DNA of 64,000 nucleotides from Escherichia phage vB_EcoM_G17: the sequence record MK327931.1. One strand, 5' to 3'. This document shows positions 1 through 64,000 of the stretch, piece after piece (within the stretch, counting starts at the first letter, position 1; every line of letters starts with the position of its first letter). Under the pieces are notes generated by a model. That model was not told where the DNA came from and made no database searches. It was given only the letters and a program-made list of their open reading frames with translations. The translations under genes were made by a program, and so were the position numbers.

Positions 1-292
1 ATACTATCAGTGTATGTGATTGTTTTTAGAAATGATTTTATATTTCTATTAAACCAATACCACTTTTTGTTTTTATTATAACAACTATACCATTTCTTCA
101 ATATATCAATTGCTTCAGAATTAATTTTTAAAGCAAATTCATCAATTAAAAACATATGATGGTAAAAAATATCACTTTGTTCTTCAGTTAAATTATATTG
201 CTGCATATTCACCTACCCTAGTAACAATGATTCCTTGGGTATTTAGCTCATATAGATCAAAATATGATCAATGGAAAATTGATATACAGCAA

Positions 293-322
293 TAAAAATA
301 GGAATCCCATGATAGGATTCCT
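293..322 (-). terminator. rho-independent terminator downstream of gene 333..779
   Basis: Inverted repeat AGGAATCC / GGATTCCT (300-307 / 315-322), 7-nt loop; T-run follows on minus strand (plus 293-299). Confidence 0.5.
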
Positions 323-332
323 TTTCACAATA

Positions 333-779
333 TTATTTTTGATATGGGGTGTACTGATATTTTTCACAATCAGAAACAGTTAGAACACCTTCATCATAAC
401 CATATTGAAGTACAAGGTCAAATGCTTTATCAACCATAGCAACAACATCTTTATAACGAACAATCTTATGAGATTGATTCTCAACTGCTTTCATAATCCC
501 CATTAGCAACCAGCGACCTTCATCGGTGTGTAATTTAGCAAAGCGTGGACGCTTTGTCGCTGCCATAATATCAGTCCATTCAGCTTTAAAAATGTGTGGA
601 CGTTTTGGAATATCATATAGTGTAGTAGGGAAAGTTACATTATTTTTCTTCATTGCTTCTGCTTGTGCTGCACGATAGCCCTGACGATATAATGGATGCT
701 GCATTTTTAGCTGTTCAGCACTTAGAACTACTTTTGCTTTGTATGCGTCATAACCATCTTTATATTGTGCATTGGACAT
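333..779 (-). CDS. hypothetical protein (148 aa)
   Basis: Uninterrupted minus-strand ORF, co-oriented and tightly packed with neighbours; no motif recognised. Confidence 0.55.
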   Translation of the reverse strand: MSNAQYKDGYDAYKAKVVLSAEQLKMQHPLYRQGYRAAQAEAMKKNNVTFPTTLYDIPKRPHIFKAEWTDIMAATKRPRFAKLHTDEGRWLLMGIMKAVENQSHKIVRYKDVVAMVDKAFDLVLQYGYDEGVLTVSDCEKYQYTPYQK

Positions 780-780
780 A

Positions 781-1098
781 TTATTCTTTTACCTCATCAG
801 TTTGAATGTATTTTTTGTCAGAGAATGTACCGTGTTCTTTACGCACAGCTTCTGCATGTTGAACCGCATCAACTGGATTAATGTTCTTTTTAATTAGTAC
901 TTCATTCATTAATTCAAGTACAATTGCAAAACCATTCAGCACACGCTCAGATTCATCTACATTTTTTAATTCAAGTGCTACTGCACTAATTTGATCGAAC
1001 GCAACATTAATAAAATCGGAATCTTCTAATACATTTGCTACTTCCGTATTATTACGTACTAGTACTTTCATATAATCTCCACAAAGATGATGCCCCAT
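781..1098 (-). CDS. hypothetical protein (105 aa)
   Basis: Minus-strand ORF ending 1 nt before the next gene start; no motif recognised. Confidence 0.5.
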   Translation of the reverse strand: MGHHLCGDYMKVLVRNNTEVANVLEDSDFINVAFDQISAVALELKNVDESERVLNGFAIVLELMNEVLIKKNINPVDAVQHAEAVRKEHGTFSDKKYIQTDEVKE

Positions 1099-1119
1099 AT
1101 TGAGGCATCAAAATCTATC

Positions 1120-1815
1120 TTACACCCACTCTTCTACACCACCGCGACGCTTAACTAAGTACTTGCCTTCTTCGTTACGTGGACCAAGAATAATACCATC
1201 AATGAAACCATGTTCACCATATTCAAGTGCTTCTTCTGCATTTAACCACAAATCGCGGTCAGCATCTTTTAGTAATTGTTCATGTGATACACCTACAGCT
1301 TCTGCAATTTCTTTGGTCAACAATGTATTCAGTGCATCAGAATGTTGTAGGGAAATCTTCTGGTCTGTAATTAGACCTTGTGTACCAGAACTTACTTGGT
1401 GACACATGAAGTATGAGCGTTTACCACCTAAACGGAAACCTTTAGTCCCAATAACAGATTGTGTATAGCAACCCATTGATGCTGCATAGCCCATTACTAC
1501 AGTGCGAATTGGCGAAATACAAGACTTAGCAACATCTGCAATACCCAAACCTGCGTGTACTGAACCACCCGGTGAACTAATGTAGAATGTAATAGGGGAA
1601 TCACCTTGTGAGTCTAACCATACCAATTGTTGTTTGATGATATGTGCCATTTGATCATTGAAATCAGTATCAAGGAAAATGATACGGTCTTGCATCATAC
1701 GAGATGCTAGATCATATGTACGTTCTGAACCATTAACTTTCTCAACTACGTAAGGAATAGAAATGTTACGTACTTCGCCATTAGCATAACCACCAAACAT
1801 GAATTGTTCAACCAT
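1120..1815 (-). CDS. clpP: ClpP-family serine protease homologue
   Basis: 231 aa; ClpP/S14-like core: 'ISSPGGSVHAGLGI' (GGS nucleophile region), 'MGYAASMGC', 'MCHQVSSG' (His region). Confidence 0.7.
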   Translation of the reverse strand: MVEQFMFGGYANGEVRNISIPYVVEKVNGSERTYDLASRMMQDRIIFLDTDFNDQMAHIIKQQLVWLDSQGDSPITFYISSPGGSVHAGLGIADVAKSCISPIRTVVMGYAASMGCYTQSVIGTKGFRLGGKRSYFMCHQVSSGTQGLITDQKISLQHSDALNTLLTKEIAEAVGVSHEQLLKDADRDLWLNAEEALEYGEHGFIDGIILGPRNEEGKYLVKRRGGVEEWV

Positions 1816-1879
1816 TATTAATTTCCTCTATTATTTCGTTGTTGTGAGTATTATATCACTAAGATTTAAAATGTCCAAA

Positions 1880-2320
1880 CTATTTTACTGGAATATTTGA
1901 AAAGAAATCAGTCATCCAATACGCCGTCTCTTTGTTGAATAATACTGGATCAAACTTAAGTAACTCAACATGACTTGTATCATACACGCTTGTATCGGTA
2001 ATGTCAAACAAAGTTTTAGTACTGAATAGTGGATTACTCACTAGAAAGTAGTAATCAGCAGTAGTGCTAATGTCATCATAAAACACACCGTCATACCATC
2101 CATCATCATATACATAAACAGAATCGTCATGAAGATAGTAAACTTCTATATGTAAACTCAAGTTCTTCATGGTTTCAATCATTTTTGCCGTATGAGGATT
2201 TAACTTATTGACATTTTCAAACACATAAGAGTGTTTTTTATTCATATCAACAAATGAAAATATTCGTACTGAACGTATATTCATATTACTCCAAATAAAC
2301 AAGTGAATTAATGAAATCAT
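1880..2320 (-). CDS. hypothetical protein (146 aa)
   Basis: Minus-strand ORF; no motif recognised. Confidence 0.5.
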   Translation of the reverse strand: MISLIHLFIWSNMNIRSVRIFSFVDMNKKHSYVFENVNKLNPHTAKMIETMKNLSLHIEVYYLHDDSVYVYDDGWYDGVFYDDISTTADYYFLVSNPLFSTKTLFDITDTSVYDTSHVELLKFDPVLFNKETAYWMTDFFSNIPVK

Positions 2321-2669
2321 ATTTCAATTTATCATCAACATAATTCAAATCAACTTTAATCATCGGAGCATGGGAACGTATAGACAGTGTTTCCATAAAG
2401 TACTGATTAAGTTTGTATGTATGGAAAAGATGAATATCTCGTTTCAATACCACCATTACTTCCCCGAACAGATCACAGAGTTCAACTTCAGTGTTAGTTG
2501 GGTCAAACCCATAACGATTCTTTAATGTACGTGGTTCTTTATTTCGATAATAATGCACAGCTTTATTACTATTCACTAACAAGTGATGATATGCATTACT
2601 ATAAACTGAGCAAATAACTCGGCTTGGATAATTGGTATATTCTGGCAGTTCAAAATAAATTAATGACAC
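2286..2669 (-). CDS. hypothetical protein (127 aa)
   Basis: Minus-strand ORF; overlaps the downstream gene by 35 nt, so start/stop context is uncertain. Confidence 0.45.
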   Translation of the reverse strand: MSLIYFELPEYTNYPSRVICSVYSNAYHHLLVNSNKAVHYYRNKEPRTLKNRYGFDPTNTEVELCDLFGEVMVVLKRDIHLFHTYKLNQYFMETLSIRSHAPMIKVDLNYVDDKLKYDFINSLVYLE

Positions 2670-2681
2670 AATATCCTCTCA

Positions 2682-3485
2682 TTAAATTTCAAATACAAAT
2701 TTAGGATTGTAATCAAAATTCTCACAAGCTCCACTGTATGATTCATAGCCTCGTGGATTACAAATGATACGTGTCTTACCAATGTGGTAGTCAAAACTAC
2801 TATGAACATGACCATGAATCCAAACATCAGCACCCAAATCTTCAATGTACTGATCCATATCGGAACAGTAACAACCATTCAGTGAATCATTTTTATATTT
2901 TGGTGAAACACTTTGATAACTTGGTGCGTGATGGGTAACCACGATGACCTTGAAATCATTATCATGCATAAAGCGAACTGTGTCAATAGAATTTTTGATA
3001 AATTGTTTATCTTTGTGATGCATAAACTCAGTATCATCTGGTGTCAGTTTCTTACGCCAAGGCTCTGATGTTGTTCCATGACGGATATGTTTGTAATCGT
3101 TCATCTTCAGACGAGCATCAAACTTCGTCAAAGAATTACCTTTATCGAAGTCTGTCCACAGAGTACTACCAACAAGCAGTACTCCGTCCAGCCATACAAA
3201 TTTGTTTTGCAAAAAGATGAAATTTGGAATCTCATCTTGCATATCGGACAGTACTTTATGCGTTTTGTGGATATTGGAACCATAATATTCATGATTGCCA
3301 GGAACCAGTACTACATTCTTAAACTGCTTACATAGTGATTCTATACCAGTACGGTAACGACTGCGTTTAACTTCATCGAAGTCCCCAGCAATAATCAGTA
3401 CTGTATCACTGTAATCACCACTATGGAGGTAATCAGTCCCACCGTGTACATCAGATGTTACAACAAATTTCATAATCACCTCCAA
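2682..3485 (-). CDS. calcineurin-like metallophosphoesterase
   Basis: Metallophosphatase motifs 'SDVHG', 'IAGDFDE', 'PGNHEYY', 'VVTHHAP', 'HGHVHSS'. Likely true start is the second Met (MKFVV, 3473). Confidence 0.7.
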   Translation of the reverse strand: MEVIMKFVVTSDVHGGTDYLHSGDYSDTVLIIAGDFDEVKRSRYRTGIESLCKQFKNVVLVPGNHEYYGSNIHKTHKVLSDMQDEIPNFIFLQNKFVWLDGVLLVGSTLWTDFDKGNSLTKFDARLKMNDYKHIRHGTTSEPWRKKLTPDDTEFMHHKDKQFIKNSIDTVRFMHDNDFKVIVVTHHAPSYQSVSPKYKNDSLNGCYCSDMDQYIEDLGADVWIHGHVHSSFDYHIGKTRIICNPRGYESYSGACENFDYNPKFVFEI

Positions 3486-3492
3486 TAAATGG

Positions 3493-4911
3493 TTAACCTA
3501 ATGCGTCAATAATACTGTTTGAGAACACTTCAACAGCACTCTCACGAATTTCTAAGATACGAGTATAATCATCACAAGTGTTTTTGTCAAATCTAAATTC
3601 AATAAACACTGGTAAGAACAGTGATGGCTCACCAGTACGCTTGTCGAATACAATGTCATTACACTCAACTGTAACCACTTTACCAATAAGTTCTTGCATT
3701 CTTTCCCAAATGGTTTTAAATGTCCATTCAGCATCTTTCTCTTTGATACCAGTACCCACATTAACTTTCAATGAACCACAAGCACTTTCCAGTTGTAAAG
3801 AACCTAGGCTTCCTTTACGTTTACCTTCACCTTCATTGAAACCAACAATACGTAAGTCCAGTTGCATTTTCAATTTCATTTTCAACTGCTTAGGTGAAGT
3901 ATGAGATTTCCAGATACCATCTTCACATTTCAGTACTGAACCCTCTTCACCTTCGTTCATTAGTTCACTATTGTACTCAAATGCTTCTTTGATGTTTAGA
4001 ACTTTACGGAATCCAACCATACGAACAAAATCACTATTGAGTTCGTTAATTGCATCTACTAAGATCTCGCGACGTTCTTTACGTTTTACATCCCATACAC
4101 CTTCACAAAATGCATCATATGGAACAACATCCCATAGAACGAATACAGTACGCATTGCTTCATTCTGACTGATGCTATCTTTACCAGCTTTCTGAATTAT
4201 ACCGTTGCCAGTAGTGCGTGGGAGAATGGTTTCTCCATCATTGTCCAGTACTACACCTTCCCCCATAAAGACTACACCACTACTAAAACGTTCATCTTTA
4301 CTTTGGATGATGTGAGCAAGACCTGCCATCTCACCATCACGACAACCCAGGAAGTCGTATAGTTTACCATTACGGGATGTAGAAGTTAATGAACCATTAA
4401 TGACAACGTGGTTTAAGTACTGACCATCCATTTTCACTTCTGATATAGCGTAACCATAATCTTTGAAGTTGATGTTCTTTGCAGTCTTTTTGTCAATCAA
4501 AGAACAACGCATATATGGTTCGTCTTTGATGAATCCTTTACCAAACACATCATTGCAGTTCTTCTCCTGAATACCACAATCAAGGTTCTTAGTGAGCATT
4601 CTACGTAGAACTTCCTGATCATCTTCAGATACAGAACCCAGTACTGAAGCAATGAAATCACGCCCCGCATTTCCTGTCACATCACGCTTGTAAATGCATT
4701 CTAGCTTATCAATTGCTTCATCTAACGTCATATGTTGATATACGTCATCAGCGGCAGGGAGCTTCTTATAGCCACTAACGATAGAAGGGTCTAGAGTATA
4801 TTTCAGTACTTTTTGTAAAGTTACATTATCTTTATTTTGTTCAAGAATAGCCTTTTTGCCCAGAGTACTGCTAGTATTTTTAATGCTTTCAAGAATTGCT
4901 AAAATGCTCAT
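3493..4911 (-). CDS. 30: ATP-dependent DNA ligase (T4 gp30-like)
   Basis: 472 aa; N-terminus 'ILAILESIKNTSSTLGKKAILEQNKDN' parallels T4 gp30 as recalled; adenylation motif 'KMDGQ'; 'EGVVLD'-type motif. Confidence 0.85.
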   Translation of the reverse strand: MSILAILESIKNTSSTLGKKAILEQNKDNVTLQKVLKYTLDPSIVSGYKKLPAADDVYQHMTLDEAIDKLECIYKRDVTGNAGRDFIASVLGSVSEDDQEVLRRMLTKNLDCGIQEKNCNDVFGKGFIKDEPYMRCSLIDKKTAKNINFKDYGYAISEVKMDGQYLNHVVINGSLTSTSRNGKLYDFLGCRDGEMAGLAHIIQSKDERFSSGVVFMGEGVVLDNDGETILPRTTGNGIIQKAGKDSISQNEAMRTVFVLWDVVPYDAFCEGVWDVKRKERREILVDAINELNSDFVRMVGFRKVLNIKEAFEYNSELMNEGEEGSVLKCEDGIWKSHTSPKQLKMKLKMQLDLRIVGFNEGEGKRKGSLGSLQLESACGSLKVNVGTGIKEKDAEWTFKTIWERMQELIGKVVTVECNDIVFDKRTGEPSLFLPVFIEFRFDKNTCDDYTRILEIRESAVEVFSNSIIDALG

Positions 4912-4922
4912 TGTATATTCCT

Positions 4923-6125
4923 TTATAGATAATACTTTCCAATATAAAGTGGATTACTAATTGATAGTTGAACGTGACATGGTTTGTCTTGGTAGTAACG
5001 AGTGCTTGATGTTTTGCGTTCATTTGGTGGGAAGAATGGGGAACGATAGCCATTCCATGTACTAAATGATGAGTGTTCATTAATATCAACATCCATTACC
5101 ATAATCCCATTATCATCAATTTGAACTGGATATGCACTAAAGCGTTCAAATTTATCATTATAATGGATATTATAATCTCCACTACGCCCATAATAACTAC
5201 GCGTTGTATTATTACTTACACCAAAAAATACGCGATATGTTTGTTCATTATCTTTAGTCATAAATGGTACGTTCTCGTTGAAACGTCCATTATTCATAAG
5301 ATCATCAACATTTATTTCTTCGTATTTAATTTTAAGGTCTTTTGCTTTAAATGATTTATTGTGTACCAGTACTGGAATGTTAGATTCACCTAATGGGTTA
5401 TGTCTGTTTGTTCTATAGCTTTGCCAAAATTCATTAGCAAGTTTAATTTCTTCATCTGCCGTAGTCTTCTTATTCAAGAGTGCACGAGGTTCAAGATTGT
5501 AATTATCCAAACGTTGATTCAATGCATAAGTTCCACGAGTACTGTTAAAAAGTAAATGATAAACTGAACTTTTGTCGGGATATGCAAATTCTTTAGTTTT
5601 CTTTATACAAATTGCATGTACTTTACCGCAGTAATAGTAATCTTCTTTAAGATAAGTGAAACCATCACCAACTTTAAGACCTGCTACAGTTTCTTTTTGT
5701 TGTTCTTTTTTATTTTCTTTTTCAACTAACTTAGCAAACGTTTTTGTTTTACCATTAATTAATTCTAAGTTATTGTTGAAAAACATTGGGTCTACAAAAA
5801 CACCTTTGATTATATCGTTATTGATAATTAAATCATTCATGTTTTTTGCACTAATCATAAATTCAAATCCTTCTGGGTGACGGATCGTGAAATATGTTTC
5901 TCGTGCATGAGTTGTTAATTTATCAACTACACAAAATCCCGTAGTTGGAACGTTGTCAATATATAACGATGGAAGATTGTTCTTCTTTGCCCAGTACTCT
6001 GCTCTCTCTTTCTTTGTTTCAAACGCTTTTGTATGTGATTTTGTTGCATCGATAATAAAACCATCAACTTGGTTGTGGTTTACATAGGAACGTGCAACAA
6101 ATAACTTCTCTGGAAAATCCATCAA
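4923..6125 (-). CDS. hypothetical protein (400 aa), immediately upstream of ligase
   Basis: Long minus-strand ORF; no catalytic motif recognised. Confidence 0.55.
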   Translation of the reverse strand: MMDFPEKLFVARSYVNHNQVDGFIIDATKSHTKAFETKKERAEYWAKKNNLPSLYIDNVPTTGFCVVDKLTTHARETYFTIRHPEGFEFMISAKNMNDLIINNDIIKGVFVDPMFFNNNLELINGKTKTFAKLVEKENKKEQQKETVAGLKVGDGFTYLKEDYYYCGKVHAICIKKTKEFAYPDKSSVYHLLFNSTRGTYALNQRLDNYNLEPRALLNKKTTADEEIKLANEFWQSYRTNRHNPLGESNIPVLVHNKSFKAKDLKIKYEEINVDDLMNNGRFNENVPFMTKDNEQTYRVFFGVSNNTTRSYYGRSGDYNIHYNDKFERFSAYPVQIDDNGIMVMDVDINEHSSFSTWNGYRSPFFPPNERKTSSTRYYQDKPCHVQLSISNPLYIGKYYL

Positions 6126-6541
6126 ATTGTCCTCATTGTGCTGATTGCTTTTAATGTGTCAAACAATGCACCATATTTTACTTGCATTAGTTGATCACCA
6201 GCAGGAAGATTCATACGCATAACAGCCATGTCTTCAATCATTTCAGACGTACACAGTACTGCTACACAGGTAATAGCATCATTCAATCCAGCTTCATTGA
6301 ATTTGGCAAACGGAACTTTTCCCTGTTTGCTAAGGTTGTTATAATAAGAATTTAACTTATCATGTCCACCAGCATTTAGTACTACAATAGTTTCGTGTTC
6401 ATAGTACCATTCATCAATAATAGTACTGAAAGCAGTACCTTCATATTCTTTAATTAGTTTAACACCAGCATGGAATGCTTGAATACCAGCTTGGACACCT
6501 TGGCAGTACATATTAGTTAAGCAATACAATTTCATTTCCAT
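6122..6541 (-). CDS. hypothetical protein; weak resemblance to Pth2-type peptidyl-tRNA hydrolase
   Basis: 139 aa; 'GVQAGIQAFHAGV' and 'ETIVVLN...EAGLNDAITCVAV' loosely recall Pth2 motifs. Tentative. Confidence 0.4.
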   Translation of the reverse strand: MEMKLYCLTNMYCQGVQAGIQAFHAGVKLIKEYEGTAFSTIIDEWYYEHETIVVLNAGGHDKLNSYYNNLSKQGKVPFAKFNEAGLNDAITCVAVLCTSEMIEDMAVMRMNLPAGDQLMQVKYGALFDTLKAISTMRTI

Positions 6542-6759
6542 ACCTCTTGTTTTTCTACGTAGCCTTTCCCATCACAGTGTGGACAAGCATAAAAGCTGCG
6601 GTAATCTTCTGACGGTACTTGTTGTGTTCCATTACATGTAGGACATACTTTACGTGCACCAGAAATAATACGTTCATGGTGTTCAGCTTGTTTAGCTGAA
6701 TCAAAAATACGACCATCTTCAGTTTGGTATTTTTCTACCATAACTTGAATTACTTTCAT
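6532..6759 (-). CDS. small Cys-rich (zinc-finger-like) protein
   Basis: 75 aa; two CxxC pairs 'CPTCNG...CPHCDGKG' (DnaJ-type CxxCxG spacing). Confidence 0.5.
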   Translation of the reverse strand: MKVIQVMVEKYQTEDGRIFDSAKQAEHHERIISGARKVCPTCNGTQQVPSEDYRSFYACPHCDGKGYVEKQEVWK

Positions 6760-6769
6760 TTCTATTTCC

Positions 6770-7039
6770 TTATAAAAATGTTAAATCTTCAGTACTTAAT
6801 TGTGATAATTTACCATCATATTCTATTTCAACATATACATCTTGGTCATAAACAGCAACTACACGTTTAATAACTCCAACCTTCACGACATTCTTTTTGT
6901 AGTTGAACTCAACTGAACAACCAATAAGTTTATTTGATAGAATCTCACGTATTTGATTTGCATGGTCTTTTAGGATAGAATTAATAGATTTTTTCATAAT
7001 ATATCTATCATTCAAATATTTTTTAACTACATCATGCAT
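6770..7039 (-). CDS. small hypothetical protein (KYxGKxV-like family)
   Basis: 89 aa; 'NKLIGCSVEF' fits the motif seen in several ~90-aa paralogues. Confidence 0.45.
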   Translation of the reverse strand: MHDVVKKYLNDRYIMKKSINSILKDHANQIREILSNKLIGCSVEFNYKKNVVKVGVIKRVVAVYDQDVYVEIEYDGKLSQLSTEDLTFL

Positions 7040-7044
7040 AATTA

Positions 7045-7803
7045 TTACCTTTTGAAACGATTGAATGAGTACTCATCTTTTTCTTTACGTAAGTATCTCA
7101 TCCCACCACTTTGTGGAGTAGCGAGAGTTAAGTCACCCGTCAAGAACTGACTATCAATCCAAATGCGATTACCGTAAATGAGTGGGTCTGTAACTGCTGT
7201 ATGTCCACTAAAGACACAATGCACTCCATCTAACTTAGGTGCATAATATGTATTATTAGTTCTACAATAATCGAATGTTTTTCTATCCCACAAGCACTTA
7301 TCAATTATATCAGCACTAAGTGATTTTGTCCCATTAACAAATCGTTCCCATGTTGTATATTCCAACGGAACTCCAGCATGAACTAACCCAATCTTCAATC
7401 CTCGGTGATTGATTTGGATAATCATAGGGAGATCCTTTAAGTACTGACGAAAGAATTGAATGCCTGTTCCTCCAACTTCATCAAGGAATTTATCACCACC
7501 ATTACTTATCCAACAATGATACCAATCTCGAAGTGTTTCCGAATCAACGCACATCATCTCATGATTACCCGCAATCATGTAACGATTTTCTCCGAACAAA
7601 AATTCAAAAAGGAGCTTTGAATTTTGTTCTCCACGGTCGATAATATCACCTACACTGAAAACATAATCATTGTGTGTAATACCAAATTCTTTCACTGTAG
7701 CATCCCATAGTTTACCATTACCATGCAAATCACCTACAATGTATAAATCTTTATCATCAGGTACAGTTACTTCTAAGAAGTGTTTCATTATTACTCCAAC
7801 CAT
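7045..7803 (-). CDS. PPP-family Ser/Thr phosphatase-like metallophosphoesterase
   Basis: Motifs 'GDLHGN', 'GDIIDRGEQ', 'GNHEMM' (GDxHG / GDxxDRG / GNHE). Confidence 0.75.
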   Translation of the reverse strand: MVGVIMKHFLEVTVPDDKDLYIVGDLHGNGKLWDATVKEFGITHNDYVFSVGDIIDRGEQNSKLLFEFLFGENRYMIAGNHEMMCVDSETLRDWYHCWISNGGDKFLDEVGGTGIQFFRQYLKDLPMIIQINHRGLKIGLVHAGVPLEYTTWERFVNGTKSLSADIIDKCLWDRKTFDYCRTNNTYYAPKLDGVHCVFSGHTAVTDPLIYGNRIWIDSQFLTGDLTLATPQSGGMRYLRKEKDEYSFNRFKR

Positions 7804-8042
7804 ATAATATTAGTGTGTTTAGTAACTTGTGTTCCAGCAAAAGAACCATCTTTAAGATAAGTATTAATTTTAAAACGCCATTCACCACCACTAATATACA
7901 TATCAGTAATAATATACTTTCCATACCCTCTGGAGTTTATTAATCGTACTTCTTGACCAATATATTTTGGCTTCAGATCATTTATAAAATCATCAGCCAA
8001 AGACATAAGATATCGCAAATGTGATAAGTCAGTGTTGAACAT
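7791..8042 (-). CDS. small hypothetical protein (KYxGKxV-like family)
   Basis: 83 aa; 'KPKYIGQEVRL'. Confidence 0.45.
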   Translation of the reverse strand: MFNTDLSHLRYLMSLADDFINDLKPKYIGQEVRLINSRGYGKYIITDMYISGGEWRFKINTYLKDGSFAGTQVTKHTNIIWLE

Positions 8043-8257
8043 TATTTCTTTCTCTTATATTTGTTAATAATATCTTGGGTAAGTGAAATAAAAATATATA
8101 CTAATGTTACAGGCCAAATAATAGCCATCAGTGCTGCTGTTTGGAGATTCATGATAATCATGATTTCATCTTTAAAACAACCCCAATTAAGTACTAGAAA
8201 GTTGGTTATAAATGTAACAAATGCTACAAAACCATATATTGCAAAAAATGTTATCAT
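8042..8257 (-). CDS. small membrane protein
   Basis: 71 aa; two hydrophobic helices. Confidence 0.45.
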   Translation of the reverse strand: MITFFAIYGFVAFVTFITNFLVLNWGCFKDEIMIIMNLQTAALMAIIWPVTLVYIFISLTQDIINKYKRKK

Positions 8258-8259
8258 AA

Positions 8260-8589
8260 TTATTCCTCATCATCCACTAAAACAAGATAATCCAAACTTA
8301 ACTCGGTATCTATGTAACAATCACAATTCAAGTACTCAATTTCAGCACCTATAGTTCTCCCATTCTTAAATATCTCAATGATTTTCATTCTAGTATTGGG
8401 ATTAATGTGTTCAATGTCGTATTCGTATTCAGGGTCAATATACTCACTTGTCATACGTTTGATGTATTGTTCCGAATATCGTACAGTTTTACCTATAAGA
8501 TCATTACTCAACGTCTGATAAAAATCATCTTGAATTTTGAATAATGACCTATAAAAAATATTATGTTGAATTAGTGGTTTCATTGACAT
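8260..8589 (-). CDS. small hypothetical protein (KYxGKxV-like family)
   Basis: 109 aa; 'NDLIGKTVRY'. Confidence 0.45.
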   Translation of the reverse strand: MSMKPLIQHNIFYRSLFKIQDDFYQTLSNDLIGKTVRYSEQYIKRMTSEYIDPEYEYDIEHINPNTRMKIIEIFKNGRTIGAEIEYLNCDCYIDTELSLDYLVLVDDEE

Positions 8590-9230
8590 TAATCACAACT
8601 TCCAGACGATGAACTTGAATCAGAACTAGAGCTATCATAGGAACAAGAATCAGAGGAAGAACTGCTGTGACGGCTATAATCACTGTAATCATCATTGTTG
8701 TAGATTGGTGATGTTACGATTGCTGCTGCGGTCGCTGCCGTTGCAATTTGTGCAGTATGGTCATGAACACCTAGTTGTGGTTCATCCTTAGATTTACCTT
8801 TGTTCTTACCTTTAGTGTAACGAGCTTTCTTTGCAGTTTTAGTATTTTTCTGTACTTTAGGAGCTTTTGGTTTCACATCTTCAACGACTGGAACTACATT
8901 CACTACAACTTTAGGATCAGTTTCTTCAAGTGTATTATACACTTTAACTTGCATTTGAACTTCAACTTCTTTAACTTCTTCTTTAACTTCTTCTTTAACT
9001 TCTGGAATAACTGTTTCTGGTGCTGGAGTGATTTTATCAAGTTCTTTAGTAATAAAGAAGCTTGTATTTTTCTCACCTAGCATAACAAGAAGACCAATGG
9101 CAATCACTGGACTTAGTACTGTACCAAGTACTACATAACCTAGAACACTTCGGTTATAGTTATATGCAAGCATACCAGAAATAATAATACCGATTACATA
9201 TGCACTGCTAAGAATAATTGGGGTTAACAT
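8589..9230 (-). CDS. membrane-anchored protein with EVKEEVK repeats and Ser/Asp-rich tail
   Basis: 213 aa; N-terminal TM segments, 'EVKEEVKEEVKEVE', basic patch, C-terminus 'SSSSSDSCSYDSSSSDSSSSSGSCD'. Confidence 0.55.
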   Translation of the reverse strand: MLTPIILSSAYVIGIIISGMLAYNYNRSVLGYVVLGTVLSPVIAIGLLVMLGEKNTSFFITKELDKITPAPETVIPEVKEEVKEEVKEVEVQMQVKVYNTLEETDPKVVVNVVPVVEDVKPKAPKVQKNTKTAKKARYTKGKNKGKSKDEPQLGVHDHTAQIATAATAAAIVTSPIYNNDDYSDYSRHSSSSSDSCSYDSSSSDSSSSSGSCD

Positions 9231-9534
9231 ATTCTACTCCTTTGTATATAAATTTACTAACTTCTTCGATGTATAAAGACAACCCTGAACGTTCATTTAG
9301 AACTAACCAAGCACCAAAACCACATCGAATCTCGGATATATGAAACTCTTCTACACTATAAATTGAATACGCGTTAAATGGACATATTTCATCAGATATA
9401 CTTACCACATAGTTATTATTAATTGAATCTAACACCTGGGTATTGTATAAATTATTAGTACTGAAAATCTGCATTAACGAGCTAGAAAGCATCTCGGTTG
9501 TCTTTTCTAATATTGTTAAAAACGAACCATTCAC
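9208..9534 (-). CDS. hypothetical protein (108 aa)
   Basis: Minus-strand ORF. Confidence 0.4.
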   Translation of the reverse strand: MNGSFLTILEKTTEMLSSSLMQIFSTNNLYNTQVLDSINNNYVVSISDEICPFNAYSIYSVEEFHISEIRCGFGAWLVLNERSGLSLYIEEVSKFIYKGVEYVNPNYS

Positions 9535-9591
9535 TTCAACTTCTCCCTATTGGTGATGTAATCAAATTATATCACCGAATTCTGATACGTC

Positions 9592-9897
9592 TCATGATAT
9601 TCGCATTTCATCTATATATAATGAACATGATTCAGAATTATCGTCTAAACTTAAACCTAAATCGACCATCAAACCGCAATGCGTTCCCCAGAATTTCTTT
9701 ATGTATAGTTTTTTGCTATTATTACCTAAATCATAAACATATTCATTTTTAAATATACTTTTTAATTCTTCACATATACATTTTATTATCTTCATTACTT
9801 GATTATGATATTCGTATGGTATTCCATCAAGTTCGTTAATTATTAATGCAAAACCATCATCATAGTACTTAAGTTTATTGAATGTTTGTATATCCAT
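9592..9897 (-). CDS. hypothetical protein (101 aa)
   Basis: Minus-strand ORF. Confidence 0.45.
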   Translation of the reverse strand: MDIQTFNKLKYYDDGFALIINELDGIPYEYHNQVMKIIKCICEELKSIFKNEYVYDLGNNSKKLYIKKFWGTHCGLMVDLGLSLDDNSESCSLYIDEMRIS

Positions 9898-10194
9898 TTA
9901 ATATATAATCTCACTAGCTTCTATTGTGTAGACACCATCATCAGTCATTAATCTAACTGCAACTTTAATATTATTAGACATTCGTGTAACTATCAATCCA
10001 ATAATTACACCATTCTTTAAAGTACCGTTATGGTATCTTACTTGTACTTTAGTTTTGTTATCAATTAGGTATCTTCGAATTTGATGAATTTCAGTTCTAA
10101 ACAGTTCTAAATAAACTTCACTATATTCCTTATCTGAACCGTCTGAACACCAGTACAATAAATTTACTTGTTCAAATAATTTTTTTATATTCAT
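9898..10194 (-). CDS. small hypothetical protein (98 aa)
   Basis: Minus-strand ORF abutting its neighbour. Confidence 0.45.
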   Translation of the reverse strand: MNIKKLFEQVNLLYWCSDGSDKEYSEVYLELFRTEIHQIRRYLIDNKTKVQVRYHNGTLKNGVIIGLIVTRMSNNIKVAVRLMTDDGVYTIEASEIIY

Positions 10195-10550
10195 AAAAAT
10201 CTCACAGATTTAATATTACTGGTTACATGATTTACCCAAGTGTTATCGAACTTGTAAACAATTGTATTAAGTGATTTATGAAAATTAACCTCGCACACTA
10301 ATGCCTTGGAACCATTGATTGTACAGACCGTGGATGGTAAGTTGTTTGCTAATATCTCTTTTTCATCTAAACATAGTGAACTAATACAATCATAATAGAG
10401 AGGTTCAAGAACTTTTTCAGTACTGAGAAATTCAAAAGAAAGATCATCTATTAGTTTTATGTAATCGAATAAATTATGATAATATTCATTCATTGCAGAT
10501 CCTTTTAAATTTAGCATTATTAGAATATGTATATGAATGACCGAAATCAT
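10191..10550 (-). CDS. hypothetical protein (119 aa)
   Basis: Minus-strand ORF; 4-nt overlap downstream. Confidence 0.4.
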   Translation of the reverse strand: MISVIHIHILIMLNLKGSAMNEYYHNLFDYIKLIDDLSFEFLSTEKVLEPLYYDCISSLCLDEKEILANNLPSTVCTINGSKALVCEVNFHKSLNTIVYKFDNTWVNHVTSNIKSVRFL

Positions 10551-10740
10551 TTACACCATGTACATTTAGTACACCGTCACTGAAATAAATTCGATCAATA
10601 GTGAGTTCACGTTTATAATCCCAATCATCATACCAGCACAGAACACGAATACCTTTGTACTTTGTAGTTAAATCATTTTCTAATATAGTCAAGTAATCAA
10701 TATGACTTTTGAATATCTCTAAGTCCTGCTCAAACATCAT
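10486..10740 (-). CDS. small hypothetical protein (KYxGKxV-like family)
   Basis: 84 aa; 'TKYKGIRVLCW'. Confidence 0.4.
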   Translation of the reverse strand: MMFEQDLEIFKSHIDYLTILENDLTTKYKGIRVLCWYDDWDYKRELTIDRIYFSDGVLNVHGVNDFGHSYTYSNNAKFKRICNE

Positions 10741-10997
10741 TGTTCCTCGTATAATTCTATATCATCAACACCAACTTGGCGAATTGCAGTACTTCTGTTG
10801 AATGTATTTTTTTCAAACAAACATACTGTTAAACGTATTTCACACTTCAATGCACTATAATAAATCATATCAATAACACCATATGTTTCATACATTTCTA
10901 CGTATACATTTCGACCTAAATACTTTTCTTCTAAATCAGTAATTAGACTATTGATAAGATTACCTATCTGTGTTATATCTGTGTGAAATTTATCCAT
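10737..10997 (-). CDS. small hypothetical protein (KYxGKxV-like family)
   Basis: 86 aa; 'EKYLGRNVYV'. Confidence 0.45.
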   Translation of the reverse strand: MDKFHTDITQIGNLINSLITDLEEKYLGRNVYVEMYETYGVIDMIYYSALKCEIRLTVCLFEKNTFNRSTAIRQVGVDDIELYEEQ

Positions 10998-11185
10998 TAT
11001 AATAAACCTCTCACATAAAACATTGATGAAAATAGATAATCATCAGTACTGGAATTTAGTAGTTTATCAAAACTATAATTTTTATGCTTATTTTCATACA
11101 AAGACAATCTATAGTATCGTTCTATATTTTCTAAGTAGTCTTTTTGTAATAACATCTGTGTTGTTACATTCACTATAATGTACCT

Positions 11186-11220
11186 TAAAAGAAAAAGGGA
11201 CCAATATATGATCCCTTTTG
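11186..11220 (-). terminator. rho-independent terminator downstream of polynucleotide kinase gene
   Basis: Stem AAGGGA / TCCCTT (11195-11200 / 11212-11217); T-run follows on minus strand (plus 11191-11196 A-run). Confidence 0.5.
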
Positions 11221-11222
11221 TA

Positions 11223-12155
11223 TTAGAAATTTCCTTCAGCCACTTGGAAAACTTTCAACCCAAGTAGCTTACGCCACATGAATACAACTTGATCGCGGTC
11301 ATCATATACCTTTTTAACATCGTAATGATCAACCACATTTTTCATGTACAGGTCGAATTTTACAACATCATCAGGACGTTTATCATCGATATCTCGCATA
11401 AACAATGCATCGTAAGGAACACCCCAATTCTTAAGCCACTGTTCGGTATCAGCACGACACCCTTCAGTACGCCCACTCATGACGATAATCTTGCGTTTAT
11501 GAAAAACTGCTTCAGCGATAATAGACAAAATAACTTCTTCATCAGGTGTATCCTGAAGAACAGTACTTTCATCGTAAGGATTACGACCCCATTTATGAGC
11601 AAGAGTTCCATCGATATCAACGATGATAGCAGCTTCGCGTGAATTACCATAGTAACCAATGTGTAATGCCTTACTATAATAGTACGTATCTGCCATTGTG
11701 TCAATGATATCATCTTGTACTGAACGCTCACGCTGGAGGTTATATTTCTTACAAAGTTTTACGAACTCTTTAATCTTAAAGAATTCATGAACATCTGCAC
11801 CACGGTCTTCATTAGGTACAAAATCATCATAGAAGTTCTTTTCTTTGTAATCATAACCATTATCTTTAGCCCATACTTTCCAGAGATTACGGAAATGTTG
11901 TTTAAGGTTTGTATCGGATATGATGATGTTCCAACCATTCTCTGCTGCTGAATTTGCTGCACTGAACTGTAAATTAGTTACGTACTGCTCATTAGCATCG
12001 TTGAATTTGTAAGCATCATGTGACCCAGCCATAGATTCACGAATATCATCACGGTTGATGTTGATAGTCTTGGATTTGGCATTTTTAATTTCTTGAACTG
12101 CCCATGTGGTTTTACCACACCCAGGTAATCCAACTGTTAGTGTAATAGTTGGCAT
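11223..12155 (-). CDS. pseT: polynucleotide 5'-kinase / 3'-phosphatase (T4 PseT-like)
   Basis: 310 aa; N-terminal P-loop 'GLPGCGKTT'; C-terminal HAD motif 'IVDIDGTLA'. Confidence 0.85.
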   Translation of the reverse strand: MPTITLTVGLPGCGKTTWAVQEIKNAKSKTININRDDIRESMAGSHDAYKFNDANEQYVTNLQFSAANSAAENGWNIIISDTNLKQHFRNLWKVWAKDNGYDYKEKNFYDDFVPNEDRGADVHEFFKIKEFVKLCKKYNLQRERSVQDDIIDTMADTYYYSKALHIGYYGNSREAAIIVDIDGTLAHKWGRNPYDESTVLQDTPDEEVILSIIAEAVFHKRKIIVMSGRTEGCRADTEQWLKNWGVPYDALFMRDIDDKRPDDVVKFDLYMKNVVDHYDVKKVYDDRDQVVFMWRKLLGLKVFQVAEGNF

Positions 12156-12167
12156 TATTACTCCTTG

Positions 12168-12482
12168 TTACTCAATGAATTCTACATCTTCGAGTTTGTG
12201 CCATCCTCTTGAAAGGTTTCTTGTTCCGTTATTGTATTCAGTGTATACAAAGCATTCACCATTTACTAAATTACCAATAGCAGTACGCGATACTTTAACA
12301 TCAAGAATTATAGTACTGAACCATTCTCTGATTGTATGATCCCAGCATTTAACTTTACATCCAATCAATGTTTTCTTAAAATCGAAAACGTAATCTTCGA
12401 CCATTGATTCGACAGATTCTATTAGTTCCTTTTCAATGTACTTTAACTTTTCGATCCTCTCAAATGCAAGTTCTTTATTCAT
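12168..12482 (-). CDS. small hypothetical protein (KYxGKxV-like family)
   Basis: 104 aa; 'KKTLIGCKVKCW'. Confidence 0.45.
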   Translation of the reverse strand: MNKELAFERIEKLKYIEKELIESVESMVEDYVFDFKKTLIGCKVKCWDHTIREWFSTIILDVKVSRTAIGNLVNGECFVYTEYNNGTRNLSRGWHKLEDVEFIE

Positions 12483-12488
12483 ATGTCC

Positions 12489-12743
12489 TCAATTATCTAG
12501 AACATCCACTATCAAACAAGCTTCAATAACGAAACAATCATCTAATTCAAAGAGTAATTGATAGTCATCAGAAAACTTCACTTTAGTAATGTAAGCACTT
12601 TCAATTCCACCACTATGATAAGAACTATATAAAATACATTTACCTGTATATTCCTTACGGATACGACTAAATTCTTCATATAAATGAGTAATAAACGTAT
12701 CCGCAGTTTTGTTGTAGTATTTTAGGTCACTTACTGTGCTCAT
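12489..12743 (-). CDS. small hypothetical protein (KYxGKxV-like family)
   Basis: 84 aa; 'KEYTGKCILY'. Confidence 0.45.
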   Translation of the reverse strand: MSTVSDLKYYNKTADTFITHLYEEFSRIRKEYTGKCILYSSYHSGGIESAYITKVKFSDDYQLLFELDDCFVIEACLIVDVLDN

Positions 12744-12957
12744 TAACTTTTCCTACTCCAAATCGTTTGGAGATTTTCACAAGTACAGATTCATCACAAC
12801 GAATACTAGCAGTATCATTGGATGAACTGTACTTTAATGGGGTCCACTGTAATTGAGATTCTTCTAGGAACTTGATACATCTGAAGTAATCTTTCAGAGA
12901 AAGAAATTTAACTACTGACATATCCTGAACAATACTATGCTGAACTTCAACTTTCAT
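12727..12957 (-). CDS. small hypothetical protein (76 aa)
   Basis: Minus-strand ORF. Confidence 0.4.
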   Translation of the reverse strand: MKVEVQHSIVQDMSVVKFLSLKDYFRCIKFLEESQLQWTPLKYSSSNDTASIRCDESVLVKISKRFGVGKVNEHSK

Positions 12958-12966
12958 ATGAACTCC

Positions 12967-13224
12967 TTATAGTGGATCAAATTTATTTTCACGTTTCGAT
13001 GTATAGCGAGTTACATCATGTATTCTCGGCTTAACACCTTTTGGTTTCCTTTTCTTCTTGTATTCAGTACTACTACATCCGAAGGTATTCTCGATTCGTT
13101 TCTTACTTATCTTCACACCTTTCATTGAGCGTTTGTGCTGTAATTCATCGATTTCTTCTTGTATTTTCCTGAACTCAGTCGGAGAAAGGGAACCGTCATT
13201 TTTATACTTAGGTTTAGCCATCAC
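12967..13224 (-). CDS. small highly basic protein (possible nucleic-acid binding)
   Basis: 85 aa, Lys/Arg-rich ('KKRKPKGVKPR'). Confidence 0.45.
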   Translation of the reverse strand: MMAKPKYKNDGSLSPTEFRKIQEEIDELQHKRSMKGVKISKKRIENTFGCSSTEYKKKRKPKGVKPRIHDVTRYTSKRENKFDPL

Positions 13225-13251
13225 TTCTCCTTGTGCTTAGGCTAGATAGTA

Positions 13252-14394
13252 CTAAAAATCCTTTAGTACAATTTTCATGTATTTTATAAGAGTCTCTTTG
13301 TAATCAACTTTCTTATTGTTATACATTGCAAAGGCCAAGCCCTGACGATTCAGTTCATTAGTTAAACACTCCTGAACCTTCATTGCGAATTCCTTTCGCT
13401 CCAAGTGCTTGTGTTCCTTGACGAAGCTTTCTACTTCATCTTGTAATGCATTATAGCACGAAAATACCAATTGTTCCATTCTTAATATCTTTTGCATAGC
13501 ATATTCATCAGTACTGAACAATTGTTTTAAATCATCACTTGAACCATTTAATACTGCTTCATATAAATGAGAATCAATAATAATACTATCTTTTGTAAGA
13601 TGTAATGAACTGTACCAGTCAGTCTTTATTTTACACATTGTCCCATTATTTAGGATGCACACAAAACCCTCAATATCAAGCATTTTATGAACTTCCTCCA
13701 CGCTTTCACGGAAGGTATTTCGTACCGGAAAAGTGTGATGAATATCTTTTCCAGTCATATTAGTACTGTACTGTGCAAGACATGGAAACTTATCACGTAG
13801 TGCTTTACCACATAGCAACTCACCACTCACACGATGACGAACGTTCAGTACAAACAGTTGTTCTACCTGATATGGTAATACAATTCGGTACTCTGGGCTT
13901 GTATACTCCATATTAACTGTGTAACCTAAACGTTCCGCTTCGTCGATGTACTGATACAAATTCTGGTTCTCGTTAATAAGTCGAGTACTGTTAATCGCAT
14001 GGTCAGAATACAATGCAGTATGTGATTTACAACGAATCTCACCATCATTATCACGGTAAGTACTGATAATCGAACCATCCAACTTAGGCATCACTACCGC
14101 AATGTCATCGCATGTGGTGTTAGCAGGGAACATTGTAGCAGGATTCTCGTAAGCATTGAAGAACTTTTTCATTGTACGTGCTGCACAACGTATCATTTCA
14201 CCTTCTTCATCAATTTCCCACATAGAGCCACGGGTTTCCAACGCATTTGGTTGCATGAAATCAGTGTATGATGCTAGACGATAACTGAATACACGATACG
14301 TGCCACCAGCAGGACTTTTATGATCCACATAAAAGAATGCATCGTTTGTATTACATAAGTGCATTAAATCTTCATATATTTGCAAAAGGGTCAT
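13252..14394 (-). CDS. rnlA: RNA ligase 1 (T4 RnlA-like)
   Basis: 380 aa; N-terminus 'FFYVDHKSPAGGTYRVFSYRLASYTDF...ALETRGSMWE' parallels T4 RnlA as recalled; 'KLDGS' adenylation motif; 'KIKTDWYSSLHLTK'. Confidence 0.85.
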   Translation of the reverse strand: MTLLQIYEDLMHLCNTNDAFFYVDHKSPAGGTYRVFSYRLASYTDFMQPNALETRGSMWEIDEEGEMIRCAARTMKKFFNAYENPATMFPANTTCDDIAVVMPKLDGSIISTYRDNDGEIRCKSHTALYSDHAINSTRLINENQNLYQYIDEAERLGYTVNMEYTSPEYRIVLPYQVEQLFVLNVRHRVSGELLCGKALRDKFPCLAQYSTNMTGKDIHHTFPVRNTFRESVEEVHKMLDIEGFVCILNNGTMCKIKTDWYSSLHLTKDSIIIDSHLYEAVLNGSSDDLKQLFSTDEYAMQKILRMEQLVFSCYNALQDEVESFVKEHKHLERKEFAMKVQECLTNELNRQGLAFAMYNNKKVDYKETLIKYMKIVLKDF

Positions 14395-14699
14395 TTTATT
14401 ACCTCTATATCTACATCAGTTCCATAATATGATATTAATCCATCATCAGATTCACACTGAATAGACAACTCAGATTCATAGTATGTTACTTTATTCACTG
14501 TTAGTACTTGTTCTTCAATTACTCCAGAAAAATAATTCATCTCACGTACACGAACTTTAGTTCCTTTAGGTAGTTCATCTGAGATTTTTCGAACAAGATC
14601 ATAAGCAGCCTGTTCAAGTGTGTACAGTAATTGTAATCTATCTTGAATATTCATATTATTTCCACCAACTGGTATCACGTCCATTAGACAAAGATTCAT
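14391..14699 (-). CDS. small hypothetical protein (KYxGKxV-like family)
   Basis: 102 aa; 'LPKGTKVRVREM'. Confidence 0.45.
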   Translation of the reverse strand: MNLCLMDVIPVGGNNMNIQDRLQLLYTLEQAAYDLVRKISDELPKGTKVRVREMNYFSGVIEEQVLTVNKVTYYESELSIQCESDDGLISYYGTDVDIEVIK

Positions 14700-15345
14700 T
14701 GTACTGATGCCTAAAATTAGTTTTTGGATTATTGTTCATAGTACTAATAAAATCAAATTTAACATTCTCTTGAATATATTTTTTAACACTATCTTTAAAT
14801 TTAATAGTACTGAAGTCTAAATCTAGATGTTCATACAATACCGGATGACAAAACTCATGTGTACGCAACGCTGGCATGGTATCCTTAATGTATTGCACAG
14901 TGTTAATCATTGCATTGTATTCCGGCATAGCACGCATCATCATTAGCTGAAAGTGTTCTTCCTCTGACATTGACTCATCCAAATCAATAACGACTTCATC
15001 ATTTTTAGAGTCATAAACTTTAATGGTACTCTTGGTTGGATCAAGCATAGCCCACTCTGGATACAGGCATGTTTTCCAAAAAGGATTATTGCACTGAAAC
15101 ATACTAATGAGATTTTGATCTTTATCAAAAATAGCAAATCCAAGATCCGAACTTGGTTGTACTTCACATACACAAATATCGTAAGACGAGTCTTCAGTAC
15201 TGAGTGAACCAACTACATTTGATATATGTGAATATGGAGTTTCTCTTGACTCCAACTGAAATGTACTTTCAATTCGATTGATTTGTGGATGTAATGTAAT
15301 TACACCCCTTAGTACATATAAAATTCTATCTAAATCTTTAATCAA
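14656..15345 (-). CDS. hypothetical protein; distant FQxS-family relative
   Basis: 229 aa; 'SEEEHFQLMMMR'. Confidence 0.45.
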   Translation of the reverse strand: MIKDLDRILYVLRGVITLHPQINRIESTFQLESRETPYSHISNVVGSLSTEDSSYDICVCEVQPSSDLGFAIFDKDQNLISMFQCNNPFWKTCLYPEWAMLDPTKSTIKVYDSKNDEVVIDLDESMSEEEHFQLMMMRAMPEYNAMINTVQYIKDTMPALRTHEFCHPVLYEHLDLDFSTIKFKDSVKKYIQENVKFDFISTMNNNPKTNFRHQYNESLSNGRDTSWWK

Positions 15346-15920
15346 AATTCTATCCCCGTATCAGTTAATTTCGTTCCGTCCATGTACTTAACAGTTATTT
15401 CAATGCGTCGATCAGTACTCAATTTTTGAAGATCATTGTAGTACAATTTAAATTCTTCAAAGAACTCAAGTGGTGGAATATCGTATAAAGTACTAATCTG
15501 GAAGTGCTCAGGTAATCCAAATTCCAATATATCAATCTTAGGCATAAGTCCATCGGCTGCTGCACCTTCTGGAGTACTGCTATCTGCTACATAAAACATA
15601 GAATTACCATGACGCTGGATAACGAATATGCAATCATCTTCACTTACATAAATCATATTTCCAAGGTATGGATCGTTATCACACCAATTATCATGGACGA
15701 GTTGTTCAACTTGAAGTAAATCTTTTATAATTCCCTGACCACTATCGTCAACTAGAATATGTAAACCAGAACAATCTTTGCTCAACCAGCGGTATCTTGC
15801 ATCACATCCTGATTCCATAAATGGATATTTTGAAAAATCCATATCAGTACCATTATAAAACCAATCGTACCACTCATTACGCATACTAATCAGCTTAGTA
15901 CTTAATTCTAATACATTCAT
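15342..15920 (-). CDS. hypothetical protein (192 aa)
   Basis: Minus-strand ORF with ATGA-type overlap to neighbour. Confidence 0.5.
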   Translation of the reverse strand: MNVLELSTKLISMRNEWYDWFYNGTDMDFSKYPFMESGCDARYRWLSKDCSGLHILVDDSGQGIIKDLLQVEQLVHDNWCDNDPYLGNMIYVSEDDCIFVIQRHGNSMFYVADSSTPEGAAADGLMPKIDILEFGLPEHFQISTLYDIPPLEFFEEFKLYYNDLQKLSTDRRIEITVKYMDGTKLTDTGIEF

Positions 15921-15927
15921 TTTAGTT

Positions 15928-16230
15928 TTATCCTCTTAATTTAATAGTACTGGCTGGATATTCTACAAAAGTATTATCTGGTAATCCTATACAGTAATAA
16001 GGTAAATACCCCATCTTTATATTAATACCAATTAAAATTCCTGTTTTATATGAAGTATTAATTCCATAGTAATCGTCTATATCAACAGCAAGTCCATATA
16101 ATGATATGTTACAATCCTTGATGTATCGGTCAAACATTTTATACATTGATGGATATAAAGTTCCATTGGATTGTCTCACCAAATCAGCCAACATTTTGAT
16201 AGTACTGTTAATTAAATCTATACTGAACAT
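15928..16230 (-). CDS. hypothetical protein (100 aa)
   Basis: Minus-strand ORF. Confidence 0.45.
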   Translation of the reverse strand: MFSIDLINSTIKMLADLVRQSNGTLYPSMYKMFDRYIKDCNISLYGLAVDIDDYYGINTSYKTGILIGINIKMGYLPYYCIGLPDNTFVEYPASTIKLRG

Positions 16231-16274
16231 CTTTGTACCTGCGAAAAAAGACCAGCAAACGCTGGCCTAAGAAT

Positions 16275-16556
16275 TTAAATTATTTCATAAAGACAATATA
16301 CACCATCAACGCCAGCATCAGGAAAATCAACATAGAAATTCACACTAACAGTGTCGTAATCTATATCAGTGATTCGTCCGGTTTTACCTACACTTTTTAC
16401 AAATATATCAGACCCAAGATACACAAACTCGAACTCGTCAGCATACTCTTTTATGATATCTGCGAACCTACAACCACACCTAGGTTCTGTGTTAATAATT
16501 TCAAGATATAATGTAATATATTGTTCGTATGTCCATGTGTGTAGATAAAAATCCAT
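16275..16556 (-). CDS. hypothetical protein (93 aa)
   Basis: Minus-strand ORF. Confidence 0.45.
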   Translation of the reverse strand: MDFYLHTWTYEQYITLYLEIINTEPRCGCRFADIIKEYADEFEFVYLGSDIFVKSVGKTGRITDIDYDTVSVNFYVDFPDAGVDGVYCLYEII

Positions 16557-16566
16557 AGAAGTTTCC

Positions 16567-17304
16567 TTAGAAATATATCATACCCATCAATTCAGAATCG
16601 GCGGGGCGAGTATAACCTTGCTTCTTAACTTTAAAATAGAATGATTCATGCTCTTCTAAATTATAACGTTTTTTCAAGCAACGAGTGTATGTCTGACAAT
16701 TTGGGTGAACCCATTCATAAATGTGAATGCCATTTTCGTCATAACCATTTATACTACAACGATTTCCTTCATGCTTCATGAAGTTTTTACTTTTTTCAGT
16801 AAATTCTTTCACTGTAGTTGTATATGGGGATTTGTATTCAAAAGGAACTTCAGTCATACGAAAATAATAGTATTCTTCGTCTTCATCATATCCCAAGAGC
16901 ACTGTGTTAGTTTCACGTACATTGTAATGATTCTTACTTTTTAATTCATTTTCGTATATATCTTTCAGTACTTCTGCAAAAACTTCCTCGCTTGATGCAT
17001 TAGGATTAGATACACCTGATACTCGGCGTTCAATAATAAAATCAGTGAATTTACGGTCTTCGGCAATATCTTCGTTCATATAAAGACTAACAAACTTATC
17101 CTTATATGTCTTTACACTATATTGCTTACTTTGCACTTCACTATAAACATCTGCTAACATATTCTCCTGACCACACTGCACACCACTTACAGAATAAGCA
17201 CATGCATGTTCAGCCATTACTGATGTTAACATTTGGAAATTTGCCATGTTTAATTCATTCGCCATCTCTGTAGCGAAACGGATACGGTCAAGCATTTCAC
17301 ACAC
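16567..17304 (-). CDS. hypothetical protein (245 aa)
   Basis: Minus-strand ORF; no motif recognised. Confidence 0.5.
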   Translation of the reverse strand: MCEMLDRIRFATEMANELNMANFQMLTSVMAEHACAYSVSGVQCGQENMLADVYSEVQSKQYSVKTYKDKFVSLYMNEDIAEDRKFTDFIIERRVSGVSNPNASSEEVFAEVLKDIYENELKSKNHYNVRETNTVLLGYDEDEEYYYFRMTEVPFEYKSPYTTTVKEFTEKSKNFMKHEGNRCSINGYDENGIHIYEWVHPNCQTYTRCLKKRYNLEEHESFYFKVKKQGYTRPADSELMGMIYF

Positions 17305-17353
17305 TCCTTGTGTTAATTATTGTTCCTTACCCATTATTATATCATGAATTAAA

Positions 17354-17650
17354 CTATTGTCCCTGTTTATAGCAATAAAGATTCTCTAATTTAAAATCTA
17401 CTAGATCACATTCAGAACGTACTCGATTCTTGTTCCAGAATAAAATACGAATCCTTTCATAATCACGATAAACACTAATAATGCTTCTGTGCTTGGATTT
17501 GTAGTAATCCTGTACTATCCCCAGATACACAGTCCTCAATAAAGACTTAGTTGGATAGGGCATATTCTGTGCTGACGTGATATCGTAAATCATCTTCATT
17601 GTTTCAGCAACAAGTACTTCATTTGTTCTCATTGTAATCCTTACATACAC
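17354..17650 (-). CDS. hypothetical protein
   Basis: Minus-strand ORF; true start may be the internal 'MRTNEV' Met at 17632. Confidence 0.4.
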   Translation of the reverse strand: MYVRITMRTNEVLVAETMKMIYDITSAQNMPYPTKSLLRTVYLGIVQDYYKSKHRSIISVYRDYERIRILFWNKNRVRSECDLVDFKLENLYCYKQGQ

Positions 17651-17795
17651 TATGTAAAGTAAATCCTAATCCAACACCGACAAATGGAAATAGTAAATTG
17701 ATATACCAAGTATTAATTGATGAAAGTAAACAAATCCCACATACTGTCAGTACTGCCAATGAAAAAAGACTCCAGATAAAAAATACTGCTCTCAT
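17619..17795 (-). CDS. small membrane protein (58 aa), below the 60-aa track cutoff
   Basis: My translation: 'MRAVFFIWSLFSLAVLTVCGICLLSSINTWYINLLFPFVGVGLGFTLHSVCKDYNENK'; two hydrophobic helices; ATGA overlap with upstream gene stop. Confidence 0.35.
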   Translation of the reverse strand: MRAVFFIWSLFSLAVLTVCGICLLSSINTWYINLLFPFVGVGLGFTLHSVCKDYNENK

Positions 17796-18082
17796 AAAAA
17801 TGTTACCTCATCAAATGAAAAGTTTAAGTACGTTGTTGAATCTTGGTCTAAAGTATGAATAGTAATATGACCATTGAAATAAAAAGAAACATCAACTATT
17901 TGAAGTTTTGGGTATTTTCTAGTACTGAAATACCTTCCTACTACTAAGTCAGAAAACATATTTCTGTATTCTTGTGTTACGTTTTTGTATAGGTTATGTA
18001 GAGCACTTTCTTGTGAATCGAAAGTAATGGAATAATCTTTCACCAATATAGCATATGTTTTCTGCATTAAAATGATATTCAT
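17792..18082 (-). CDS. small protein, IQFTYK-type family
   Basis: 96 aa; N-terminus 'MQKTYAILVKDY'. Confidence 0.45.
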   Translation of the reverse strand: MNIILMQKTYAILVKDYSITFDSQESALHNLYKNVTQEYRNMFSDLVVGRYFSTRKYPKLQIVDVSFYFNGHITIHTLDQDSTTYLNFSFDEVTFL

Positions 18083-18342
18083 AAATCTCCTAATATCTCA
18101 AAAATTATTGATATTGGGTATACTGGGTTATCAGATGAAGTAACACATACTATTAGTACGTTTTTTCCAGGTGCTACATCCTTTACCGTGAAATTAATAT
18201 TATTAAGAATCAGTGATTTACCAATATAATGCTCTTTCAATAATTCAACAAAATAATCCAGTACTGGATTATCTGCACTATATGATAACTCAGTACTTGA
18301 TATCATTTTATATGTATGAACTATTAGTTCAGCTTTAGTCAT
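18079..18342 (-). CDS. small hypothetical protein (KYxGKxV-like family)
   Basis: Track ORF runs to 18465; likely start is internal Met 'MTKAEL' at 18342, avoiding overlap with the zinc-ribbon gene. 'EHYIGKSLIL'. Confidence 0.4.
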   Translation of the reverse strand: MTKAELIVHTYKMISSTELSYSADNPVLDYFVELLKEHYIGKSLILNNINFTVKDVAPGKNVLIVCVTSSDNPVYPISIIFEILGDL

Positions 18343-18535
18343 GAACACGCTCACAATTAAGGCAATAAATGCACTCAATGTCAGGTCGCCATGATTTATC
18401 AAAATCTTTGTGTTGTTCTTCGGTGTATTCCGCATCATCATTAATAGGGAAGAAATCACCAGCACCAGTCGCCCAGTCTGAATCTAAACGGAAACGAGCT
18501 AATTGAGTACTGTTACAATATGGACATTTATTCAA
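18335..18535 (-). CDS. small zinc-ribbon protein
   Basis: 66 aa; 'CPYCNS ... CIYCLNC' (CxxC x2). Confidence 0.5.
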   Translation of the reverse strand: MNKCPYCNSTQLARFRLDSDWATGAGDFFPINDDAEYTEEQHKDFDKSWRPDIECIYCLNCERVHD

Positions 18536-18812
18536 AATTTATTCCTTCTAACTGATATACGTTTAATGAAAATGACCCACTATTATTATCGCATCTGAAA
18601 CACAGTGTTAAAGAACCATTAAAACTAACTACATCCGTACAGATACATTTTTCACCATTGGATATGATAGATTTTCCTATATATAAATCTCTTACTATAG
18701 TACGGTAATGTTGCCATAAAAAATAATACACACTTTCATAGTACTCATCTTTTACATATGATAAGTATAAGAATTTATAAAATACTTGTATTTCCTTTAA
18801 GTTGTTTTTCAT
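18528..18812 (-). CDS. small protein, IQFTYK-type family
   Basis: 94 aa; 'KEIQVFYKFLYLSY'. Confidence 0.5.
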   Translation of the reverse strand: MKNNLKEIQVFYKFLYLSYVKDEYYESVYYFLWQHYRTIVRDLYIGKSIISNGEKCICTDVVSFNGSLTLCFRCDNNSGSFSLNVYQLEGINFE

Positions 18813-19086
18813 TCTTCAATTCCAGTAAATTTACACCAATCCAATCAACATCACTATCAGTACTTAATTCCAATCGTAGCTTACCGCTATGACTAACAAT
18901 ATCGCGGAATTTGTATATTTTATTATCACGAACTATACACAAATCATGGTAATATTCATGTAATTCATCCAAAAACTTTATCCATACCGAACGATAGATT
19001 TCACTGTAGAGATATTCTCCAGCATCAACCGTAGCGTATTGGATATACAAAAATTTGTATGTGAATTGTATATCATTTAATAACAT
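18775..19086 (-). CDS. small protein, IQFTYK-type family
   Basis: 103 aa; 'LNDIQFTYKFLYIQY'. Confidence 0.5.
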   Translation of the reverse strand: MLLNDIQFTYKFLYIQYATVDAGEYLYSEIYRSVWIKFLDELHEYYHDLCIVRDNKIYKFRDIVSHSGKLRLELSTDSDVDWIGVNLLELKNEKQLKGNTSIL

Positions 19087-19096
19087 ATGTAACCTC

Positions 19097-19408
19097 TTAT
19101 AAATTCACCAACTTCACAACTTTAATCTCGATAAATCCCCTATCGGTTATTTCCTGAAATTGAACATGGATTATACCATTATATGATTGCACACCATAGA
19201 AATCGAATTTATCATTTCCATCGATAAAAGTACTGTAATTCTTTTTTATATATTCACCTACTGAATCTAAGTACTCAATATATAAATCAATAAATGGTTG
19301 TTCTTTGGATCGGTTATGTGAACCTATGTTGTTACTAACAAGGTATACATCATACAAATCATATAGGATCTTATAAGTGAATTGTATATCATTTAAATTT
19401 AATCCCAA
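19097..19408 (-). CDS. small protein, IQFTYK-type family
   Basis: 103 aa; 'LNDIQFTYKILYDLY'. Confidence 0.5.
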   Translation of the reverse strand: MGLNLNDIQFTYKILYDLYDVYLVSNNIGSHNRSKEQPFIDLYIEYLDSVGEYIKKNYSTFIDGNDKFDFYGVQSYNGIIHVQFQEITDRGFIEIKVVKLVNL

Positions 19409-19665
19409 GGGAATATCTCCAACGGAATACTGGTAAATCCAAAATCAGTGTAGTACTGAACCTCAACTTTACCATCACGTCTAATGATTATATCAGAAAA
19501 TTCTGCATGGTCATCACCAATAATAACAGTACTGAATTTTTTTTTAATCTTACCACGAATCGTATGAATCATTTCAGTGCATGTGTCTTCTAGACTAGGG
19601 CTATCATTGTCGTGTGCTAAATCTCGAATAATCTTGTATGTTAGTAGGAAATCTTTATAATTCAT
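19399..19665 (-). CDS. small protein, IQFTYK-type family
   Basis: 88 aa; 'KDFLLTYKIIRDL'. Confidence 0.5.
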   Translation of the reverse strand: MNYKDFLLTYKIIRDLAHDNDSPSLEDTCTEMIHTIRGKIKKKFSTVIIGDDHAEFSDIIIRRDGKVEVQYYTDFGFTSIPLEIFPWD

Positions 19666-19937
19666 ATGTCCACCAAATCTATACTATATCTTTCATTAGT
19701 ATTACTATCTATAAATGATAGTACTAATTTACCACCAAAACTATTAACTTGTTCTATCTTCTGTTTTTTACCACGAATGATTATCTCACTATTAACAAAA
19801 TATTCACGTATCATTATTAAGTGATTAATCCAGATAGTATGAGTGAATGTGTTTTCTCGTATTGTATTGAGATATCTTCCATTGTGATGTAAATCAAACA
19901 AAACACTGTATGTATATTGTAGAACTTTATAATTCAT
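19662..19937 (-). CDS. small protein, IQFTYK-type family
   Basis: 91 aa; 'KVLQYTYSVLFDL'. Confidence 0.5.
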   Translation of the reverse strand: MNYKVLQYTYSVLFDLHHNGRYLNTIRENTFTHTIWINHLIMIREYFVNSEIIIRGKKQKIEQVNSFGGKLVLSFIDSNTNERYSIDLVDI

Positions 19938-19949
19938 ATATCCCCTTAC

Positions 19950-19978
19950 AAAAATAGCCCGAACTTATGTCGGGCTAT
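19950..19978 (-). terminator. rho-independent terminator
   Basis: Stem AGCCCGA / TCGGGCT (19956-19962 / 19970-19976); T-run follows on minus strand (plus 19950-19955 A-run). Confidence 0.55.
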
Positions 19979-19983
19979 GTACA

Positions 19984-20670
19984 TTATTCATCGTCGTCAT
20001 CGTCATCTAGATCGATATAGATACTATCATCACCATCATCAAAGTACTCCACAATAACTCCTGGAATATTAAGGGCAGTAAACATTGCATCATATTTCTC
20101 ATCAGATGGAATCAAAACAAATTCGTCAATGTTTTGAACTTCTGGCATTTTATCTTCGGGGATACCCATATCAACAAGTGACTGAATAATCTTTTCTTTG
20201 AATTCTAAAAACTTCTCTTCAGATTCAAAATCCATAATAAGCTGTGCAACATATCCTTCATCGTTACCGAATGAAATTGACATTTGTGCATCAGTACCGA
20301 CATAGCACCAAACACGTTTACCTGTGTGCTGCTCAATAAAGTTTTGAATCTGTAACACAATGTCATGGCGAGAACTGTTAGCAATGTTGTTAAGATTTTC
20401 TACACCAGCATTAATTCCAGTACTGTCATTTGTTTCTTCAAATTCACCATAATCACCCAATACATACTGTACACCTTCATGATGTAATGCATATGCATAG
20501 TCAAGGTCAGCGAGTGAATCGCACTTTCCACGGATCGGACGTAGGGAAAGACCTAAGCGAAGATAACGGAAGTATGTATTAGTATTTGTATTTGTCAACG
20601 TAATGCTCCTTAACAATATAAAAGTAGTTGCTGTTATTGTCAAAAAAGATAACCATCCCTTTATAGACAT
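19984..20670 (-). CDS. hypothetical acidic protein
   Basis: ORF with poly-Asp/Glu C-terminus 'DLDDDDDDE'; start uncertain (overlaps upstream ORF, no early Met after the first). Confidence 0.45.
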   Translation of the reverse strand: MSIKGWLSFLTITATTFILLRSITLTNTNTNTYFRYLRLGLSLRPIRGKCDSLADLDYAYALHHEGVQYVLGDYGEFEETNDSTGINAGVENLNNIANSSRHDIVLQIQNFIEQHTGKRVWCYVGTDAQMSISFGNDEGYVAQLIMDFESEEKFLEFKEKIIQSLVDMGIPEDKMPEVQNIDEFVLIPSDEKYDAMFTALNIPGVIVEYFDDGDDSIYIDLDDDDDDE

Positions 20671-20878
20671 TTACACCAATTTTGATTTCACATATGTTAT
20701 TTGATTTACTCGCTTCAGTCAATAACATTTTGTGCTCTTTACTGAAAGTGTGGAACAGTGGTTTGACATGCCACATTTCGATACCATCCAGTACTGAAAA
20801 TTTTTCACTAAATTTAATCATTGATTCTTGTAAAAAATATCCTGTAAGATTTATTTCATCACACATGCAAGTTTCCAA
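20579..20878 (-). CDS. hypothetical protein (99 aa)
   Basis: Minus-strand ORF. Confidence 0.4.
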   Translation of the reverse strand: METCMCDEINLTGYFLQESMIKFSEKFSVLDGIEMWHVKPLFHTFSKEHKMLLTEASKSNNICEIKIGVNVYKGMVIFFDNNSNYFYIVKEHYVDKYKY

Positions 20879-21152
20879 GAAAATTAATCACATCTGCATG
20901 TGATAATGTATCATTACCTTCTAGTACATTAATGATAAACGGCACTTGACGATATAGTTCAGCCAGGAATTGTACCTCATCAGATGTGTAAGAATATCCC
21001 ATAGGAACAACCTGTGCAGTCCAGTTTCCTAGAGTTTTGTTAGCAATAATTGCAACTACAGTATTACCTTTGTATTCAACATGGATGGAACGAAATCCTG
21101 ATTGCTCATTTTGATCCCAAAGTACTGGATTGGTTTTGAACAGTACTGACAT
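20859..21152 (-). CDS. hypothetical protein (97 aa)
   Basis: Minus-strand ORF directly downstream of the NMNAT-like gene. Confidence 0.45.
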   Translation of the reverse strand: MSVLFKTNPVLWDQNEQSGFRSIHVEYKGNTVVAIIANKTLGNWTAQVVPMGYSYTSDEVQFLAELYRQVPFIINVLEGNDTLSHADVINFLGNLHV

Positions 21153-21154
21153 AA

Positions 21155-21688
21155 TTATTTCCTCATGTATTTTATAACGTCTTCAAATAATTGTATTTTT
21201 AAGTCCTCGTCATTTCCAGGTAAAAACTCACGAAAACTATCAAAATCTTCATTTTTTGCGAAGTTACGCATTTGTGTTGAGCTATATTGACTTACATTAC
21301 GGTCAATACCTGCCTGAATTGCTTTTATACTACAAAAATTATACAACTTACCATTGTACATGTCAAGAGTTTTTTGAAAAGAATCAATACGGTCAGAACC
21401 ACAAATGAAAAGAACATCTAAGTACTTTCCATCCAGTTCTCTCATTATATCAAATAGATTGTCTTCTGTGTAGATGTTCTCTTGCACTGAAGGATAGAAT
21501 CCCTCTGTATAATACATTTTTAGTTCAGGTGGGAGTGGGTTTTTTATATTGTCAGTACTGGTGCTTAGATATATTTTTAAATCAGCATTGTACTGTTCTT
21601 GTAATGTTTTGGCCTTTTCAAAAACTAAACCATGTCCACGATGTACAGGATTAATACGACCAAACGTTAATACACATGTTTCTTTCAT
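21155..21688 (-). CDS. NMN/NaMN adenylyltransferase-like nucleotidyltransferase
   Basis: 177 aa; 'GRINPVHRGH' matches the GRFxPxHxGH signature; 'SSTQMR' matches SxTxxR. Confidence 0.65.
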   Translation of the reverse strand: MKETCVLTFGRINPVHRGHGLVFEKAKTLQEQYNADLKIYLSTSTDNIKNPLPPELKMYYTEGFYPSVQENIYTEDNLFDIMRELDGKYLDVLFICGSDRIDSFQKTLDMYNGKLYNFCSIKAIQAGIDRNVSQYSSTQMRNFAKNEDFDSFREFLPGNDEDLKIQLFEDVIKYMRK

Positions 21689-22206
21689 AAATTCTTCATC
21701 ACCAATCCGAGAGATTTAAGATAATTAATTTTAGCAGTGGTTAAGTACTTATCCAGTACTATCAGACACGAAGGAAATGGTGCTGAATCTGTTTTCTTAT
21801 CGGGTTCTTCTGGTATACCAAATCGTAATCTTCCCTTAATAAAACAAATACAATCACATATTTTAGCAGCATAATCCTGAAAAGCAATTGTGTCGGTTCT
21901 TGAGGGTACAAGAATAACTACAGTTGCCCCGTTATTATATGCATCTACTGCTTTAGATAACCAAGTTTTCAAATCACTGTATGGTGGATTCAACCAAACT
22001 ATATTATTTCCCCAATCCTGTGATAGTGAATCATCTTCTGGAGTGAAAAAATTATCACACAATGCAGTCTCATCAACACAAGCAGCATCAAGTGTAAATC
22101 CCCATAACTCATCCAAATCTTCAAAGAAATCTTTGGGAGTTGTCCAGTTATCTTTTCCAGTACTGAAATGTACTGAATGTTTTTTCGAAGCATCCTTCTT
22201 CGACAT
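21685..22206 (-). CDS. DNA N6-adenine methyltransferase (small phage Dam-like, NPPY motif)
   Basis: 173 aa; catalytic 'NPPY' in 'IVWLNPPYSD'; 4-nt ATGA overlap with the NMNAT-like gene. Target sequence unknown. Confidence 0.65.
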   Translation of the reverse strand: MSKKDASKKHSVHFSTGKDNWTTPKDFFEDLDELWGFTLDAACVDETALCDNFFTPEDDSLSQDWGNNIVWLNPPYSDLKTWLSKAVDAYNNGATVVILVPSRTDTIAFQDYAAKICDCICFIKGRLRFGIPEEPDKKTDSAPFPSCLIVLDKYLTTAKINYLKSLGLVMKNL

Positions 22207-22222
22207 TATATAATTCCTTTTG

Positions 22223-22843
22223 TTAGAGACAGTTGTGTACTATCTTATCAAAAGTACTACTGTCAATGTTATATTCATATAAAAATTTAAAATGTGAACC
22301 GTAACGCATCATCAGATTAAACTCTTCTTCAGTATTGAACTTGTAATCATGAATAGTCTCAGGGGTACATTTTAAACCCAAGAACTCTATAATTTCAGAT
22401 GTTACATCATATCCTGAATTGAAGTATTTAACCCAAACACATTTTCCTTGTGGGTTGTATTTTCTATATTCTCCTTCTAGTTCTCCTTTAATAATATGAG
22501 CCTTAACACTTATTGAATTATTACTATATCTTTCTTCAAAATAATTACCATACTGGGCTTTTGATATTGTTGGTTTTTGAGTAGGAAGTAATTTAACTGA
22601 AGTTACTTCAATTCCATTTTGTAATTCCTTTATATAAGAAATGCATCCTTTTTCTTTAATAACCACATATCCAGTAAAGATATCTTCGTCTTGTGATTGA
22701 TTAATGCAATCATCAAAATTCAAAGTTTTATAAGTAACAGTTTTTTCTTTTCTAATAAATGCCATCATTATTCCTATGGAAACATCAATGAATATACGTG
22801 ACGTTGATTGCATCAACATCAGTAGAATTATCATGCTACGCAT
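22223..22843 (-). CDS. hypothetical protein (206 aa)
   Basis: Minus-strand ORF; no motif recognised. Confidence 0.45.
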   Translation of the reverse strand: MRSMIILLMLMQSTSRIFIDVSIGIMMAFIRKEKTVTYKTLNFDDCINQSQDEDIFTGYVVIKEKGCISYIKELQNGIEVTSVKLLPTQKPTISKAQYGNYFEERYSNNSISVKAHIIKGELEGEYRKYNPQGKCVWVKYFNSGYDVTSEIIEFLGLKCTPETIHDYKFNTEEEFNLMMRYGSHFKFLYEYNIDSSTFDKIVHNCL

Positions 22844-23448
22844 GTCTAATTCTACACAAGTACTATTTTCTTTTAATTAATATTGACGGGGTTTGCTTGA
22901 GCATATTTCATCCCCCCGCAGGGGAAAGAACAAAAAAATTTGACGCTGGTGGCCTTCACATAGTTCATATCACGAATTCTCTTACGAGACGAAAGCGGGT
23001 TGCTCTGTTTCTCTCTATCGCGGTTCTTGTAGCAACGGTCGTCGGTCTTAAACATCCCGACACATAATACAAATACCATATGACCAGTACTTGTATTTGA
23101 TTTCACAAAATTTGGACGCAACTATATTGTATAATTCCGACCGCATATTTCTTATGAAATCTCCCTTAGATAATTGGTAAGGTGCGATCCTTATATGTCT
23201 ATCGAGGAACTCTCTTTATCCTATTGGAGTTCTTTATACAGCCGCATTGCCGTGAGTGGTTCAAACTATGCCATCATCTAACGGGTTTCATCTGCTGTTC
23301 GTACTGAAAGGACTACTCATCTACCCTCTACATTTTCGAGTGGATTAGGCTTTTAATCATTTCCTTATGGGAACCTTTCAGGATTAAAAAAAGGTGACTA
23401 ACATATTATGTTGTCACCTTATATTATATCATTAACTTATCATTTGTC
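22844..23448. other. ~600-bp non-coding island with locally elevated G+C
   Basis: No convincing ORF; G/C-rich tracts ('CATCCCCCCGCAGGGG', 'GCGGGTTGCTCTG', 'CGGTCGTCGG') in an otherwise AT-rich genome; local hairpins. Confidence 0.4.
23384..23422 (-). terminator. rho-independent terminator downstream of gene 23449..24303
   Basis: Stem AAGGTGAC / GTCACCTT (23391-23398 / 23413-23420); T-run follows on minus strand (plus 23386-23392 A7). Confidence 0.6.
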
Positions 23449-24303
23449 TCAGTTATATTCGGTTTTTTCTGTGAAATTTGTTAGTATATCAACACTAAAA
23501 CTTCGAATAACCTCAATCCTGCTTGGCATGAAACGATGTTTATTTTTAATATACAACTCATCATCTTCAATAAAAGACGTAAAAATAAATGTCATATCTT
23601 CACGTGGAATTTGTAAAATATCACACATTTCATTTGCCGATGCTACTGGTGAATCGTTGTAGTACTGAGAGTATGCACTAGATTGGCGACCGATTATAAT
23701 AGAATTTCTGATTAGAAAATTACTACAGTACTGAAAATCTTTGTAGTACTTTTCAATAATGTAAGGCATAAGTGCTTCTTTCACGTCTTCATAACCATTA
23801 GTACTATCAATTGCTATACAGTAATCTTCACGTTCTTTTTTCTCATGATGGTAATCATAAACATACTCAAAGAATGAATTTTTATTTAATGAATCATTTA
23901 AACCAACTGACCCACTATAGTATGATTTTCTATCATTCATTCGATCATCTGGGCATGATGCATACATAGAAGTGTCATGTGATGATGTACCAATATAAAT
24001 TTTCTTAGTAATATGATTATACGCTATGTAATCATAATCTTGAACTCCAGTCAGCATTAACTGGAACATTAAATCATCAGGAACATCAATTAACGGGTAC
24101 TCAAACTTCGAATATCTACTGCGGCAGAAGTTCTTTTCAAATGCTCGGTATGCGATAAAATCTTTTAGATTTTTACAAGATTCATGTTCATGAGCACTAC
24201 TGCTACGTACATTGACATTAGTCGATGTGCAATATCCATCCGAATCTTCGGTGAAGTTACCAGCATAATCCTTATTGTAGTCAACGATTAGATAAAGTTT
24301 CAT
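23449..24303 (-). CDS. hypothetical protein (284 aa)
   Basis: Minus-strand ORF bounded by terminators on both sides. Confidence 0.55.
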   Translation of the reverse strand: MKLYLIVDYNKDYAGNFTEDSDGYCTSTNVNVRSSSAHEHESCKNLKDFIAYRAFEKNFCRSRYSKFEYPLIDVPDDLMFQLMLTGVQDYDYIAYNHITKKIYIGTSSHDTSMYASCPDDRMNDRKSYYSGSVGLNDSLNKNSFFEYVYDYHHEKKEREDYCIAIDSTNGYEDVKEALMPYIIEKYYKDFQYCSNFLIRNSIIIGRQSSAYSQYYNDSPVASANEMCDILQIPREDMTFIFTSFIEDDELYIKNKHRFMPSRIEVIRSFSVDILTNFTEKTEYN

Positions 24304-24313
24304 ACATCTCCAG

Positions 24314-24348
24314 ACAAAAAAAAGGACGAGATAACAAATCCCGTCCTT
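24314..24348 (-). terminator. rho-independent terminator
   Basis: Stem GGACG / CGTCC (24324-24328 / 24342-24346); T8 run follows on minus strand (plus 24316-24323 A8). Confidence 0.6.
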
Positions 24349-24355
24349 TGGTTTA

Positions 24356-24661
24356 TTAGTGACTTGCCCAGCAGTAAACAGGACGTAGATTTTCCATTGG
24401 ATTTACTTCAGGCTTCAGTACTGTTACACGTACTTCATATGGAGTTCCATCTGCGTGATGGAATGTTTCATAATGAATACTTTCAATAAATGTTTCGTAT
24501 TCTTCTTGTGAACGTGAACGTACTGATGATGAATATTTCTTTTTAGAATCTGCTTTAAGTGTAACACTAACTAGTTCTGATTCCTCACCTTCTTCAAGTT
24601 TGTTGAAATCGAACTCTGGTACACCTTCAAACATATCAAATTTCATTCCATTGTCTTCCAT
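24356..24661 (-). CDS. hypothetical protein (101 aa)
   Basis: Minus-strand ORF. Confidence 0.5.
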   Translation of the reverse strand: MEDNGMKFDMFEGVPEFDFNKLEEGEESELVSVTLKADSKKKYSSSVRSRSQEEYETFIESIHYETFHHADGTPYEVRVTVLKPEVNPMENLRPVYCWASH

Positions 24662-24710
24662 TTTTAAATTCCTTTTATATAATGTTAATTAGATATTTTT
24701 AATAAGCAGA

Positions 24711-25097
24711 TTAGATTGTGTCATACTGTAGTGTTCCGTGACGGAATTTTTCAAGTCGTGCTAGAACTTCTTTTCGTTCAACAATTTCTGGAACATCTTC
24801 TTGTAGTTGATCACAAACTTCAACAATGAAGTCCCAATCACTCTCACAACTTTGTCGTACCGCCTCAATTGTTTTCCAATCAGTACTGATATCACCATCA
24901 GCATTTTGATATACAGGCCAAACTTTTCCATAATCAGCAATGGATTTGTCATTTAGAATACGAATGGCATTGAAAATCTGACCAGTACTGAAGTGTTTTG
25001 TATTCTTCATATCTTCTAAACAGCATAGCTTTGGCTCACCTTTTACTTCAATGAGTAAAACACCACCAATTGCTTTTAGGACTGAACTTGTATTCAT
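24711..25097 (-). CDS. hypothetical protein (128 aa)
   Basis: Minus-strand ORF. Confidence 0.5.
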   Translation of the reverse strand: MNTSSVLKAIGGVLLIEVKGEPKLCCLEDMKNTKHFSTGQIFNAIRILNDKSIADYGKVWPVYQNADGDISTDWKTIEAVRQSCESDWDFIVEVCDQLQEDVPEIVERKEVLARLEKFRHGTLQYDTI

Positions 25098-25169
25098 CTA
25101 TATCTCCGTTATCAAAAAAAAGATGTGAACATTATATCACAAGAATCTAATATGTTCACATTATTTTCA

Positions 25170-25463
25170 TTAGATTTTAATAATATTGTACCAGTTATCA
25201 AAATCCTCAATTGCTAGAATGAACATATTTTCATCATTGAAATCTAAAATATGTTCATTGTATAGGTAACTAATGTACTTGTTTTTGCATAGTCTAGCAT
25301 TCATTAGTAACATTTCTACTGCACGTTCATAAGAACAAGGAACAAGGTATAACTTAGTACCATCTTGGTGAATAATTTCCTCAGCACCATGTGGTATAAA
25401 ACGTTCTGCTGTATGTGGAATATACGGCTTAGTTTTAAAAATAATTTTGAATTTAGTATCCAT
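25170..25463 (-). CDS. hypothetical protein (97 aa)
   Basis: Minus-strand ORF. Confidence 0.45.
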   Translation of the reverse strand: MDTKFKIIFKTKPYIPHTAERFIPHGAEEIIHQDGTKLYLVPCSYERAVEMLLMNARLCKNKYISYLYNEHILDFNDENMFILAIEDFDNWYNIIKI

Positions 25464-25479
25464 ACCAAATCCTCCAGAT

Positions 25480-26334
25480 TTATAATGTTTCTTTTATGTT
25501 ATGTAACATAGTATTAACTATGCACATCTTACCACCTAACTTGTAGTAATATTCTAACTTATTAATAATATTACTTTTTAATATATCAAATATTTGATAT
25601 TCATTTGGATCGAAACTAAGTTCGAATTGGAATGTATATAAATTGTTAAAGAGGTGAACTAATGATGCATCTGGTGATTCCATTGTAACTGTATATTTTT
25701 CACGATAACCAGTACTAATCACTACTTCGGATATATCACCTTTCATGTATATGTCAATATTGTACATCATTGGTCTGCCTGTGGCAATATCTTTCATGCG
25801 AAAGAATGCAGTACTACGATATACAATGCCTTCTGAAACCTGTTCTTGTATAGTGATATTTGAAACTTCACTCTCTTGGAATTTGGACTCGAATGAATGA
25901 GTGTAATTTGTTTTTTCATTATCCGTGTGCATAGTACATGTGTATTTTCCAAAATCATCTCTAGATGTATATGATTTATCACTGCTAGTTTTATAGAACG
26001 AAACACCATTAATATGTTGTTCTTTATACATCATCGTGTCATGGGATTTGTAGTATGAACAATTAGGTGTTGAAAGAGATTCAAACTTGTTCACGTCATG
26101 ACAGTAAGAAATAGAAGAATCGCTATACATTACTACATCACGAATTGCAACTTCTTTTGTAAAACCTTTTTTGACGGAAATTTGAAAGTCATTGTATGGG
26201 AAGATTGTATATCCATCGTATGCATCTGATGTACTGATACCAAATGGTGTAGTAGAATTCAGAAATTCGTTGATATGTTCAAGTACTGAATACTTTTTAA
26301 AATTAAGAAAATCTGAAATATCTAACATATACAA
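25480..26334 (-). CDS. hypothetical protein (284 aa)
   Basis: Minus-strand ORF. Confidence 0.5.
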   Translation of the reverse strand: MYMLDISDFLNFKKYSVLEHINEFLNSTTPFGISTSDAYDGYTIFPYNDFQISVKKGFTKEVAIRDVVMYSDSSISYCHDVNKFESLSTPNCSYYKSHDTMMYKEQHINGVSFYKTSSDKSYTSRDDFGKYTCTMHTDNEKTNYTHSFESKFQESEVSNITIQEQVSEGIVYRSTAFFRMKDIATGRPMMYNIDIYMKGDISEVVISTGYREKYTVTMESPDASLVHLFNNLYTFQFELSFDPNEYQIFDILKSNIINKLEYYYKLGGKMCIVNTMLHNIKETL

Positions 26335-26349
26335 TCCTCATAAATTTAG

Positions 26350-26381
26350 ACAAAAAATTAGTCGAGAATAAATCTCGACTT
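26350..26381 (-). terminator. rho-independent terminator
   Basis: Stem AGTCGAGA / TCTCGACT (26360-26367 / 26373-26380), 5-nt loop; T-run follows on minus strand (plus 26352-26357). Confidence 0.55.
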
Positions 26382-26491
26382 GTGTTTTACTTTACCATTT
26401 TTCATTTCTTTTTTACGATCCACATGTGTCTGAGGCTTGTTAAACTCATTCATGTGTTTCTGTACGAAATTGTTTACTTTCTTAGCCATAC

Positions 26492-26965
26492 TTACTCCAA
26501 ACTGGGATCTTTAACTGTTAGACTTTCTATGTCACTCGCATAAAGAACTACATTGGATTGATTTTCAGACACTTTAAAGTCGTGATAACTGTCTTTGACG
26601 ATAAAATTATCTAATATAAACCCTTTACTACAGCACATCATAATTTTATCATCTTTGATTGTGTAGGTGTTTTTCTTTTTACGTACTTCAGATTGTGGCG
26701 TAATACTATCGTTATTACGAATAACACAATCAATATATTGTTCATTTGTACTCATAGGCATACCCATGATAAACGAGTTTTCAGTACTGATTGTTAGTAT
26801 AAAAACGTTAGTATTTGGGTTGTGAAAAAAATCATGCATTGTCTTGCTACACAAAAATAGACATTGAATAATGTCCTTCACATTAAACATTATATCATGA
26901 ACTTTGAATGCGTCCAACTCTAAAATGTCATCAATTTTCCCATTTTCAACAGTTTTAATCTCCAT
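26492..26965 (-). CDS. hypothetical protein (157 aa)
   Basis: Minus-strand ORF. Confidence 0.5.
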   Translation of the reverse strand: MEIKTVENGKIDDILELDAFKVHDIMFNVKDIIQCLFLCSKTMHDFFHNPNTNVFILTISTENSFIMGMPMSTNEQYIDCVIRNNDSITPQSEVRKKKNTYTIKDDKIMMCCSKGFILDNFIVKDSYHDFKVSENQSNVVLYASDIESLTVKDPSLE

Positions 26966-27007
26966 GATCTATCCTTGATCTTCTAATGCACTCCATGTGC
27001 GTTTTTA

Positions 27008-27505
27008 TTAAGTCACTGCATTATACTTCTCTATAGCATTAGTAATATTTAATATAGCTTCAGGAACCATTTCTTTATTGTATTCACGTTTTAAATTTTC
27101 CATTTTCTTAATAATTTCCAAGAAAAATGGCAAAATACATGAAGTATCTGTAAAATTACATGAGTACAAAGTACTCATTTGAAATAATTCACCTGAATCA
27201 ATATTAAGAGATTTGTATTCCTTAACAATGTTTTCGTTTGTATTGAAAATATGAAATACTGTTCCCATGTGATGAAGATATACACCATTCTCATTTTGAA
27301 TATGGCATGGTGTGATTACAATAGCAGTGTTGTCAATATTATTTACTATTGATAAACGTAGACTATGTAAACCTAAAATAACAGTACAATCACTTGAACT
27401 GCTTTGAATTTGGTCAGCAGTTTGTGTAACACTTGTAATATTTTCCCCATCAAGACAACTCTTGATTTTATCAAATGAATTTTTCATTGATTTAGTTAGA
27501 TACAT
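27008..27505 (-). CDS. FQxS-family paralogue
   Basis: 165 aa; motif 'SGELFQMSTLY'. Confidence 0.55.
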   Translation of the reverse strand: MYLTKSMKNSFDKIKSCLDGENITSVTQTADQIQSSSSDCTVILGLHSLRLSIVNNIDNTAIVITPCHIQNENGVYLHHMGTVFHIFNTNENIVKEYKSLNIDSGELFQMSTLYSCNFTDTSCILPFFLEIIKKMENLKREYNKEMVPEAILNITNAIEKYNAVT

Positions 27506-27909
27506 TTATGAACACCTTCGAAATATTTGATTAATGATTTTATCATATCGCTACTAATGCCATGTAAGTCAACACCTAAACACTCGTATTGAAAAAAATC
27601 AATATCCTCCAGTGTGTTTAGATCAATTTCCACCTTATCATGACCCAACGAATTCATAATAACGTTTTTATCATTAATTGTCAAGAAAGTTTTTTTATCT
27701 GAACCTAAAAAGATTTTTACATGTTTTTTTGGCATTACATCATAAGATAAAGATTGTGAACCATAAATGTATATGCCTTCCATTGAACCAATATCTATAA
27801 AATATAGACGAATCCCTTTGTGGTATTTTGACTCCTTAGTGATCGCCTCTATTAGTTCATCTGTGGTTGTTAACCTTGTTTCTTTCTTCTCTAAATTGCT
27901 CAAATGCAT
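27496..27909 (-). CDS. hypothetical protein, possible divergent FQxS-family member
   Basis: 137 aa; 'DIDFFQYECLG'. Confidence 0.45.
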   Translation of the reverse strand: MHLSNLEKKETRLTTTDELIEAITKESKYHKGIRLYFIDIGSMEGIYIYGSQSLSYDVMPKKHVKIFLGSDKKTFLTINDKNVIMNSLGHDKVEIDLNTLEDIDFFQYECLGVDLHGISSDMIKSLIKYFEGVHKCI

Positions 27910-28330
27910 AAAATAATACCTTGATCATTTGTAATGTTTCTGACATTACATCAGCAGAAAATTGAACATCAGTGTATTTTACCATAGTACTTTGAGTAAA
28001 GAAAGTAGCTTCAATATCTTCAAGGTCAAATGGTTCATCAAATAAATTAGTACTGAACATATCAGTTTTTTTCTTATAAGTCAACATAAACTTAGCACTG
28101 TATCTCAATACAATTTCATCTTTACTTACTAAAATTCGTGCAATGTTCTGTCTACCCAGTGTTGTAATGTTAACATTAAACGTATTCTTTCGTGCCTCAA
28201 CAATATCAACGAAATAACCATCACCTTGGTAAACGTTATGACGAACTTCTAATCCTTGTTGAACTGTATTGAACAGTGCGTCCTGGATAAAATAATTTGC
28301 AGTATCGATGTTTCCTAAAATATCTAACAT
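27857..28330 (-). CDS. FQxS-family paralogue (divergent)
   Basis: 157 aa; 'EATFFTQSTMV'. Confidence 0.5.
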   Translation of the reverse strand: MLDILGNIDTANYFIQDALFNTVQQGLEVRHNVYQGDGYFVDIVEARKNTFNVNITTLGRQNIARILVSKDEIVLRYSAKFMLTYKKKTDMFSTNLFDEPFDLEDIEATFFTQSTMVKYTDVQFSADVMSETLQMIKVLFYAFEQFREERNKVNNHR

Positions 28331-28860
28331 AACTTCTCCTTTATAGCTGTCATATTTAGAAGAAATTCAGTAAGCAATTCCTCCGTAACATGCTCTGTAT
28401 ACCAGAATATCACAATATCTTTTGAAAGTCGTGTATTCATAAAAATATCTACTAACTCTTTGTAGAACTCTAGTGTTTCGAGATTTGTGAGAATTAACGA
28501 GTACTGAAAGAGTAATTCTTCCGTTAGATTAAATTCTGGATAAAGTAAATCATTGAACTCATGTGATGCAGTTTGAACTTTAATTTCTTTGAAGTTATTG
28601 GTTATACAACCGGAATAAATATTTCGGTGCAACTCTCTGTACAACGCAGCATAATCTATGAATTTTGCTTTAGGGTTAAAATCAAGAACACTTTCACCTT
28701 TATATGACAATCGGTGGAACGCCGAGAACATAGTCACTTCCCACGGTTGCTTAATATCTAGCTCAGTAATATCAATATTATTGGACAGAAGAACCGTAAA
28801 AATCTCACCAATCTTTAATAGTAACTTAGTACGTGCCAGTGCTACCATCGGGTCAGTCAT
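28324..28860 (-). CDS. FQxS-family paralogue
   Basis: 178 aa; 'EELLFQYSLIL'. Confidence 0.55.
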   Translation of the reverse strand: MTDPMVALARTKLLLKIGEIFTVLLSNNIDITELDIKQPWEVTMFSAFHRLSYKGESVLDFNPKAKFIDYAALYRELHRNIYSGCITNNFKEIKVQTASHEFNDLLYPEFNLTEELLFQYSLILTNLETLEFYKELVDIFMNTRLSKDIVIFWYTEHVTEELLTEFLLNMTAIKEKLC

Positions 28861-29273
28861 TATACACCTTCATATTCATCAAGAAAATCTTCGATAATCA
28901 TTTCAGCTTCATCCATATGCATAGCATCAACTTCAATGATGCGAACTTTAGATGCATCCCAAATCATAAAGCTAGGAACATTATCAGGCTCGTAGTCATT
29001 TTTGTACTGAACAGCATCATAACCTTGAGCAGTGCAATTCTCAATAAGTGAACGCCACTCATCATCACTGCCTAAATCTTCACACAGAAGCACGTTATCA
29101 ACATCAACTTCTAAGGTATGCAAGTATACTGTACATGCGTCTACTACGTTCAGTGGGCTTCTCAGCTTGCGTAATGCAGCTTCCAAAGCACTGTGTTTAC
29201 CTCCCATATGAAGACCACCATACGGGATATAAAAGTTATCAATTTTTACAGTACTCGCATGATACAGTTTCAT
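28860..29273 (-). CDS. hypothetical protein (137 aa), not a family member
   Basis: Minus-strand ORF starting 'MKLYHAST'; lacks the FQxS motif. Confidence 0.5.
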   Translation of the reverse strand: MKLYHASTVKIDNFYIPYGGLHMGGKHSALEAALRKLRSPLNVVDACTVYLHTLEVDVDNVLLCEDLGSDDEWRSLIENCTAQGYDAVQYKNDYEPDNVPSFMIWDASKVRIIEVDAMHMDEAEMIIEDFLDEYEGV

Positions 29274-29282
29274 ATTTCATTC

Positions 29283-29867
29283 CTATTTCAGTACTTTAGT
29301 CAATGCTTTCACAGCGGTTTCGAGTTGAGCATAGTCGTTAATTGTAAGGTAATGAATACCATGTGCCTTCATTTCAGCATCTATTTTACTATATAAATCA
29401 AACATGTCAAGGATATGATTGTATGCATATGAAGTATTTGAAACACACAATTCTTGGAACAAACGTTCTTCCAAGTCATTCACAACTTCTCCATGAATGT
29501 CAAGTACTACACCATCTTTGTAAGTGTAGTACTCTTCACTCCACTCTTCAGAAAGTCGGAACAGTAACGGATTCCCGCCGAACACTTCCATGTCATAGGA
29601 ATTTATCTCACTAAGTAGTGTTTCACCTGGTTCTGGTGTGAAGTCAAAATATGCGAGTGTTGTACCATCATAGTCCTTGAGTGATATACCAGTATGATTT
29701 AAGGTTACTTCACCATAATTATTATTCTTGAACTTGATTTTGATATTAATCTCAATGTATTTTATTGTCTCATCATCACTGAAATTGTAATCAACTTTAT
29801 ACTTTTTCCAAAGAAGTTTGATATCTTTGAAGTACTTTAATTTACTTTCAATTTCTTTAAAGTCCAT
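29283..29867 (-). CDS. hypothetical protein, possible FQxS-family member
   Basis: 194 aa; 'EERLFQELCVS'. Confidence 0.5.
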   Translation of the reverse strand: MDFKEIESKLKYFKDIKLLWKKYKVDYNFSDDETIKYIEINIKIKFKNNNYGEVTLNHTGISLKDYDGTTLAYFDFTPEPGETLLSEINSYDMEVFGGNPLLFRLSEEWSEEYYTYKDGVVLDIHGEVVNDLEERLFQELCVSNTSYAYNHILDMFDLYSKIDAEMKAHGIHYLTINDYAQLETAVKALTKVLK

Positions 29868-30459
29868 CTGGAACCACCATTTCTTGAATGTGCTTACATT
29901 TTATATTTGCCATATTGGTATGTAATATAATGCTGTGTTTACGCAATGATTTTACTTTGTAGCACTCATTGAGTACTGAAATAATTCCCCATAACTCTTC
30001 TACACTAATAGTGATAGGTTCACTTGTACTCAGTTGCATCAGTGCTGCTTGAACATCATCTTTGTTATTAATAGTGAACTGGATTCCTCTTTTGAGAATT
30101 TTAGTTTTTGGATTGTACTCAGCTAATACATCACCTTCTGGATAACCCTCATGAAGTAATAATGTTGTTTCAAAATCACCGCAGTTGAAGTTAATTTCAT
30201 CATAATCAGGTACACAAATGTTCCCTTCCCCGTACTCATTAGGTTCAGATTCTAGTGTTAAAATACGCTGAGTCTCATTGCTCAGGATGATAGAATCATT
30301 CCAGTACTGGGTAGTGAATGCTCTACGTTTCTTTTGAAAGCACATACTCGACATTGAACCATACTTCTTGTATATGGACTTCTTGAACTCAATAGCAGCA
30401 GGAGCCACCTTGATAACTTCACGAATTAAGTCAATAGCTTCTTGATAACTTTTTCTCAT
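29857..30459 (-). CDS. hypothetical protein (200 aa)
   Basis: Minus-strand ORF in the array; motif not evident. Confidence 0.5.
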   Translation of the reverse strand: MRKSYQEAIDLIREVIKVAPAAIEFKKSIYKKYGSMSSMCFQKKRRAFTTQYWNDSIILSNETQRILTLESEPNEYGEGNICVPDYDEINFNCGDFETTLLLHEGYPEGDVLAEYNPKTKILKRGIQFTINNKDDVQAALMQLSTSEPITISVEELWGIISVLNECYKVKSLRKHSIILHTNMANIKCKHIQEMVVPDGL

Positions 30460-31007
30460 TTATCGTATCCATATAAAATATGATCTAGTGTACTTTGTAC
30501 TTCTTCATGAAAGAATGAAGGGTAAACTTGTATCAATTTATCTTTAAGTTCAAGGGAATGGCATAGTTCTAATGTTTTGTAACAATCCTCGTACTGTGCC
30601 AGATCATGTAATGTACTTAACTGAAAATGTTGTTCTTCGGAGTACAATAAATCATAAACCATATTATCGGATAAAAGATTAGATTTGATTGAAGGATCAA
30701 GTACTGTCTGGTGGTGACCAACCCAAAAGATAGCTTTTGAGTTAATGTTATTACAACCCCATCCTTTCCCCATCTTTTGGTGAATAGCAAATACACAGGA
30801 ATCATACAAATTAATGCTCAGACGTTCTTCGTCTGCATGGATAGTTACACCATCAATAGATAGTGTATATTTGAAATCCATAGCCCCCTCACTTCGTGCA
30901 CGAGAACTAAAGACCAGATATCGATGAATTATGGTATTGATTTTATCTGTCCATCCATCAACACATTTGGATGCACATAATGTAAAAAGATCATGATTGT
31001 AGTTCAT
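30456..31007 (-). CDS. FQxS-family paralogue
   Basis: 183 aa; 'EEQHFQLSTLH'. Confidence 0.55.
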   Translation of the reverse strand: MNYNHDLFTLCASKCVDGWTDKINTIIHRYLVFSSRARSEGAMDFKYTLSIDGVTIHADEERLSINLYDSCVFAIHQKMGKGWGCNNINSKAIFWVGHHQTVLDPSIKSNLLSDNMVYDLLYSEEQHFQLSTLHDLAQYEDCYKTLELCHSLELKDKLIQVYPSFFHEEVQSTLDHILYGYDK

Positions 31008-31068
31008 AAAATTCTCCTTTAGGACAATGTATCATACAAAAATACCAGAGTCAACCCCTGGTACGAAT

Positions 31069-31650
31069 TTAATCCATCATAAGTGGGATAATTGCCCATA
31101 TCTTTTTCATAATCATATCTTCAGTAAAAACAAATGTTTTAGGAGCAGTATATGATATTGACACACCAAATGGAAGTTTGATTGCATCATCAATTATATT
31201 ATGAATATCAAACCATGTTTTAACATAATCATACGGTGGAAGTTCATGAATTGTACTTAACTGAAAGTAATTCTCTTCACCAAAATCACTATATTCAATT
31301 TCACAAATTTTAGTGAATTGATGATTCCATTTAGATATAATACTATTTTTATTATTGTACATAGTAGTTCTATGCATAAAACCATTTTTGCTAGTATGAT
31401 TTGATATTACGTTTTCTTCAATGTCAGTATCTATTTTAAAATTCATATCAAAGTTGTAGTACGGACTTGACGATTCTTTGAATTTTAAATGTAAATTGCG
31501 ATTGTTATTAATTTCAATTTCAATACAAAACACATCTGAATCAAAACGATTAAACTTGTAATCGTTATCTTCCGGTAGATTCTGTATTTTTTTCATAATA
31601 CTAAGCATAGGGTGTACTACACTTTTAATAAAATCATTTGTTATTTTCAT
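31069..31650 (-). CDS. FQxS-family paralogue
   Basis: 193 aa; 'EENYFQLSTIH'. Confidence 0.55.
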   Translation of the reverse strand: MKITNDFIKSVVHPMLSIMKKIQNLPEDNDYKFNRFDSDVFCIEIEINNNRNLHLKFKESSSPYYNFDMNFKIDTDIEENVISNHTSKNGFMHRTTMYNNKNSIISKWNHQFTKICEIEYSDFGEENYFQLSTIHELPPYDYVKTWFDIHNIIDDAIKLPFGVSISYTAPKTFVFTEDMIMKKIWAIIPLMMD

Positions 31651-32143
31651 AGTATTCCTTTAGAACTTTATATGATTCAACAATACTATCTTGTGTATAA
31701 TTTGAACTATATACAACAGCACTTGTTTTAGTTGACCATAGATATGACATAAAGGTTATAACACTACTACATGGACTTAATGTATTGTTTTGAAATTCAA
31801 TTTCTTCAATGTTATCAGTACTGGTATAGATGAATTGGAAAGTACCCATTGATTTATTGGACAGCGATACTATAGTAGAATCCGTACCAGGACTATACAT
31901 GAATGTCTCATTACTAATTGAACTATCATTAGTATATGATGGTTTGGGAATATAAATCAAACGCATGATATCGCGTTCAAGACCTGACTTATTACTTTCC
32001 ACCAAAGAAATCATATCTATATTTGATATATGTTCAACACTGACATGGAACTTTTTGTCGAGAATCACATCTCCATGAGAATTTTTATATGAAGACAAAA
32101 TCTCATACATCTCAACTAATTCGCGTGCATTTAATAAACTCAT
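31634..32143 (-). CDS. hypothetical protein, possible FQxS-family member
   Basis: 169 aa; 'EEIEFQNNTLS'. Confidence 0.45.
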   Translation of the reverse strand: MSLLNARELVEMYEILSSYKNSHGDVILDKKFHVSVEHISNIDMISLVESNKSGLERDIMRLIYIPKPSYTNDSSISNETFMYSPGTDSTIVSLSNKSMGTFQFIYTSTDNIEEIEFQNNTLSPCSSVITFMSYLWSTKTSAVVYSSNYTQDSIVESYKVLKEYYENNK

Positions 32144-32568
32144 GTTTTGTCTCTTAATGAAAGAATATCCTTAGTATAAACTGAAACAGAAATATGATTA
32201 TATTTCATCATTAATTTATACACATAAGAAGCTAGTACTAAATCGTAAATTAATTTAGTATTATACAGTACTTGGTATTGTAACGCAAGTGAATCAATAT
32301 CATCTTTACTTTCAATATCCAGAAATGTACCGAAAAATGTAGTACCGTAGAGATGAAAAGTGGAATTAATGCAATCAATGCATTCATTGTCCAATAGAGT
32401 AGATGCTGATGCCCTCGGTGAATCCCAAATAGTCACTGCGTGTATGCCCTCAACGAACAAATCTATCCATATTTTGTGTCGTTGTCTTTTTTTTGTTTTA
32501 TAATTTTCTGGATTTGAAAGTGTAGTTTCAATTATATCCCATATGTACAAACAATCATCTCTTGTCAT
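32140..32568 (-). CDS. hypothetical protein (142 aa)
   Basis: Minus-strand ORF in the array; motif weak ('LALQYQVLY'). Confidence 0.45.
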   Translation of the reverse strand: MTRDDCLYIWDIIETTLSNPENYKTKKRQRHKIWIDLFVEGIHAVTIWDSPRASASTLLDNECIDCINSTFHLYGTTFFGTFLDIESKDDIDSLALQYQVLYNTKLIYDLVLASYVYKLMMKYNHISVSVYTKDILSLRDKT

Positions 32569-33146
32569 TATATAACCTTATCCATTGCTGCATTTAATGC
32601 TTTTAAACGATCTACATTCAAATTATTGAAGATGTACGTTCCTAACATGTGGAAATCGAACTGGTTCTTTTTGTATTCATGATAAATTAAACTACAAAAA
32701 ATAATAGTACTAAGAACCTCTTCAGGTATAACAGTGCTCATCTGGAACAGTTCTTCTTCAACTGTACTTGAATCTGGATTGATAGATTTTAACACATACT
32801 CTTCATCACCGAATAGTACTTTAATATTATATAAAACACCAACAGTACTAATATGGAATGGGTGGTGTGAAAAACTTCCATCATCCTTAATTTGTATATC
32901 GGTTCTAATCTCACACTCTTCATTACTTTTACTTTTATTTTTTACAATACAAATATTTCTGGCCCCAGAAATAGTAAGAATACCGTGGTCGTAATATTCA
33001 TTTGACCAACATTTGGATGAAATTGATACATCACGGATGAGATATTGTTTTTCAATTTCTTTCGCACTACCAACAATTGATAGCATTTTTTTACTGATAT
33101 CATATAATAACTGATGGCGTTCTGTCATATAACTATAAGCGTTCAT
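32568..33146 (-). CDS. FQxS-family paralogue
   Basis: 192 aa; 'EEELFQMSTVI'. Confidence 0.55.
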   Translation of the reverse strand: MNAYSYMTERHQLLYDISKKMLSIVGSAKEIEKQYLIRDVSISSKCWSNEYYDHGILTISGARNICIVKNKSKSNEECEIRTDIQIKDDGSFSHHPFHISTVGVLYNIKVLFGDEEYVLKSINPDSSTVEEELFQMSTVIPEEVLSTIIFCSLIYHEYKKNQFDFHMLGTYIFNNLNVDRLKALNAAMDKVI

Positions 33147-33717
33147 ATTTTTCCTTAACAGATTCTATATTTTGAAGTAGTGTATTCAGAACATCAGTCT
33201 TGCAATTGATAAAATCATTGTACATAACTAGTTCACCACAATCAAGAATTTTTGCAGTATCGTAACAAAGCATTAAGTACTCGAATTCTTTGTAATTGTC
33301 CAACAAGGATTTCTGGAAAATGAATGCATCTCGAATATCTTCACTTTGGTCTAATTCTGGTGGAACATCCAACCCAATAAATCCATCATCTTCACTGAAA
33401 TTAGATTCTACAATTTTATTCATTTTTTCATGTAATGCATTCGCAAATACCATATTAGAAGAAATAGAACCAATACGTTCACGATTTCTGGATGTGCGAA
33501 TGTACATAGTAATCGTATCCCATGAACTTTTAATTTTTTTAGAAAATTCATAAGTTTTATATACATCCAACTGAACTGATCCAAAACGATGTTTGGATTT
33601 GTTTTCAATTTTCAGTCGATAATCATCAAATTCAACAATTTCTGTAATGTCATGAATCTCTGAAAGTTCTGCAATGTCATGCATGAGTCTCAAAATTTTA
33701 GTTCTGATATGGTTCAT
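33133..33717 (-). CDS. FQxS-family paralogue
   Basis: 194 aa; 'DAFIFQKSLLD'. Confidence 0.55.
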   Translation of the reverse strand: MNHIRTKILRLMHDIAELSEIHDITEIVEFDDYRLKIENKSKHRFGSVQLDVYKTYEFSKKIKSSWDTITMYIRTSRNRERIGSISSNMVFANALHEKMNKIVESNFSEDDGFIGLDVPPELDQSEDIRDAFIFQKSLLDNYKEFEYLMLCYDTAKILDCGELVMYNDFINCKTDVLNTLLQNIESVKEKYERL

Positions 33718-34292
33718 TGTGCATCCTCGAATTTAACAGGTACATGTTCATTAATGAAATTCTTAAGAGCCTGTACTAAATCCTCTAATTCTTTTGTACT
33801 GTATTTTAAAATAGTTTTAAAGTGAATCAAATCTTTTCTTTCCATGATCTTTGGAATTTTATATGCTAACTCTAAACAGCGTACAGTACTGGCATCATAC
33901 AAAAGGTTTGCGTTGAACATTAGAACATTGTATTCATCAGATGAAATTTTATAATTATATGTATCAATCACTTCATGTGTGTATAAATTCTTATACACAA
34001 TTTTATTCTCACTGAAGTTTGAGCAAACACACAGATGATCGTTGTAAAATGAAGAACGATAATCTTGTTTACGTTGTACATCTGCTATGATTTGTAATAC
34101 TGTATATTTTTCTTCAGAATCCAACTCAATGTTTGCATAACTGCTCGCAGTTTCAGATACAAGGATATTGATGTTATATTTCTCATTAACTTTAATGTAC
34201 TGGCGTGAGCCAGTATCAGGAATGAACTTAAAACAATGCTTCAGAAGTAATGTGACTTCTTTAATTAATTCAGTACTCATAGATTCCTCCAA
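33714..34292 (-). CDS. hypothetical protein, possible FQxS-family member
   Basis: 192 aa; 'YNVLMFNANLLYD'. Confidence 0.45.
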   Translation of the reverse strand: MEESMSTELIKEVTLLLKHCFKFIPDTGSRQYIKVNEKYNINILVSETASSYANIELDSEEKYTVLQIIADVQRKQDYRSSFYNDHLCVCSNFSENKIVYKNLYTHEVIDTYNYKISSDEYNVLMFNANLLYDASTVRCLELAYKIPKIMERKDLIHFKTILKYSTKELEDLVQALKNFINEHVPVKFEDAQ

Positions 34293-34344
34293 CTCTAGTT
34301 AAAATCAAGTATAACACACCTGAATGCTCTTGTAAAGCCATAAA

Positions 34345-34367
34345 CACAAAAAGACCCATACGGGTCT
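34345..34367 (-). terminator. rho-independent terminator immediately after the stop of gene 34368..34934
   Basis: Stem AGACCC / GGGTCT (34352-34357 / 34362-34367), 4-nt loop; U-rich run on both strands (possibly bidirectional). Confidence 0.55.
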
Positions 34368-34934
34368 TTATTTTGGTAAAACACTGTCGATGTACGCTAG
34401 AACCTCATCTCGAAGGTACGTTCCATCTATAGTTAGGTAATAGTTCATGGGAATATCACTCCCAACCTTCTCATAAATTTTCATACATGATATCACATCT
34501 TCATCACAAATGGTACTCAATTGAAAAATAACTTCATCGGTTAACGGTACGATATCATGTTTAGATAGGGGATTTGTATTTTCATTCAACACAATATTAA
34601 TCAAGTTAGGAGTATTCTTTGACGAAATATAACGATGCTTACTACGAATTACCATTCTCGATAGTGAAATACTGGAACTCCATCTTGGATCAACATCTTC
34701 ATATGATAACGATATTAACATCTCGTGAAAATCTTGAAATTTCATTGACGCATAATATGTTTTATCCTCACCGTACATACCAAATGATTTAAATTCAATA
34801 TCCCCCACTTTGTATGTATCGACATCATTATTTGAGAACTTTATTAAACTATTAATTAGTCTAATTAGAATATCATCTTTATCCATTCTTAAATAACTCC
34901 AAGTGCATGTCGTATAAATCTCTGAAGTCTTCAT
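34368..34934 (-). CDS. FQxS-family paralogue
   Basis: 188 aa; 'DEVIFQLSTIC'. Confidence 0.55.
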   Translation of the reverse strand: MKTSEIYTTCTWSYLRMDKDDILIRLINSLIKFSNNDVDTYKVGDIEFKSFGMYGEDKTYYASMKFQDFHEMLISLSYEDVDPRWSSSISLSRMVIRSKHRYISSKNTPNLINIVLNENTNPLSKHDIVPLTDEVIFQLSTICDEDVISCMKIYEKVGSDIPMNYYLTIDGTYLRDEVLAYIDSVLPK

Positions 34935-35442
34935 AGAAATCTTTTTCTTCGAGAATATTCTTTAAACTGGGAATCTCTTCCATAATTTCATCTATATCTG
35001 ATTCTATGAAAAATCCTGATGGATTATCGTAGTTTTGTAACAGATAACTGAAAGTAATAATGTAAAGAAGTTCATTAGGATTGTGAATTAAACTTAGCTG
35101 GAACATAGCTGATTCTAAATCTGATTCAGTACTAAGATCAACCCAACGTGAATTTCTATAATCAATTCGTACTTGACTTGTATTTGGATTCCATGTGAAG
35201 CAATGTGTACCAATATGACCTATACAACCAACCCTTGTACTGTCTCCGGTATCAACACTGATATCAACAAATAGTTCAATACCGATATCGGTTGATGTTA
35301 CACGACCTTTTTTCAGAAATAAATCATTATCCTTACGAAATTGTTTGGATGAAAGAGTGTCAATGATGCACATCAATGTTTTTGCAAATGCAACACAATG
35401 ACGAAATTCAAGCCTATGAAATTGGTAATCATTGATATTCAT
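34879..35442 (-). CDS. FQxS-family paralogue
   Basis: 187 aa; 'ESAMFQLSLIH'. Confidence 0.55.
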   Translation of the reverse strand: MNINDYQFHRLEFRHCVAFAKTLMCIIDTLSSKQFRKDNDLFLKKGRVTSTDIGIELFVDISVDTGDSTRVGCIGHIGTHCFTWNPNTSQVRIDYRNSRWVDLSTESDLESAMFQLSLIHNPNELLYIITFSYLLQNYDNPSGFFIESDIDEIMEEIPSLKNILEEKDFYEDFRDLYDMHLELFKNG

Positions 35443-35981
35443 AATTCAACCCTCAATATTTTATCAGCAATAGATATAACCTTATCATTGAATACATTAC
35501 CAATCTCAATCCTTATATACATAGCAGGTGGAATCTTTCCTTGTAGTGAATAATATGTTTGTATACCTAAGTACTCATTATCTGATAATGAAAATTTGAT
35601 TCTCTCCATATCAATGTCTGTTACTGGTAAATCTATCATTTCATAATGGTAGTCAACGTTTTCATTGTATATTTTATCGAAGTAATTTGAATAATCACTA
35701 CTAATGTAGATGCTATCATCACGAATAATTACTTTATAATCAGAAGGTTCAAATTTATCTTTACAGGAAAAGAATGCATCATCTATTTTCTCTTCTCTTA
35801 TGCCAAATAACATTCTACCATCATATTTTACATCAAGAATACTACCTAGTATATTAATGGTACAATGCTCATCAATATTATGATGTAATGAACGTTTTTT
35901 GTATTTTGGGTTAATGAAAATTTTCATTAATTTTATACAAATTTCAGTAATGCATTTTACATTCTCATTTTCTATGTACAT
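35439..35981 (-). CDS. hypothetical protein (180 aa)
   Basis: Minus-strand ORF in the array; motif weak. Confidence 0.45.
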   Translation of the reverse strand: MYIENENVKCITEICIKLMKIFINPKYKKRSLHHNIDEHCTINILGSILDVKYDGRMLFGIREEKIDDAFFSCKDKFEPSDYKVIIRDDSIYISSDYSNYFDKIYNENVDYHYEMIDLPVTDIDMERIKFSLSDNEYLGIQTYYSLQGKIPPAMYIRIEIGNVFNDKVISIADKILRVEL

Positions 35982-36468
35982 TAAAAGCCCTCTTTAATTC
36001 TTTTACATTTTTAATGAATACTTTCATTGCAGAAATCTCAAAAGATAATGTATTAAATTTGCAGTACTTTTTAAAGTACGACATAATATATAACATTTTG
36101 AGTTCTTTTTCTGTATAAATTAAACTGTTTTGAAAGTAACTTTCTTCGGAAATGTCCGTAAGAAAAGAATAAAATGTATTTTGCTTGTGCACAATTTTAA
36201 TACTATCAGACCAAGATTTGTATGAAACGTAATCAGTACGTGCAAAATCATATAGTGAATTAGATGTATCTGTGTATGTTTCCGAGAACACAATCTTATA
36301 TATCTTATCTTGAATTCGAGAACATATGTACCTATGGTCATCTGTCTCACTGATTGCAATGTATCTATGGAGTAAATCTTTATGAGCATTGATGAACTCA
36401 AACACTTCTAAACACTCCCTAGCGAACTTCATAGTTTCTCTGTACTTTCGGTTCATTAGTCTCTCCAA
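35965..36468 (-). CDS. FQxS-family paralogue
   Basis: 167 aa; 'EESYFQNSLIY'. Confidence 0.55.
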   Translation of the reverse strand: MERLMNRKYRETMKFARECLEVFEFINAHKDLLHRYIAISETDDHRYICSRIQDKIYKIVFSETYTDTSNSLYDFARTDYVSYKSWSDSIKIVHKQNTFYSFLTDISEESYFQNSLIYTEKELKMLYIMSYFKKYCKFNTLSFEISAMKVFIKNVKELKRAFNVHRK

Positions 36469-36869
36469 ACTTTACCAGGGAAGTGTTTCTCGTAGTACTC
36501 ATCATCACTTAACATATAATCAGGAGTTTCTACTTCTATGGTTTTGAAGATTGTTTCTGGAATGTGTGTGACTTTATTGGGTTGTACTTTATGTTCGCGT
36601 AAAACCTTCTGTATCGCTCCTAGACGTTGTAAATCGATACATGTAGGAAAGACTAAGCTGTACTGAAATAACTCATCAGGGGTCATTATAGACACATCTT
36701 TAGCTTGTTTGATTTGATAATTAGTACTAATGAATATATCAAATCCTTGTACAGCATTATAGCTTACATAGGTTGTTTTATTTTTGTCAATAGGAGCACT
36801 TAAACGATATCCATATATCCCGTGTTGGTCAACAACACAACGTTGCATAATTTTAATCATTTCTAACAT
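36456..36869 (-). CDS. FQxS-family paralogue
   Basis: 137 aa; 'PDELFQYSLVF'. Confidence 0.55.
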   Translation of the reverse strand: MLEMIKIMQRCVVDQHGIYGYRLSAPIDKNKTTYVSYNAVQGFDIFISTNYQIKQAKDVSIMTPDELFQYSLVFPTCIDLQRLGAIQKVLREHKVQPNKVTHIPETIFKTIEVETPDYMLSDDEYYEKHFPGKVWRD

Positions 36870-37215
36870 AATTTACCTCATATGTATTGTAACACCACGG
36901 TTTAACAATATCGATTTGTATATCATTTGCTTCATGAAAATGTTTAAGTACCTTCTGGTATTCCATTATTTCGTACACATCTTCAGTACTGATAGTGCTC
37001 TGCTGAAACAATTCCTCTTCTGATAAAGTACTATAATCAGGGATTTTTATTTCTGAATATATATCATTTATCTTTCCATTATATTGATAAATCTGGATAT
37101 AAAATTGATTGTATTCTGGAATATAGGTCACATAATGGTTGTGGTTGATTACATATCTTGAAACAAAGTATTCAGTACCATCAGTCATGTACTGAATTGT
37201 TGTCGTATTTTTCAT
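36853..37215 (-). CDS. FQxS-family paralogue
   Basis: 120 aa; 'LSEEELFQQSTIS'. Confidence 0.55.
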   Translation of the reverse strand: MKNTTTIQYMTDGTEYFVSRYVINHNHYVTYIPEYNQFYIQIYQYNGKINDIYSEIKIPDYSTLSEEELFQQSTISTEDVYEIMEYQKVLKHFHEANDIQIDIVKPWCYNTYEVNYVRND

Positions 37216-37675
37216 TCAAATAATCCACGCATTTATAGTATACTACTAAATCTAAAAAGAATCGTTGTTTGTATTTGTAATGATGAAGTAGTGCACCATA
37301 AAATAACATAGCATTAAGTACTTTTACATCATGAATACAAGAACCCTGAAAGTACATTTCCTCTGACATGAACACTAAATCATCATACTTAACAAATACT
37401 GCTTCTCTATAATTGTCAATATTAATCTTCAAATCAGACCCAGGGCAATATGAAATGTATCCGGCTTTGTAATGAAAGTCATTGTCATCAAAGTACTCGG
37501 CATAGATTTGATTACCTCTTTCATTAGTAAACGCAAGTCTTCCTTTGGATGAACTAAACTCATCGTATTCGAACATACCACCAAATGGGTCAGGACTTCT
37601 GAACTCCTTTGCAATGCGATAGATATTTTCTGCAAATTCTAAAACACCATCGTAATCATATTCTGTAGTAATCAT
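37181..37675 (-). CDS. FQxS-family paralogue
   Basis: 164 aa; 'EEMYFQGSCIH'. Confidence 0.55.
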   Translation of the reverse strand: MITTEYDYDGVLEFAENIYRIAKEFRSPDPFGGMFEYDEFSSSKGRLAFTNERGNQIYAEYFDDNDFHYKAGYISYCPGSDLKINIDNYREAVFVKYDDLVFMSEEMYFQGSCIHDVKVLNAMLFYGALLHHYKYKQRFFLDLVVYYKCVDYLNEKYDNNSVHD

Positions 37676-38148
37676 AAACCATTTTTCTCCAGGTACTCAA
37701 TAATACAATCGAGATTGTTCAGGTCCAAGTAGAAATGATCACTATCTGAATTTAGTTCATTTTTAAGGGCAGTGTAAATCACTGAACTGAAAACAATCCT
37801 CTCTGGATACACAGTACTGTACTGGAAGAACTCTTCTTCAGTGTTAATTTCAGCCGTATCAAATCCTTCATTTATAAGATGATGATTGTAGTATTTGAAA
37901 TTATCTGAACTTGGGAAATGGTATGAAATAAAATCACCACTTGGTACTTCATCAAGCACTCTAATACTACAAGTTGATTCATCTGAACTATAGAGTAACC
38001 CATCCATAAAGGAAAGGTATCCATTTCGTTTTTTGACTGTATGTTTGCCTACGGAAAAATCTTCAGTAACATTTGTAAGGAATTTATAAACCCTGATAAT
38101 GTCTTTTGCTATTTTTTGTGCATTGCTAAATGATAGGTCTTTGGACAT
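37672..38148 (-). CDS. FQxS-family paralogue
   Basis: 158 aa; 'EEEFFQYSTVY'. Confidence 0.55.
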   Translation of the reverse strand: MSKDLSFSNAQKIAKDIIRVYKFLTNVTEDFSVGKHTVKKRNGYLSFMDGLLYSSDESTCSIRVLDEVPSGDFISYHFPSSDNFKYYNHHLINEGFDTAEINTEEEFFQYSTVYPERIVFSSVIYTALKNELNSDSDHFYLDLNNLDCIIEYLEKNGL

Positions 38149-38207
38149 TGTGATATAACCCTTTACAATTAATATAAAGAGATTATATCACAAAGAATCG
38201 GAGGGTG

Positions 38208-38792
38208 TCAAGATGGGTTGCGAAGTTCTACCATTTCTTTCCAAACTAATTGGTAATCTTCTAAGTCCAGATAGAAGTCTTCATTCCAGTGCTCATGAAA
38301 GTACTTATACATGAATAGAACTCCTAAATCGTATGCAGGAAACAATAATGATAGTTGAAAGTAGTATTCCTGATTTAAAACTATATCAATAAACTCTAAT
38401 GTACGTATGCCACCTTTCGATGAACGTATCTCAATGTGTGAGGTATCCTTCATACTGTAACACATGAAACCACCTCTAAATTCTGGATCATATTCACATT
38501 CGAACTGCTCACTGTTGTTATAGAAATCTCTCCCACTTTCTTGATCTTTCGGTCTACGTACTGATACATGAATATTTTTATCACGGTACATTGAACGATT
38601 TAGTATTTTCAAACATTTGAACTTATCTTCTTTAATGAACTTGATAATATCAATTATATCTTGTGCTGTACTGATAGCTGATTCGAATGTATCCAACTTA
38701 AGATGATTATATTGGGTTCCAGAGTTCATTTTTTTATCTAACATATAAACCTCATAATTCATACATTTTTGATTTGAACTGCATATGACCAC
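38208..38792 (-). CDS. FQxS-family paralogue
   Basis: 194 aa; 'QEYYFQLSLLF'. Confidence 0.55.
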   Translation of the reverse strand: MVICSSNQKCMNYEVYMLDKKMNSGTQYNHLKLDTFESAISTAQDIIDIIKFIKEDKFKCLKILNRSMYRDKNIHVSVRRPKDQESGRDFYNNSEQFECEYDPEFRGGFMCYSMKDTSHIEIRSSKGGIRTLEFIDIVLNQEYYFQLSLLFPAYDLGVLFMYKYFHEHWNEDFYLDLEDYQLVWKEMVELRNPS

Positions 38793-39093
38793 CTATTTCA
38801 CATGGATAACAATTCATAATTTTGTTCAATAGAATCTGGTATTTTTTAATAACTTCTATATCAATTTTTATATTACTATTAAAAACTAATGATTCTTGAA
38901 ATAATTCCCCCTCGTCAAGTGAAGTAAAATCATTTATCTTCAAGGGTATATTGTTGCATCGCAAGGAGAATGTATTTTCATCACGAATTAAAGTATAGAA
39001 ATCATTATGTTTTTTATTATAATCAAATTTAACAAGTAGTAGTTTAATATGAGTAGCGTACATTACTTTAACTAATTCAGATTCACGTCGCAT
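38752..39093 (-). CDS. FQxS-family paralogue
   Basis: 113 aa; 'EGELFQESLVF'. Confidence 0.55.
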   Translation of the reverse strand: MRRESELVKVMYATHIKLLLVKFDYNKKHNDFYTLIRDENTFSLRCNNIPLKINDFTSLDEGELFQESLVFNSNIKIDIEVIKKYQILLNKIMNCYPCEIGGHMQFKSKMYEL

Positions 39094-39515
39094 ACAATAC
39101 CTCTCTTATGATGCAAACATTCTTGCATAATGTGTTGTATTTTTCGTAACAGAAACACATCCAGTTCATTAAAAACAGTACTGTACTGGAACATCTCTTC
39201 TTCCCCGTACTCAGTTAAATCATCAATTTCATCTCTAGAAACAGCTACAATATTAAAACCACGTGTACTACAATAACCCTTAGTAAGATAATATATGTAC
39301 TTGTACTCTCCGTTGATATCTAAGAGATCTTGTGTGATACAGAAGCTTTTGGGTGACAGTTTATCATCAGGAACCATATGCCTTGCTTGTACATAGCAAC
39401 GGATACCATCACCTATACTATATGTAATAACTTCAAATTCAATCTTCATAGGTGAATATAATCCTTTTATATTGCTCAGGTGCAGTACTGAAACGTTTGA
39501 TTGGATAATTATCAA
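39072..39515 (-). CDS. FQxS-family paralogue
   Basis: 147 aa; 'EEEMFQYSTVF'; start may be the internal Met (MKIEFE). Confidence 0.5.
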   Translation of the reverse strand: MIIIQSNVSVLHLSNIKGLYSPMKIEFEVITYSIGDGIRCYVQARHMVPDDKLSPKSFCITQDLLDINGEYKYIYYLTKGYCSTRGFNIVAVSRDEIDDLTEYGEEEMFQYSTVFNELDVFLLRKIQHIMQECLHHKRGIVCDVNLN

Positions 39516-39801
39516 AGATTCTTTTCATTTCTTTCTGGATTAAACATAAGAAATCAAAGTTACAATCGTACTTATTATCCCATACTAAACTTTCTTGGAA
39601 TAACTCATCCTCTTGCATTAGTGTAGTGTCAATTACATCTTCACGGACATAGCTATATACTTCATAGCTCTTGAAGCCATCTTCTGATAATTCTAATTCA
39701 TATGCAGCCATATCAAACATATCATCATGGTTTGTCTTCAAAGATATTAAACAAGTAACTAATTTTTTAGTTGTATAGTATGTAATACTTAATGTGTTCA
39801 T
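39439..39801 (-). CDS. FQxS-family paralogue
   Basis: 120 aa; 'EDELFQESLVW'. Confidence 0.55.
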   Translation of the reverse strand: MNTLSITYYTTKKLVTCLISLKTNHDDMFDMAAYELELSEDGFKSYEVYSYVREDVIDTTLMQEDELFQESLVWDNKYDCNFDFLCLIQKEMKRIFDNYPIKRFSTAPEQYKRIIFTYED

Positions 39802-39806
39802 TTGTT

Positions 39807-40409
39807 TTATACCTCAGTATATAGCTTACAATAGCTTTCATCGAAATTACAAACACTTCTCAAGTACTGACACAGGTCATTGAAAATATTTACATTTGAT
39901 ATATATACATTATCAAATTCTGTTCGTTGAAAGAATGTATACATAGAATTTGTAATATATCGCATTGCATCTTCACGTCCCATAGTTATATCATTTGTGA
40001 ACATTGCATCTTCATCAGTACTGATGTGTTCTATTTTAAATGATTTCATAAATGGAATACTCTTTCCTAGGGCATAACCATCACCATATGATGCTTCTAC
40101 TGCACCTTTAGAATAAAGGAATTGATATAAGTCCGAATCACGATTATAAAAAGTACGACATACGGAGGAACATAATTTATTATCTATATGAAATAAAAAT
40201 CTTTTAGCATTTTTGTCTAATACTATTCGCAATGCATCACTCTCTAGAAATATATCACCATCAAGCATAAATGAGAACTGTACTAATGCTTTTTCTAAAT
40301 CCGCTCGTTTGTGATAAATCATTTCCTGCATATATATAATATCATTTGCTAATTTCTTAAAAAACAAATGCACATCTGCACTACAACATTTATTTGCATT
40401 TATTGACAT
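39807..40409 (-). CDS. hypothetical protein (200 aa)
   Basis: Minus-strand ORF in the array; motif not evident. Confidence 0.5.
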   Translation of the reverse strand: MSINANKCCSADVHLFFKKLANDIIYMQEMIYHKRADLEKALVQFSFMLDGDIFLESDALRIVLDKNAKRFLFHIDNKLCSSVCRTFYNRDSDLYQFLYSKGAVEASYGDGYALGKSIPFMKSFKIEHISTDEDAMFTNDITMGREDAMRYITNSMYTFFQRTEFDNVYISNVNIFNDLCQYLRSVCNFDESYCKLYTEV

Positions 40410-40960
40410 AATAGTTCCTTATACATATGATGTACTTTACAAATCTCATTATAGTATTTCATATCAATGTCATTTGTATTAAAAACGGAAACAGACAATA
40501 CTGCTAACTTATCAATTAAGTAATTATTATCGGCGTACTGTTTTAACTTATTGAACATATAGATGCATTTTATACTTAATTCATCATGCAACACACTGTT
40601 CTGAAAAATATTCTCTTCAGTATTAGGAGATAAGTAATCTTCAATTATATACGATAAACTACTATCGCAATCTTTATAGATTGAAATTGATGGATGTAAT
40701 GTGTCATACATTACACTAAACAGATCACCGTCATATGTGGATATTAAACTATTATTGGAAACAGTAGGATGATAATATTTCAGTACTGAAAACTTTGAAC
40801 AATCAGTGCAGTAAAAATGATCCATCCCTCGACGACTTTCGTATGAGAATAGTTTACTTGTATATTCAATCCCTTTGGTGCGACGGATTGTTTCATGCAT
40901 TTCTGCACATTGCATTAAAATTACCATACGTTCAAACGCAAGATCTAAATCATCGTACAT
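40400..40960 (-). CDS. FQxS-family paralogue
   Basis: 186 aa; 'EENIFQNSVLH'. Confidence 0.55.
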   Translation of the reverse strand: MYDDLDLAFERMVILMQCAEMHETIRRTKGIEYTSKLFSYESRRGMDHFYCTDCSKFSVLKYYHPTVSNNSLISTYDGDLFSVMYDTLHPSISIYKDCDSSLSYIIEDYLSPNTEENIFQNSVLHDELSIKCIYMFNKLKQYADNNYLIDKLAVLSVSVFNTNDIDMKYYNEICKVHHMYKELLCQ

Positions 40961-41141
40961 AACGGATATCCTTCTTCAACGAATTAATATATTCCAAAAT
41001 AACTTGTTCCTGATATTGGGTTCCCAAGTACATCAGTACTTTCAACTCTTTGAATTCAGTACTATATGAGTCTGTTTGCATCATTCTAGTAGAATATATA
41101 TTGAATAGTTTAGCAATATCATCTTGGTCTATTATTTTCAT
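40950..41141 (-). CDS. LGTNYQE-family small protein (copy embedded in the FQxS array)
   Basis: 63 aa; 'MYLGTQYQEQ'. Confidence 0.5.
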   Translation of the reverse strand: MKIIDQDDIAKLFNIYSTRMMQTDSYSTEFKELKVLMYLGTQYQEQVILEYINSLKKDIRYVR

Positions 41142-41337
41142 TAACCCTCTTCTGTATTAGTTCCTGTAAGTGCTGAATATAACCCTTCATTGCAACATCC
41201 TGTTTGTTAGAGCCAACGAAGAACAAGAGCTTAAAGTCATGGTAATCCATTTTTGGTTTAGTAGTGAACCATATGTCCCACACTGCACTCACAGTTCTCA
41301 TGTATTCAATTCGATTAAATGTTTTTGAATACTTCAT
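41119..41337 (-). CDS. LGTNYQE-family small protein (divergent, embedded copy)
   Basis: 72 aa; 'FFVGSNKQDV'. Confidence 0.45.
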   Translation of the reverse strand: MKYSKTFNRIEYMRTVSAVWDIWFTTKPKMDYHDFKLLFFVGSNKQDVAMKGYIQHLQELIQKRVNENNRPR

Positions 41338-41851
41338 CGATGTTCATTGCCAATAAGTTAATATACAAATTACTGTTAAATGCTATCTGCAATTCCATAT
41401 AGAACTGAATGATTGCATAGTCAGGGTCAGTACACGATAGTTGAAAACACTGTTCGTCGAATGCATTGTAATTGTACTTAGGGATGTGAATTTCACGCTT
41501 CAAATCAGGTTGCCCCCACTTCATCGCGTACACACCAATGTTATTGTTCTTTTTCCTTTTCTTAAATGTTAATTGTTGAATATTTCCTGCGTTATCCAGG
41601 AAAATAGAATTATTCGACACAGGTGCACCAATAGAAAACAATGATGTATCAATTACGTGTTTCTCACGTACATCACACTTCTGAAATGCACCTGTACCCT
41701 GTAATACACGATGAAAATTGTACTTCTCATTAACAACAGTACTAGGATCAATTAAACCAGTACTGCATTTTTTGAGTACTGGTACGATGATACGAATCTT
41801 TTTTGATAAATCTTGTAATGCATCAAAGTCATTGATGTTAACTTTCATCAC
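41315..41851 (-). CDS. FQxS-family paralogue
   Basis: 178 aa; 'DEQCFQLSCTD'. Confidence 0.5.
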   Translation of the reverse strand: MMKVNINDFDALQDLSKKIRIIVPVLKKCSTGLIDPSTVVNEKYNFHRVLQGTGAFQKCDVREKHVIDTSLFSIGAPVSNNSIFLDNAGNIQQLTFKKRKKNNNIGVYAMKWGQPDLKREIHIPKYNYNAFDEQCFQLSCTDPDYAIIQFYMELQIAFNSNLYINLLAMNIDEVFKNI

Positions 41852-42297
41852 TCAAATGTGGCCTCTTCAGTAGTAACAAAATTGATTAGTGTATCCAGTT
41901 CAGCAGTGTCAAGATAAAATACATCCAGTACTGATTTCTGATATATTACACTGAATGTGCATAGATTGTCAAGCGTTCCTTGTTCATAAACAGTACTACC
42001 CTGGAAGTACCCTTCTTCAGTACTCAGGGATAAAATGTCTGAAATTTTAAAAGATTCTTCAGTCGCATGTCTTTCTATATTAACTAAATGTCCGTTTCGG
42101 TTCAATGAAATATAATCGTATGCTAACTCAATTAGACTATAATTATCCGCATTAGTGTCAAATAAAGCGACAATTTTTCGTCTCAATCTCTCATCGTGAT
42201 CATGGTTTTCATCAGCTAAGTATTCAGGATTTTCTTTGAAGAACTGAACAACTTTTAGAATATCATTTGCTTTCTTGATTGCACTTTCGTAACTCAT
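41848..42297 (-). CDS. FQxS-family paralogue
   Basis: 149 aa; 'EEGYFQGSTVY'. Confidence 0.55.
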   Translation of the reverse strand: MSYESAIKKANDILKVVQFFKENPEYLADENHDHDERLRRKIVALFDTNADNYSLIELAYDYISLNRNGHLVNIERHATEESFKISDILSLSTEEGYFQGSTVYEQGTLDNLCTFSVIYQKSVLDVFYLDTAELDTLINFVTTEEATFE

Positions 42298-42602
42298 AAT
42301 AATTCAACCACTCCATCTCTAAAGTACATATAACTACCACCATTGGATACCTTGAATTCTATTGTCCCCAATAATATATTATATTTTTTTATTTCACATG
42401 TAGTACTGGTAGTGTAAGGCTCACCATCTCCTAAGTACATTGACATATGACATAGAACTTTTCTACCTGCATATTTCTCTTCAAACGATTGTTCAAAACT
42501 ATGCATAATTTGATTTAAAGCTGAAATGTAATTAATAAAGTCAGGTATTTCTGTCAATGAATTATAAACCGTACAAAGTGAATCAAATTCATTTTTAGTC
42601 AT
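42294..42602 (-). CDS. small protein, KYxGKxV-like family (embedded in the FQxS array)
   Basis: 102 aa; 'EKYAGRKVLCH'. Confidence 0.45.
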   Translation of the reverse strand: MTKNEFDSLCTVYNSLTEIPDFINYISALNQIMHSFEQSFEEKYAGRKVLCHMSMYLGDGEPYTTSTTCEIKKYNILLGTIEFKVSNGGSYMYFRDGVVELL

Positions 42603-42916
42603 TATATTTCTATCTCAATGTAATCCTGTGTGATTAAGTAATCCCAATGATACTTCACCTGCTTTTGTAATTCAATTAACGTAAAGAAGTTGATCGATTT
42701 ATCCCATACGAGCGATTCCTGGAAAATAAATGATTCATGTTCATCGTAATAATCACACTCTAAAAAATCAGGTATATATTCACTATCGTGAATGTATTCA
42801 ACAAACGAACTAGCTTGGCATTTCTTTACTACTAGTAATAATGAATTATCATGATCAAACAGATACAATAAACTAATTTCACCAGGGACGTACTGAACAC
42901 TGAATAAGTTTTTCAT
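42602..42916 (-). CDS. FQxS-family paralogue
   Basis: 104 aa; 'ESFIFQESLVW'. Confidence 0.55.
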   Translation of the reverse strand: MKNLFSVQYVPGEISLLYLFDHDNSLLLVVKKCQASSFVEYIHDSEYIPDFLECDYYDEHESFIFQESLVWDKSINFFTLIELQKQVKYHWDYLITQDYIEIEI

Positions 42917-43365
42917 TCTATACCTTCTGGATCTTTACGAAGTTCTTCGAAATCCAAATAAAATCGAGGACAGTTAACACTCTTTAAGTACCACATAATA
43001 ACTAATGCTTCAAGTACTTCATCATCGTAAACAGTACTGTTTTGGAAGTAATACTCTTCACTATCCCACGGACCATCCAGTACTTCATAATTCAAAATTA
43101 ATGGTTTTTTGCGATTAATAAAACGAATGCTACCATTTTCAACATAACTAATAAATTCTGCATCTCTATTGTATTCAGAAAACGATATAGGACTATTGGA
43201 ATTCAACCCAAGAATAACCCTTACACCCACGGAGTTATTATACATTTCATCTTTGTAGTAGTTGCCGTTCTCGGCTTTGTACACTTCTTTGAACTTTCCT
43301 GCCTTTATATCGTCAAAGTATCCATGTAGTTCTTTTGCTTTTTCAAGAGCACTTTGTAATGACAT
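42913..43365 (-). CDS. FQxS-family paralogue (EEYYFQ subgroup)
   Basis: 150 aa; 'GPWDSEEYYFQNSTVYDDEVLEALVIMWYLKS'. Confidence 0.6.
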   Translation of the reverse strand: MSLQSALEKAKELHGYFDDIKAGKFKEVYKAENGNYYKDEMYNNSVGVRVILGLNSNSPISFSEYNRDAEFISYVENGSIRFINRKKPLILNYEVLDGPWDSEEYYFQNSTVYDDEVLEALVIMWYLKSVNCPRFYLDFEELRKDPEGIE

Positions 43366-43831
43366 TACCTTCTCCTACAGTATTCTCTACATATTCATAA
43401 TCAAAATAGAAACTACTGGAGTCAATACTTTTGAAATACCACATAATTACAATAACATCTAATTCTTCTTCATTGTACAACGTACTATTCTGGAAGTAAT
43501 ATTCTTCACTATCCCACGGTCCTTCCAGTACTGAATAAGGAATGATAGTGTCATCAGCATCACTATCTGTGTTGTAGATGGTAATATCTTCATTACGGCA
43601 ATAACTAATGTACTGATTGTACATATGATATTCACAGTTATCACTGTCACCAGTATCAGTGTGCAGTACTAATGTTTCTGCACATATCTCGGACTCGTCA
43701 TAATCGTCACGGTCTTTTACAAAAAATTCAGTATCAGATGTTTTATATACACCTGGTACTGAACCTTCCTGTACCATAATCATGTACTCATGAATCTTCT
43801 TTGCTTCTTTCAATGCACTTTGTAATGACAT
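43343..43831 (-). CDS. FQxS-family paralogue (EEYYFQ subgroup)
   Basis: 162 aa; 'GPWDSEEYYFQNSTLYNEEELDVIVIMWYFKS'. Confidence 0.6.
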   Translation of the reverse strand: MSLQSALKEAKKIHEYMIMVQEGSVPGVYKTSDTEFFVKDRDDYDESEICAETLVLHTDTGDSDNCEYHMYNQYISYCRNEDITIYNTDSDADDTIIPYSVLEGPWDSEEYYFQNSTLYNEEELDVIVIMWYFKSIDSSSFYFDYEYVENTVGEGNVITKCS

Positions 43832-44274
43832 TACAAATCCCCTGTACTTAAATATTCACATGCTCCCCAGTCAAGAAAGAATGGTTCAAAATTCAATTCC
43901 TTAAAGTACCACAACACAACCAAGGAATCAAGAATTTCTTGGTTAAAAATGAGACTCTGTTGGAAGTAATACTCTTCAGTACCCCACGGGCCATCAAGTA
44001 CCCCGAAGTCAACAGGTGTATTTGTTGTGTCAAAAGTAATCTTAGTACCTGGAATATATACAAAAAAATTAGTATATTGACTACATGAAGAGTACTGTAT
44101 AGTATTGTCTTTATCCTGTCCCATAAGTAAAATATCATCAGAGTATGTCTTTATACCTGATAGATAATACTCATCACCAAATGCACTTACTTTATCACCA
44201 TAGAACCCACTTTTTATGTTATCGTGGAAGTGATGTATTCTGTGTGCTAGTTCAAGTGCACTTGCTAAACTCAT
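43831..44274 (-). CDS. FQxS-family paralogue (EEYYFQ subgroup)
   Basis: 147 aa; 'GPWGTEEYYFQQSLIFNQEILDSLVVLWYFKE'. Confidence 0.6.
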   Translation of the reverse strand: MSLASALELAHRIHHFHDNIKSGFYGDKVSAFGDEYYLSGIKTYSDDILLMGQDKDNTIQYSSCSQYTNFFVYIPGTKITFDTTNTPVDFGVLDGPWGTEEYYFQQSLIFNQEILDSLVVLWYFKELNFEPFFLDWGACEYLSTGDL

Positions 44275-44741
44275 ATATCCTCTTTAATAACTCGTAGTAG
44301 ATCCAAGTCCAAATAGAAGCTAGGACAATCTGTATTATTAAAGTACCACAGAATGACAAGCTTGTCAAGTACATCTTCCTCGTAGATAGTATTCTGCTGG
44401 AAGTAGTACTCTTCACTTCCCCAGTCATTATCCAGTACTGAATACGGAAGATGTTTCTCTGCTGCACCAGATATAATGTCAGAATCTTGTATTAAAATAT
44501 CAGCATCACGACAGAAGTACATGTAATTATCTTCCAAATTAACATCACACCCATTGAGTGTTGTTTCAGAAGAATCTAAGTTTTCTTCATACATGTGAAT
44601 GTACTCACTACTGTCATCGTATCTCATTCGACAATATGATTTACCTTCCTTGAATAGATATCCATTAAGACAATTTGCTACAATTTCTTTGCTGCATAAA
44701 TCAATTAACTTCGCAATCTCTAATGCTCTTTCTAAACTCAT
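44271..44741 (-). CDS. FQxS-family paralogue (EEYYFQ subgroup)
   Basis: 156 aa; 'NDWGSEEYYFQQNTIYEEDVLDKLVILWYFNN'. Confidence 0.6.
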   Translation of the reverse strand: MSLERALEIAKLIDLCSKEIVANCLNGYLFKEGKSYCRMRYDDSSEYIHMYEENLDSSETTLNGCDVNLEDNYMYFCRDADILIQDSDIISGAAEKHLPYSVLDNDWGSEEYYFQQNTIYEEDVLDKLVILWYFNNTDCPSFYLDLDLLRVIKEDI

Positions 44742-44742
44742 T

Positions 44743-45234
44743 TCAACCCCTGTTAATACCGTTATCTACAGTTTTCTTTACGTATTTGTAATCGAAATAG
44801 AAGTTCCCAGAACCAATACTTTTAAAGTACCACATAATTATAATAACATCAAGTACTTCATTATCATATACAGTACTTTGTTGGAAGTAATACTCTTCAC
44901 TATCCCACGGACCTTCCAGTACTTCACTCGGAATTATAATGTCATTGGAATCGCTGTCAGTACTGTTGATGGTATCTGTATCATTAATATAGACCATGTA
45001 CTCATTATGCATATTAATGAAGCATTCATAATCATTAGGGTCGGTATCTAGTATGCACGTTTCTGTATCCAGTACGCACGTTTCTGTATCTGAGCAGTCA
45101 TTATAAAGGAGGTTATCCGGTACATAATATTGAGTACTTGTGTCTTTGAAAACACCGTAAACTGAACCTTCTTTTGCCATATTCATGTACTCATGAATCT
45201 TCTTTGCTTTTTCCAATGAACTCTGTAATGTCAT
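44743..45234 (-). CDS. FQxS-family paralogue (EEYYFQ subgroup)
   Basis: 163 aa; 'GPWDSEEYYFQQSTVYDNEVLDVIIIMWYFKS'. Confidence 0.6.
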   Translation of the reverse strand: MTLQSSLEKAKKIHEYMNMAKEGSVYGVFKDTSTQYYVPDNLLYNDCSDTETCVLDTETCILDTDPNDYECFINMHNEYMVYINDTDTINSTDSDSNDIIIPSEVLEGPWDSEEYYFQQSTVYDNEVLDVIIIMWYFKSIGSGNFYFDYKYVKKTVDNGINRG

Positions 45235-45243
45235 TTTATAATC

Positions 45244-45603
45244 TCATATATTGAAATAATAATTATTCGTTCTTGATGGGGATGGATTAAATACGTTTTC
45301 TTTTTCAAATCTCTTCATTTCATTTTGCAAAGAAACCATTTCTTCAAATGTACAGGAGTACTTATTCTTATCAAACACTAATGCAGCCTGAAATAGTTCC
45401 CCATCGTCCAGTACTGTATAATCTATAAGACTCTCAGATTCATAGTCATAGTCGTCATGTGATACATGAATAAATTTAAAACAAGAATCTTTGTAATGCA
45501 TATATAAACTCAACTCATGTTCCGAGTCGCCCTTAATAAGATTACAGCACAAGTCCCATCCTTTAGGTAACTTATAATAGTACATAGAATAATCATATGT
45601 CAT
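45244..45603 (-). CDS. FQxS-family paralogue (short subgroup)
   Basis: 119 aa; 'YTVLDDGELFQAALVFDKNKYSCTFEEMVSLQNEMK'. Confidence 0.6.
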   Translation of the reverse strand: MTYDYSMYYYKLPKGWDLCCNLIKGDSEHELSLYMHYKDSCFKFIHVSHDDYDYESESLIDYTVLDDGELFQAALVFDKNKYSCTFEEMVSLQNEMKRFEKENVFNPSPSRTNNYYFNI

Positions 45604-45956
45604 TCTTGAATTCCTAAATTGAATTTGTATTCTTGATTAATACTTGCATTGGGTTTATGCAAAGCAGCATACTCTTTCATTTCATTTTGTATTGCAATAA
45701 CTTCTTCAAATGTACACAAGTACTTCTTATCAAATACTAATGATTCTTGGAATAGTTCTGCGGTATCCATTAATGTATAGTCCGGCATATCTTGGTGTGG
45801 ATACTGTAATGAACTGTAATCAATGAATGTAAATTTACCCTGAGTGTAATGAATATACTCATTTGCACTGTGCATTAAATCACCTTTGTTTAAATTACAA
45901 AAGTACTGATAACTGTGCTTGAAAGTATGTACTGATATTAAAAAATCAAATTCCAT
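45600..45956 (-). CDS. FQxS-family paralogue (short subgroup)
   Basis: 118 aa; 'DTAELFQESLVFDKKYLCTFEEVIAIQNEMK'. Confidence 0.6.
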   Translation of the reverse strand: MEFDFLISVHTFKHSYQYFCNLNKGDLMHSANEYIHYTQGKFTFIDYSSLQYPHQDMPDYTLMDTAELFQESLVFDKKYLCTFEEVIAIQNEMKEYAALHKPNASINQEYKFNLGIQE

Positions 45957-45959
45957 CAG
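45878..45959. repeat. 82-bp direct repeat, copy 1 (covers the 5' end of gene 45600..45956)
   Basis: Matches 46406..46487 with 2 mismatches by eye ('AAATCACCTTTGTTTAAATTACAAAAGTACTGATAACTGTGCTT...AAAAAATCAAATTCCATCA'). Confidence 0.7.
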
Positions 45960-46327
45960 TACTCAACCTCTACATAAATAGATTCAGGAAACTTAGTCAT
46001 ATAATCTTCTGGATAGTTCTGCATTACTTTGATCATTTCTGCCTGTGTAGCACGGACGTATTCAATTGGTGCTCCTGGTAAATTCCAGACAGTACTTTCC
46101 TGAAAGAATTCCTCTTCTGACAGTACTGTCAGATTTACAAAATCATTACGGTAATTTTTTGAATCATCATATGTGAAGATTTTAAAAGACCCATTTTCAT
46201 ATAGTACAAGAACAAAATGGGAGAATTTTTGTAATGCACCACCAAGGCTTTCCACGACCGCATGATTCAGTGTACAGATGACCTCTTTTTTCCTCATACC
46301 GAATTGAATTCTAATTTCTTTTTTCAT
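45956..46327 (-). CDS. FQxS-family paralogue
   Basis: 123 aa; 'LSEEEFFQESTVW'. Confidence 0.55.
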   Translation of the reverse strand: MKKEIRIQFGMRKKEVICTLNHAVVESLGGALQKFSHFVLVLYENGSFKIFTYDDSKNYRNDFVNLTVLSEEEFFQESTVWNLPGAPIEYVRATQAEMIKVMQNYPEDYMTKFPESIYVEVEY

Positions 46328-46329
46328 AA

Positions 46330-46490
46330 AATCTCCTTCAGATTAGTACTGAATTTGTACAGAATATTAGAACTGTATACAGCCTCTGTATCTGTATCCA
46401 TAATCAAATCACCTTTGTTTAAATTACAAAAGTACTGATAACTGTGCTTAAAAGAATGTACTGATATTAAAAAATCAAATTCCATCACAC
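46330..46490 (-). pseudogene. truncated duplicate of the 5' end of gene 45600..45956 (~53 codons)
   Basis: My translation: 'MEFDFLISVHSFKHSYQYFCNLNKGDL...' then diverges and stops; reproduces the N-terminus of the downstream paralogue; contains direct-repeat copy 2. Confidence 0.45.
46406..46487. repeat. 82-bp direct repeat, copy 2
   Basis: Near-identical to 45878..45959 (2 mismatches by eye), 528 bp apart. Confidence 0.7.
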
Positions 46491-46862
46491 TTCCCCTAGA
46501 TTGAAATGATTACAAAAATCATCTTCACCAGTACTGCACCAGATATCTATACATTCCCTGTGAATACATTTAATTCTACGCTGTAATTCAATCATCTCTT
46601 CTAATGTACAGATGTACTTCTTATCAAATACTAATGCCGCCTGAAACAGTGCAGCATCATCAAGTACTGTATAGTCCAACATCTCGGTTGCTTTACCCCT
46701 AAACCCAGTACTAAAATCCATCAAATAAAAGTCAGCATTCCAGTACTTTAAAATCTTGTCCCTAGCGTAGTTTAAATCACCCTTGTATAAGTTAGAGTGC
46801 GTAACTAACTCACCAGTGTACATCCATGTCCTTGCACAAAATTCATTATATTTTATTTCCAT
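46485..46862 (-). CDS. FQxS-family paralogue (short subgroup)
   Basis: Track ORF extends to 47048 through a low-complexity leader; probable start is Met 'MEIKYNEF' at 46862. 'LDDAALFQAALVFDKKYICTLEEMIELQ'. Confidence 0.55.
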   Translation of the reverse strand: MEIKYNEFCARTWMYTGELVTHSNLYKGDLNYARDKILKYWNADFYLMDFSTGFRGKATEMLDYTVLDDAALFQAALVFDKKYICTLEEMIELQRRIKCIHRECIDIWCSTGEDDFCNHFNLGEV

Positions 46863-47060
46863 CTTAATCTCTACTATAATTAATAAGGTAAACTCCAATA
46901 TAAGGAGAACGTTCGGCGGCGGGGTATTTTTTGTTTCAAGAAACATGAACTGTACTCTGAAAAACACAATATAAAACTTTATATTAAACATATACCTTAG
47001 CATGTTTTTCAGCGGAAATTTTTTTGACCCCCCCCTGCGGCCTGTCAAAATGAAACGTCT
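46863..47060. other. ~200-bp non-coding island with G/C-rich tracts
   Basis: 'GAACGTTCGGCGGCGGGG' and 'TTGACCCCCCCCTGCGGCC' in an AT-rich context; no credible ORF. Confidence 0.35.
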
Positions 47061-47285
47061 CTATTTATTCAGCCTAGAAACCTTGATTTCTTCAATCCTT
47101 TTCATTGCACAAAGCCTTCGACTCGTCCTCTCGTATATATTCAATACTCGCTGTAATGCATTATCTGTATTATCTGCAACTGCAATCTGAACCAAATATG
47201 TATCCTTCAAAATAGAATCCATCATGAATTCAAAACCTTTCACACTAAAGCAATATGCCACTTCCGGCTCTTCAAACGTAATCAT
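47061..47285 (-). CDS. small hypothetical protein (74 aa)
   Basis: Minus-strand ORF; 'DNALQRV' resembles the unlisted small ORF at 47465..47641. Confidence 0.45.
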   Translation of the reverse strand: MITFEEPEVAYCFSVKGFEFMMDSILKDTYLVQIAVADNTDNALQRVLNIYERTSRRLCAMKRIEEIKVSRLNK

Positions 47286-47502
47286 AATTCCAATCCCCTA
47301 TTCCCTCTAACCTTCTAAGATATCTTGCGTAAATTATTTCGAAATATCTGTGCAACGAAATTACGGATTGCTCATAATCATCATTCCTGTACATTGTGCA
47401 TGTCAGAAAATCATTTAACCCAAAATCTAAACTGCACTTGAACTTCTCCTTTGCAATATCACTATTACTTGCACTTTTCATAATAAACCCTTTGTACCGC
47501 AT
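47272..47502 (-). CDS. small hypothetical protein (76 aa)
   Basis: Minus-strand ORF; start uncertain. Confidence 0.4.
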   Translation of the reverse strand: MRYKGFIMKSASNSDIAKEKFKCSLDFGLNDFLTCTMYRNDDYEQSVISLHRYFEIIYARYLRRLEGIGDWNYDYV

Positions 47503-47663
47503 TGGTGTACTGTGAACTCAGCACCACTAATAGGTAATCTATATTGTAAGCACGATTTCCTCGTTGACTAGCACGGCTGGAATAAAGAATATTATCCACA
47601 TATGTATTGAACTGATCTTCAAATAACTCTTTCATCAGCATTATACCATCACATAATCATACA

Positions 47664-48287
47664 TCATACATTAACAACTTTATCGATGTAATCTTCTAAC
47701 ATATCAATATATCTGGTATTGGTTCTAACTAAAAGGTATGCAAATCCAGAAAACTCCTGTGTATAATGCTTTACAGCGTACATACAACGAAGCTTATCAT
47801 TGTCATACATTGTACTGTACTGAAACAAACTCTCGTCTGATAGCTCTAATAACGCTTGGGCTTCACTTCTCGTGAACTTCATAGGGTCATGTACTGCATC
47901 ACAAAAACAAACCTGTGTCTCGCTATTGAAACCCTGTGATAGATATATACCTTCACACTCTGAACGCACCGATACTGCATTATAACTATGTGTTGCCCCC
48001 ATCATATCTGAACTCAAAACTAAAATCAACCCATTTTTATTTTTAATCAACAAATCTGACTTAAGGGATTTGATCTCCGTATGGGAAATATCACCAAATC
48101 TTCCTGGGACTTCAAACTTATCAACGTTGTATACAATCTTTTGTACTTGCTCTTTTAAACGCTTAATTGCACTTCTGTCTTTTTCTAATGTATCTAATAA
48201 ACTCATTGAACTCATTGTACTTTCCTTACATATTTGTACCGAACAAAACGGAACTTTGAATGCCATTAATCGACACTTCATGTACAT
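47664..48287 (-). CDS. FQxS-family paralogue
   Basis: 207 aa; 'LSDESLFQYSTMY'. Confidence 0.55.
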   Translation of the reverse strand: MYMKCRLMAFKVPFCSVQICKESTMSSMSLLDTLEKDRSAIKRLKEQVQKIVYNVDKFEVPGRFGDISHTEIKSLKSDLLIKNKNGLILVLSSDMMGATHSYNAVSVRSECEGIYLSQGFNSETQVCFCDAVHDPMKFTRSEAQALLELSDESLFQYSTMYDNDKLRCMYAVKHYTQEFSGFAYLLVRTNTRYIDMLEDYIDKVVNV

Positions 48288-48570
48288 ATATATTTTGTCT
48301 GAACAAAGGAACTAATTGAACTAAACTCGTTTGCATAATAATATGCATATGTACATTGTCATATGCCGTTTCGTATTGGAATCGTGCAGCTTCATCTTCT
48401 ATGAAATTCGGAACTTGGACTGGATTCTCAAAATTTGTCCTTGTACTGAACTGTACATCATTGTCCTGTACCTTAATACCATATGAATTATCATTGTTAT
48501 CAACTACATCAAATTCAATTAAACTACCATCTTTACTGACGTTTACTATATAAACCGAAAATCGACTCAT
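48226..48570 (-). CDS. FQxS-family paralogue (divergent)
   Basis: 114 aa; 'EAARFQYETAY'. Confidence 0.5.
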   Translation of the reverse strand: MSRFSVYIVNVSKDGSLIEFDVVDNNDNSYGIKVQDNDVQFSTRTNFENPVQVPNFIEDEAARFQYETAYDNVHMHIIMQTSLVQLVPLFRQNIYVHEVSINGIQSSVLFGTNM

Positions 48571-49082
48571 AAACCTATTTCCTCTAAATCTTTGACAAAT
48601 GTATCATAATCCGATAATGACAAAAATATGTCTGTACTGATGTTTTGACGTAATGTATTAAACAAATTATGTACCTGTAATAAATCAGGTGCATAAATCA
48701 GGGATTGCTGGAAATACGATTCTTCTGTATCTAATATATCCCTGCACTCAATTTCACGAACTCGTTGGTATATTGAATTTAATAATACATTTTCATCTTT
48801 GAGCATTGGAAGGTATCGGATGTACATGTGCTCCATCAACTCATCCTGGATTGAACCCCTGAACTGCAACACGTATTCAAAACACATCACTACATCTTGT
48901 AGGTAATTGGCACTGTAATTATTGCTGTAAACAATCTTATGACTTCTGAACTCATCATCATTTCTGAACCAATTGTCACCTACTTTGGTGTACTTATGAC
49001 TAAGCTTCCCATCCTCCAACGCTCGAATGAACTTCATAATGTTAATTGCAAAATCATATGAATGATGCTTGTGTTGATGCAT
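48567..49082 (-). CDS. FQxS-family paralogue
   Basis: 171 aa; 'DTEESYFQQSLIY'. Confidence 0.55.
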   Translation of the reverse strand: MHQHKHHSYDFAINIMKFIRALEDGKLSHKYTKVGDNWFRNDDEFRSHKIVYSNNYSANYLQDVVMCFEYVLQFRGSIQDELMEHMYIRYLPMLKDENVLLNSIYQRVREIECRDILDTEESYFQQSLIYAPDLLQVHNLFNTLRQNISTDIFLSLSDYDTFVKDLEEIGL

Positions 49083-49090
49083 TTTTTACC

Positions 49091-49285
49091 TCAATTCTGT
49101 CCGAAAAAATAACCAAAATGTTTAAAGCAAGAAAGCATTACTATGTTCATCACTCTATCATCAAATTCATCTTGTGTTTCTGCACATAATGTTTCACAGA
49201 TATTCAAATGTAATAATTCAAGCTGGAAACTGTCGGTGAACCAATCAAACTTACGGTATTTTTGTTTAACATCAACTGTAAGCAT
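49091..49285 (-). CDS. small hypothetical protein (64 aa)
   Basis: Minus-strand ORF filling the gap between two paralogues. Confidence 0.4.
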   Translation of the reverse strand: MLTVDVKQKYRKFDWFTDSFQLELLHLNICETLCAETQDEFDDRVMNIVMLSCFKHFGYFFGQN

Positions 49286-49286
49286 A

Positions 49287-49910
49287 CTATATATCCAACC
49301 CTTTTACAACATCTACGAAATGTTCAAACACTTCTTTTGAAAAATAACCACCTTCACAAAAAAGCATACTAAACGGTGGCAGCATGTCCGATAACTCTTT
49401 AGCTAAATTGATTTCTGCTCTTAACTCTTGAACATCAATGATATCATGTACTAAAGATAATTGAAACATGAATGCATCTACATCTTCATTCATTTCTGAA
49501 TTGTAATATAACTCTTCAGGGAATTTGTCGGTTTCGTAATAATAAAAAACTTTATTGTTGAACACACCACTAATAGGAACATCATTTTCATCTTTCTTTG
49601 AAATGTTTGTTTCCCATGACTCTATATTATTAGGAACAAAAAAATCATAGGCTGATTTTGAACCCTGTACTGAATCCAACTTTATTCCATAATATTCCGT
49701 ATCCATGTATTTCTGCTGTAATGTAATACCACGTGTACTGACATTCACTTGGAATATATCATCTTTATCTGGAACACTAAATGGAATACATAACACTGAA
49801 TTCTCAGGGTATTTGGCAATGAATGCATCCAGCACTTTATTAAGCACCGGAATGGCAATTTTACTGTACTGCATCAAATCATACATTTTAATTCTGGTCA
49901 TATCATTCAC
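49287..49910 (-). CDS. FQxS-family paralogue
   Basis: 207 aa; 'VDAFMFQLSLVHD'. Confidence 0.55.
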   Translation of the reverse strand: MNDMTRIKMYDLMQYSKIAIPVLNKVLDAFIAKYPENSVLCIPFSVPDKDDIFQVNVSTRGITLQQKYMDTEYYGIKLDSVQGSKSAYDFFVPNNIESWETNISKKDENDVPISGVFNNKVFYYYETDKFPEELYYNSEMNEDVDAFMFQLSLVHDIIDVQELRAEINLAKELSDMLPPFSMLFCEGGYFSKEVFEHFVDVVKGLDI

Positions 49911-50442
49911 CTGTGTATGTTTTCACCCTTAGCGATTCAAAATCCCATACATCACTGATTGTACCATTGTGCCTGTAATCATAATATTCTACTAATACAT
50001 TATACAATAACTTCAACGATACAAATTCATGATTCCACGGAGCTTTATTGTCATGAACACATTTGGTGATATAAGGTATAATATATAAACTAAACAACAC
50101 TAATGGTGAATGTATACATTGCATTTGAAAATATTCTTCTTCTTGCATACAATGTTCAGGAATAATTAGATCATAATGTGTCTCAAATAAATGTAAACCT
50201 ATTGTGGTTTTTTTCGTATCACATGCGTACCATATTGTACTATCCGAAATAAATGGAATGATACCATTATTGTTTGCAATGTACATCATATGGTAAGAGC
50301 GATTTGTCTTGTTAAATATCTCGATACTTTCGATATTACTACAAATCATGTATTCAAGGCAATCAATGATCTTATCTTTAAATGTACCAATTTCATTGAA
50401 TGACATTGCTTTCTGTACTTTTGATACTGTTGTACTGCTCAT
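49903..50442 (-). CDS. FQxS-family paralogue
   Basis: 179 aa; 'QEEEYFQMQCIH'. Confidence 0.5.
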   Translation of the reverse strand: MSSTTVSKVQKAMSFNEIGTFKDKIIDCLEYMICSNIESIEIFNKTNRSYHMMYIANNNGIIPFISDSTIWYACDTKKTTIGLHLFETHYDLIIPEHCMQEEEYFQMQCIHSPLVLFSLYIIPYITKCVHDNKAPWNHEFVSLKLLYNVLVEYYDYRHNGTISDVWDFESLRVKTYTGE

Positions 50443-50981
50443 ATGTTCTCCTTAAAAAAATCCAAATACTCTTCATTGAAAGCATATGTATCATCTTTTA
50501 TGTTATGCACCACATAATCATAAAGAGCTATGAATGCAGGGATTATGATCTTACATGATTTATTATTGTATTTGTACTGCTCCAAATCAACGGTGTTCAA
50601 TTTAGCAATAAGCATAGCAGCAAAGATATCTTCATGGCGGTGTACTGTGCTGTACTGAAAATACTCATCCTCTCCAATATCGGGATGATATAACGGTATA
50701 ACCAAATTATTACGAATTGACATTTTATATTTTTGTAATGCAGCTAAATGCATGAACCACAATCTATCTTCATGGAAAGATGGAAAAATAATTTTGTCTG
50801 TGCTAATAAAAATTTCTTCATTTCGATTATTTGTCACAAGAGGTGCATACATTTTAATTTTTGCAGATTTAATAATTAAATTAAAAATATAATGAATCTT
50901 ATGAACTGCACTTGATGCATCTTCGTATGTACTTGGGATTATGAAACTCACTATATGTTCTCCTTTAAAATGAATACACAT
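50439..50981 (-). CDS. FQxS-family paralogue
   Basis: 180 aa; 'GEDEYFQYSTVH'. Confidence 0.55.
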   Translation of the reverse strand: MCIHFKGEHIVSFIIPSTYEDASSAVHKIHYIFNLIIKSAKIKMYAPLVTNNRNEEIFISTDKIIFPSFHEDRLWFMHLAALQKYKMSIRNNLVIPLYHPDIGEDEYFQYSTVHRHEDIFAAMLIAKLNTVDLEQYKYNNKSCKIIIPAFIALYDYVVHNIKDDTYAFNEEYLDFFKENI

Positions 50982-51011
50982 GATAACAGCTTTGGTCTTC
51001 TATGTCAATAC

Positions 51012-51056
51012 CAAAACGAAAAAAGCCCATATCTTACGATACAGGCGTTATGGGCA
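51012..51056 (-). terminator. rho-independent terminator overlapping the stop of gene 51034..51540
   Basis: Stem GCCCATA / TATGGGC (51025-51031 / 51049-51055), long loop; T-run follows on minus strand (plus 51017-51024). Confidence 0.45.
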
Positions 51057-51540
51057 TGTTGATTTGAATTTCATTGTACAAATCATCAATATATAGACAT
51101 GAAAAAAACACACTATCTTGTACTATATTGTTGTGATAAAGCATTTTAAATACTACATAAAAAAATAAATCAATATCATCGTGGACTAAATTCTGCTGGA
51201 ACCACCACTCGTCTGTTAAATCTTGTGCATTAAAATCATCAGGAACTTCAATGAACGACATATCACAATCTTCTTTGTACTCAAACCACATGTCGTCATT
51301 CGGATAACGTTCATGCTTCTCTGGGTAACAATTGCTGGGATTAAATGTTAAAATATTAAACCCCGTAGAGCAACGTTCTTTATTTAAAAATGTATTATTC
51401 CATACCTGATATTTTTCACCAACATCAAGCTCTTCTGTTACTGATTTTATTGCACATAATGTACTGTATATTGTTTCTATCTTGTGAACATATTTAAATG
51501 CAGCATCTAAGCTGAACTCTAAATCATACATGTACTGCAT
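51034..51540 (-). CDS. FQxS-family paralogue
   Basis: 168 aa; 'TDEWWFQQNLVHD'. Confidence 0.55.
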   Translation of the reverse strand: MQYMYDLEFSLDAAFKYVHKIETIYSTLCAIKSVTEELDVGEKYQVWNNTFLNKERCSTGFNILTFNPSNCYPEKHERYPNDDMWFEYKEDCDMSFIEVPDDFNAQDLTDEWWFQQNLVHDDIDLFFYVVFKMLYHNNIVQDSVFFSCLYIDDLYNEIQINMPITPVS

Positions 51541-51860
51541 AAAATTACCTCAACTAAAGCAAGAACTGTATTAAATTCAACTATACTTGTAATTCCTTGA
51601 AGGTACATGTACTTTGCTACTACATATTTCTGTACTAAATTATAATTATTAAATTCCTCAAAATTGTAATTTAGAACAAAATCTGTACTCAAAAATATCT
51701 TATGCATCTCTAATGCACTTTGATAATACGCGTACAACTCACGGATATCAATACTGGTTAAATTATATTGTTCATATCTATGATACGGGATGGCTTCAAT
51801 TTCAATACTATAAAACCATTCTCTTAACTTATTAATATCAAATGTATTATTCAGCTTCAT
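51519..51860 (-). CDS. hypothetical protein (113 aa)
   Basis: Minus-strand ORF in the array; motif not evident. Confidence 0.45.
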   Translation of the reverse strand: MKLNNTFDINKLREWFYSIEIEAIPYHRYEQYNLTSIDIRELYAYYQSALEMHKIFLSTDFVLNYNFEEFNNYNLVQKYVVAKYMYLQGITSIVEFNTVLALVEVILCSTCMI

Positions 51861-52413
51861 AACTCAATACCTCCATTAAACACTCATACACACCATCAAT
51901 CGCATAAGCACAAAAATTGAAATTAATTTTGTGATTCTTGTGTAATGGACTATTGTGTACTGTACTCATTATGACATTATAAAATAACAAACGCACTGGT
52001 ACAAGCATTGAACCTTGGAAAAATTCTTCCTCTGATTTATATGTATTGTACTCTATTGTTTTGTTCGTTTCTTTATCATATGTTACCATTACTAATGGGG
52101 AATTTTTATTATACCATGCGTACTCTAAATCATTCTTTCCAATAACAGCACCAGGTGCGAAATCCAAAAGACCAATAACACTACGGGCATTTGGTATATC
52201 TGGTGTATTGAATCGTTTATCAAAATGACTCGTGCACGCAATATATGTATTGTACTTCGATGGAATAATACCAATACATTTGTGGAAATGACGCTTGTGA
52301 TATTTCTGGGCATTATATAAGGATGCAACAATACAAGCTAACTTTTGTCCCATAAGGATTGCATTAGCGTAGGTGTACTGAATTTCATTGCTGGTACGGT
52401 ACTTCGAGGTCAT
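51847..52413 (-). CDS. FQxS-family paralogue
   Basis: 188 aa; 'SEEEFFQGSMLV'. Confidence 0.55.
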   Translation of the reverse strand: MTSKYRTSNEIQYTYANAILMGQKLACIVASLYNAQKYHKRHFHKCIGIIPSKYNTYIACTSHFDKRFNTPDIPNARSVIGLLDFAPGAVIGKNDLEYAWYNKNSPLVMVTYDKETNKTIEYNTYKSEEEFFQGSMLVPVRLLFYNVIMSTVHNSPLHKNHKINFNFCAYAIDGVYECLMEVLSYEAE

Positions 52414-52696
52414 AATATTTCCTTTGCCATATCATGGGCTTAAAATCAATAACAGCTTTCTGTATCTTTTTTAATAATAAGACATCATAACCACCCGTGT
52501 CAATCACTAATTGCTGTTGGAACAATTCTTCATCGGATAATGTATTGAAATCTACAAAATAATCTGTAACTATCGAATCATTTAAATGTGCCATGTACCA
52601 ACCTGAACTTCTTGAATAAATCAAATTCCACCCATCGTCATCATCTTCTAATTCAACATAAATCATATCTGGGGTATACATCATTTTATACTTCAT
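52385..52696 (-). CDS. FQxS-family paralogue
   Basis: 103 aa; 'LSDEELFQQQLVID'. Confidence 0.55.
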   Translation of the reverse strand: MKYKMMYTPDMIYVELEDDDDGWNLIYSRSSGWYMAHLNDSIVTDYFVDFNTLSDEELFQQQLVIDTGGYDVLLLKKIQKAVIDFKPMIWQRKYYDLEVPYQQ

Positions 52697-53234
52697 AACT
52701 ATATCCTTGCATTAATAAATCATAAACTACATGGACTAAATTTAATTGAATATAAAATTTTAAACCTTTAATTAATGAATTCAAATGCATTGTACTGAAT
52801 AACATTAGATACATCATCTCATGCGGTTTTGTGATTAATGATTTTTGAAATACGCCAGCTTCATCATAAGGGTCTATGAACTGAAATTTGTCTTCATCAT
52901 AATTTGTATTGGAATGCTGATATATAAAATAATCATCATTGGTATTGTACCACAAATATCCTTCGAATCCTGTACTAACATCTTTGGTCAATGGGGATGC
53001 TGATACTGGATTTGAACTGATTAATGCACCTACATCAACAATCCCCGTTGTATCATATTCGATTTCAACATCAATATCAATGTATTTCCTTGCGATATCT
53101 GCGTTTATGGACAAATATAAACTACCACCTGTCCTCTGACTCAGGATTCCATCTATATGCGATATAGGATGGTTGTTATTGAGGATAAGCATTATTGTAC
53201 TTATCTTGTGTGCTAATAACTCTATCTCATTCAT
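52686..53234 (-). CDS. FQxS-family paralogue
   Basis: 182 aa; 'DEAGVFQKSLIT'. Confidence 0.5.
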   Translation of the reverse strand: MNEIELLAHKISTIMLILNNNHPISHIDGILSQRTGGSLYLSINADIARKYIDIDVEIEYDTTGIVDVGALISSNPVSASPLTKDVSTGFEGYLWYNTNDDYFIYQHSNTNYDEDKFQFIDPYDEAGVFQKSLITKPHEMMYLMLFSTMHLNSLIKGLKFYIQLNLVHVVYDLLMQGYSYEV

Positions 53235-53434
53235 AATTTACCTATCGATGGATACCTAGGATTTGTAGGATGTAAAATCCTGTCCTGTACTGAAAGGTGC
53301 TCAAATGTAATTAAACTCAAATAATAATCGTAATTATCAATACCACCCTTCAAATGTATATTGTAATACATCTTAATACTATCTAATAATGAATCCTGTA
53401 ATGCATTTAATGTTATCGTATTAATCTTTTGCAT
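53231..53434 (-). CDS. small hypothetical protein (67 aa)
   Basis: Minus-strand ORF. Confidence 0.4.
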   Translation of the reverse strand: MQKINTITLNALQDSLLDSIKMYYNIHLKGGIDNYDYYLSLITFEHLSVQDRILHPTNPRYPSIGKL

Positions 53435-53582
53435 TAATGTTCTTCTCTTAAAAATCGTTTGATAGCATAATCTAAATAAAATTCATAACACATGCTATCT
53501 CTGTTCTTTATCCATATTTTGTAATCGGATTTTATATTACGCAACAAATAATTTGTATTAATTGTGTAATAATCTAATCGCC

Positions 53583-53975
53583 CTAATCTTTCCATTTAAT
53601 AGGATACTCCTTTCCTTGTACTATATATGACAAAATCCATCCGTAATGAATAGGATGATTTTTGTCTGAATCAGGAATAAAATATAAAGCTGTACTTGGA
53701 TTATGACTGAATAAATCTTTATTGTCAAATGTAAAATGTGATAATATAATTTTCCTTGCACTTGGACGAATAACATTCTTAACACTGAACTCTGAACCTT
53801 TGTATTTCTCCGATAATTCAAATAATGCATCTGTAATTAAATCACTGATCTCTTGGATTACAAAATTCTGATAAAATGCATTAATCTCTTTTAACTCTGT
53901 ATACAATTCACTTCTGGTATTCAAAAGAAATATTACTTTTTTAAGATCCTGAACTATTTCTGGATTCATATTCAT
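53583..53975 (-). CDS. hypothetical protein (130 aa)
   Basis: Minus-strand ORF. Confidence 0.45.
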   Translation of the reverse strand: MNMNPEIVQDLKKVIFLLNTRSELYTELKEINAFYQNFVIQEISDLITDALFELSEKYKGSEFSVKNVIRPSARKIILSHFTFDNKDLFSHNPSTALYFIPDSDKNHPIHYGWILSYIVQGKEYPIKWKD

Positions 53976-54207
53976 TTATCTCATTCTGTAACTTAAGCAT
54001 CAAAATTTGCATATTAATTTTTTGTAAAAGGTGCTTGATAAATTTCTGTGCCATTTCTTCTTGTTCTTTTGTACCAAGATAAAATAACAGATTAAATTCT
54101 GATAATCGCAAAGAAAAATCTTCATCACCACCCTTTAAACAAAAATCCCTGTACTTTGTAGCGTACAAATATTGGTTTACCTTTTTATAATACCCTGTGT
54201 TTTGCAT
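53941..54207 (-). CDS. LGTNYQE-family small protein
   Basis: 88 aa; 'FYLGTKEQEE'. Confidence 0.5.
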   Translation of the reverse strand: MQNTGYYKKVNQYLYATKYRDFCLKGGDEDFSLRLSEFNLLFYLGTKEQEEMAQKFIKHLLQKINMQILMLKLQNEINEYESRNSSGS

Positions 54208-54395
54208 ACTATCTCCGTTCGCAACGAATTTATATAATAATGAACAAATTGTTCTTGTGAACGTGTTCCAAGAAAAATAAACATATCAAACTCTGTTGTT
54301 TTTAAATTCAATGCATCTTTTGTAAAATTCCTGTTGAATTCCCTGTACTTTTGGGTCTTCCATTCTTGATTAATTGTCTTGTATATCGATTTCAA
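54177..54395 (-). CDS. LGTNYQE-family small protein
   Basis: 72 aa; 'IFLGTRSQEQ'. Confidence 0.5.
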   Translation of the reverse strand: MKSIYKTINQEWKTQKYREFNRNFTKDALNLKTTEFDMFIFLGTRSQEQFVHYYINSLRTEIVCKTQGIIKR

Positions 54396-54696
54396 TGATT
54401 CTCCCTGATGTACCTTGTATTAGCTTATCATACATATCGAGCATCACTTTTTGAATACTAATTAGTACTGGCATCGTGCAAATATCAATGTCGTATACTA
54501 AGCTGTACTGGAATAATTCATCTTCCTGCATTTGTACTAAATTAGGTAAAGGATAATTGTCTGCCTCTTCATCCTGGTACTTGAAATGCATAACACCATC
54601 CTTTTTGTACAAAAGAATGTCAATATCACCTAACTCATCAGCATAACCAAAAATACATATACTCGATGTTTTTGCTATATTAAATTTCATCTCCAC
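54370..54696 (-). CDS. FQxS-family paralogue
   Basis: 108 aa; 'MQEDELFQYSLVYD'. Confidence 0.55.
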   Translation of the reverse strand: MEMKFNIAKTSSICIFGYADELGDIDILLYKKDGVMHFKYQDEEADNYPLPNLVQMQEDELFQYSLVYDIDICTMPVLISIQKVMLDMYDKLIQGTSGRIIEIDIQDN

Positions 54697-54932
54697 CTCT
54701 CTCCGTCAGCACAAGAGTACTGGTACGTTGTCGTTAGGGTAGGGACCATGTTTGTAATGGGCATATTATTAACAATAACGGTAACAGGCATAAGAATCGT
54801 CTCTACTCTACTCTGTCCTGTCCTTGTACAATTCATCTTCTGCATTTCATCTGAATCCATGAAATACAATACAAATGGTGCAATCCCAAGAACAATACAC
54901 AAGACGATAAGGAAATTTAAAAAATTTAACAT
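54687..54932 (-). CDS. small membrane protein
   Basis: 81 aa; N-terminal hydrophobic helix 'FLNFLIVLCIVLGIAPFVLYF'. Confidence 0.45.
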   Translation of the reverse strand: MLNFLNFLIVLCIVLGIAPFVLYFMDSDEMQKMNCTRTGQSRVETILMPVTVIVNNMPITNMVPTLTTTYQYSCADGERWR

Positions 54933-54991
54933 AATTTTTACCCTATGATTAACGTTAGTGTACTATATCAGTAATGAAAAGTACTGTCAAG

Positions 54992-55396
54992 CTAGTATTG
55001 CACTGTTCTAATGAAAGTACCTTTACTCATGGATTTAAGCTTATGAACCTCTTCCTGCATACCCTTAATTAACCCTAAAGGTATAGGTAAATCATGTACT
55101 AAGCTGTACTGAAAGTATTCTTCTTCAGATAAAGTACTAACATCTGGAACGCCAATTTTAGTTATATAATCTTGATGTGTTGACCAATAAATTATATCTT
55201 CAGTACTATTGTACTCCCCATATACTGAACAATATTGATGAATATCTTTCCTGTACCCTTGAGCAATAAAGAACTTATCTAATGCATTACCAGCATTAAT
55301 AGAATTTACTTCGATTGTCACAGTACTTGAGCTTGTATAACTCTTAATATTATCAGTACTCTTAATACTCAACGATGTGTTCTTCATAATCACCAT
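54992..55396 (-). CDS. FQxS-family paralogue
   Basis: 134 aa; 'LSEEEYFQYSLVHD'. Confidence 0.55.
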   Translation of the reverse strand: MVIMKNTSLSIKSTDNIKSYTSSSTVTIEVNSINAGNALDKFFIAQGYRKDIHQYCSVYGEYNSTEDIIYWSTHQDYITKIGVPDVSTLSEEEYFQYSLVHDLPIPLGLIKGMQEEVHKLKSMSKGTFIRTVQY

Positions 55397-55706
55397 TAGG
55401 CTCCTGTTTAGATTCTTTCATTAGTACTATCATCTTATGTACTAATGGCATAGGGAACTCTAAATCCCATACTAATGATTCCTGGAAGTATTCCTCTGGT
55501 GATAAAGTACTTAAATCTTTAATATCAACGTGCTTGTATATTTTATTTTCGTAATTAACAAATGATATATATAAATCACTAACATAAGAATCATAGGTAA
55601 TTGTGAATGGCTTACCCTTGTAATCCATTACATCTCTACATAGACTACTTTTGATATATGTATGTTCAAATGATTTATATACCTTGAGTTGTATATTAGT
55701 TTTCAT
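55362..55706 (-). CDS. FQxS-family paralogue
   Basis: 114 aa; 'LSPEEYFQESLVWD'. Confidence 0.55.
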   Translation of the reverse strand: MKTNIQLKVYKSFEHTYIKSSLCRDVMDYKGKPFTITYDSYVSDLYISFVNYENKIYKHVDIKDLSTLSPEEYFQESLVWDLEFPMPLVHKMIVLMKESKQEPNGDYEEHIVEY

Positions 55707-55971
55707 ATTTCTCTTTATTAGCTTGTTTGGTTTTATAGTGAATTAAATCTATTAATGTAATCAAGTACAACGTCAAATAGTACTCTTGTTGATCTGTACC
55801 TAATGATACAAAGAACTTGTGCTCATAGATTAAAACCTGTTTCTCTTCAAATGGACATTTAATCCTCTGTATAGGCTTAAGTAAATGATAGTACTTATTA
55901 AATCTATGATACATTTCTAGTTCTGTCAGTACTTTCATATTAAACACATACTCCATTAGCTGTAGCATCAC
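55696..55971 (-). CDS. LGTNYQE-family small protein
   Basis: 91 aa; 'FVSLGTDQQEY'. Confidence 0.5.
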   Translation of the reverse strand: MMLQLMEYVFNMKVLTELEMYHRFNKYYHLLKPIQRIKCPFEEKQVLIYEHKFFVSLGTDQQEYYLTLYLITLIDLIHYKTKQANKEKYEN

Positions 55972-56161
55972 GTAAAGCTGTCAAATACTTCTGTACGGCT
56001 TGCTCTTGCTTATTTGTACCTAAAAGTATATACATCCATAATTCACTGTAATGTACATCTTGTGTATAAGGGTCATTGTAACTTTTTGATAATATAGCAT
56101 CAAATTCAGATGCATGAACCCTTGTGAACTTAAGAATATCTTGTTGTGTTATGATTCTCAT
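55940..56161 (-). CDS. LGTNYQE-family small protein
   Basis: 73 aa; 'ILLGTNKQEQ'. Confidence 0.55.
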   Translation of the reverse strand: MRIITQQDILKFTRVHASEFDAILSKSYNDPYTQDVHYSELWMYILLGTNKQEQAVQKYLTALRDATANGVCV

Positions 56162-56373
56162 ATCTTTTCCTGTACAATCTGTATAAGAATACCTATGTGT
56201 GAATTAACAGTTCTCTCTTGATGCTGTGTTCCTAAGAGTGTCAGTACTATCATATCTGAACGCAAAAGATTTTTTTCAAGTTCACTTATATCAGTTCTTG
56301 AATCAAGTGCCATATATTTGTGATTATTCTTCCTGAATAGTGCCAAGTACTCTTGGTTTGATATTATCTTCAT
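56158..56373 (-). CDS. LGTNYQE-family small protein
   Basis: 71 aa; 'TLLGTQHQER'. Confidence 0.55.
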   Translation of the reverse strand: MKIISNQEYLALFRKNNHKYMALDSRTDISELEKNLLRSDMIVLTLLGTQHQERTVNSHIGILIQIVQEKI

Positions 56374-56585
56374 AGTTTACTTTTAATTTCCATTAAAAGT
56401 GCTCTAATATGCTCATTGACAAATCGCTCTTGGGAATCTGTGTCTAGGGTGAGAAGCATTCTTAAATCGGAACCTCTGATGGTATATTCTAAATCATTCT
56501 TTGATTCTCGCATAAGTTTCTGAAAGGATGAGAAGTGTAATCCCATGAGTTCAATGTATTCTGCTGTTCCTAGTGGTTTTGGCAT
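56370..56585 (-). CDS. LGTNYQE-family small protein
   Basis: 71 aa; 'LTLDTDSQER'. Confidence 0.5.
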   Translation of the reverse strand: MPKPLGTAEYIELMGLHFSSFQKLMRESKNDLEYTIRGSDLRMLLTLDTDSQERFVNEHIRALLMEIKSKL

Positions 56586-56803
56586 TTTAGTTCAATAGCT
56601 CGTTTAAGTGTATTAATATAATCTTTAATGTCGTGTTCTTGATAGTTCGTTCCAAGGGTAGCTAGAACATAGACTTCATTTCTCTTAATAATTTTATCCA
56701 TATCTGGTATATCTGATGTGTTAATGACGAAGAGCTTCAAAAACAGTCCATTTATGATTGTTAGGTATTCTACATCGGTAATGATTTTCATTTGCATTTG
56801 CAT
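56570..56803 (-). CDS. LGTNYQE-family small protein
   Basis: 77 aa; 'ATLGTNYQEH'. Confidence 0.55.
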   Translation of the reverse strand: MQMQMKIITDVEYLTIINGLFLKLFVINTSDIPDMDKIIKRNEVYVLATLGTNYQEHDIKDYINTLKRAIELKCQNH

Positions 56804-57009
56804 TTTCTCAGTACTGATTCTTTAAGTTCATTGATGTAGCACTCTACATATTCTTCTTGTAGGTTTGTTCCGATATGTAACAGTACTCTTAAATCTGCTC
56901 TCAGTACTTCTTTGTCATCTTCATCTATATCAGACAGTGTTATGTTTAAGAATTTACTTGAACTCTCTATAAGTAATATTACTGAATCACCTTTGCTTAA
57001 AATTTTCAT
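56788..57009 (-). CDS. LGTNYQE-family small protein
   Basis: 73 aa; 'LHIGTNLQEE'. Confidence 0.55.
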   Translation of the reverse strand: MKILSKGDSVILLIESSSKFLNITLSDIDEDDKEVLRADLRVLLHIGTNLQEEYVECYINELKESVLRKCKCK

Positions 57010-57217
57010 AATCTCTTTTTGCTTTCCTCGCCAAAAGGTACATATACGATTCTTCGTATTGTGCTTGGTAGTTTGTGTTTAAGAGTCGAAACAACTTCTG
57101 TTCTGCTAGAACTAGTTGCTTATCTTCATAACAACGGTAGCGTATCAACTTTTTGTATTCGATGTTGATTACATCCATTACTATAAGCCCATGTTCATCA
57201 TCTGTCAAGTGTTTCAT
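56987..57217 (-). CDS. LGTNYQE-family small protein
   Basis: 76 aa; 'RLLNTNYQAQ'. Confidence 0.5.
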   Translation of the reverse strand: MKHLTDDEHGLIVMDVINIEYKKLIRYRCYEDKQLVLAEQKLFRLLNTNYQAQYEESYMYLLARKAKRDYENFKQR

Positions 57218-57456
57218 GCATTTTTTCTTTTTCTTATATGTTTAGTTAAAAGGTATATTAGTTTTCTGATGTATTCTTCTTGATAGTTTGTTCCTAAGAG
57301 TGCAAGAAGTTTTGCTTCAACTAAAGCTAGTTGTCGTTCTTCGAATGTGTGTTCCAGTATGTACTTGGGGTTTGATTTTTTAGCGTAAGCACTATTAGTC
57401 TTCATTACAATCTTATGATATTCATTAGCTGTTAGGATTTTTAAATACTTGATCAT
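57214..57456 (-). CDS. LGTNYQE-family small protein
   Basis: 80 aa; 'ALLGTNYQEE'. Confidence 0.55.
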   Translation of the reverse strand: MIKYLKILTANEYHKIVMKTNSAYAKKSNPKYILEHTFEERQLALVEAKLLALLGTNYQEEYIRKLIYLLTKHIRKRKNA

Positions 57457-57676
57457 GTATCTTTTCCTTTATAGAGAATTTAAGATATCGAAGCATACTT
57501 TCAATGTAATACTCTTGTCTGTCAGTGCCAAGAAAGTACATGAGTTGAATGTATAAAACTTCTGCACTCCTTTCCGCTGGAGACTTGTTTGTGTCGTTTG
57601 GAAGTTGATTTGTATGTTTTCTTGATTTAATTAGTCGTTCTTTTAACTCATCGTCTGTTAAGTATTTCATTTTCAT
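57425..57676 (-). CDS. LGTNYQE-family small protein
   Basis: 83 aa; 'PAERSAEVLYIQLMYFLGTDRQEYY'. Confidence 0.55.
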   Translation of the reverse strand: MKMKYLTDDELKERLIKSRKHTNQLPNDTNKSPAERSAEVLYIQLMYFLGTDRQEYYIESMLRYLKFSIKEKIHDQVFKNPNS

Positions 57677-57902
57677 TTACTTTTTCCTTAATAGTGATTT
57701 TAAGATATCTAATCATACGTGCAACATATTCCTCTTGTCTATCAGTTCCCAGAAGATATGGTAGTGATTGGAATAATACTTCTGCACTCCTTTCTGCTGG
57801 GGTTTGGTTTAGGTCAATTGGACGTTTATTGGTATATCTCTTGGCACGAACTAATCTCTCGACGTATTCATTATAGGTTAAGTATATCATTTCATTTTGC
57901 AT
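57648..57902 (-). CDS. LGTNYQE-family small protein
   Basis: 84 aa; 'PAERSAEVLFQSLPYLLGTDRQEEY' (close to the preceding copy). Confidence 0.55.
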   Translation of the reverse strand: MQNEMIYLTYNEYVERLVRAKRYTNKRPIDLNQTPAERSAEVLFQSLPYLLGTDRQEEYVARMIRYLKITIKEKVNENEILNRR

Positions 57903-58122
57903 TTACTTTTTCCTTAATACTCATTATAAGATGTTCAATCATATTTTGAACCATAAATTCTTGTTTATCAGTTCCAAGAACGTATGGTAGCTTCTGAAAC
58001 AATACATTTGCAGATACTTCAGATATTGATTGATTTGGAACGAACTTAAGAGTAATGTTTTTGGTTTTTAACATCTTCTCTTGAAATTCTTCATTCGTTA
58101 AGTATATCATTTCATTTTGCAT
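57892..58122 (-). CDS. LGTNYQE-family small protein
   Basis: 76 aa; 'YVLGTDKQEF'. Confidence 0.55.
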   Translation of the reverse strand: MQNEMIYLTNEEFQEKMLKTKNITLKFVPNQSISEVSANVLFQKLPYVLGTDKQEFMVQNMIEHLIMSIKEKVNAK

Positions 58123-58338
58123 TTACATTCTCTCATATATATTTTGGGTTAAAAGGTCAATCCAGATTTCCACATATCGTTGTTGGTGTTGCGTCCCTAA
58201 CAGTACACCCAACTTAGCTTCACACTCTAATAACAATCTGGTTTTGTATGGTAGACTTTGGAATCCTATAGTAGCATCTAATTTGGTAATTGCATAGTTG
58301 ATTCGGATGAATCTTTCTTGCAATGTGATGTTGTTCAT
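58123..58338 (-). CDS. LGTNYQE-family small protein
   Basis: 71 aa; 'VLLGTQHQQR'. Confidence 0.55.
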   Translation of the reverse strand: MNNITLQERFIRINYAITKLDATIGFQSLPYKTRLLLECEAKLGVLLGTQHQQRYVEIWIDLLTQNIYERM

Positions 58339-58625
58339 TTCTTAGTACACCTCAGTGGTTGGGTCATTTGATAAAAGTACAGCTTACCTTTGATTTCCAG
58401 TAGTAACTCCGCGATTAAGCGATTTACTTCTGTATCTTGATAGTTTGTTCCTAAGAATACACCCATCTTTAACTCACGCATCATAATCATTTTCTTACTG
58501 TGTTGAATTTCTGGGTTGTGATAGATTGTATTACGTTTGTGCGTAATTTTTGTCATACGCTCGGTATATTCATCTTTACTTAAATTGATCATTTGCATGT
58601 TCATCAACCTCACATTTATTTTCAA
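58335..58625 (-). CDS. LGTNYQE-family small protein
   Basis: 96 aa; 'VFLGTNYQDT'. Confidence 0.55.
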   Translation of the reverse strand: MKINVRLMNMQMINLSKDEYTERMTKITHKRNTIYHNPEIQHSKKMIMMRELKMGVFLGTNYQDTEVNRLIAELLLEIKGKLYFYQMTQPLRCTKK

Positions 58626-58627
58626 TA

Positions 58628-58894
58628 CTATTCTTTAGTTTGTAGATATAGTTTTCTTCCAATGTATCTCTTAAGTGCGATTATGTATTCATCTACATAA
58701 TACTCCTGATAGTTTGTTCCTATGAATGCACCCACCTTTAACTCAAGTTTCATAATCATCTTATTTCCGTGTTTAATGACTTCTCCGTGATGGATTTCAT
58801 TAAGTCCAGGTGCAATTTTCACCAGGCGTTCTTTATATTTTGCTTGAGATAATTTAATCATTTTCATGTTAATTACCCTTACATTTATTTTCAA
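58628..58894 (-). CDS. LGTNYQE-family small protein
   Basis: 88 aa; 'AFIGTNYQEY'. Confidence 0.55.
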   Translation of the reverse strand: MKINVRVINMKMIKLSQAKYKERLVKIAPGLNEIHHGEVIKHGNKMIMKLELKVGAFIGTNYQEYYVDEYIIALKRYIGRKLYLQTKE

Positions 58895-59099
58895 TACTAT
58901 TCATGAGTTCTATAAGATAGTTTTCTACCTTACCTTCCTGATAGTTAGTCCCTAGGAAGTTGCACAACACGGCTTCTATGATTTTGATTTTCCTGATATC
59001 AGGCTTCAATCTTTTGTTATTGAATATTTGAATCCTTATATCTCTGGATGCATTTAAACGTTTTTGATATTCATGGTAAGTTAAATGAATCATTTTCAT
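58869..59099 (-). CDS. LGTNYQE-family small protein
   Basis: 76 aa; 'NFLGTNYQEG'. Confidence 0.55.
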   Translation of the reverse strand: MKMIHLTYHEYQKRLNASRDIRIQIFNNKRLKPDIRKIKIIEAVLCNFLGTNYQEGKVENYLIELMNSIENKCKGN

Positions 59100-59314
59100 T
59101 TACGTTTAACCTCTCGCTGGAGGGCATCAATTAACATCAGTACAGCATTCTCTTGATAGTTTGTTCCTAAGACTGAAAGCATCTTTATCTCATTTACTAA
59201 AATCAACTTCTTTGAGGGTTCAATAATGTGACTATCATAAACGGCCTTACGTGCTGGATAAGTTTTCGCCAGTATAACATAAAATTCGTCTTTACTTAAA
59301 TTAATCATTTGCAT
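59096..59314 (-). CDS. LGTNYQE-family small protein
   Basis: 72 aa; 'SVLGTNYQEN'. Confidence 0.55.
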   Translation of the reverse strand: MQMINLSKDEFYVILAKTYPARKAVYDSHIIEPSKKLILVNEIKMLSVLGTNYQENAVLMLIDALQREVKRK

Positions 59315-59523
59315 TTACTTTTAACCTCTTTCTGTAGAGCGTCAATCCATAGATCTACATACATTTGTTGATAGTTTGTGCCTAAGAGTGCACCTACATA
59401 GAGTTCAGTTACTAGTGCGTGCTTAAGGTTAGCTTGGATGCTCTTATCGCTTGATATCATTCTCCTTCTGCTTCCACATGTTTTCAGGAGTCTGATGTAT
59501 TCAAAGCCTTGTAAATTTCTCAT
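59305..59523 (-). CDS. LGTNYQE-family small protein
   Basis: 72 aa; 'ALLGTNYQQM'. Confidence 0.55.
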   Translation of the reverse strand: MRNLQGFEYIRLLKTCGSRRRMISSDKSIQANLKHALVTELYVGALLGTNYQQMYVDLWIDALQKEVKSKCK

Positions 59524-59735
59524 ATTTTGGATACCACCTTGTTACGTAAGGAACTTAATAATACGTCAGTGTAGATGTTTTGATAGTTTGTCCCTACGAA
59601 TACACCCAACTTCATTTCAGCTATTATAACACATTTGTCCTCTTGTGCAATAGATTTGTTTAACACAATACTATACACTTTTGATTTGATAGTTTGTAAC
59701 CTCCAATGATACTGATACTCATTAAGGATTATCAT
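59520..59735 (-). CDS. LGTNYQE-family small protein
   Basis: 71 aa; 'VFVGTNYQNI'. Confidence 0.55.
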   Translation of the reverse strand: MIILNEYQYHWRLQTIKSKVYSIVLNKSIAQEDKCVIIAEMKLGVFVGTNYQNIYTDVLLSSLRNKVVSKI

Positions 59736-59982
59736 TCTCTTTCCTCCAGATTTCGGTTCTCATGTGTTGGCAGTGTGCATCAATATATTGCTCTATCGAT
59801 CTGGCGATTGCTGTTTTATCAGTGCCTGTCATCAGTACAAGCATCTCGGCCTCACAGTGAAGTAAACGCATGATATCATAGGGTAATATTTCAGATACCG
59901 TGTCATAGTGTTTCTGTGCCAGTGTCTGCAATAGTTTACAATACATTTTGTGATTTAGTCTTTGTCGCATTGTTTCTTCCAT
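59722..59982 (-). CDS. small protein, divergent LGTNYQE-family member
   Basis: 86 aa; 'LVLMTGTDKTAI' in the equivalent position. Confidence 0.45.
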   Translation of the reverse strand: MEETMRQRLNHKMYCKLLQTLAQKHYDTVSEILPYDIMRLLHCEAEMLVLMTGTDKTAIARSIEQYIDAHCQHMRTEIWRKENDNP

Positions 59983-60227
59983 TCTCTTCTGGCTTGGCGG
60001 GTTTTATCTGATATTTCGTTTCTCAATGCAGAGATATATCGTAGAGTGAACAGTTCTTGATAGTTAGTCCCTATGAATTTATTAAGATATACATCAGCGT
60101 TGACGATATCAGCTTCACGGGAATTATAAAGTTTATTGTTAGTGCGAAGGGTGTTTAGAAGAGAGAAGAGGGCAGTCTGATACTCAGTGCTTGATAAAGT
60201 TTTCATATTTTTCCACAATTCGTTCAT
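59955..60227 (-). CDS. LGTNYQE-family small protein
   Basis: 90 aa; 'KFIGTNYQEL'. Confidence 0.55.
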   Translation of the reverse strand: MNELWKNMKTLSSTEYQTALFSLLNTLRTNNKLYNSREADIVNADVYLNKFIGTNYQELFTLRYISALRNEISDKTRQARREWKKQCDKD

Positions 60228-60441
60228 TTAGTTTTATCTGTATAAGATCCATTAGTTGTTCAAGATAATCGGTACAATATTTCTCTTGATATTGGGTTCC
60301 CACAAAGTACAGCAACCATAGCTCATGAACTTTAACTTTCATCTCGTTCCATGAAAGTGCATCGTCATCGTAGATTACTCTTGCTTCTGGGGTGAGCTTT
60401 CGAATTCTAAGTGAATATTCATCGTCCGTCAAGTGTTTCAT
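60184..60441 (-). CDS. LGTNYQE-family small protein
   Basis: 85 aa; 'YFVGTQYQEK'. Confidence 0.55.
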   Translation of the reverse strand: MKHLTDDEYSLRIRKLTPEARVIYDDDALSWNEMKVKVHELWLLYFVGTQYQEKYCTDYLEQLMDLIQIKLNERIVEKYENFIKH

Positions 60442-60596
60442 TTACATTTATCCCTTATTAGATTTGTGAGTGCAACTATGTGTTCATGGATATAAAAATT
60501 TTGATGAGAAGTTCCAAGAAAGTACAGCATCCATCCCTCACTCTGCTCGACTTCTAGTTTAGTATCGAGTTGGTCAGATATGTTAATGAAAACCAT
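60438..60596 (-). CDS. LGTNYQE-family small protein (52 aa, below track cutoff)
   Basis: My translation: 'MVFINISDQLDTKLEVEQSEGWMLYFLGTSHQNFYIHEHIVALTNLIRDKCK'; fills the 60.44-60.60 kb gap; ATGA / TAATG overlaps with neighbours. Confidence 0.4.
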   Translation of the reverse strand: MVFINISDQLDTKLEVEQSEGWMLYFLGTSHQNFYIHEHIVALTNLIRDKCK

Positions 60597-60853
60597 TAGT
60601 TCTTTTCCTTTCTTTCTATTTGTTTCATAAGAACATCGATATACTCACCCGCAAACCTATTCTGATACTGCGTCCCCATGAATTCCAACATCCATACTTC
60701 AGCAACCTTTTCTTCAATTTCAGTCCATTGTAAGTACATCATAGTGAAGTAAATGGTGTTCTCTTTTTTTCTGGCACTCTTAGCACGGGCCTCGTATTCA
60801 AAGTTATTAATGATGTTCATTACATTTGTCCATAATGTAATTCTTGAGTGCAA
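60596..60853 (-). CDS. LGTNYQE-family small protein
   Basis: 85 aa; 'EFMGTQYQNR'; start may be internal. Confidence 0.5.
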   Translation of the reverse strand: MHSRITLWTNVMNIINNFEYEARAKSARKKENTIYFTMMYLQWTEIEEKVAEVWMLEFMGTQYQNRFAGEYIDVLMKQIERKEKN

Positions 60854-61034
60854 CTATGTGTGCAATAACATACTCTTCCTGGAAGTTCGTCCCCAGTACA
60901 GCCAACATGCGTACATCGGTGGTGTTTATCTTGTGTTCCAATCGAGTTAAACCTTTTATTTGTAAAAGGGTATCGTATTTGTTTAATGCATCAATGATAA
61001 TTCTCATCTTCTCAATATTACTTAAATGTTTCAT
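60807..61034 (-). CDS. LGTNYQE-family small protein
   Basis: 75 aa; 'AVLGTNFQEE'. Confidence 0.55.
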   Translation of the reverse strand: MKHLSNIEKMRIIIDALNKYDTLLQIKGLTRLEHKINTTDVRMLAVLGTNFQEEYVIAHIVALKNYIMDKCNEHH

Positions 61035-61243
61035 AGTTTACTCTTAATGTAGTTCTGAAGTTCAATTAAGTATTTCCCTACATAATACTCCTGAAAGTCT
61101 GTATCCAAAAATGCACCCAAAAGTAAATCCTTCTCCATTGCCCTTGATAAGTTAAGGTCTGCATTTGAAAGGTATATAAGTAATATTTCAGTCTGGACAG
61201 AATTAAAACGTTTCTTATATTCTTCAGGTGTTAATATAATCAT
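61031..61243 (-). CDS. LGTNYQE-family small protein
   Basis: 70 aa; 'LNLSRAMEKDLLLGAFLDTDFQEYY'. Confidence 0.55.
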   Translation of the reverse strand: MIILTPEEYKKRFNSVQTEILLIYLSNADLNLSRAMEKDLLLGAFLDTDFQEYYVGKYLIELQNYIKSKL

Positions 61244-61455
61244 AATTTGCTCCTGATGTATTTCTCAAGAGATGACAAATACTTTTCCTCATAATACTCC
61301 TGATAGTCTGTTCCCAAGAATGCACCCATAAGTATTTCATTTTCCAATACCTCGGCTAAGTTTAAATCAGACGTCTCTTCGTATATTATGAGGATTTCAA
61401 GTTGTCTGGCAGCGATGCGTTCAGTATATTGATATGAGTTTTCTATAATAATCAT
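61240..61455 (-). CDS. LGTNYQE-family small protein
   Basis: 71 aa; 'LNLAEVLENEILMGAFLGTDYQEYY' (close to the preceding copy). Confidence 0.55.
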   Translation of the reverse strand: MIIIENSYQYTERIAARQLEILIIYEETSDLNLAEVLENEILMGAFLGTDYQEYYEEKYLSSLEKYIRSKL

Positions 61456-61661
61456 ATTTTACTCTTAATATCTTCTATTAAAAATCGAATCCATTCTTCA
61501 ACATAATCTTCCTGATGGTTTGTGTTCAGTACAGCCAACATGCGGATCTCTGCTCTTGCAACTTCAATTTCAGTTTTAGGCAGGTCTTTGCTGATATCCA
61601 CCATTAAGTCCATGTATTTCAAGATAAGACCGTATGATTGGGTTCGTGTTATAGTTTTCAT
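61452..61661 (-). CDS. LGTNYQE-family small protein
   Basis: 69 aa; 'AVLNTNHQED'. Confidence 0.55.
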   Translation of the reverse strand: MKTITRTQSYGLILKYMDLMVDISKDLPKTEIEVARAEIRMLAVLNTNHQEDYVEEWIRFLIEDIKSKI

Positions 61662-61858
61662 TGTTTCCTCGTGGACAATATTTTATTTTTCAATGTATCC
61701 ATATATTGCCACACCCATCTACCCTGATAGTTTGTTCCCAATGTAATCAAAAGGTATAACTCCATTCGTTCTACGTGTGTGTCTGTGTTGTAAATCTTTA
61801 CGTAGTTTTTACGTAACAGTGATTGATATTCTTCTTTATTTAAAATACGCATTTTCAT
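61658..61858 (-). CDS. LGTNYQE-family small protein
   Basis: 66 aa; 'ITLGTNYQGR'. Confidence 0.55.
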   Translation of the reverse strand: MKMRILNKEEYQSLLRKNYVKIYNTDTHVERMELYLLITLGTNYQGRWVWQYMDTLKNKILSTRKQ

Positions 61859-62082
61859 AGTTTACTCGTTATATCTTCAATTAAATACCAAATCCAATCG
61901 TTGACATACCTTTCCTGAAAGTTAGTTCCAATGAATAGTGCCATAATTAATTCACGCTTATAGGCAATACCACGGTCATGGGACTTATACATTATCATAG
62001 CCATGTTATTGATAAGTCTTTCGTGGTGCTGTTCTTTAGTTAAAATACGCATAGGGACTCCCTTAAAATTAATATCAATCAT
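61855..62082 (-). CDS. LGTNYQE-family small protein, first gene of the array
   Basis: 'LFIGTNFQER'; probable start is Met 'MRILTKEQ' at 62052, preceded by RBS AAGGGAG. Confidence 0.5.
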   Translation of the reverse strand: MIDINFKGVPMRILTKEQHHERLINNMAMIMYKSHDRGIAYKRELIMALFIGTNFQERYVNDWIWYLIEDITSKL

Positions 62083-62110
62083 ATTTTATACGATTCATAT
62101 AAAAAGTCAA
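62083..62110 (-). promoter_or_regulatory. candidate sigma70-type promoter heading the LGTNYQE-family array
   Basis: Minus strand: TTGACT (plus 62105-62110) - 16 nt - TAAAAT (plus 62083-62088), ~25 nt upstream of RBS/ATG at 62052. Confidence 0.4.
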
Positions 62111-62203
62111 TAACATTTTATTCGTAATACCCCTTTATCGAAGTCGCTAAGGTTACCCGCCCTTTAGCCCCCTACGCATTTTGCCATAGTCCAATCCCTT
62201 TTA

Positions 62204-62268
62204 TTTCAAAAAAGTCAAGGGATTACCTATGCATTTTTTTAACGCATAATTTTAAAAACGCCTTGACT
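62204..62268. repeat. 13-bp perfect inverted repeat flanking a 38-bp A/T-rich core
   Basis: AAAAAAGTCAAGG (62204-62216) and CCTTGACTTTTTT (62256-62268); nearby triple 'ACGCATT' motif. Possible operator upstream of the array promoter. Confidence 0.4.
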
Positions 62269-62301
62269 TTTTTCTGAATCAGTACTAGATCCCTTTACGC
62301 A

Positions 62302-62511
62302 TTAATCCTTCGTTACGCTAACGATTATCTGTGTATCCCCGTAGTCCTGCCATACTTCCACGCCATCGGTCGCCCTGGTTAGTCGTGCTGTCATCTGCTT
62401 AATGGTCTTAGGCTTTAGTGGAACCTGTTGCAGTACTGTACGCATAGCATCATTGACGTTATCATGTACGCCTGCAATAGTACCTAGAACGCTGTATACT
62501 GTATAGAACAT
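62302..62511 (-). CDS. small hypothetical protein (69 aa)
   Basis: Minus-strand ORF in a locally G+C-richer segment. Confidence 0.45.
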   Translation of the reverse strand: MFYTVYSVLGTIAGVHDNVNDAMRTVLQQVPLKPKTIKQMTARLTRATDGVEVWQDYGDTQIIVSVTKD

Positions 62512-62579
62512 ATGTATGCCCTCCTGATATAGTTAAGGCCGCTACAAGGCGGCCTATGATGTTTGGTGATGTGTAACGC

Positions 62580-62981
62580 TTACAGTCCTAAGATAGTGCG
62601 TGCTTCGTTACGTTCCGTACACAGCTGCATGATGTGAGCAAGTAAGTCCTTGCTAATGTATCCGGTGTTCATAGCTTCACGAATAGATACATCATACGCA
62701 CCGAACCCCGTGCGAACGATACGCACATCATTCAGGTTAGTATTATAGATACCGCCGAGATCAACGGCTTCGAATACTACATCAACAGAATATTCATTGT
62801 TGCCATCGTGGAAGTTTTCCAGTGCAATAGTATTGGATACCGCCCAACGTTTGCAGTTTCCAATGATGCGGCACTGTTCCGGTTGGATAGTACCATTACT
62901 TACAGCGTACTCCAGTGCATCTTTACCAAAAGTCCGAGCCAGTACTAAAACGTCAGCGAAGGAATTGATTGAGAAGGTCAT
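62580..62981 (-). CDS. hypothetical protein (133 aa)
   Basis: Track ORF extends to 63014; RBS AAGGAG sits 8 nt upstream of the internal Met 'MTFSINS' (62981), so that is the likely start. Confidence 0.55.
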   Translation of the reverse strand: MTFSINSFADVLVLARTFGKDALEYAVSNGTIQPEQCRIIGNCKRWAVSNTIALENFHDGNNEYSVDVVFEAVDLGGIYNTNLNDVRIVRTGFGAYDVSIREAMNTGYISKDLLAHIMQLCTERNEARTILGL

Positions 62982-63000
62982 GATAAAACTCCTTAATTTA

Positions 63001-63063
63001 GGAGGGAGAACCATTTCCCCCTCTCTATGTAAAACATTATACTTGATTCTAAGTACTATGCAA
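63001..63063 (-). promoter_or_regulatory. sigma70-type promoter plus conserved leader hairpin (copy 1)
   Basis: Minus strand: TTGCAT (plus 63058-63063) - 16 nt - TATAAT (plus 63036-63041), then conserved 'GTTTTACATAGAG', then hairpin AGGGGG/CUCCCU (plus 63003-63022), then RBS and ATG at 62981. Confidence 0.55.
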
Positions 63064-63070
63064 GTACTTT

Positions 63071-63403
63071 TTACATTTTAATACCTGGATTCAGGTAGCG
63101 GTGAGATCCATATTCTGGATCGGTTTCGGTCCAGTACTGTAAATCGATAGTACCTTTCGCGTTAATCTTGTCTACCAGCTTATTCATCTTAGTGTATACT
63201 ACGTCAGCATCGATGCGTTTAAAGCCAGTAGCTTTAGTGAAGTAGTAGTGATTTGCTTCACTATCATTAAGGATATACCGAGCACCGTTTGCAGTCTGTG
63301 CGATAATGATTGAGTATTCTACTTCCCGATCCAGACCGTCGATGAATACAGATGAAACATTGGTACGGATGAAAGCTTTAACGATAGCGATTGAAGTACT
63401 CAT
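63071..63403 (-). CDS. hypothetical protein (110 aa)
   Basis: Minus-strand ORF; higher local G+C than the paralogue arrays. Confidence 0.55.
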   Translation of the reverse strand: MSTSIAIVKAFIRTNVSSVFIDGLDREVEYSIIIAQTANGARYILNDSEANHYYFTKATGFKRIDADVVYTKMNKLVDKINAKGTIDLQYWTETDPEYGSHRYLNPGIKM

Positions 63404-63649
63404 TTTGAATCTCCTAACTTTGTGGGCCGTCGCACCATTGCCGCCCTACGAGATACATTATTGCAGTACTGATATACTTTGTCAATACTTTTTTTATTAA
63501 TAGTTTTCACCCCACCAGCAGATAGTTACTCACCGTTATTAACTATATATTTTAGATACACTCCTGCACCCAGTGGGCTAGTTTTTGTCTATGCGTATAT
63601 AATAGCAAAGGGACTGACCGGAGTCAATCCCTTTTTTTATTCTTTTTTG

Positions 63650-63850
63650 TTAGATGATTCTCCAATCTTCTACGATCATGGTAAGATAACGGACCATCGA
63701 TTCAAGTGATTCGAATTCCCGATAGTCTGCCGCTCCACCAGCGGTACAAGTACAGCCGATTAAACCATTTTGTAATTCCTTAATCTGTACATCGATAAGG
63801 TTGGCTTTAGCTTCTTTCAGTACTTCAACCAGGGCGATAGCGATAGACAT
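63650..63850 (-). CDS. small hypothetical protein (66 aa)
   Basis: Minus-strand ORF immediately downstream of promoter/leader copy 2. Confidence 0.5.
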   Translation of the reverse strand: MSIAIALVEVLKEAKANLIDVQIKELQNGLIGCTCTAGGAADYREFESLESMVRYLTMIVEDWRII

Positions 63851-63871
63851 AATGTTTTACTCCAAACTATT

Positions 63872-63933
63872 GACGGGAGAACTATTCCCCCGCTCTATGT
63901 AAAACATTATACATTACTGGTTAGTACTGTCAA
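63872..63933 (-). promoter_or_regulatory. sigma70-type promoter plus conserved leader hairpin (copy 2)
   Basis: Minus strand: TTGACA (plus 63928-63933) - 16 nt - TATAAT (plus 63906-63911), same 20-nt 'GTATAATGTTTTACATAGAG' block, hairpin CGGGGG/CUCCCG (plus 63874-63892) with compensatory closing pair versus copy 1. Confidence 0.6.
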
Positions 63934-64000
63934 ATAGTTTTATGAAATATCTTCGATGTAGTCGGCCCATTTCATTTTTTCAGTACTGTCAATGGCTACC

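What the first reader, a model, noticed from the sequence alone, without database searches (positions are those of the whole stretch)
1..64000. Palindromic hexamer AGTACT is strongly over-represented across the window
By eye AGTACT, often within (T/C)CAGTACTG(A), occurs roughly 3-5 times per kb wherever I tallied: 6 copies in 19.44-20.80 kb, 5 in 56.2-56.9 kb, 4 in 3.1-3.4 kb, 3 in 40.7-41.1 kb. From base composition I would expect about 0.3-0.4 per kb, so the excess is about ten-fold. Copies fall in all three codon phases (for example 'TCA GTA CTG' = SVL in the ligase, 'AGT ACT' = ST in the FQxS motif, 'CAG TAC T' = QY), so this is DNA-level selection rather than a protein-motif by-product. 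It does, however, frequently underlie the conserved F-Q-x-S-T codons. Phages usually deplete palindromic restriction-type sites, so enrichment implies a positive function: a binding or modification site, a recombination hotspot driving paralogue expansion, or a packaging/replication signal. The window encodes an orphan NPPY adenine methyltransferase of unknown specificity.
Basis: seen in the sequence. Interest (0 to 1): 0.85.

Follow-up and report, generated by a model that had tools for sequence, protein, structure and literature searches.

The report
Iterated AGTACT palindrome in jumbo phages
A 6-letter DNA palindrome, AGTACT, is the commonest 6-letter word in this giant E. coli phage and its relatives, although the genome has lost almost every other such palindrome. 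It sits inside early promoters and is strictly excluded from two operons, so it looks like a deliberate, undescribed signal written on the phage chromosome.

Summary
The window is Escherichia phage Sharanji (Asteriusvirus, 350 kb). AGTACT occurs 190 times, making it the top hexamer. Nulls give 21 (base composition), 17±4 (dinucleotide shuffles), 51±6 (synonymous-codon shuffles) and 24±5 (codon-order shuffles). Copies fall in all three codon phases.

Genome-wide there are 903 copies against 119 expected, with a graded palindromic consensus ttCAGTACTGaa. The same enrichment (8-14x) holds in RaK2, GAP32, fHe-Yen9-04, XaC1 and Hallingskeid, but not in the outgroup PA5oct. Meanwhile GCGC and at least 22 palindromic hexamers have zero copies.

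The motif is not window-wide. Two operons beside the 20.7-kb terminal repeat have none. These are window 46748-54463 and 56909-62280. They carry one-base variants instead (coding-strand AGTACA, then TGTACT). This layout is conserved in relatives.

In the terminal repeat (6.4 sites/kb), 27 of 38 strong sigma70-type early promoters carry AGTACT at fixed positions.

My best reading (confidence about 0.4) is a recognition site for a clade-encoded dimeric DNA-binding or DNA-modifying factor. That factor would mark phage DNA and gate early promoters. The conserved Dam-family methyltransferase is a candidate writer, but its specificity is untested.

The parts
1..46747 (.). AGTACT-rich domain 'A' (161 copies, 3.4/kb). 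It covers small early/middle genes, DNA ligase, RNA ligase, ClpP and the methyltransferase cassette.
   Evidence: in-gene 152 copies, against 40±5 after synonymous shuffling and 19±4 after codon-order shuffling.
46748..54463 (-). Domain 'B': an operon of about 18 unrelated small genes with zero AGTACT. On the coding strand, GTAC is followed by A in 59 of 68 cases and never by T. Coding-strand AGTACA (TGTACT on the + strand) is itself iterated: 41 copies, in all three phases.
   Evidence: AGTACA 39 in genes, against 13.8±2.9 after synonymous shuffling and 4.9±2.1 after codon-order shuffling. The same pattern is seen in 121Q, Ecwhy_1 and fEgEco12.
54464..56908 (-). Domain 'C': a short block of about 10 small genes between B and D with the highest coding density of AGTACT (17 copies, 7/kb).
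   Evidence: 16 in genes, against 5.1 after synonymous shuffling and 1.5 after codon-order shuffling.
56909..62280 (-). Domain 'D': 22 tandem paralogues of about 70 aa (l-GTnYQ family) with zero AGTACT. The opposite one-base variant is found here: coding-strand TGTACT, 11 copies. Seven of the 11 lie at one homologous position.
62150..64000 (-). Inner end of the 20,668-bp direct terminal repeat (record 15,778-36,445). It holds pre-early genes and AGTACT at 6.4/kb.
   Evidence: mapped by homology to the experimentally confirmed termini of fEgEco12; the inferred length equals the published 20,668 bp.
63906..63933 (-). Consensus sigma70-type early promoter (TTGACA-16-TATAAT, 12/12). AGTACT (63923-63928) overlaps the last base of the -35 hexamer.
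63457..63485 (-). Early promoter (TTGACA-17-AATAAT) with AGTACT (63465-63470) in the spacer, two bases from the -10 hexamer.
54962..54990 (-). Promoter-like site inside C (TTGACA-17-TATAGT). AGTACT (54980-54985) overlaps the -35 hexamer.
62083..62110 (-). Promoter-like site at the terminal-repeat/D boundary (TTGACT-16-TAAAAT) with no AGTACT. It is the presumed start of operon D.
57180..57208 (-). Promoter-like site in the D/C intergenic gap (TTGACA-17-TATAGT). It is the presumed start of operon C.
54234..54261 (-). Promoter-like site in the C/B intergenic gap (TTCACA-16-TATTAT). It is the presumed start of operon B.
21685..22206 (-). gp542, an orphan Dam-family N6-adenine methyltransferase (NPPY at residue 73). 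It is a candidate 'writer'; its specificity is unknown.
22223..22768 (-). gp543 (phrog_16210), a clade-restricted protein of about 175 aa that always lies immediately upstream of the methyltransferase. Its function is unknown.
21155..21688 (-). gp541, a cytidylyltransferase-like protein and third member of the conserved cassette. It is probably unrelated to the motif.

Best explanation
AGTACT (graded consensus ttCAGTACTGaa) is a double-strand DNA recognition site read as a palindrome by a dimeric factor encoded by this jumbo-phage clade.

Shown: selection keeps about one site per 400 bp over the whole chromosome, in every reading frame and at the expense of amino-acid choice. A sample of the E. 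coli host has about 0.06 sites per kb. The densest and best-positioned sites lie in the terminal repeat. There they abut or overlap the -35 hexamer and abut the -10 hexamer of the strong sigma70-type pre-early promoters, and when both are present they lie 20 bp apart, on the same face of the helix.

Inferred mechanism: once the factor accumulates, or once the methylation state of its site changes after replication, it occupies these operator-like positions and switches pre-early transcription. The hundreds of intragenic sites make the phage chromosome a phage-specific binding platform, that is, a self mark or chromosome organiser.

Two operons next to the terminal repeat (B and D) are kept free of full sites. 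They carry one-base 'half-dead' versions, so they escape whatever the full site imposes.

The conserved Dam-family methyltransferase gp542 may be the enzyme that writes on the site, in a GATC/Dam/SeqA-like arrangement. That would also explain why this one palindrome is exempt from the genome-wide purge. This step is not shown.
For: 1. Palindromic reading. Flank preferences are symmetric even though the two strands differ strongly in composition: C at -1 in 47% of sites and G at +1 in 44%. Taking the two half-sites together, G before the core is only 8%. CAGTACTG occurs 199 times against 3.4 expected, and TCAGTACTGA 47 times against 0.37. Every extension from GTA to CAGTACTGA exceeds its maximal-order Markov expectation, as for a graded binding matrix.

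2. Selection on sites. 158 of 177 sites are conserved between Sharanji and fEgEco12, against 62% of all hexamers; per-base identity is about 97% in the motif and about 93% in the flanks. Across genera, at 49% protein identity, 8 of 30 sites sit at the same aligned position (chance 0.16), and density is maintained.

3. Even coverage. The spacing CV is 0.89, and fewer genes lack a site than Poisson predicts (16 against 25.9).

4. Promoter architecture. 27 of 38 strong promoters in the terminal repeat carry AGTACT. In 18 it is at -7/-8 from the -10 hexamer, in 11 at -27, and in 5 at both, 20 bp apart. A spacing of 20-21 bp is the commonest short inter-site distance.

5. A clade-encoded reader rather than a host factor. 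The same motif is enriched 8-14x in phages of Escherichia, Klebsiella, Cronobacter, Yersinia, Erwinia and Xanthomonas, and not in the outgroup PA5oct.

6. Operon-scale exclusion conserved in four Asteriusvirus genomes, and in weaker form in an Erwinia phage. The variant sites keep the C...G flanks.

7. The cassette gp543 / Dam methyltransferase / cytidylyltransferase is present in every AGTACT-rich genus examined. No gp543 homologue was found in any Pseudomonas phage record.
Against: No binding protein has been identified. The one positional candidate, gp543, has no family, sequence or fold match, and its model is poor (pLDDT 59).

About 750 operator-type sites inside genes is unusual for a transcription factor, so the chromosome-wide role is inferred only from distribution.

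Promoter-embedded sites could be inherited through duplication of promoter cassettes rather than selected individually.

The methyltransferase link is phylogenetic co-occurrence with effectively a single origin.

In B, the avoidance extends to the strand-specific pentamer GTACT on the coding strand, whatever base precedes it. A purely symmetric dimer model does not predict this.
Confidence: 0.4

Rival explanations
1. Methylation target only. AGTACT is simply the recognition site of the phage's orphan adenine methyltransferase. Because it is always protected, it is the one palindrome that need not be purged. Methylated sites are then positively useful in themselves, for example as protection or an epigenetic self mark, with no separate binding protein.
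For: An orphan Dam-family enzyme is conserved in all AGTACT-rich genera. All other GC-containing palindromes are purged. The precedent is cyanobacterial HIP1, whose abundance tracks orphan methyltransferases that recognise its core (abstract of PMC4390886).
Against: Exemption from purging explains tolerance, not a 7.6-fold excess or site conservation. Preferences for flanking bases beyond the hexamer are not expected for a Type II-like enzyme. GGTACC and CGTACG are absent, so GTAC as such is not protected. The family's characterised members methylate GATC (my own knowledge), and GATC is under-represented here at 0.57. The model offers no reason for exclusion from B and D.
Confidence: 0.22
2. 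Polar signal of the Chi or primase type. The working unit is a strand-specific (C)AGTAC word read by a translocating phage enzyme, such as a helicase-nuclease, primase or motor. The palindrome supplies the word on both strands wherever the direction of travel is not fixed. B and D carry it on one strand only.
For: The motif shows extreme over-representation with fairly even spacing, as for Chi. In B the word lies only on the coding strand (44 against 0) and in D mostly on the other strand (11 against 1), diverging from C. The phage also accumulates host Chi sites: 29 against about 2 expected, 9 of them co-oriented in the terminal repeat.
Against: The bulk of sites are true palindromes with symmetric flanks. 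The positions in promoters are fixed. D's orientation rests largely on one inherited position in a paralogue family. No origin-like feature was found in C. Elsewhere the orientation of half-sites simply follows the coding strand.
Confidence: 0.12
3. Mutational or gene-conversion drive. A biased repair system keeps converting near-matches into AGTACT, with no function for the sites themselves. The model here is very-short-patch repair coupled to a methyltransferase.
For: This has been proposed for other hyper-abundant methylase-linked palindromes (PMC4390886). Sites turn over at deep divergence: 22 of 30 are not positionally shared between genera.
Against: One-off variants are not depleted. AGTATT counts 40 against 40.6 expected and AATACT 62 against 47, while TGTACT and AGTACA are themselves in excess. 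Sites evolve about two-fold more slowly than their flanks. A drive cannot produce operon-scale absence with a single oriented substitute.
Confidence: 0.08
4. RNA-level signal. AGUACU in phage transcripts is a site for an endoribonuclease or RNA-binding protein, in the manner of RegB. Transcripts of B and D are made resistant.
For: There is roughly one site per gene. A palindrome reads the same in RNA whichever strand is transcribed. In B the coding-strand pentamer GTACT is avoided whatever base precedes it.
Against: Symmetric C/G flanks are a double-strand DNA signature. Many sites lie upstream of transcription starts, inside promoters. No RegB-like gene was looked for or found.
Confidence: 0.06
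5. Compositional or paralogy artefact. The excess follows from codon preference (AGT, ACT, GTA, TAC), phage tRNAs and repeated gene families.
For: AGT, ACT and GTA are among the preferred codons. The phage encodes tRNA-Ser(ACT) and tRNA-Thr(TGT).
Against: The observed count exceeds synonymous-codon, codon-order and dinucleotide nulls by 3.4-, 7.3- and 11-fold. Sites occur in all three phases and in non-coding DNA. 83 of 99 genes carry a site. Codon preference is more likely a consequence of the motif.
Confidence: 0.02

Closest known systems
HIP1 (GCGATCGC), the highly iterated palindrome of cyanobacteria
   Same: Both are short palindromes over-represented by an order of magnitude or more. Both occur inside genes in all frames, are conserved beyond neutral expectation, approach one per gene and are fairly evenly spaced. 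Both co-occur with orphan methyltransferases, and in both the function is unresolved (abstracts of PMC4390886 and PMC5861425).
   Different: The sequence differs. The carrier is a virus, not a cell. The genome is otherwise purged of palindromes. The motif is built into early promoters. It is excluded from two defined operons that carry an oriented one-base variant. The methyltransferase specificity is unknown here.
GATC / Dam / SeqA-MutH system of E. coli
   Same: Both involve a palindromic site with a Dam-family enzyme. In both, site clusters lie in regulatory DNA, and pairs on the same helical face are read by a protein. This comparison rests on established knowledge, not on a test made here.
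   Different: GATC is not strongly over-represented genome-wide. No SeqA- or MutH-like reader was identified in the phage. Whether gp542 acts on AGTACT is untested.
Nucleoid-occlusion sites (SlmA SBS GTGAGTACTCAC; Noc NBS)
   Same: These are palindromic sites for a dimeric protein, scattered over a chromosome but absent from one domain. The SBS core is AGTACT (PMC3020112).
   Different: The SlmA determinants G1, T2 and purine-3 are not enriched. The phage has 0 matches to GTRAGYRCTYAC, and G before the core is the least favoured base. The motif is also kept in a Xanthomonas phage.
Chi (GCTGGTGG) and other over-represented polar motifs (KOPS, uptake sequences)
   Same: These are the most over-represented oligomers of their genomes. 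They are spread through coding DNA and maintained by selection for a DNA-processing machine.
   Different: They are asymmetric and strand-biased, whereas AGTACT is a symmetric palindrome. Only its variants in B and D are oriented.
Genome-coating phage proteins that also repress early promoters (phi29 p6; SPO1 TF1 in the terminal redundancy)
   Same: In both cases a phage-encoded DNA-binding protein is proposed to act chromosome-wide and at early promoters in a terminal repeat. This analogy is from my own knowledge.
   Different: Those proteins recognise DNA shape or a modified base, not a discrete iterated hexamer. No such protein has been identified here.
T5 first-step-transfer region lacking EcoRI sites
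   Same: Both show domain-restricted absence of a palindromic site next to a long terminal repeat. This analogy is from my own knowledge.
   Different: In T5 the site-free DNA is the first to enter the cell and the site is merely tolerated elsewhere. Here the first-entering repeat is the richest in sites, and the site-free operons lie just inside it.

Membership tests
Highly iterated palindrome (HIP-type element) | A short palindrome at least 10-fold commoner than composition or codon usage predicts, genome-wide | tested here: met
   903 copies against 119 expected genome-wide, the top hexamer. Window count 190, against 17-51 under four null models.
Highly iterated palindrome (HIP-type element) | Occurs within genes in all reading frames | tested here: met
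   Phase counts are 77/40/60.
Highly iterated palindrome (HIP-type element) | Sites conserved more than surrounding sequence | tested here: met
   89% of sites conserved, against 62% of all hexamers. 8 of 30 positions are shared across genera, against 0.16 by chance.
Highly iterated palindrome (HIP-type element) | Cognate orphan methyltransferase recognising the core | not testable with these tools
   An orphan Dam-family enzyme is present and conserved across the clade, but its specificity is unknown.
Target of a ScaI-type (AGTACT) restriction-modification system | A restriction endonuclease gene paired with the methyltransferase | tested here: inconclusive
   The conserved neighbour gp543 has no nuclease family, PDB sequence or fold match, but the model is weak.
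Target of a ScaI-type (AGTACT) restriction-modification system | The site is avoided or neutral in the carrier genome | tested here: not met
   The site is 7.6-fold enriched while other palindromes are purged.
SlmA-binding sequence (SBS) | G, T and a purine at positions 1-3 flanking the AGTACT-like core (PMC3020112) | tested here: not met
   There are 0 matches to GTRAGYRCTYAC, and G at -1 occurs in only 8% of half-sites.
Chi-like polar recombination signal | Asymmetric sequence with strand or orientation bias | tested here: not met
   The core and its flanks are symmetric. Only the B and D variants are oriented.
Operator within sigma70 promoters | Fixed position overlapping or abutting the -35 or -10 elements in a set of promoters | tested here: met
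   27 of 38 terminal-repeat promoters carry the motif, at offsets -7/-8 and -27.
Operator within sigma70 promoters | A cognate repressor or activator that binds the site | not testable with these tools
   No candidate was identified.
Packaging (pac/cos) or replication-origin repeat | Clustered at one locus near the termini or origin | tested here: not met
   Sites are spread over all 350 kb. No iterons or origin-like features were found in C.

The most novel reading that the evidence does not exclude
The Rak2-like jumbo phages lack a phage nucleus. They may carry a two-word sequence code that separates self from host. AGTACT would be written about 900 times on the phage and is nearly absent from E. 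coli (0.06/kb in a sample). A clade-specific writer/reader pair would use it: the Dam-family methyltransferase plus an unknown binding protein. This pair would organise or shield the chromosome and time pre-early promoters. GCGC is absent from the phage and occurs at 6.8/kb in the host; it would mark DNA to be destroyed. Operons B and D, which keep only oriented half-sites, would be deliberately left outside the system.
Probability: 0.2. Interest if true: 0.9.

Novelty: new variant of a known kind. Interest (0 to 1): 0.8.

Why it matters
Phages are textbook cases of palindrome avoidance, and this lineage takes avoidance to an extreme. Yet it makes one palindrome its commonest word, and it has done so across at least seven host genera. 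That implies an unrecognised sequence-reading system conserved in a whole group of 350-kb phages whose genes are about 80% uncharacterised.

If the site is a self mark or operator, it gives a direct experimental handle on three questions:
- how nucleus-less jumbo phages regulate their pre-early genes;
- how they tell their DNA from the host's;
- how they organise a very large chromosome.

It would also be the first viral counterpart of the long-unexplained cyanobacterial HIP1 element. Unlike HIP1, it comes with built-in natural controls, namely two operons with one-base 'dead' sites, which make function testable.

There are practical consequences too. ScaI-type digestion or methylome profiling could type these therapeutic-candidate phages. 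Engineering them will need to respect the motif.

Tried and rejected
1. Codon-usage, dinucleotide and paralogue artefacts were rejected by four null models and by the gene-by-gene spread of sites.

2. An assembly or base-calling artefact behind the site-free domains was rejected. The same layout occurs in 121Q, Ecwhy_1 and fEgEco12 (77-93% identity), and in weaker form in an Erwinia phage.

3. Titration of host SlmA, whose site has an AGTACT core, was rejected because the flanking determinants are absent.

4. Very-short-patch-type conversion was rejected because the expected donor variants are not depleted.

5. A replication origin in C was not supported. No iterons, AT-rich block or skew switch was found, and D's orientation is partly inherited by paralogy.

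6. gp543, the conserved neighbour of the methyltransferase, was tested as a nuclease or reader and led nowhere. It gave no hit in Pfam, NCBIfam or PDB sequence searches, its PHROG family has no known function, the AlphaFold model has pLDDT 59, and no Foldseek match passed E<=0.001.

7. gp548, called a 'methyltransferase' in the Sharanji paper, has no methyltransferase domain in Pfam or NCBIfam.

8. Domain B proteins gave no Pfam hits.

9. An IMG/VR scan with gp542 returned only the 121Q copy.

10. Literature searches for AGTACT, CAGTACTG, ScaI, methylomes or transcriptomes of these phages found nothing relevant.

11. The 8.3-kb terminal repeat reported for UE-S1 was not followed up.

Full report
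**Identity of the window**

The window is Escherichia phage Sharanji (OR545507.1, genus Asteriusvirus, of the 121Q/PBECO4/RaK2-like jumbo phages, 350,079 bp). Window 1-46449 equals record 303631-350079. Window 46373-64000 equals record 1-17628. The record's two ends overlap by 77 bp, so the junction is an assembly join and not a physical end. All 154 annotated genes in the window lie on the minus strand.

**Check of the observation**

AGTACT occurs 190 times and is the most frequent hexamer in the window. Four null models were compared:
- Base composition gives 21.4.
- Dinucleotide-preserving shuffles give 17.2±3.6, with a largest value of 26.
- Shuffling synonymous codons within each gene, keeping every protein sequence, gives 51.4±6.0 against 177 observed inside genes.
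- Shuffling codon order gives 24.2±4.5.

Sites fall in all three phases (77/40/60), and 13 are non-coding. The motif shapes the proteins rather than the reverse. ST and VL dipeptides are 1.85- and 1.63-fold in excess, while TS and LV are at expectation. Of the 139 ST dipeptides, 77 are spelled AGTACT.

**Anatomy of the motif**

Genome-wide there are 903 copies against 119 expected. It is again the top hexamer; the next is TTCTTT with 633.

The flanks are symmetric. C precedes 47% of sites and G follows 44%. Taking the two half-sites together, G before the core is only 8%. Longer palindromic forms are also in excess:
- CAGTACTG occurs 199 times against 3.4 expected.
- TCAGTACTGA occurs 47 times against 0.37 expected.
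- TTCAGTACTGAA is the fullest form.

Each one-base extension from GTA outward exceeds its maximal-order Markov expectation, so the signal is graded like a binding matrix rather than an all-or-none hexamer.

Outside the terminal repeat, spacing is slightly more even than random (CV 0.89). Fewer genes lack a site than Poisson predicts (16 against 25.9). Sites are not concentrated at gene ends.

**Genomic context: an extreme purge of other palindromes**

In the 350-kb genome GCGC has 0 copies against 292 expected. At least 22 palindromic hexamers have none; examples are GGTACC, CGTACG, GGATCC, CTGCAG, GAGCTC, CTCGAG, GTCGAC, CCATGG, GCATGC and GCTAGC. GATC, CTAG, TCGA, GGCC and CCGG are at 0.4-0.6 of expectation. 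AGTACT is the only strongly enriched palindrome, at 7.6x; the next is GTGCAC at 2.3x.

A 50-kb sample of E. coli K-12 shows the reverse. AGTACT occurs 3 times (0.06/kb) and GCGC 342 times (6.8/kb).

**A clade-wide trait**

Samples of 20-30 kb from related phages show the same picture, and GCGC is 0 in every one:

| Phage | Host genus | AGTACT enrichment |
|---|---|---|
| RaK2 | Klebsiella | 8.4x |
| GAP32 | Cronobacter | 8.5x |
| fHe-Yen9-04 | Yersinia | 11.6x |
| XaC1 | Xanthomonas | 10.9x |
| Hallingskeid | Erwinia | 13.6x |

The more distant Pseudomonas phage PA5oct has 1 AGTACT against 8.4 expected and a normal GCGC count.

**Selection on sites**

Against fEgEco12 (88.7% nucleotide identity), 158 of 177 aligned AGTACT sites are conserved, compared with 62% of all hexamers. 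AGTACT and the hexamers overlapping it top the conservation ranking. Per-base identity is about 97% inside the motif and about 93% in the flanks.

Against Hallingskeid orthologues (49% amino-acid identity), 8 of 30 sites lie at the same aligned position, against 0.16 expected by chance. The rest have turned over, while density is kept at 3.1 and 4.4 per kb. So both individual sites and overall density are under selection.

**Domain structure (new)**

Only two large gaps exist in the whole genome. They are record 370-8092 (window 46748-54463, 'B') and record 10531-15909 (window 56909-62280, 'D'). The next largest gap is 2.1 kb. Between them lies 'C' (window 54464-56908), with 17 copies in 2.4 kb.

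B is not just unenriched. GTAC is still 3-fold in excess there. On the coding strand it is followed by A in 59 of 68 cases and never by T. Coding-strand AGTACA occurs 41 times in all three phases. In genes it counts 39, against 13.8±2.9 after synonymous shuffling and 4.9±2.1 after codon-order shuffling. The C...G flanks are retained. B's 18 genes are not detectably paralogous to each other or to domain A, so these sites are independent.

The same rule holds in three relatives. Coding-strand GTAC is followed by A in 57 of 62 cases in 121Q, 71 of 81 in Ecwhy_1 and 76 of 88 in fEgEco12. It is followed by T in 0, 0 and 1 cases, even though B is only 77% identical in Ecwhy_1.

D carries the opposite variant, coding-strand TGTACT, 11 times against 2.4±1.4 expected. 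However, 7 of the 11 lie at one homologous position of 22 tandem paralogues of about 70 aa. D's orientation is therefore weaker evidence.

A weaker version of the B-then-D layout is present in the Erwinia phage. Elsewhere in the genome these variants run at about 0.6/kb, and their orientation follows the coding strand.

Each of D, C and B begins at an intergenic gap holding a sigma70-like promoter. These are at window 62110-62083, 57208-57180 and 54261-54234. Exclusion therefore works at the scale of an operon.

**Relation to the physical genome ends**

The Sharanji paper reports a 20,668-bp direct terminal repeat without coordinates (PMC11895373). fEgEco12 has termini confirmed by PhageTerm and restriction digests, with a repeat at 1-20,993 (PMC13070987). 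Homology places the Sharanji repeat at record about 15,778-36,445, which is exactly 20,668 bp. Its inner end is therefore at about window 62,150.

In gene-sense order the virion DNA reads: terminal repeat, D, C, B, then domain A (window 46.7 kb down to 1). In fEgEco12 the last AGTACT of the repeat is at 20,857, and the site-free D begins at the repeat boundary.

**Sites inside early promoters**

The repeat has 132 sites, or 6.4/kb, about 20x expectation. On its gene-sense strand there are 38 strong sigma70-type promoters (at least 10 of 12 consensus matches), and 27 of them contain AGTACT at fixed offsets:
- 18 have it immediately upstream of the -10 hexamer, as AGTACTgTATAAT.
- 11 have it overlapping the first T of the -35 hexamer, as aAAGTACTTGCAA.
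- 5 have both, 20 bp apart.
- A few have it overlapping the end of the -35 hexamer, as TTGACAGTACT.

A spacing of 20-21 bp is the commonest short distance between sites. Examples in the window are 63906-63933, 63457-63485 and 54962-54990. The first promoters of D, C and B lack the motif.

**Candidate machinery**

gp542 (window 21685-22206, minus strand) is a Dam-family N6-adenine methyltransferase. It matches PF05869 at E 7e-32 and TIGR01712 at 91.5 bits, just under the 97-bit cut-off. It has NPPY at residue 73 and no solved homologue.

Across all seven genera examined it sits in a conserved three-gene cassette:
- gp543-like protein (about 175 aa, phrog_16210, 28-42% identity between genera), immediately upstream;
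- the Dam-family methyltransferase;
- a cytidylyltransferase-like protein.

gp543 homologues occur in 69 phage records, all of this clade and none from Pseudomonas. gp543 itself gave no family, sequence or fold match. Its AlphaFold model has pLDDT 59 and shows beta-hairpin repeats followed by C-terminal helices. The specificity of gp542 cannot be inferred from sequence.

**Interpretation**

The evidence has four parts:
- symmetric, graded flanks;
- conservation of individual sites;
- fixed, helically phased positions in early promoters;
- a clade-wide distribution that is independent of the host.

These are best explained by a palindromic double-strand DNA site read by a phage-encoded dimeric factor. 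That factor would gate pre-early promoters. Through about 750 further sites it would mark or organise the whole chromosome. B and D would be kept outside the system by one-base 'dead' sites. I put this at about 0.4.

A methylation-only reading (0.22) explains exemption from the purge. It does not explain the excess, the flank preferences or the excluded operons. The two readings could combine in a GATC/Dam/SeqA-like scheme.

A Chi- or primase-like polar signal (0.12) is suggested by the oriented variants in B and D and by the phage's accumulation of host Chi sites. It conflicts with the palindromic symmetry and with the promoter placement.

A mutational drive (0.08), an RNA-level signal (0.06) and a compositional artefact (0.02) fit poorly, as set out under the rival explanations.

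One observation is explained by none of the models. In B, the coding-strand pentamer GTACT is avoided whatever base precedes it.

**Comparison with known systems and novelty**

The closest known phenomenon is cyanobacterial HIP1. AGTACT here meets the descriptive criteria of a highly iterated palindrome. It differs in four ways:
- the sequence and the carrier;
- its coexistence with extreme palindrome purging;
- its integration into promoters;
- its operon-scale exclusion with an oriented substitute.

It is not an SlmA site, not a localised pac or origin repeat, and not a classical restriction target.

I found no mention of the motif in the papers on Sharanji, CBB, fEgEco12 or UE-S1, or in full-text searches. 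I rate it a new variant of a known kind, of high interest.

Noticed in passing
Whole Sharanji genome (includes window 1-64000); also L013, L016, L017, L018, L020: GCGC has 0 copies in 350 kb against 292 expected, and at least 22 palindromic hexamers have none. GCGC is also 0 in samples of five other genera of the clade. It is normal in the outgroup PA5oct and reaches 6.8/kb in an E. coli sample. A total, clade-wide absence may point to a phage-encoded GCGC-directed nuclease rather than host restriction alone.
   Followed up: partly
Record 17,140-35,853 (terminal repeat; its inner end is at about window 62,150-64,000): The host Chi octamer is about 15-fold enriched: 19 CCACCAGC plus 10 GCTGGTGG, against about 2 expected. 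Nine co-oriented copies lie in the terminal repeat, and a single opposite-strand copy lies about 590 bp from the left physical end.
   Followed up: partly
Window 56909-62280: Twenty-two tandem paralogues of about 70 aa share an 'l-GTnYQ' motif and sit directly inside the terminal-repeat boundary. Several keep TGTACT at one position while encoding different residues there (M-Y-F, A-V-L, G-V-L).
   Followed up: partly
Window 46372-46449: The GenBank record's two ends overlap by 77 bp and lie inside a gene-dense region. The deposited ends are therefore an assembly join. The physical ends, inferred from fEgEco12, are at record about 36,445 and 15,778.
   Followed up: yes
Window 22769-22843 (minus strand): The annotated start of gp543 adds 25 hydrophobic N-terminal residues that no orthologue has. 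The true start is probably the Met at window 22768.
   Followed up: partly
L003 45470-45561 and 43711-43784 (record 95,470-95,561 and 93,711-93,784), outside the window: The phage encodes a tRNA-Ser annotated with anticodon ACT (which reads AGT) and a tRNA-Thr with anticodon TGT (which reads ACA). These match the codons that the motif and its B-variant force into frequent use.
   Followed up: no
Only 3 of the 7 members spell ST as AGTACT.
   Followed up: yes
Window 25480-26328 (minus strand): gp548 is called a methyltransferase in the Sharanji paper, but it has no methyltransferase domain in Pfam or NCBIfam. Its only match is phrog_27741, of unknown function.
   Followed up: partly
Window 45000-64000: Composition changes between the neighbouring operons. 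B has GC skew about -0.2 and AT skew about 0. D has GC skew about 0 and AT skew about -0.2. GC content rises to about 0.40-0.44 on entering the terminal repeat.
   Followed up: no
ON568341.1 (phage UE-S1), not fetched: UE-S1 is reported to have an 8,298-bp terminal repeat, derived from a Nextera library. Relatives have repeats of about 20.7 kb, and the fEgEco12 authors doubt the UE-S1 value. I did not check whether uneven read coverage around AGTACT-free DNA misled PhageTerm.
   Followed up: no

What the first reader, a model, noticed from the sequence alone, without database searches (positions are those of the whole stretch)
1120..1815. Stand-alone ClpP-like protease in an early-gene context
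A 231-aa ClpP homologue with apparent Ser and His active-site regions sits among early/accessory genes rather than head-morphogenesis genes, and no ClpX/ClpA-like unfoldase is visible in the window. It could hijack host unfoldases to degrade host factors, or process phage proteins. The ~50 paralogues with a conserved Q-S/G junction elsewhere in the window are one speculative substrate pool.
Basis: inference. Interest (0 to 1): 0.45.

Follow-up and report, generated by a model that had tools for sequence, protein, structure and literature searches.

The report
Phage ClpP with its own ClpA
This is a real, catalytically intact ClpP protease gene in a 350-kb E. coli jumbo phage, but it is already annotated and is not stand-alone, because the same phage also encodes a ClpA-type unfoldase and a ClpS-like adaptor elsewhere in its genome, plus a separate capsid-maturation protease.

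Summary
The ORF at 1120-1815 (minus strand, 231 aa) is a full-length, true ClpP-type serine peptidase. The Ser113-His139-Asp188 triad, oxyanion hole, axial-gate residues and handle helix are all present and invariant across 118 homologues. The predicted fold matches solved ClpPs (target TM 0.90-0.96). The window is 100% identical to Escherichia phage Sharanji (Asteriusvirus), where this gene is already annotated clpP.

It is not the head protease. A T4 gp21-type S77 protease lies between the capsid and portal genes about 120 kb away.

"Stand-alone" holds only inside the window. About 85 kb upstream of the window start the genome encodes a 762-aa ClpA (43% identical to E. coli ClpA, all ATPase motifs, docking loop IGM in place of IGL), and elsewhere a ClpS-like adaptor. 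All three genes co-occur across the Rak2-like jumbo phages. ClpP and ClpA share a sharply defined promoter class.

The proposed Q-S/G substrate junction in the paralogues does not exist.

Most likely this is the core of a phage-encoded ClpAP(S) degradation machine. Clade-specific docking-pocket changes and a conserved C-terminal extension are the only new details. It is known in kind and noted in the literature, but functionally untested.

The parts
1120..1815 (-). clpP coding sequence (231 aa), equal to Sharanji gp496
   Evidence: ORF list. Pfam CLP_protease 141 bits. PDB ClpPs at E about 1e-36 over residues 20-208. AlphaFold2 model pLDDT 91.2 with Foldseek target TM 0.90-0.96 to solved ClpPs. 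100% identical to the annotated clpP in OR545507.
1759..1815 (-). N-terminal residues 1-19, a putative propeptide preceding the conserved S-I-P-Y-V-V-E axial-loop start
   Evidence: Length and sequence vary widely across the clade while the SIP[YF]V[VL]E start is conserved. Residues 1-10 have pLDDT below 50. By analogy with the 14-aa E. coli ClpP propeptide (established knowledge); actual processing is inferred.
1477..1479 (-). Codon of catalytic Ser113 (E. coli mature S97)
   Evidence: TCA read in the sequence. Invariant in 66+9+43 homologues and in A1.
1399..1401 (-). Codon of catalytic His139 (E. coli H122)
   Evidence: CAC read in the sequence. Invariant.
1252..1254 (-). Codon of catalytic Asp188 (E. 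coli D171), preceded by Arg187 (R170)
   Evidence: GAT read in the sequence. Invariant.
1123..1185 (-). Clade-specific C-terminal extension of about 21 residues (GPRNEEGKYLVKRRGGVEEWV)
   Evidence: The tail measured from the Y182 column is 32-34 residues in all 66 clade members, against a median of 11 in cellular ClpPs. The motif GxRNExGxxxVxRRxGxxEW[VI] is conserved. It is predicted as beta strands with pLDDT above 90.
1850..1877 (-). Promoter-like site TGGACA-16 nt-TGaTATAAT (extended -10) in the 64-nt gap upstream of clpP
   Evidence: 11 of 12 consensus match with TG. Read directly in the sequence. Member of a 19-copy class, all on the minus strand, with fixed 16-nt spacing; the class also precedes clpA.
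1824..1829 (-). Shine-Dalgarno AGAGGA, 8 nt before the ATG at 1815
   Evidence: Read directly in the sequence.
1088..1110 (-). 10-bp hairpin just after the clpP stop codon, with a weak T-tail: a possible attenuating terminator or stabilising element
   Evidence: Terminator-like scan and sequence. The T-run is poor and the next gene's RBS follows at once, so function is uncertain.

Best explanation
The gene encodes the proteolytic core of a phage-encoded ClpAP(S) ATP-dependent protease. Shown: it is a full-length, catalytically intact, true ClpP-type peptidase, and the same genome encodes a complete ClpA-type double-ring unfoldase with a ClpP-docking loop and a ClpS-domain adaptor. Inferred: the protein is made with a short N-terminal propeptide and assembles into the usual two-ring barrel. 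Its apical pockets are docked by the phage's own ClpA (gp377, IGM loop), with the ClpS-like gp293 as a candidate adaptor. The machine unfolds and degrades cytoplasmic proteins during infection, either host proteins or short-lived phage proteins. It does not mature the capsid; a separate S77 (T4 gp21-type) protease in the head module does that. It is transcribed from a sigma-70-like extended -10 promoter of the same class as clpA, so probably with the non-structural genes.
For: ClpP identity: Pfam 141 bits over the full length. PDB ClpPs match at E 1e-36 including the N-terminal axial loop. S97/H122/D171, G68/M98, R170 and the gate residues P4/V6/E8/E14/R15 are invariant or nearly so across 118 homologues. 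The model has pLDDT 91 with a beta-hairpin at 22-35 and a handle helix at 149-174, and target TM is 0.90-0.96. NCBIfam true-ClpP models score 152-155 bits over the full length, against 51 bits for the head-maturation ClpP-related model. Partners: genome-wide phmmer finds exactly one ClpP, one ClpA (602 bits) and one ClpS-like gene, and no ClpX or Lon. The ClpA is 43% identical to E. coli ClpA over 732 columns including the N-domain. It has KRSIGMSG where E. coli has RKSIGLIH, and intact Walker A/B, KYRG and GYVG pore loops and GARPM. It matches TIGR02639 ClpA in one stretch of 755 bits, but ClpB only in two pieces. The ClpS Pfam domain is above the gathering score, and the family profile matches E. 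coli ClpS at E 2.4e-13. Co-occurrence: about 69, 70 and 71 phage records carry close ClpP, ClpA and ClpS-like homologues across the same genera. Four metagenomic contigs of about 350-371 kb carry both ClpP and ClpA. Shared promoter: nnGACA-16-TGnTATAAT occurs 19 times, all on the minus strand, with 0-3 at other spacings. It lies 35 nt before the clpP ATG and 41 nt before the clpA ATG, and before none of 18 other sampled genes. Not the head protease: Peptidase_S77 gp358 lies between the gp23-like capsid gene and the gp20-like portal gene. The S77 protease, and nothing named Clp, appears in the phAPEC6 virion proteome and in the RaK2 main text. The ligase-phosphoesterase-ClpP-dCMP deaminase synteny is conserved in RaK2 and GAP32.
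Against: No biochemical or genetic data exist for any phage of this group; a phrase search of the literature found nothing. The three genes are dispersed, with clpA about 85 kb and the clpS-like gene about 168 kb from clpP. Two docking-pocket positions that are hydrophobic in cellular ClpPs are small or polar here: position 82 is F/Y in cells and S/N here, and position 114 is L in cells and G here. Docking of any partner is therefore not assured. About a quarter of the ClpA clade has weakened tripeptides such as IGG, IGA, MSM and MNM. The ClpS-like protein keeps only part of the N-degron pocket: D35 and T38 are kept, while N34D, D36P, M40A and H66N are changed. In RaK2 and GAP32, clpP has no intergenic gap for its own promoter, so the shared-promoter argument applies to Asteriusvirus only. 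The timing of that promoter class has not been measured. Phage CBB virions gave one ClpP peptide at 4.5% coverage.
Confidence: 0.65

Rival explanations
1. The phage ClpP works mainly or only with host unfoldases (E. coli ClpX or ClpA), redirecting host degradation capacity.
For: The N-terminal gate residues that communicate with unfoldases are conserved (P4, V6, E8, E14, R15), as are several pocket positions (Y62, M92, I/V90). clpP and clpA are not adjacent. ClpP is 36% identical to E. coli ClpP with the same fold.
Against: A complete ClpA with a docking loop is encoded in the same genome and co-inherited across the clade. Pocket positions 82 and 114 and the C-terminal region near the pocket differ from the host ClpP in a clade-specific way. 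That argues for a dedicated partner rather than the host's IGF/IGL loops.
Confidence: 0.15
2. It is a head-maturation (prohead) protease, as RefSeq and pharokka-style annotations of PBECO4, GAP32, JP4 and others say.
For: The best PHROG hit is phrog_94 'head maturation protease' at E 4.6e-44. Several records carry that name. CBB virions gave one ClpP peptide.
Against: The head module has its own S77 protease next to the capsid and portal genes, and that protease is detected in virions. clpP lies about 120 kb away among nucleotide-metabolism genes, in conserved synteny. The NCBIfam head-maturation model scores 51 bits against a cut-off of 120, while true-ClpP models score 152-155 bits. Nothing named Clp is in the 62-protein phAPEC6 virion list.
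Confidence: 0.05
3. The phage subunit co-assembles with or caps host ClpP rings, giving a ClpP1P2-like hetero-complex that poisons or retargets the host protease.
For: The handle region and the R170/D171 ring-ring sensor are conserved. Heteromeric ClpP1P2 barrels exist in other organisms (established knowledge; PDB 4u0g is among the fold hits).
Against: Identity to host ClpP is only 36%. No evidence for an interface was obtained. The presence of a dedicated ClpA makes a self-contained machine the simpler reading.
Confidence: 0.07
4. It is a decaying or catalytically dead ClpP relic (pseudo-protease).
For: It scores below NCBIfam equivalog cut-offs: 152 bits against 308.6.
Against: The triad, oxyanion hole and R170 are invariant in all 66 clade members at 58-96% identity. 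The gene has a strong promoter and SD. It is conserved across at least six phage genera.
Confidence: 0.02

Closest known systems
E. coli ClpAP with the ClpS adaptor (ClpP: MEROPS S14, Pfam PF00574; ClpA: TIGR02639; ClpS: PF02617)
   Same: The ClpP fold, catalytic triad, oxyanion hole, axial gate and handle helix are the same. ClpA has the same two-ring architecture with an N-domain, pore loops and a docking tripeptide at the homologous position. The ClpS core domain is recognisable.
   Different: It is phage-encoded and dispersed over three loci. ClpP is 36% and ClpA 43% identical to the host proteins, and all three score below NCBIfam equivalog cut-offs. The docking loop is IGM rather than IGL. 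Pocket positions 82 and 114 are small or polar. ClpP has a conserved extra C-terminal extension of about 21 residues and a 3-residue insertion after YG. The ClpS-like protein is 181 aa against 106 aa and has an altered N-degron pocket.
ClpP, ClpA and ClpS genes already reported in Rak2-like and other jumbo phages (RaK2 ORF489, GAP32_103, PBECO4, 121Q, Atu_ph07; Iyer et al. 2021, PMC7824862; Attai et al. 2018, PMC6102473)
   Same: It is the same orthologous gene, at 66-100% identity and in the same synteny. The literature already notes ClpP as a patchily distributed jumbo-phage peptidase likely aimed at the host, ClpS in other phages, and ClpA as conserved in most Rak2-like phages.
   Different: Nothing differs in kind. 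The residue-level details given here (pocket changes, C-terminal extension, loop spectrum, shared promoter class) were not found in those papers.
ClpP-related phage head-maturation proteases (NCBIfam NF045542 and NF045540; PHROG 94)
   Same: They share the ClpP/crotonase-type catalytic domain, and the PHROG 94 profile matches strongly.
   Different: Those proteases sit in the head module, often fused to scaffold or capsid protein. This gene is 120 kb from the head module, is full-length true ClpP with axial loops, and scores 51 bits against a cut-off of 120 on NF045542. The phage has a separate S77 prohead protease.
T4 gp21-type prohead core protease (Peptidase_S77, PF03420)
   Same: Both are serine proteases in the same phage.
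   Different: The fold and family are unrelated. In this genome the S77 enzyme is gp358, located between the capsid and portal genes, and it is the enzyme seen in virion proteomes.
Human mitochondrial ClpP (C-terminal extension near the ClpX-docking surface)
   Same: It is a ClpP with an added C-terminal tail beyond the bacterial core. Human ClpP chains are among the sequence hits.
   Different: The phage extension is unrelated in sequence and is predicted to be a structured beta-hairpin. That the human tail modulates ClpX affinity is recalled from memory and was not tested here.

Membership tests
ClpP peptidase (MEROPS S14, Pfam PF00574) | Domain match above the curated Pfam threshold over the full domain | tested here: met
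   141.3 bits against a gathering score of 20.2, covering profile positions 2-179 of 182.
ClpP peptidase (MEROPS S14, Pfam PF00574) | Ser-His-Asp catalytic triad and oxyanion hole (E. coli S97, H122, D171; G68, M98) | tested here: met
   S113, H139, D188, G84 and M114 are present, and invariant in 118 homologues.
ClpP peptidase (MEROPS S14, Pfam PF00574) | ClpP fold with N-terminal axial hairpin and handle helix plus the R170/D171 ring sensor | tested here: met
   Model pLDDT 91.2 with strands at 22-27 and 30-35 and a helix at 149-174. Target TM 0.90-0.96 and rmsd 1.1-2.1 A to solved ClpPs. R187-D188 are invariant.
ClpP peptidase (MEROPS S14, Pfam PF00574) | NCBIfam equivalog or subfamily score cut-off for cellular ClpP (TIGR00493 308.6; NF001368 249) | tested here: not met
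   151.6 and 155.2 bits. It is a divergent ClpP, not an equivalog of the cellular enzyme by NCBI's trusted cut-offs.
ClpP peptidase (MEROPS S14, Pfam PF00574) | Hydrophobic apical pocket for IGF/IGL loops (E. coli L23, L48, F49, Y60, Y62, F82, I90, M92, L114, L189; residue list from bioRxiv 10.1101/2023.03.01.530711) | tested here: inconclusive
   Y62, M92 and I/V90 are kept, along with hydrophobic residues at 23, 48, 49 and 189. Position 82 is S/N and position 114 is G in 62 of 66 clade members, whereas cellular ClpPs have Y/F and L.
ClpP peptidase (MEROPS S14, Pfam PF00574) | Tetradecamer assembly and peptidase activity | not testable with these tools
   Only monomer prediction is available; no biochemistry.
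ClpAP(S) ATP-dependent protease system | A class-I Clp/Hsp100 unfoldase of ClpA type (two AAA+ rings, no M-domain) encoded with ClpP in the same genome | tested here: met
   Sharanji gp377, 762 aa. Pfam AAA + AAA_lid_9 + AAA_2 + D2-small. 43% identity to E. coli ClpA over 732 columns. TIGR02639 matches in a single stretch of 755 bits, below the 993 cut-off; ClpB matches only in two pieces. All ATPase and pore-loop motifs are intact.
ClpAP(S) ATP-dependent protease system | ClpP-docking hydrophobic-Gly-hydrophobic tripeptide loop in the unfoldase | tested here: met
   IGM at the position of the E. coli IGL. The position is retained in 114 clade members, mostly xGM, xGV, xGL or xGF, with about a quarter weakened variants.
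ClpAP(S) ATP-dependent protease system | ClpS adaptor with N-degron binding pocket | tested here: inconclusive
   Pfam ClpS at 24.7 bits against a gathering score of 23. The family profile matches E. coli ClpS at E 2.4e-13, but the pocket residues are only partly kept: D35 and T38 are kept, while N34D, D36P, M40A and H66N are changed. There is no NCBIfam hit.
ClpAP(S) ATP-dependent protease system | Physical ClpA-ClpP complex and ATP-dependent degradation | not testable with these tools
   Indirect support only: co-occurrence and a shared promoter class.
ClpP-related phage head-maturation protease (NF045542, PHROG 94) | Score above the curated cut-off of the head-maturation model | tested here: not met
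   51.3 bits against a cut-off of 120, with partial coverage. PHROG 94 does match (E 4.6e-44), but that profile has no curated cut-off and contains a generic ClpP domain.
ClpP-related phage head-maturation protease (NF045542, PHROG 94) | Location in the head module next to the portal, scaffold or capsid genes, as the phage's prohead protease | tested here: not met
   clpP is at 304.7 kb. The capsid gene is at 182-183 kb, the S77 protease at 184.5-185.1 kb and the portal gene at 186.4-188.1 kb.
ClpP-related phage head-maturation protease (NF045542, PHROG 94) | Presence in proheads or virions | tested here: inconclusive
   From the literature only. Nothing named Clp is in the phAPEC6 list of 62 virion proteins or in the RaK2 main text (Table S3 not read). 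One peptide at 4.5% coverage was found in CBB.

The most novel reading that the evidence does not exclude
The Rak2-like jumbo phages carry an orthogonal ClpAPS machine that is insulated from the host's Clp network. In this reading the remodelled ClpP docking pocket (S/N82, G114), the conserved C-terminal beta-hairpin extension beside that pocket, and the xGM-type ClpA loops form a matched lock and key that excludes host ClpX and ClpA. The altered ClpS-like adaptor would give the machine its own degron code, so that the phage can selectively destroy host proteins, such as defence or stress factors, early in infection.
Probability: 0.2. Interest if true: 0.6.

Novelty: already known. Interest (0 to 1): 0.27.

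Why it matters
The practical value is corrective. Many deposited genomes of this phage group label this gene "head maturation protease", which the evidence here contradicts. Its proper context is a three-gene phage Clp system, not a lone protease. Biologically, a virus that brings its own ATP-dependent unfoldase, peptidase and adaptor could reshape the infected cell's proteome independently of the host. Nobody has tested what it degrades. The clade-specific pocket, tail and loop features give concrete mutational targets for testing whether the phage machine is insulated from the host Clp network.

Tried and rejected
1. Q-S/G junction in the paralogues. BLAST and phmmer clustering with MAFFT alignments found two 32-member families. 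Neither has such a column, and QS/QG dipeptides are at expectation. Rejected as a substrate hypothesis.
2. Defence or anti-defence family match. PADLOC gave nothing for ClpP or the ClpS-like protein, and only generic AAA+ hits for ClpA.
3. Flanking genes as hidden adaptors or inhibitors. The four small neighbours have no Pfam match.
4. Expression timing from the related phage PA5oct. The main text does not mention Clp, and no supplements are held.
5. Literature on characterised phage ClpP, ClpA or ClpS. Six phrase variants returned zero papers.
6. Loop-pocket covariation. Only a handful of same-genome pairs could be made. The VGF-loop contig has T114 and F112 while the xGM-loop genomes have G114. 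This is suggestive, but n is too small.
7. The 190-bp intergenic repeat as a structured RNA. There is no Rfam hit, and the fold z-score is -0.57.
8. My first promoter regex used the wrong spacer arithmetic. It was redone correctly.

Full report
WHAT IS THERE. The ORF at window 1120-1815 on the minus strand is real: 231 aa with an ATG start. It is preceded by an AGAGGA Shine-Dalgarno 8 nt upstream. In the 64-nt intergenic gap there is a near-consensus promoter, TGGACA-16 nt-TGaTATAAT. A 10-bp hairpin follows the stop codon, but its T-tail is weak. The protein matches Pfam CLP_protease over the whole domain (141 bits, E 4e-41). It matches about 100 solved cellular ClpPs at E down to 1e-36, from the N-terminal axial loop (IPYVVE) to the C-terminal YG motif.

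SOURCE. The window is 100% identical to Escherichia phage Sharanji (OR545507, Asteriusvirus, 350 kb). It runs from 303631 to the end of the record and wraps to 1-17628. In that record the gene is gp496, already annotated "clpP". Sister records call it ClpP, "protease" or "head maturation protease".

IS IT A LIVE PROTEASE? I aligned 118 homologues plus the query and E. coli ClpP. The homologues comprise 66 from the jumbo-phage clade at 58-96% identity, 9 in an intermediate tier and 43 cellular-like. The triad (E. coli S97/H122/D171, here S113/H139/D188), the oxyanion-hole residues G68/M98 and R170 are invariant. The gate residues P4, V6, E8, E14 and R15 are nearly invariant. An AlphaFold2 model is confident (pLDDT 91.2, pTM 0.83). 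It shows the axial beta-hairpin and the long handle helix. It superposes on solved ClpPs with target-normalised TM 0.90-0.96 and rmsd 1.1-2.1 A. The pseudo-protease refutation criterion is therefore not met.

IS IT THE HEAD PROTEASE? No. Sharanji gp358 (184506-185129) is a Peptidase_S77, T4 gp21-type prohead protease (E 1e-20). It sits between the gp23-like capsid gene and the gp20-like portal gene, about 120 kb from clpP. Published virion proteomes support this. The phAPEC6 list (same genus) includes the S77 protease and nothing named Clp, and the RaK2 main text likewise names only the S77 protease. The more distant phage CBB gave one ClpP peptide at 4.5% coverage, which is marginal. NCBIfam separates the two kinds of enzyme. 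True-ClpP models score 152-155 bits over the full length, while the "head maturation protease, ClpP-related" model scores 51 bits against a cut-off of 120. The "head maturation protease" label in several records most likely comes from PHROG 94, whose profile contains a generic ClpP domain. The gene's neighbourhood is DNA ligase, metallophosphoesterase, ClpP, several hypothetical genes, then dCMP deaminase. This order is conserved in RaK2 and GAP32.

IS IT STAND-ALONE? Only within the window. I searched all ORFs of the 350-kb genome with E. coli ClpP, ClpX, ClpA, ClpS and Lon. The search finds exactly one ClpP, one ClpA (602 bits, Sharanji 217594-219882, gp377) and one ClpS-like protein (135529-136074, gp293). 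It finds no ClpX and no Lon.

The ClpA-like protein is 762 aa and 43% identical to E. coli ClpA over 732 columns, including the N-domain. It has both Walker A/B pairs, the KYRG and GYVG pore loops and GARPM. It matches the ClpA model in one stretch, but ClpB only in two pieces. At the position of E. coli's ClpP-docking IGL loop it has IGM: KRSIGMSG against RKSIGLIH.

The tripeptide position is retained in 114 clade members. Counts are MGM 16, IGM 15, IGV 11, LGM 9, LGL 8 and VGF 6, among others. About a quarter have weaker variants such as IGA, IGG, MSM and MNM. gp293 has a ClpS domain above the Pfam gathering score, and its family profile matches E. coli ClpS at E 2.4e-13. The N-degron pocket is only partly kept: D35 and T38 are kept, while N34D, D36P, M40A and H66N are changed.

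CO-INHERITANCE AND CO-REGULATION. Close homologues of the three proteins occur in about 69, 70 and 71 phage records. They cover the same genera: Asteriusvirus, RaK2/K64-1, 7t3, GAP32, BF/Yen9-04/pEa and the Xanthomonas phages XbC2/XaC1. PA5oct has ClpP and ClpA more distantly. Several metagenomic contigs of 350-371 kb carry both ClpP and ClpA.

In Sharanji, the promoter architecture nnGACA-exactly 16 nt-TGnTATAAT occurs 19 times, all on the coding strand. At any other spacing there are 0-3 occurrences. One copy lies 35 nt before the clpP ATG and another lies 41 nt before the clpA ATG. None of 18 other sampled structural, replication or nucleotide-metabolism genes has one within 400 nt. This suggests common regulation with a non-structural gene set. 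The timing itself is unmeasured. In RaK2 and GAP32, clpP has no room for its own promoter.

WHAT IS DISTINCTIVE.
(a) Two pocket positions that line the IGF/IGL/ADEP site in E. coli ClpP are changed in a clade-specific way (residue list from bioRxiv 10.1101/2023.03.01.530711). Position 82 is Y/F in 39 of 43 cellular-like sequences but N/S in 54 of 66 clade members. Position 114 is L in 40 of 43 but G in 62 of 66.
(b) All 66 clade members carry a fixed-length C-terminal extension of about 21 residues, GxRNExGxxxVxRRxGxxEW[VI], plus a 3-residue insertion after YG. Short cellular ClpPs lack both. The extension is predicted as beta strands with pLDDT above 90. From established ClpP structures, the C-terminus emerges next to the docking cleft. 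A role in partner selectivity is therefore plausible, but it is inferred.
(c) The N-terminal 4-45 residues before SIP[YF]V[VL]E vary freely, as expected for a removable propeptide.

MECHANISM. Best supported, at about 0.65: this is the peptidase core of a phage-encoded ClpAP(S) machine. Shown: intact ClpP, a complete ClpA with a docking loop, a ClpS-domain protein, their co-occurrence and the shared promoter class. Inferred: barrel assembly, ClpA docking, adaptor use, cytoplasmic substrates of host or phage origin, and non-late timing. Rivals are use of host unfoldases (0.15, and not mutually exclusive), hetero-oligomers with host ClpP (0.07), a head-maturation role (0.05) and a dead enzyme (0.02).

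THE PARALOGUE IDEA. The window contains two families of 32 members each. One is about 162 aa with the motif EE..FQ.S.V, spanning 15342-55706. The other is about 75 aa with the motif LGTN.QE, spanning 40950-62082. No conserved Q-S/G column exists, and QS+QG dipeptides are at expectation. From established knowledge, ClpP degrades unfolded chains processively without a junction-type specificity. I therefore reject this part of the finding.

NOVELTY. The gene is annotated as clpP in this very genome. ClpP orthologues were annotated in RaK2, GAP32 and PBECO4 more than a decade ago. Iyer et al. 2021 singled out ClpP as the most prominent patchily distributed jumbo-phage peptidase, likely aimed at the host, and noted phage ClpS. 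Attai et al. 2018 noted that ClpA is conserved in most Rak2-like phages. The finding is therefore already known in kind. What remains open is function: no paper in the searchable library characterises a phage ClpP, ClpA or ClpS. I score interest at 0.27. It is ordinary for specialists, with a modest and testable orthogonality hypothesis.

Noticed in passing
window 23151-23357 (= Sharanji 326781-326987); other copies at Sharanji 191995-192200 (L007:41995-42200) and 81174-81366 (L005:31174-31366): A conserved element of about 190 bp (82% mean column identity) lies in three large intergenic gaps with no annotated ORF. Two copies lie directly downstream, on the minus strand, of nnGACA-16-TGnTATAAT promoters, so it may be a small RNA family. 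There is no Rfam match, and the fold is no more stable than shuffles (z -0.57).
   Followed up: partly
Whole Sharanji genome; in the window at 1850-1877 (clpP) and about 23400-23431: A sharply defined promoter class, nnGACA-exactly 16 nt-TGnTATAAT, has 19 copies, all on the minus strand, with 0-3 at other spacings. TGnTATAAT overall is twice the expected count (99 against 48) and 80 of the 99 are on the coding strand. The class precedes clpP, clpA, a tRNA cluster, a PD-(D/E)XK nuclease and the repeat element, but none of the sampled capsid, portal, sheath or terminase genes.
   Followed up: partly
window 40950-62082: A family of 32 tandemly arranged small genes (63-96 aa) shares a C-terminal-half motif L-G-T-N-Y/F-Q-E. 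No function is known.
   Followed up: partly
window 15342-55706: A second family of 32 paralogues (median 162 aa) shares a weak 'EE..FQ.S.V' motif. It fills much of the window's second half. No function is known.
   Followed up: partly
window 45874-45958 and 46403-46487 (either side of the Sharanji record ends): An 85-bp direct repeat (96% identical) flanks the point where the linear GenBank record begins and ends. Only 2 window bases separate record position 350000 from position 1, although the record is 350079 bases long, so the deposited ends probably overlap.
   Followed up: no
Outside the window: Sharanji 125018-125344 and 172768-173067; 136088-136591; 81466-82431: The genome also encodes two GroES-like co-chaperonins, an IF-3 homologue immediately upstream of the ClpS-like gene (13-nt gap, so probably one operon) and an RpoD-like sigma factor. 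Together with ClpAPS these form a sizeable proteostasis and translation toolkit.
   Followed up: no
window 62001-64000 and 56001-60000: G+C rises to 0.405 in the last 2 kb, against about 0.30-0.35 elsewhere. AT skew drops to about -0.22 across 56-60 kb, the small-paralogue array.
   Followed up: no
ClpP homologues P0032, P0035, P0042 and others: Some clade members carry a precomputed PF25145 (NfeD1b_N) tag. On rescanning it is a sub-threshold overlap (26.9 bits against a cut-off of 40) with the related ClpP/NfeD fold, not an extra domain.
   Followed up: yes
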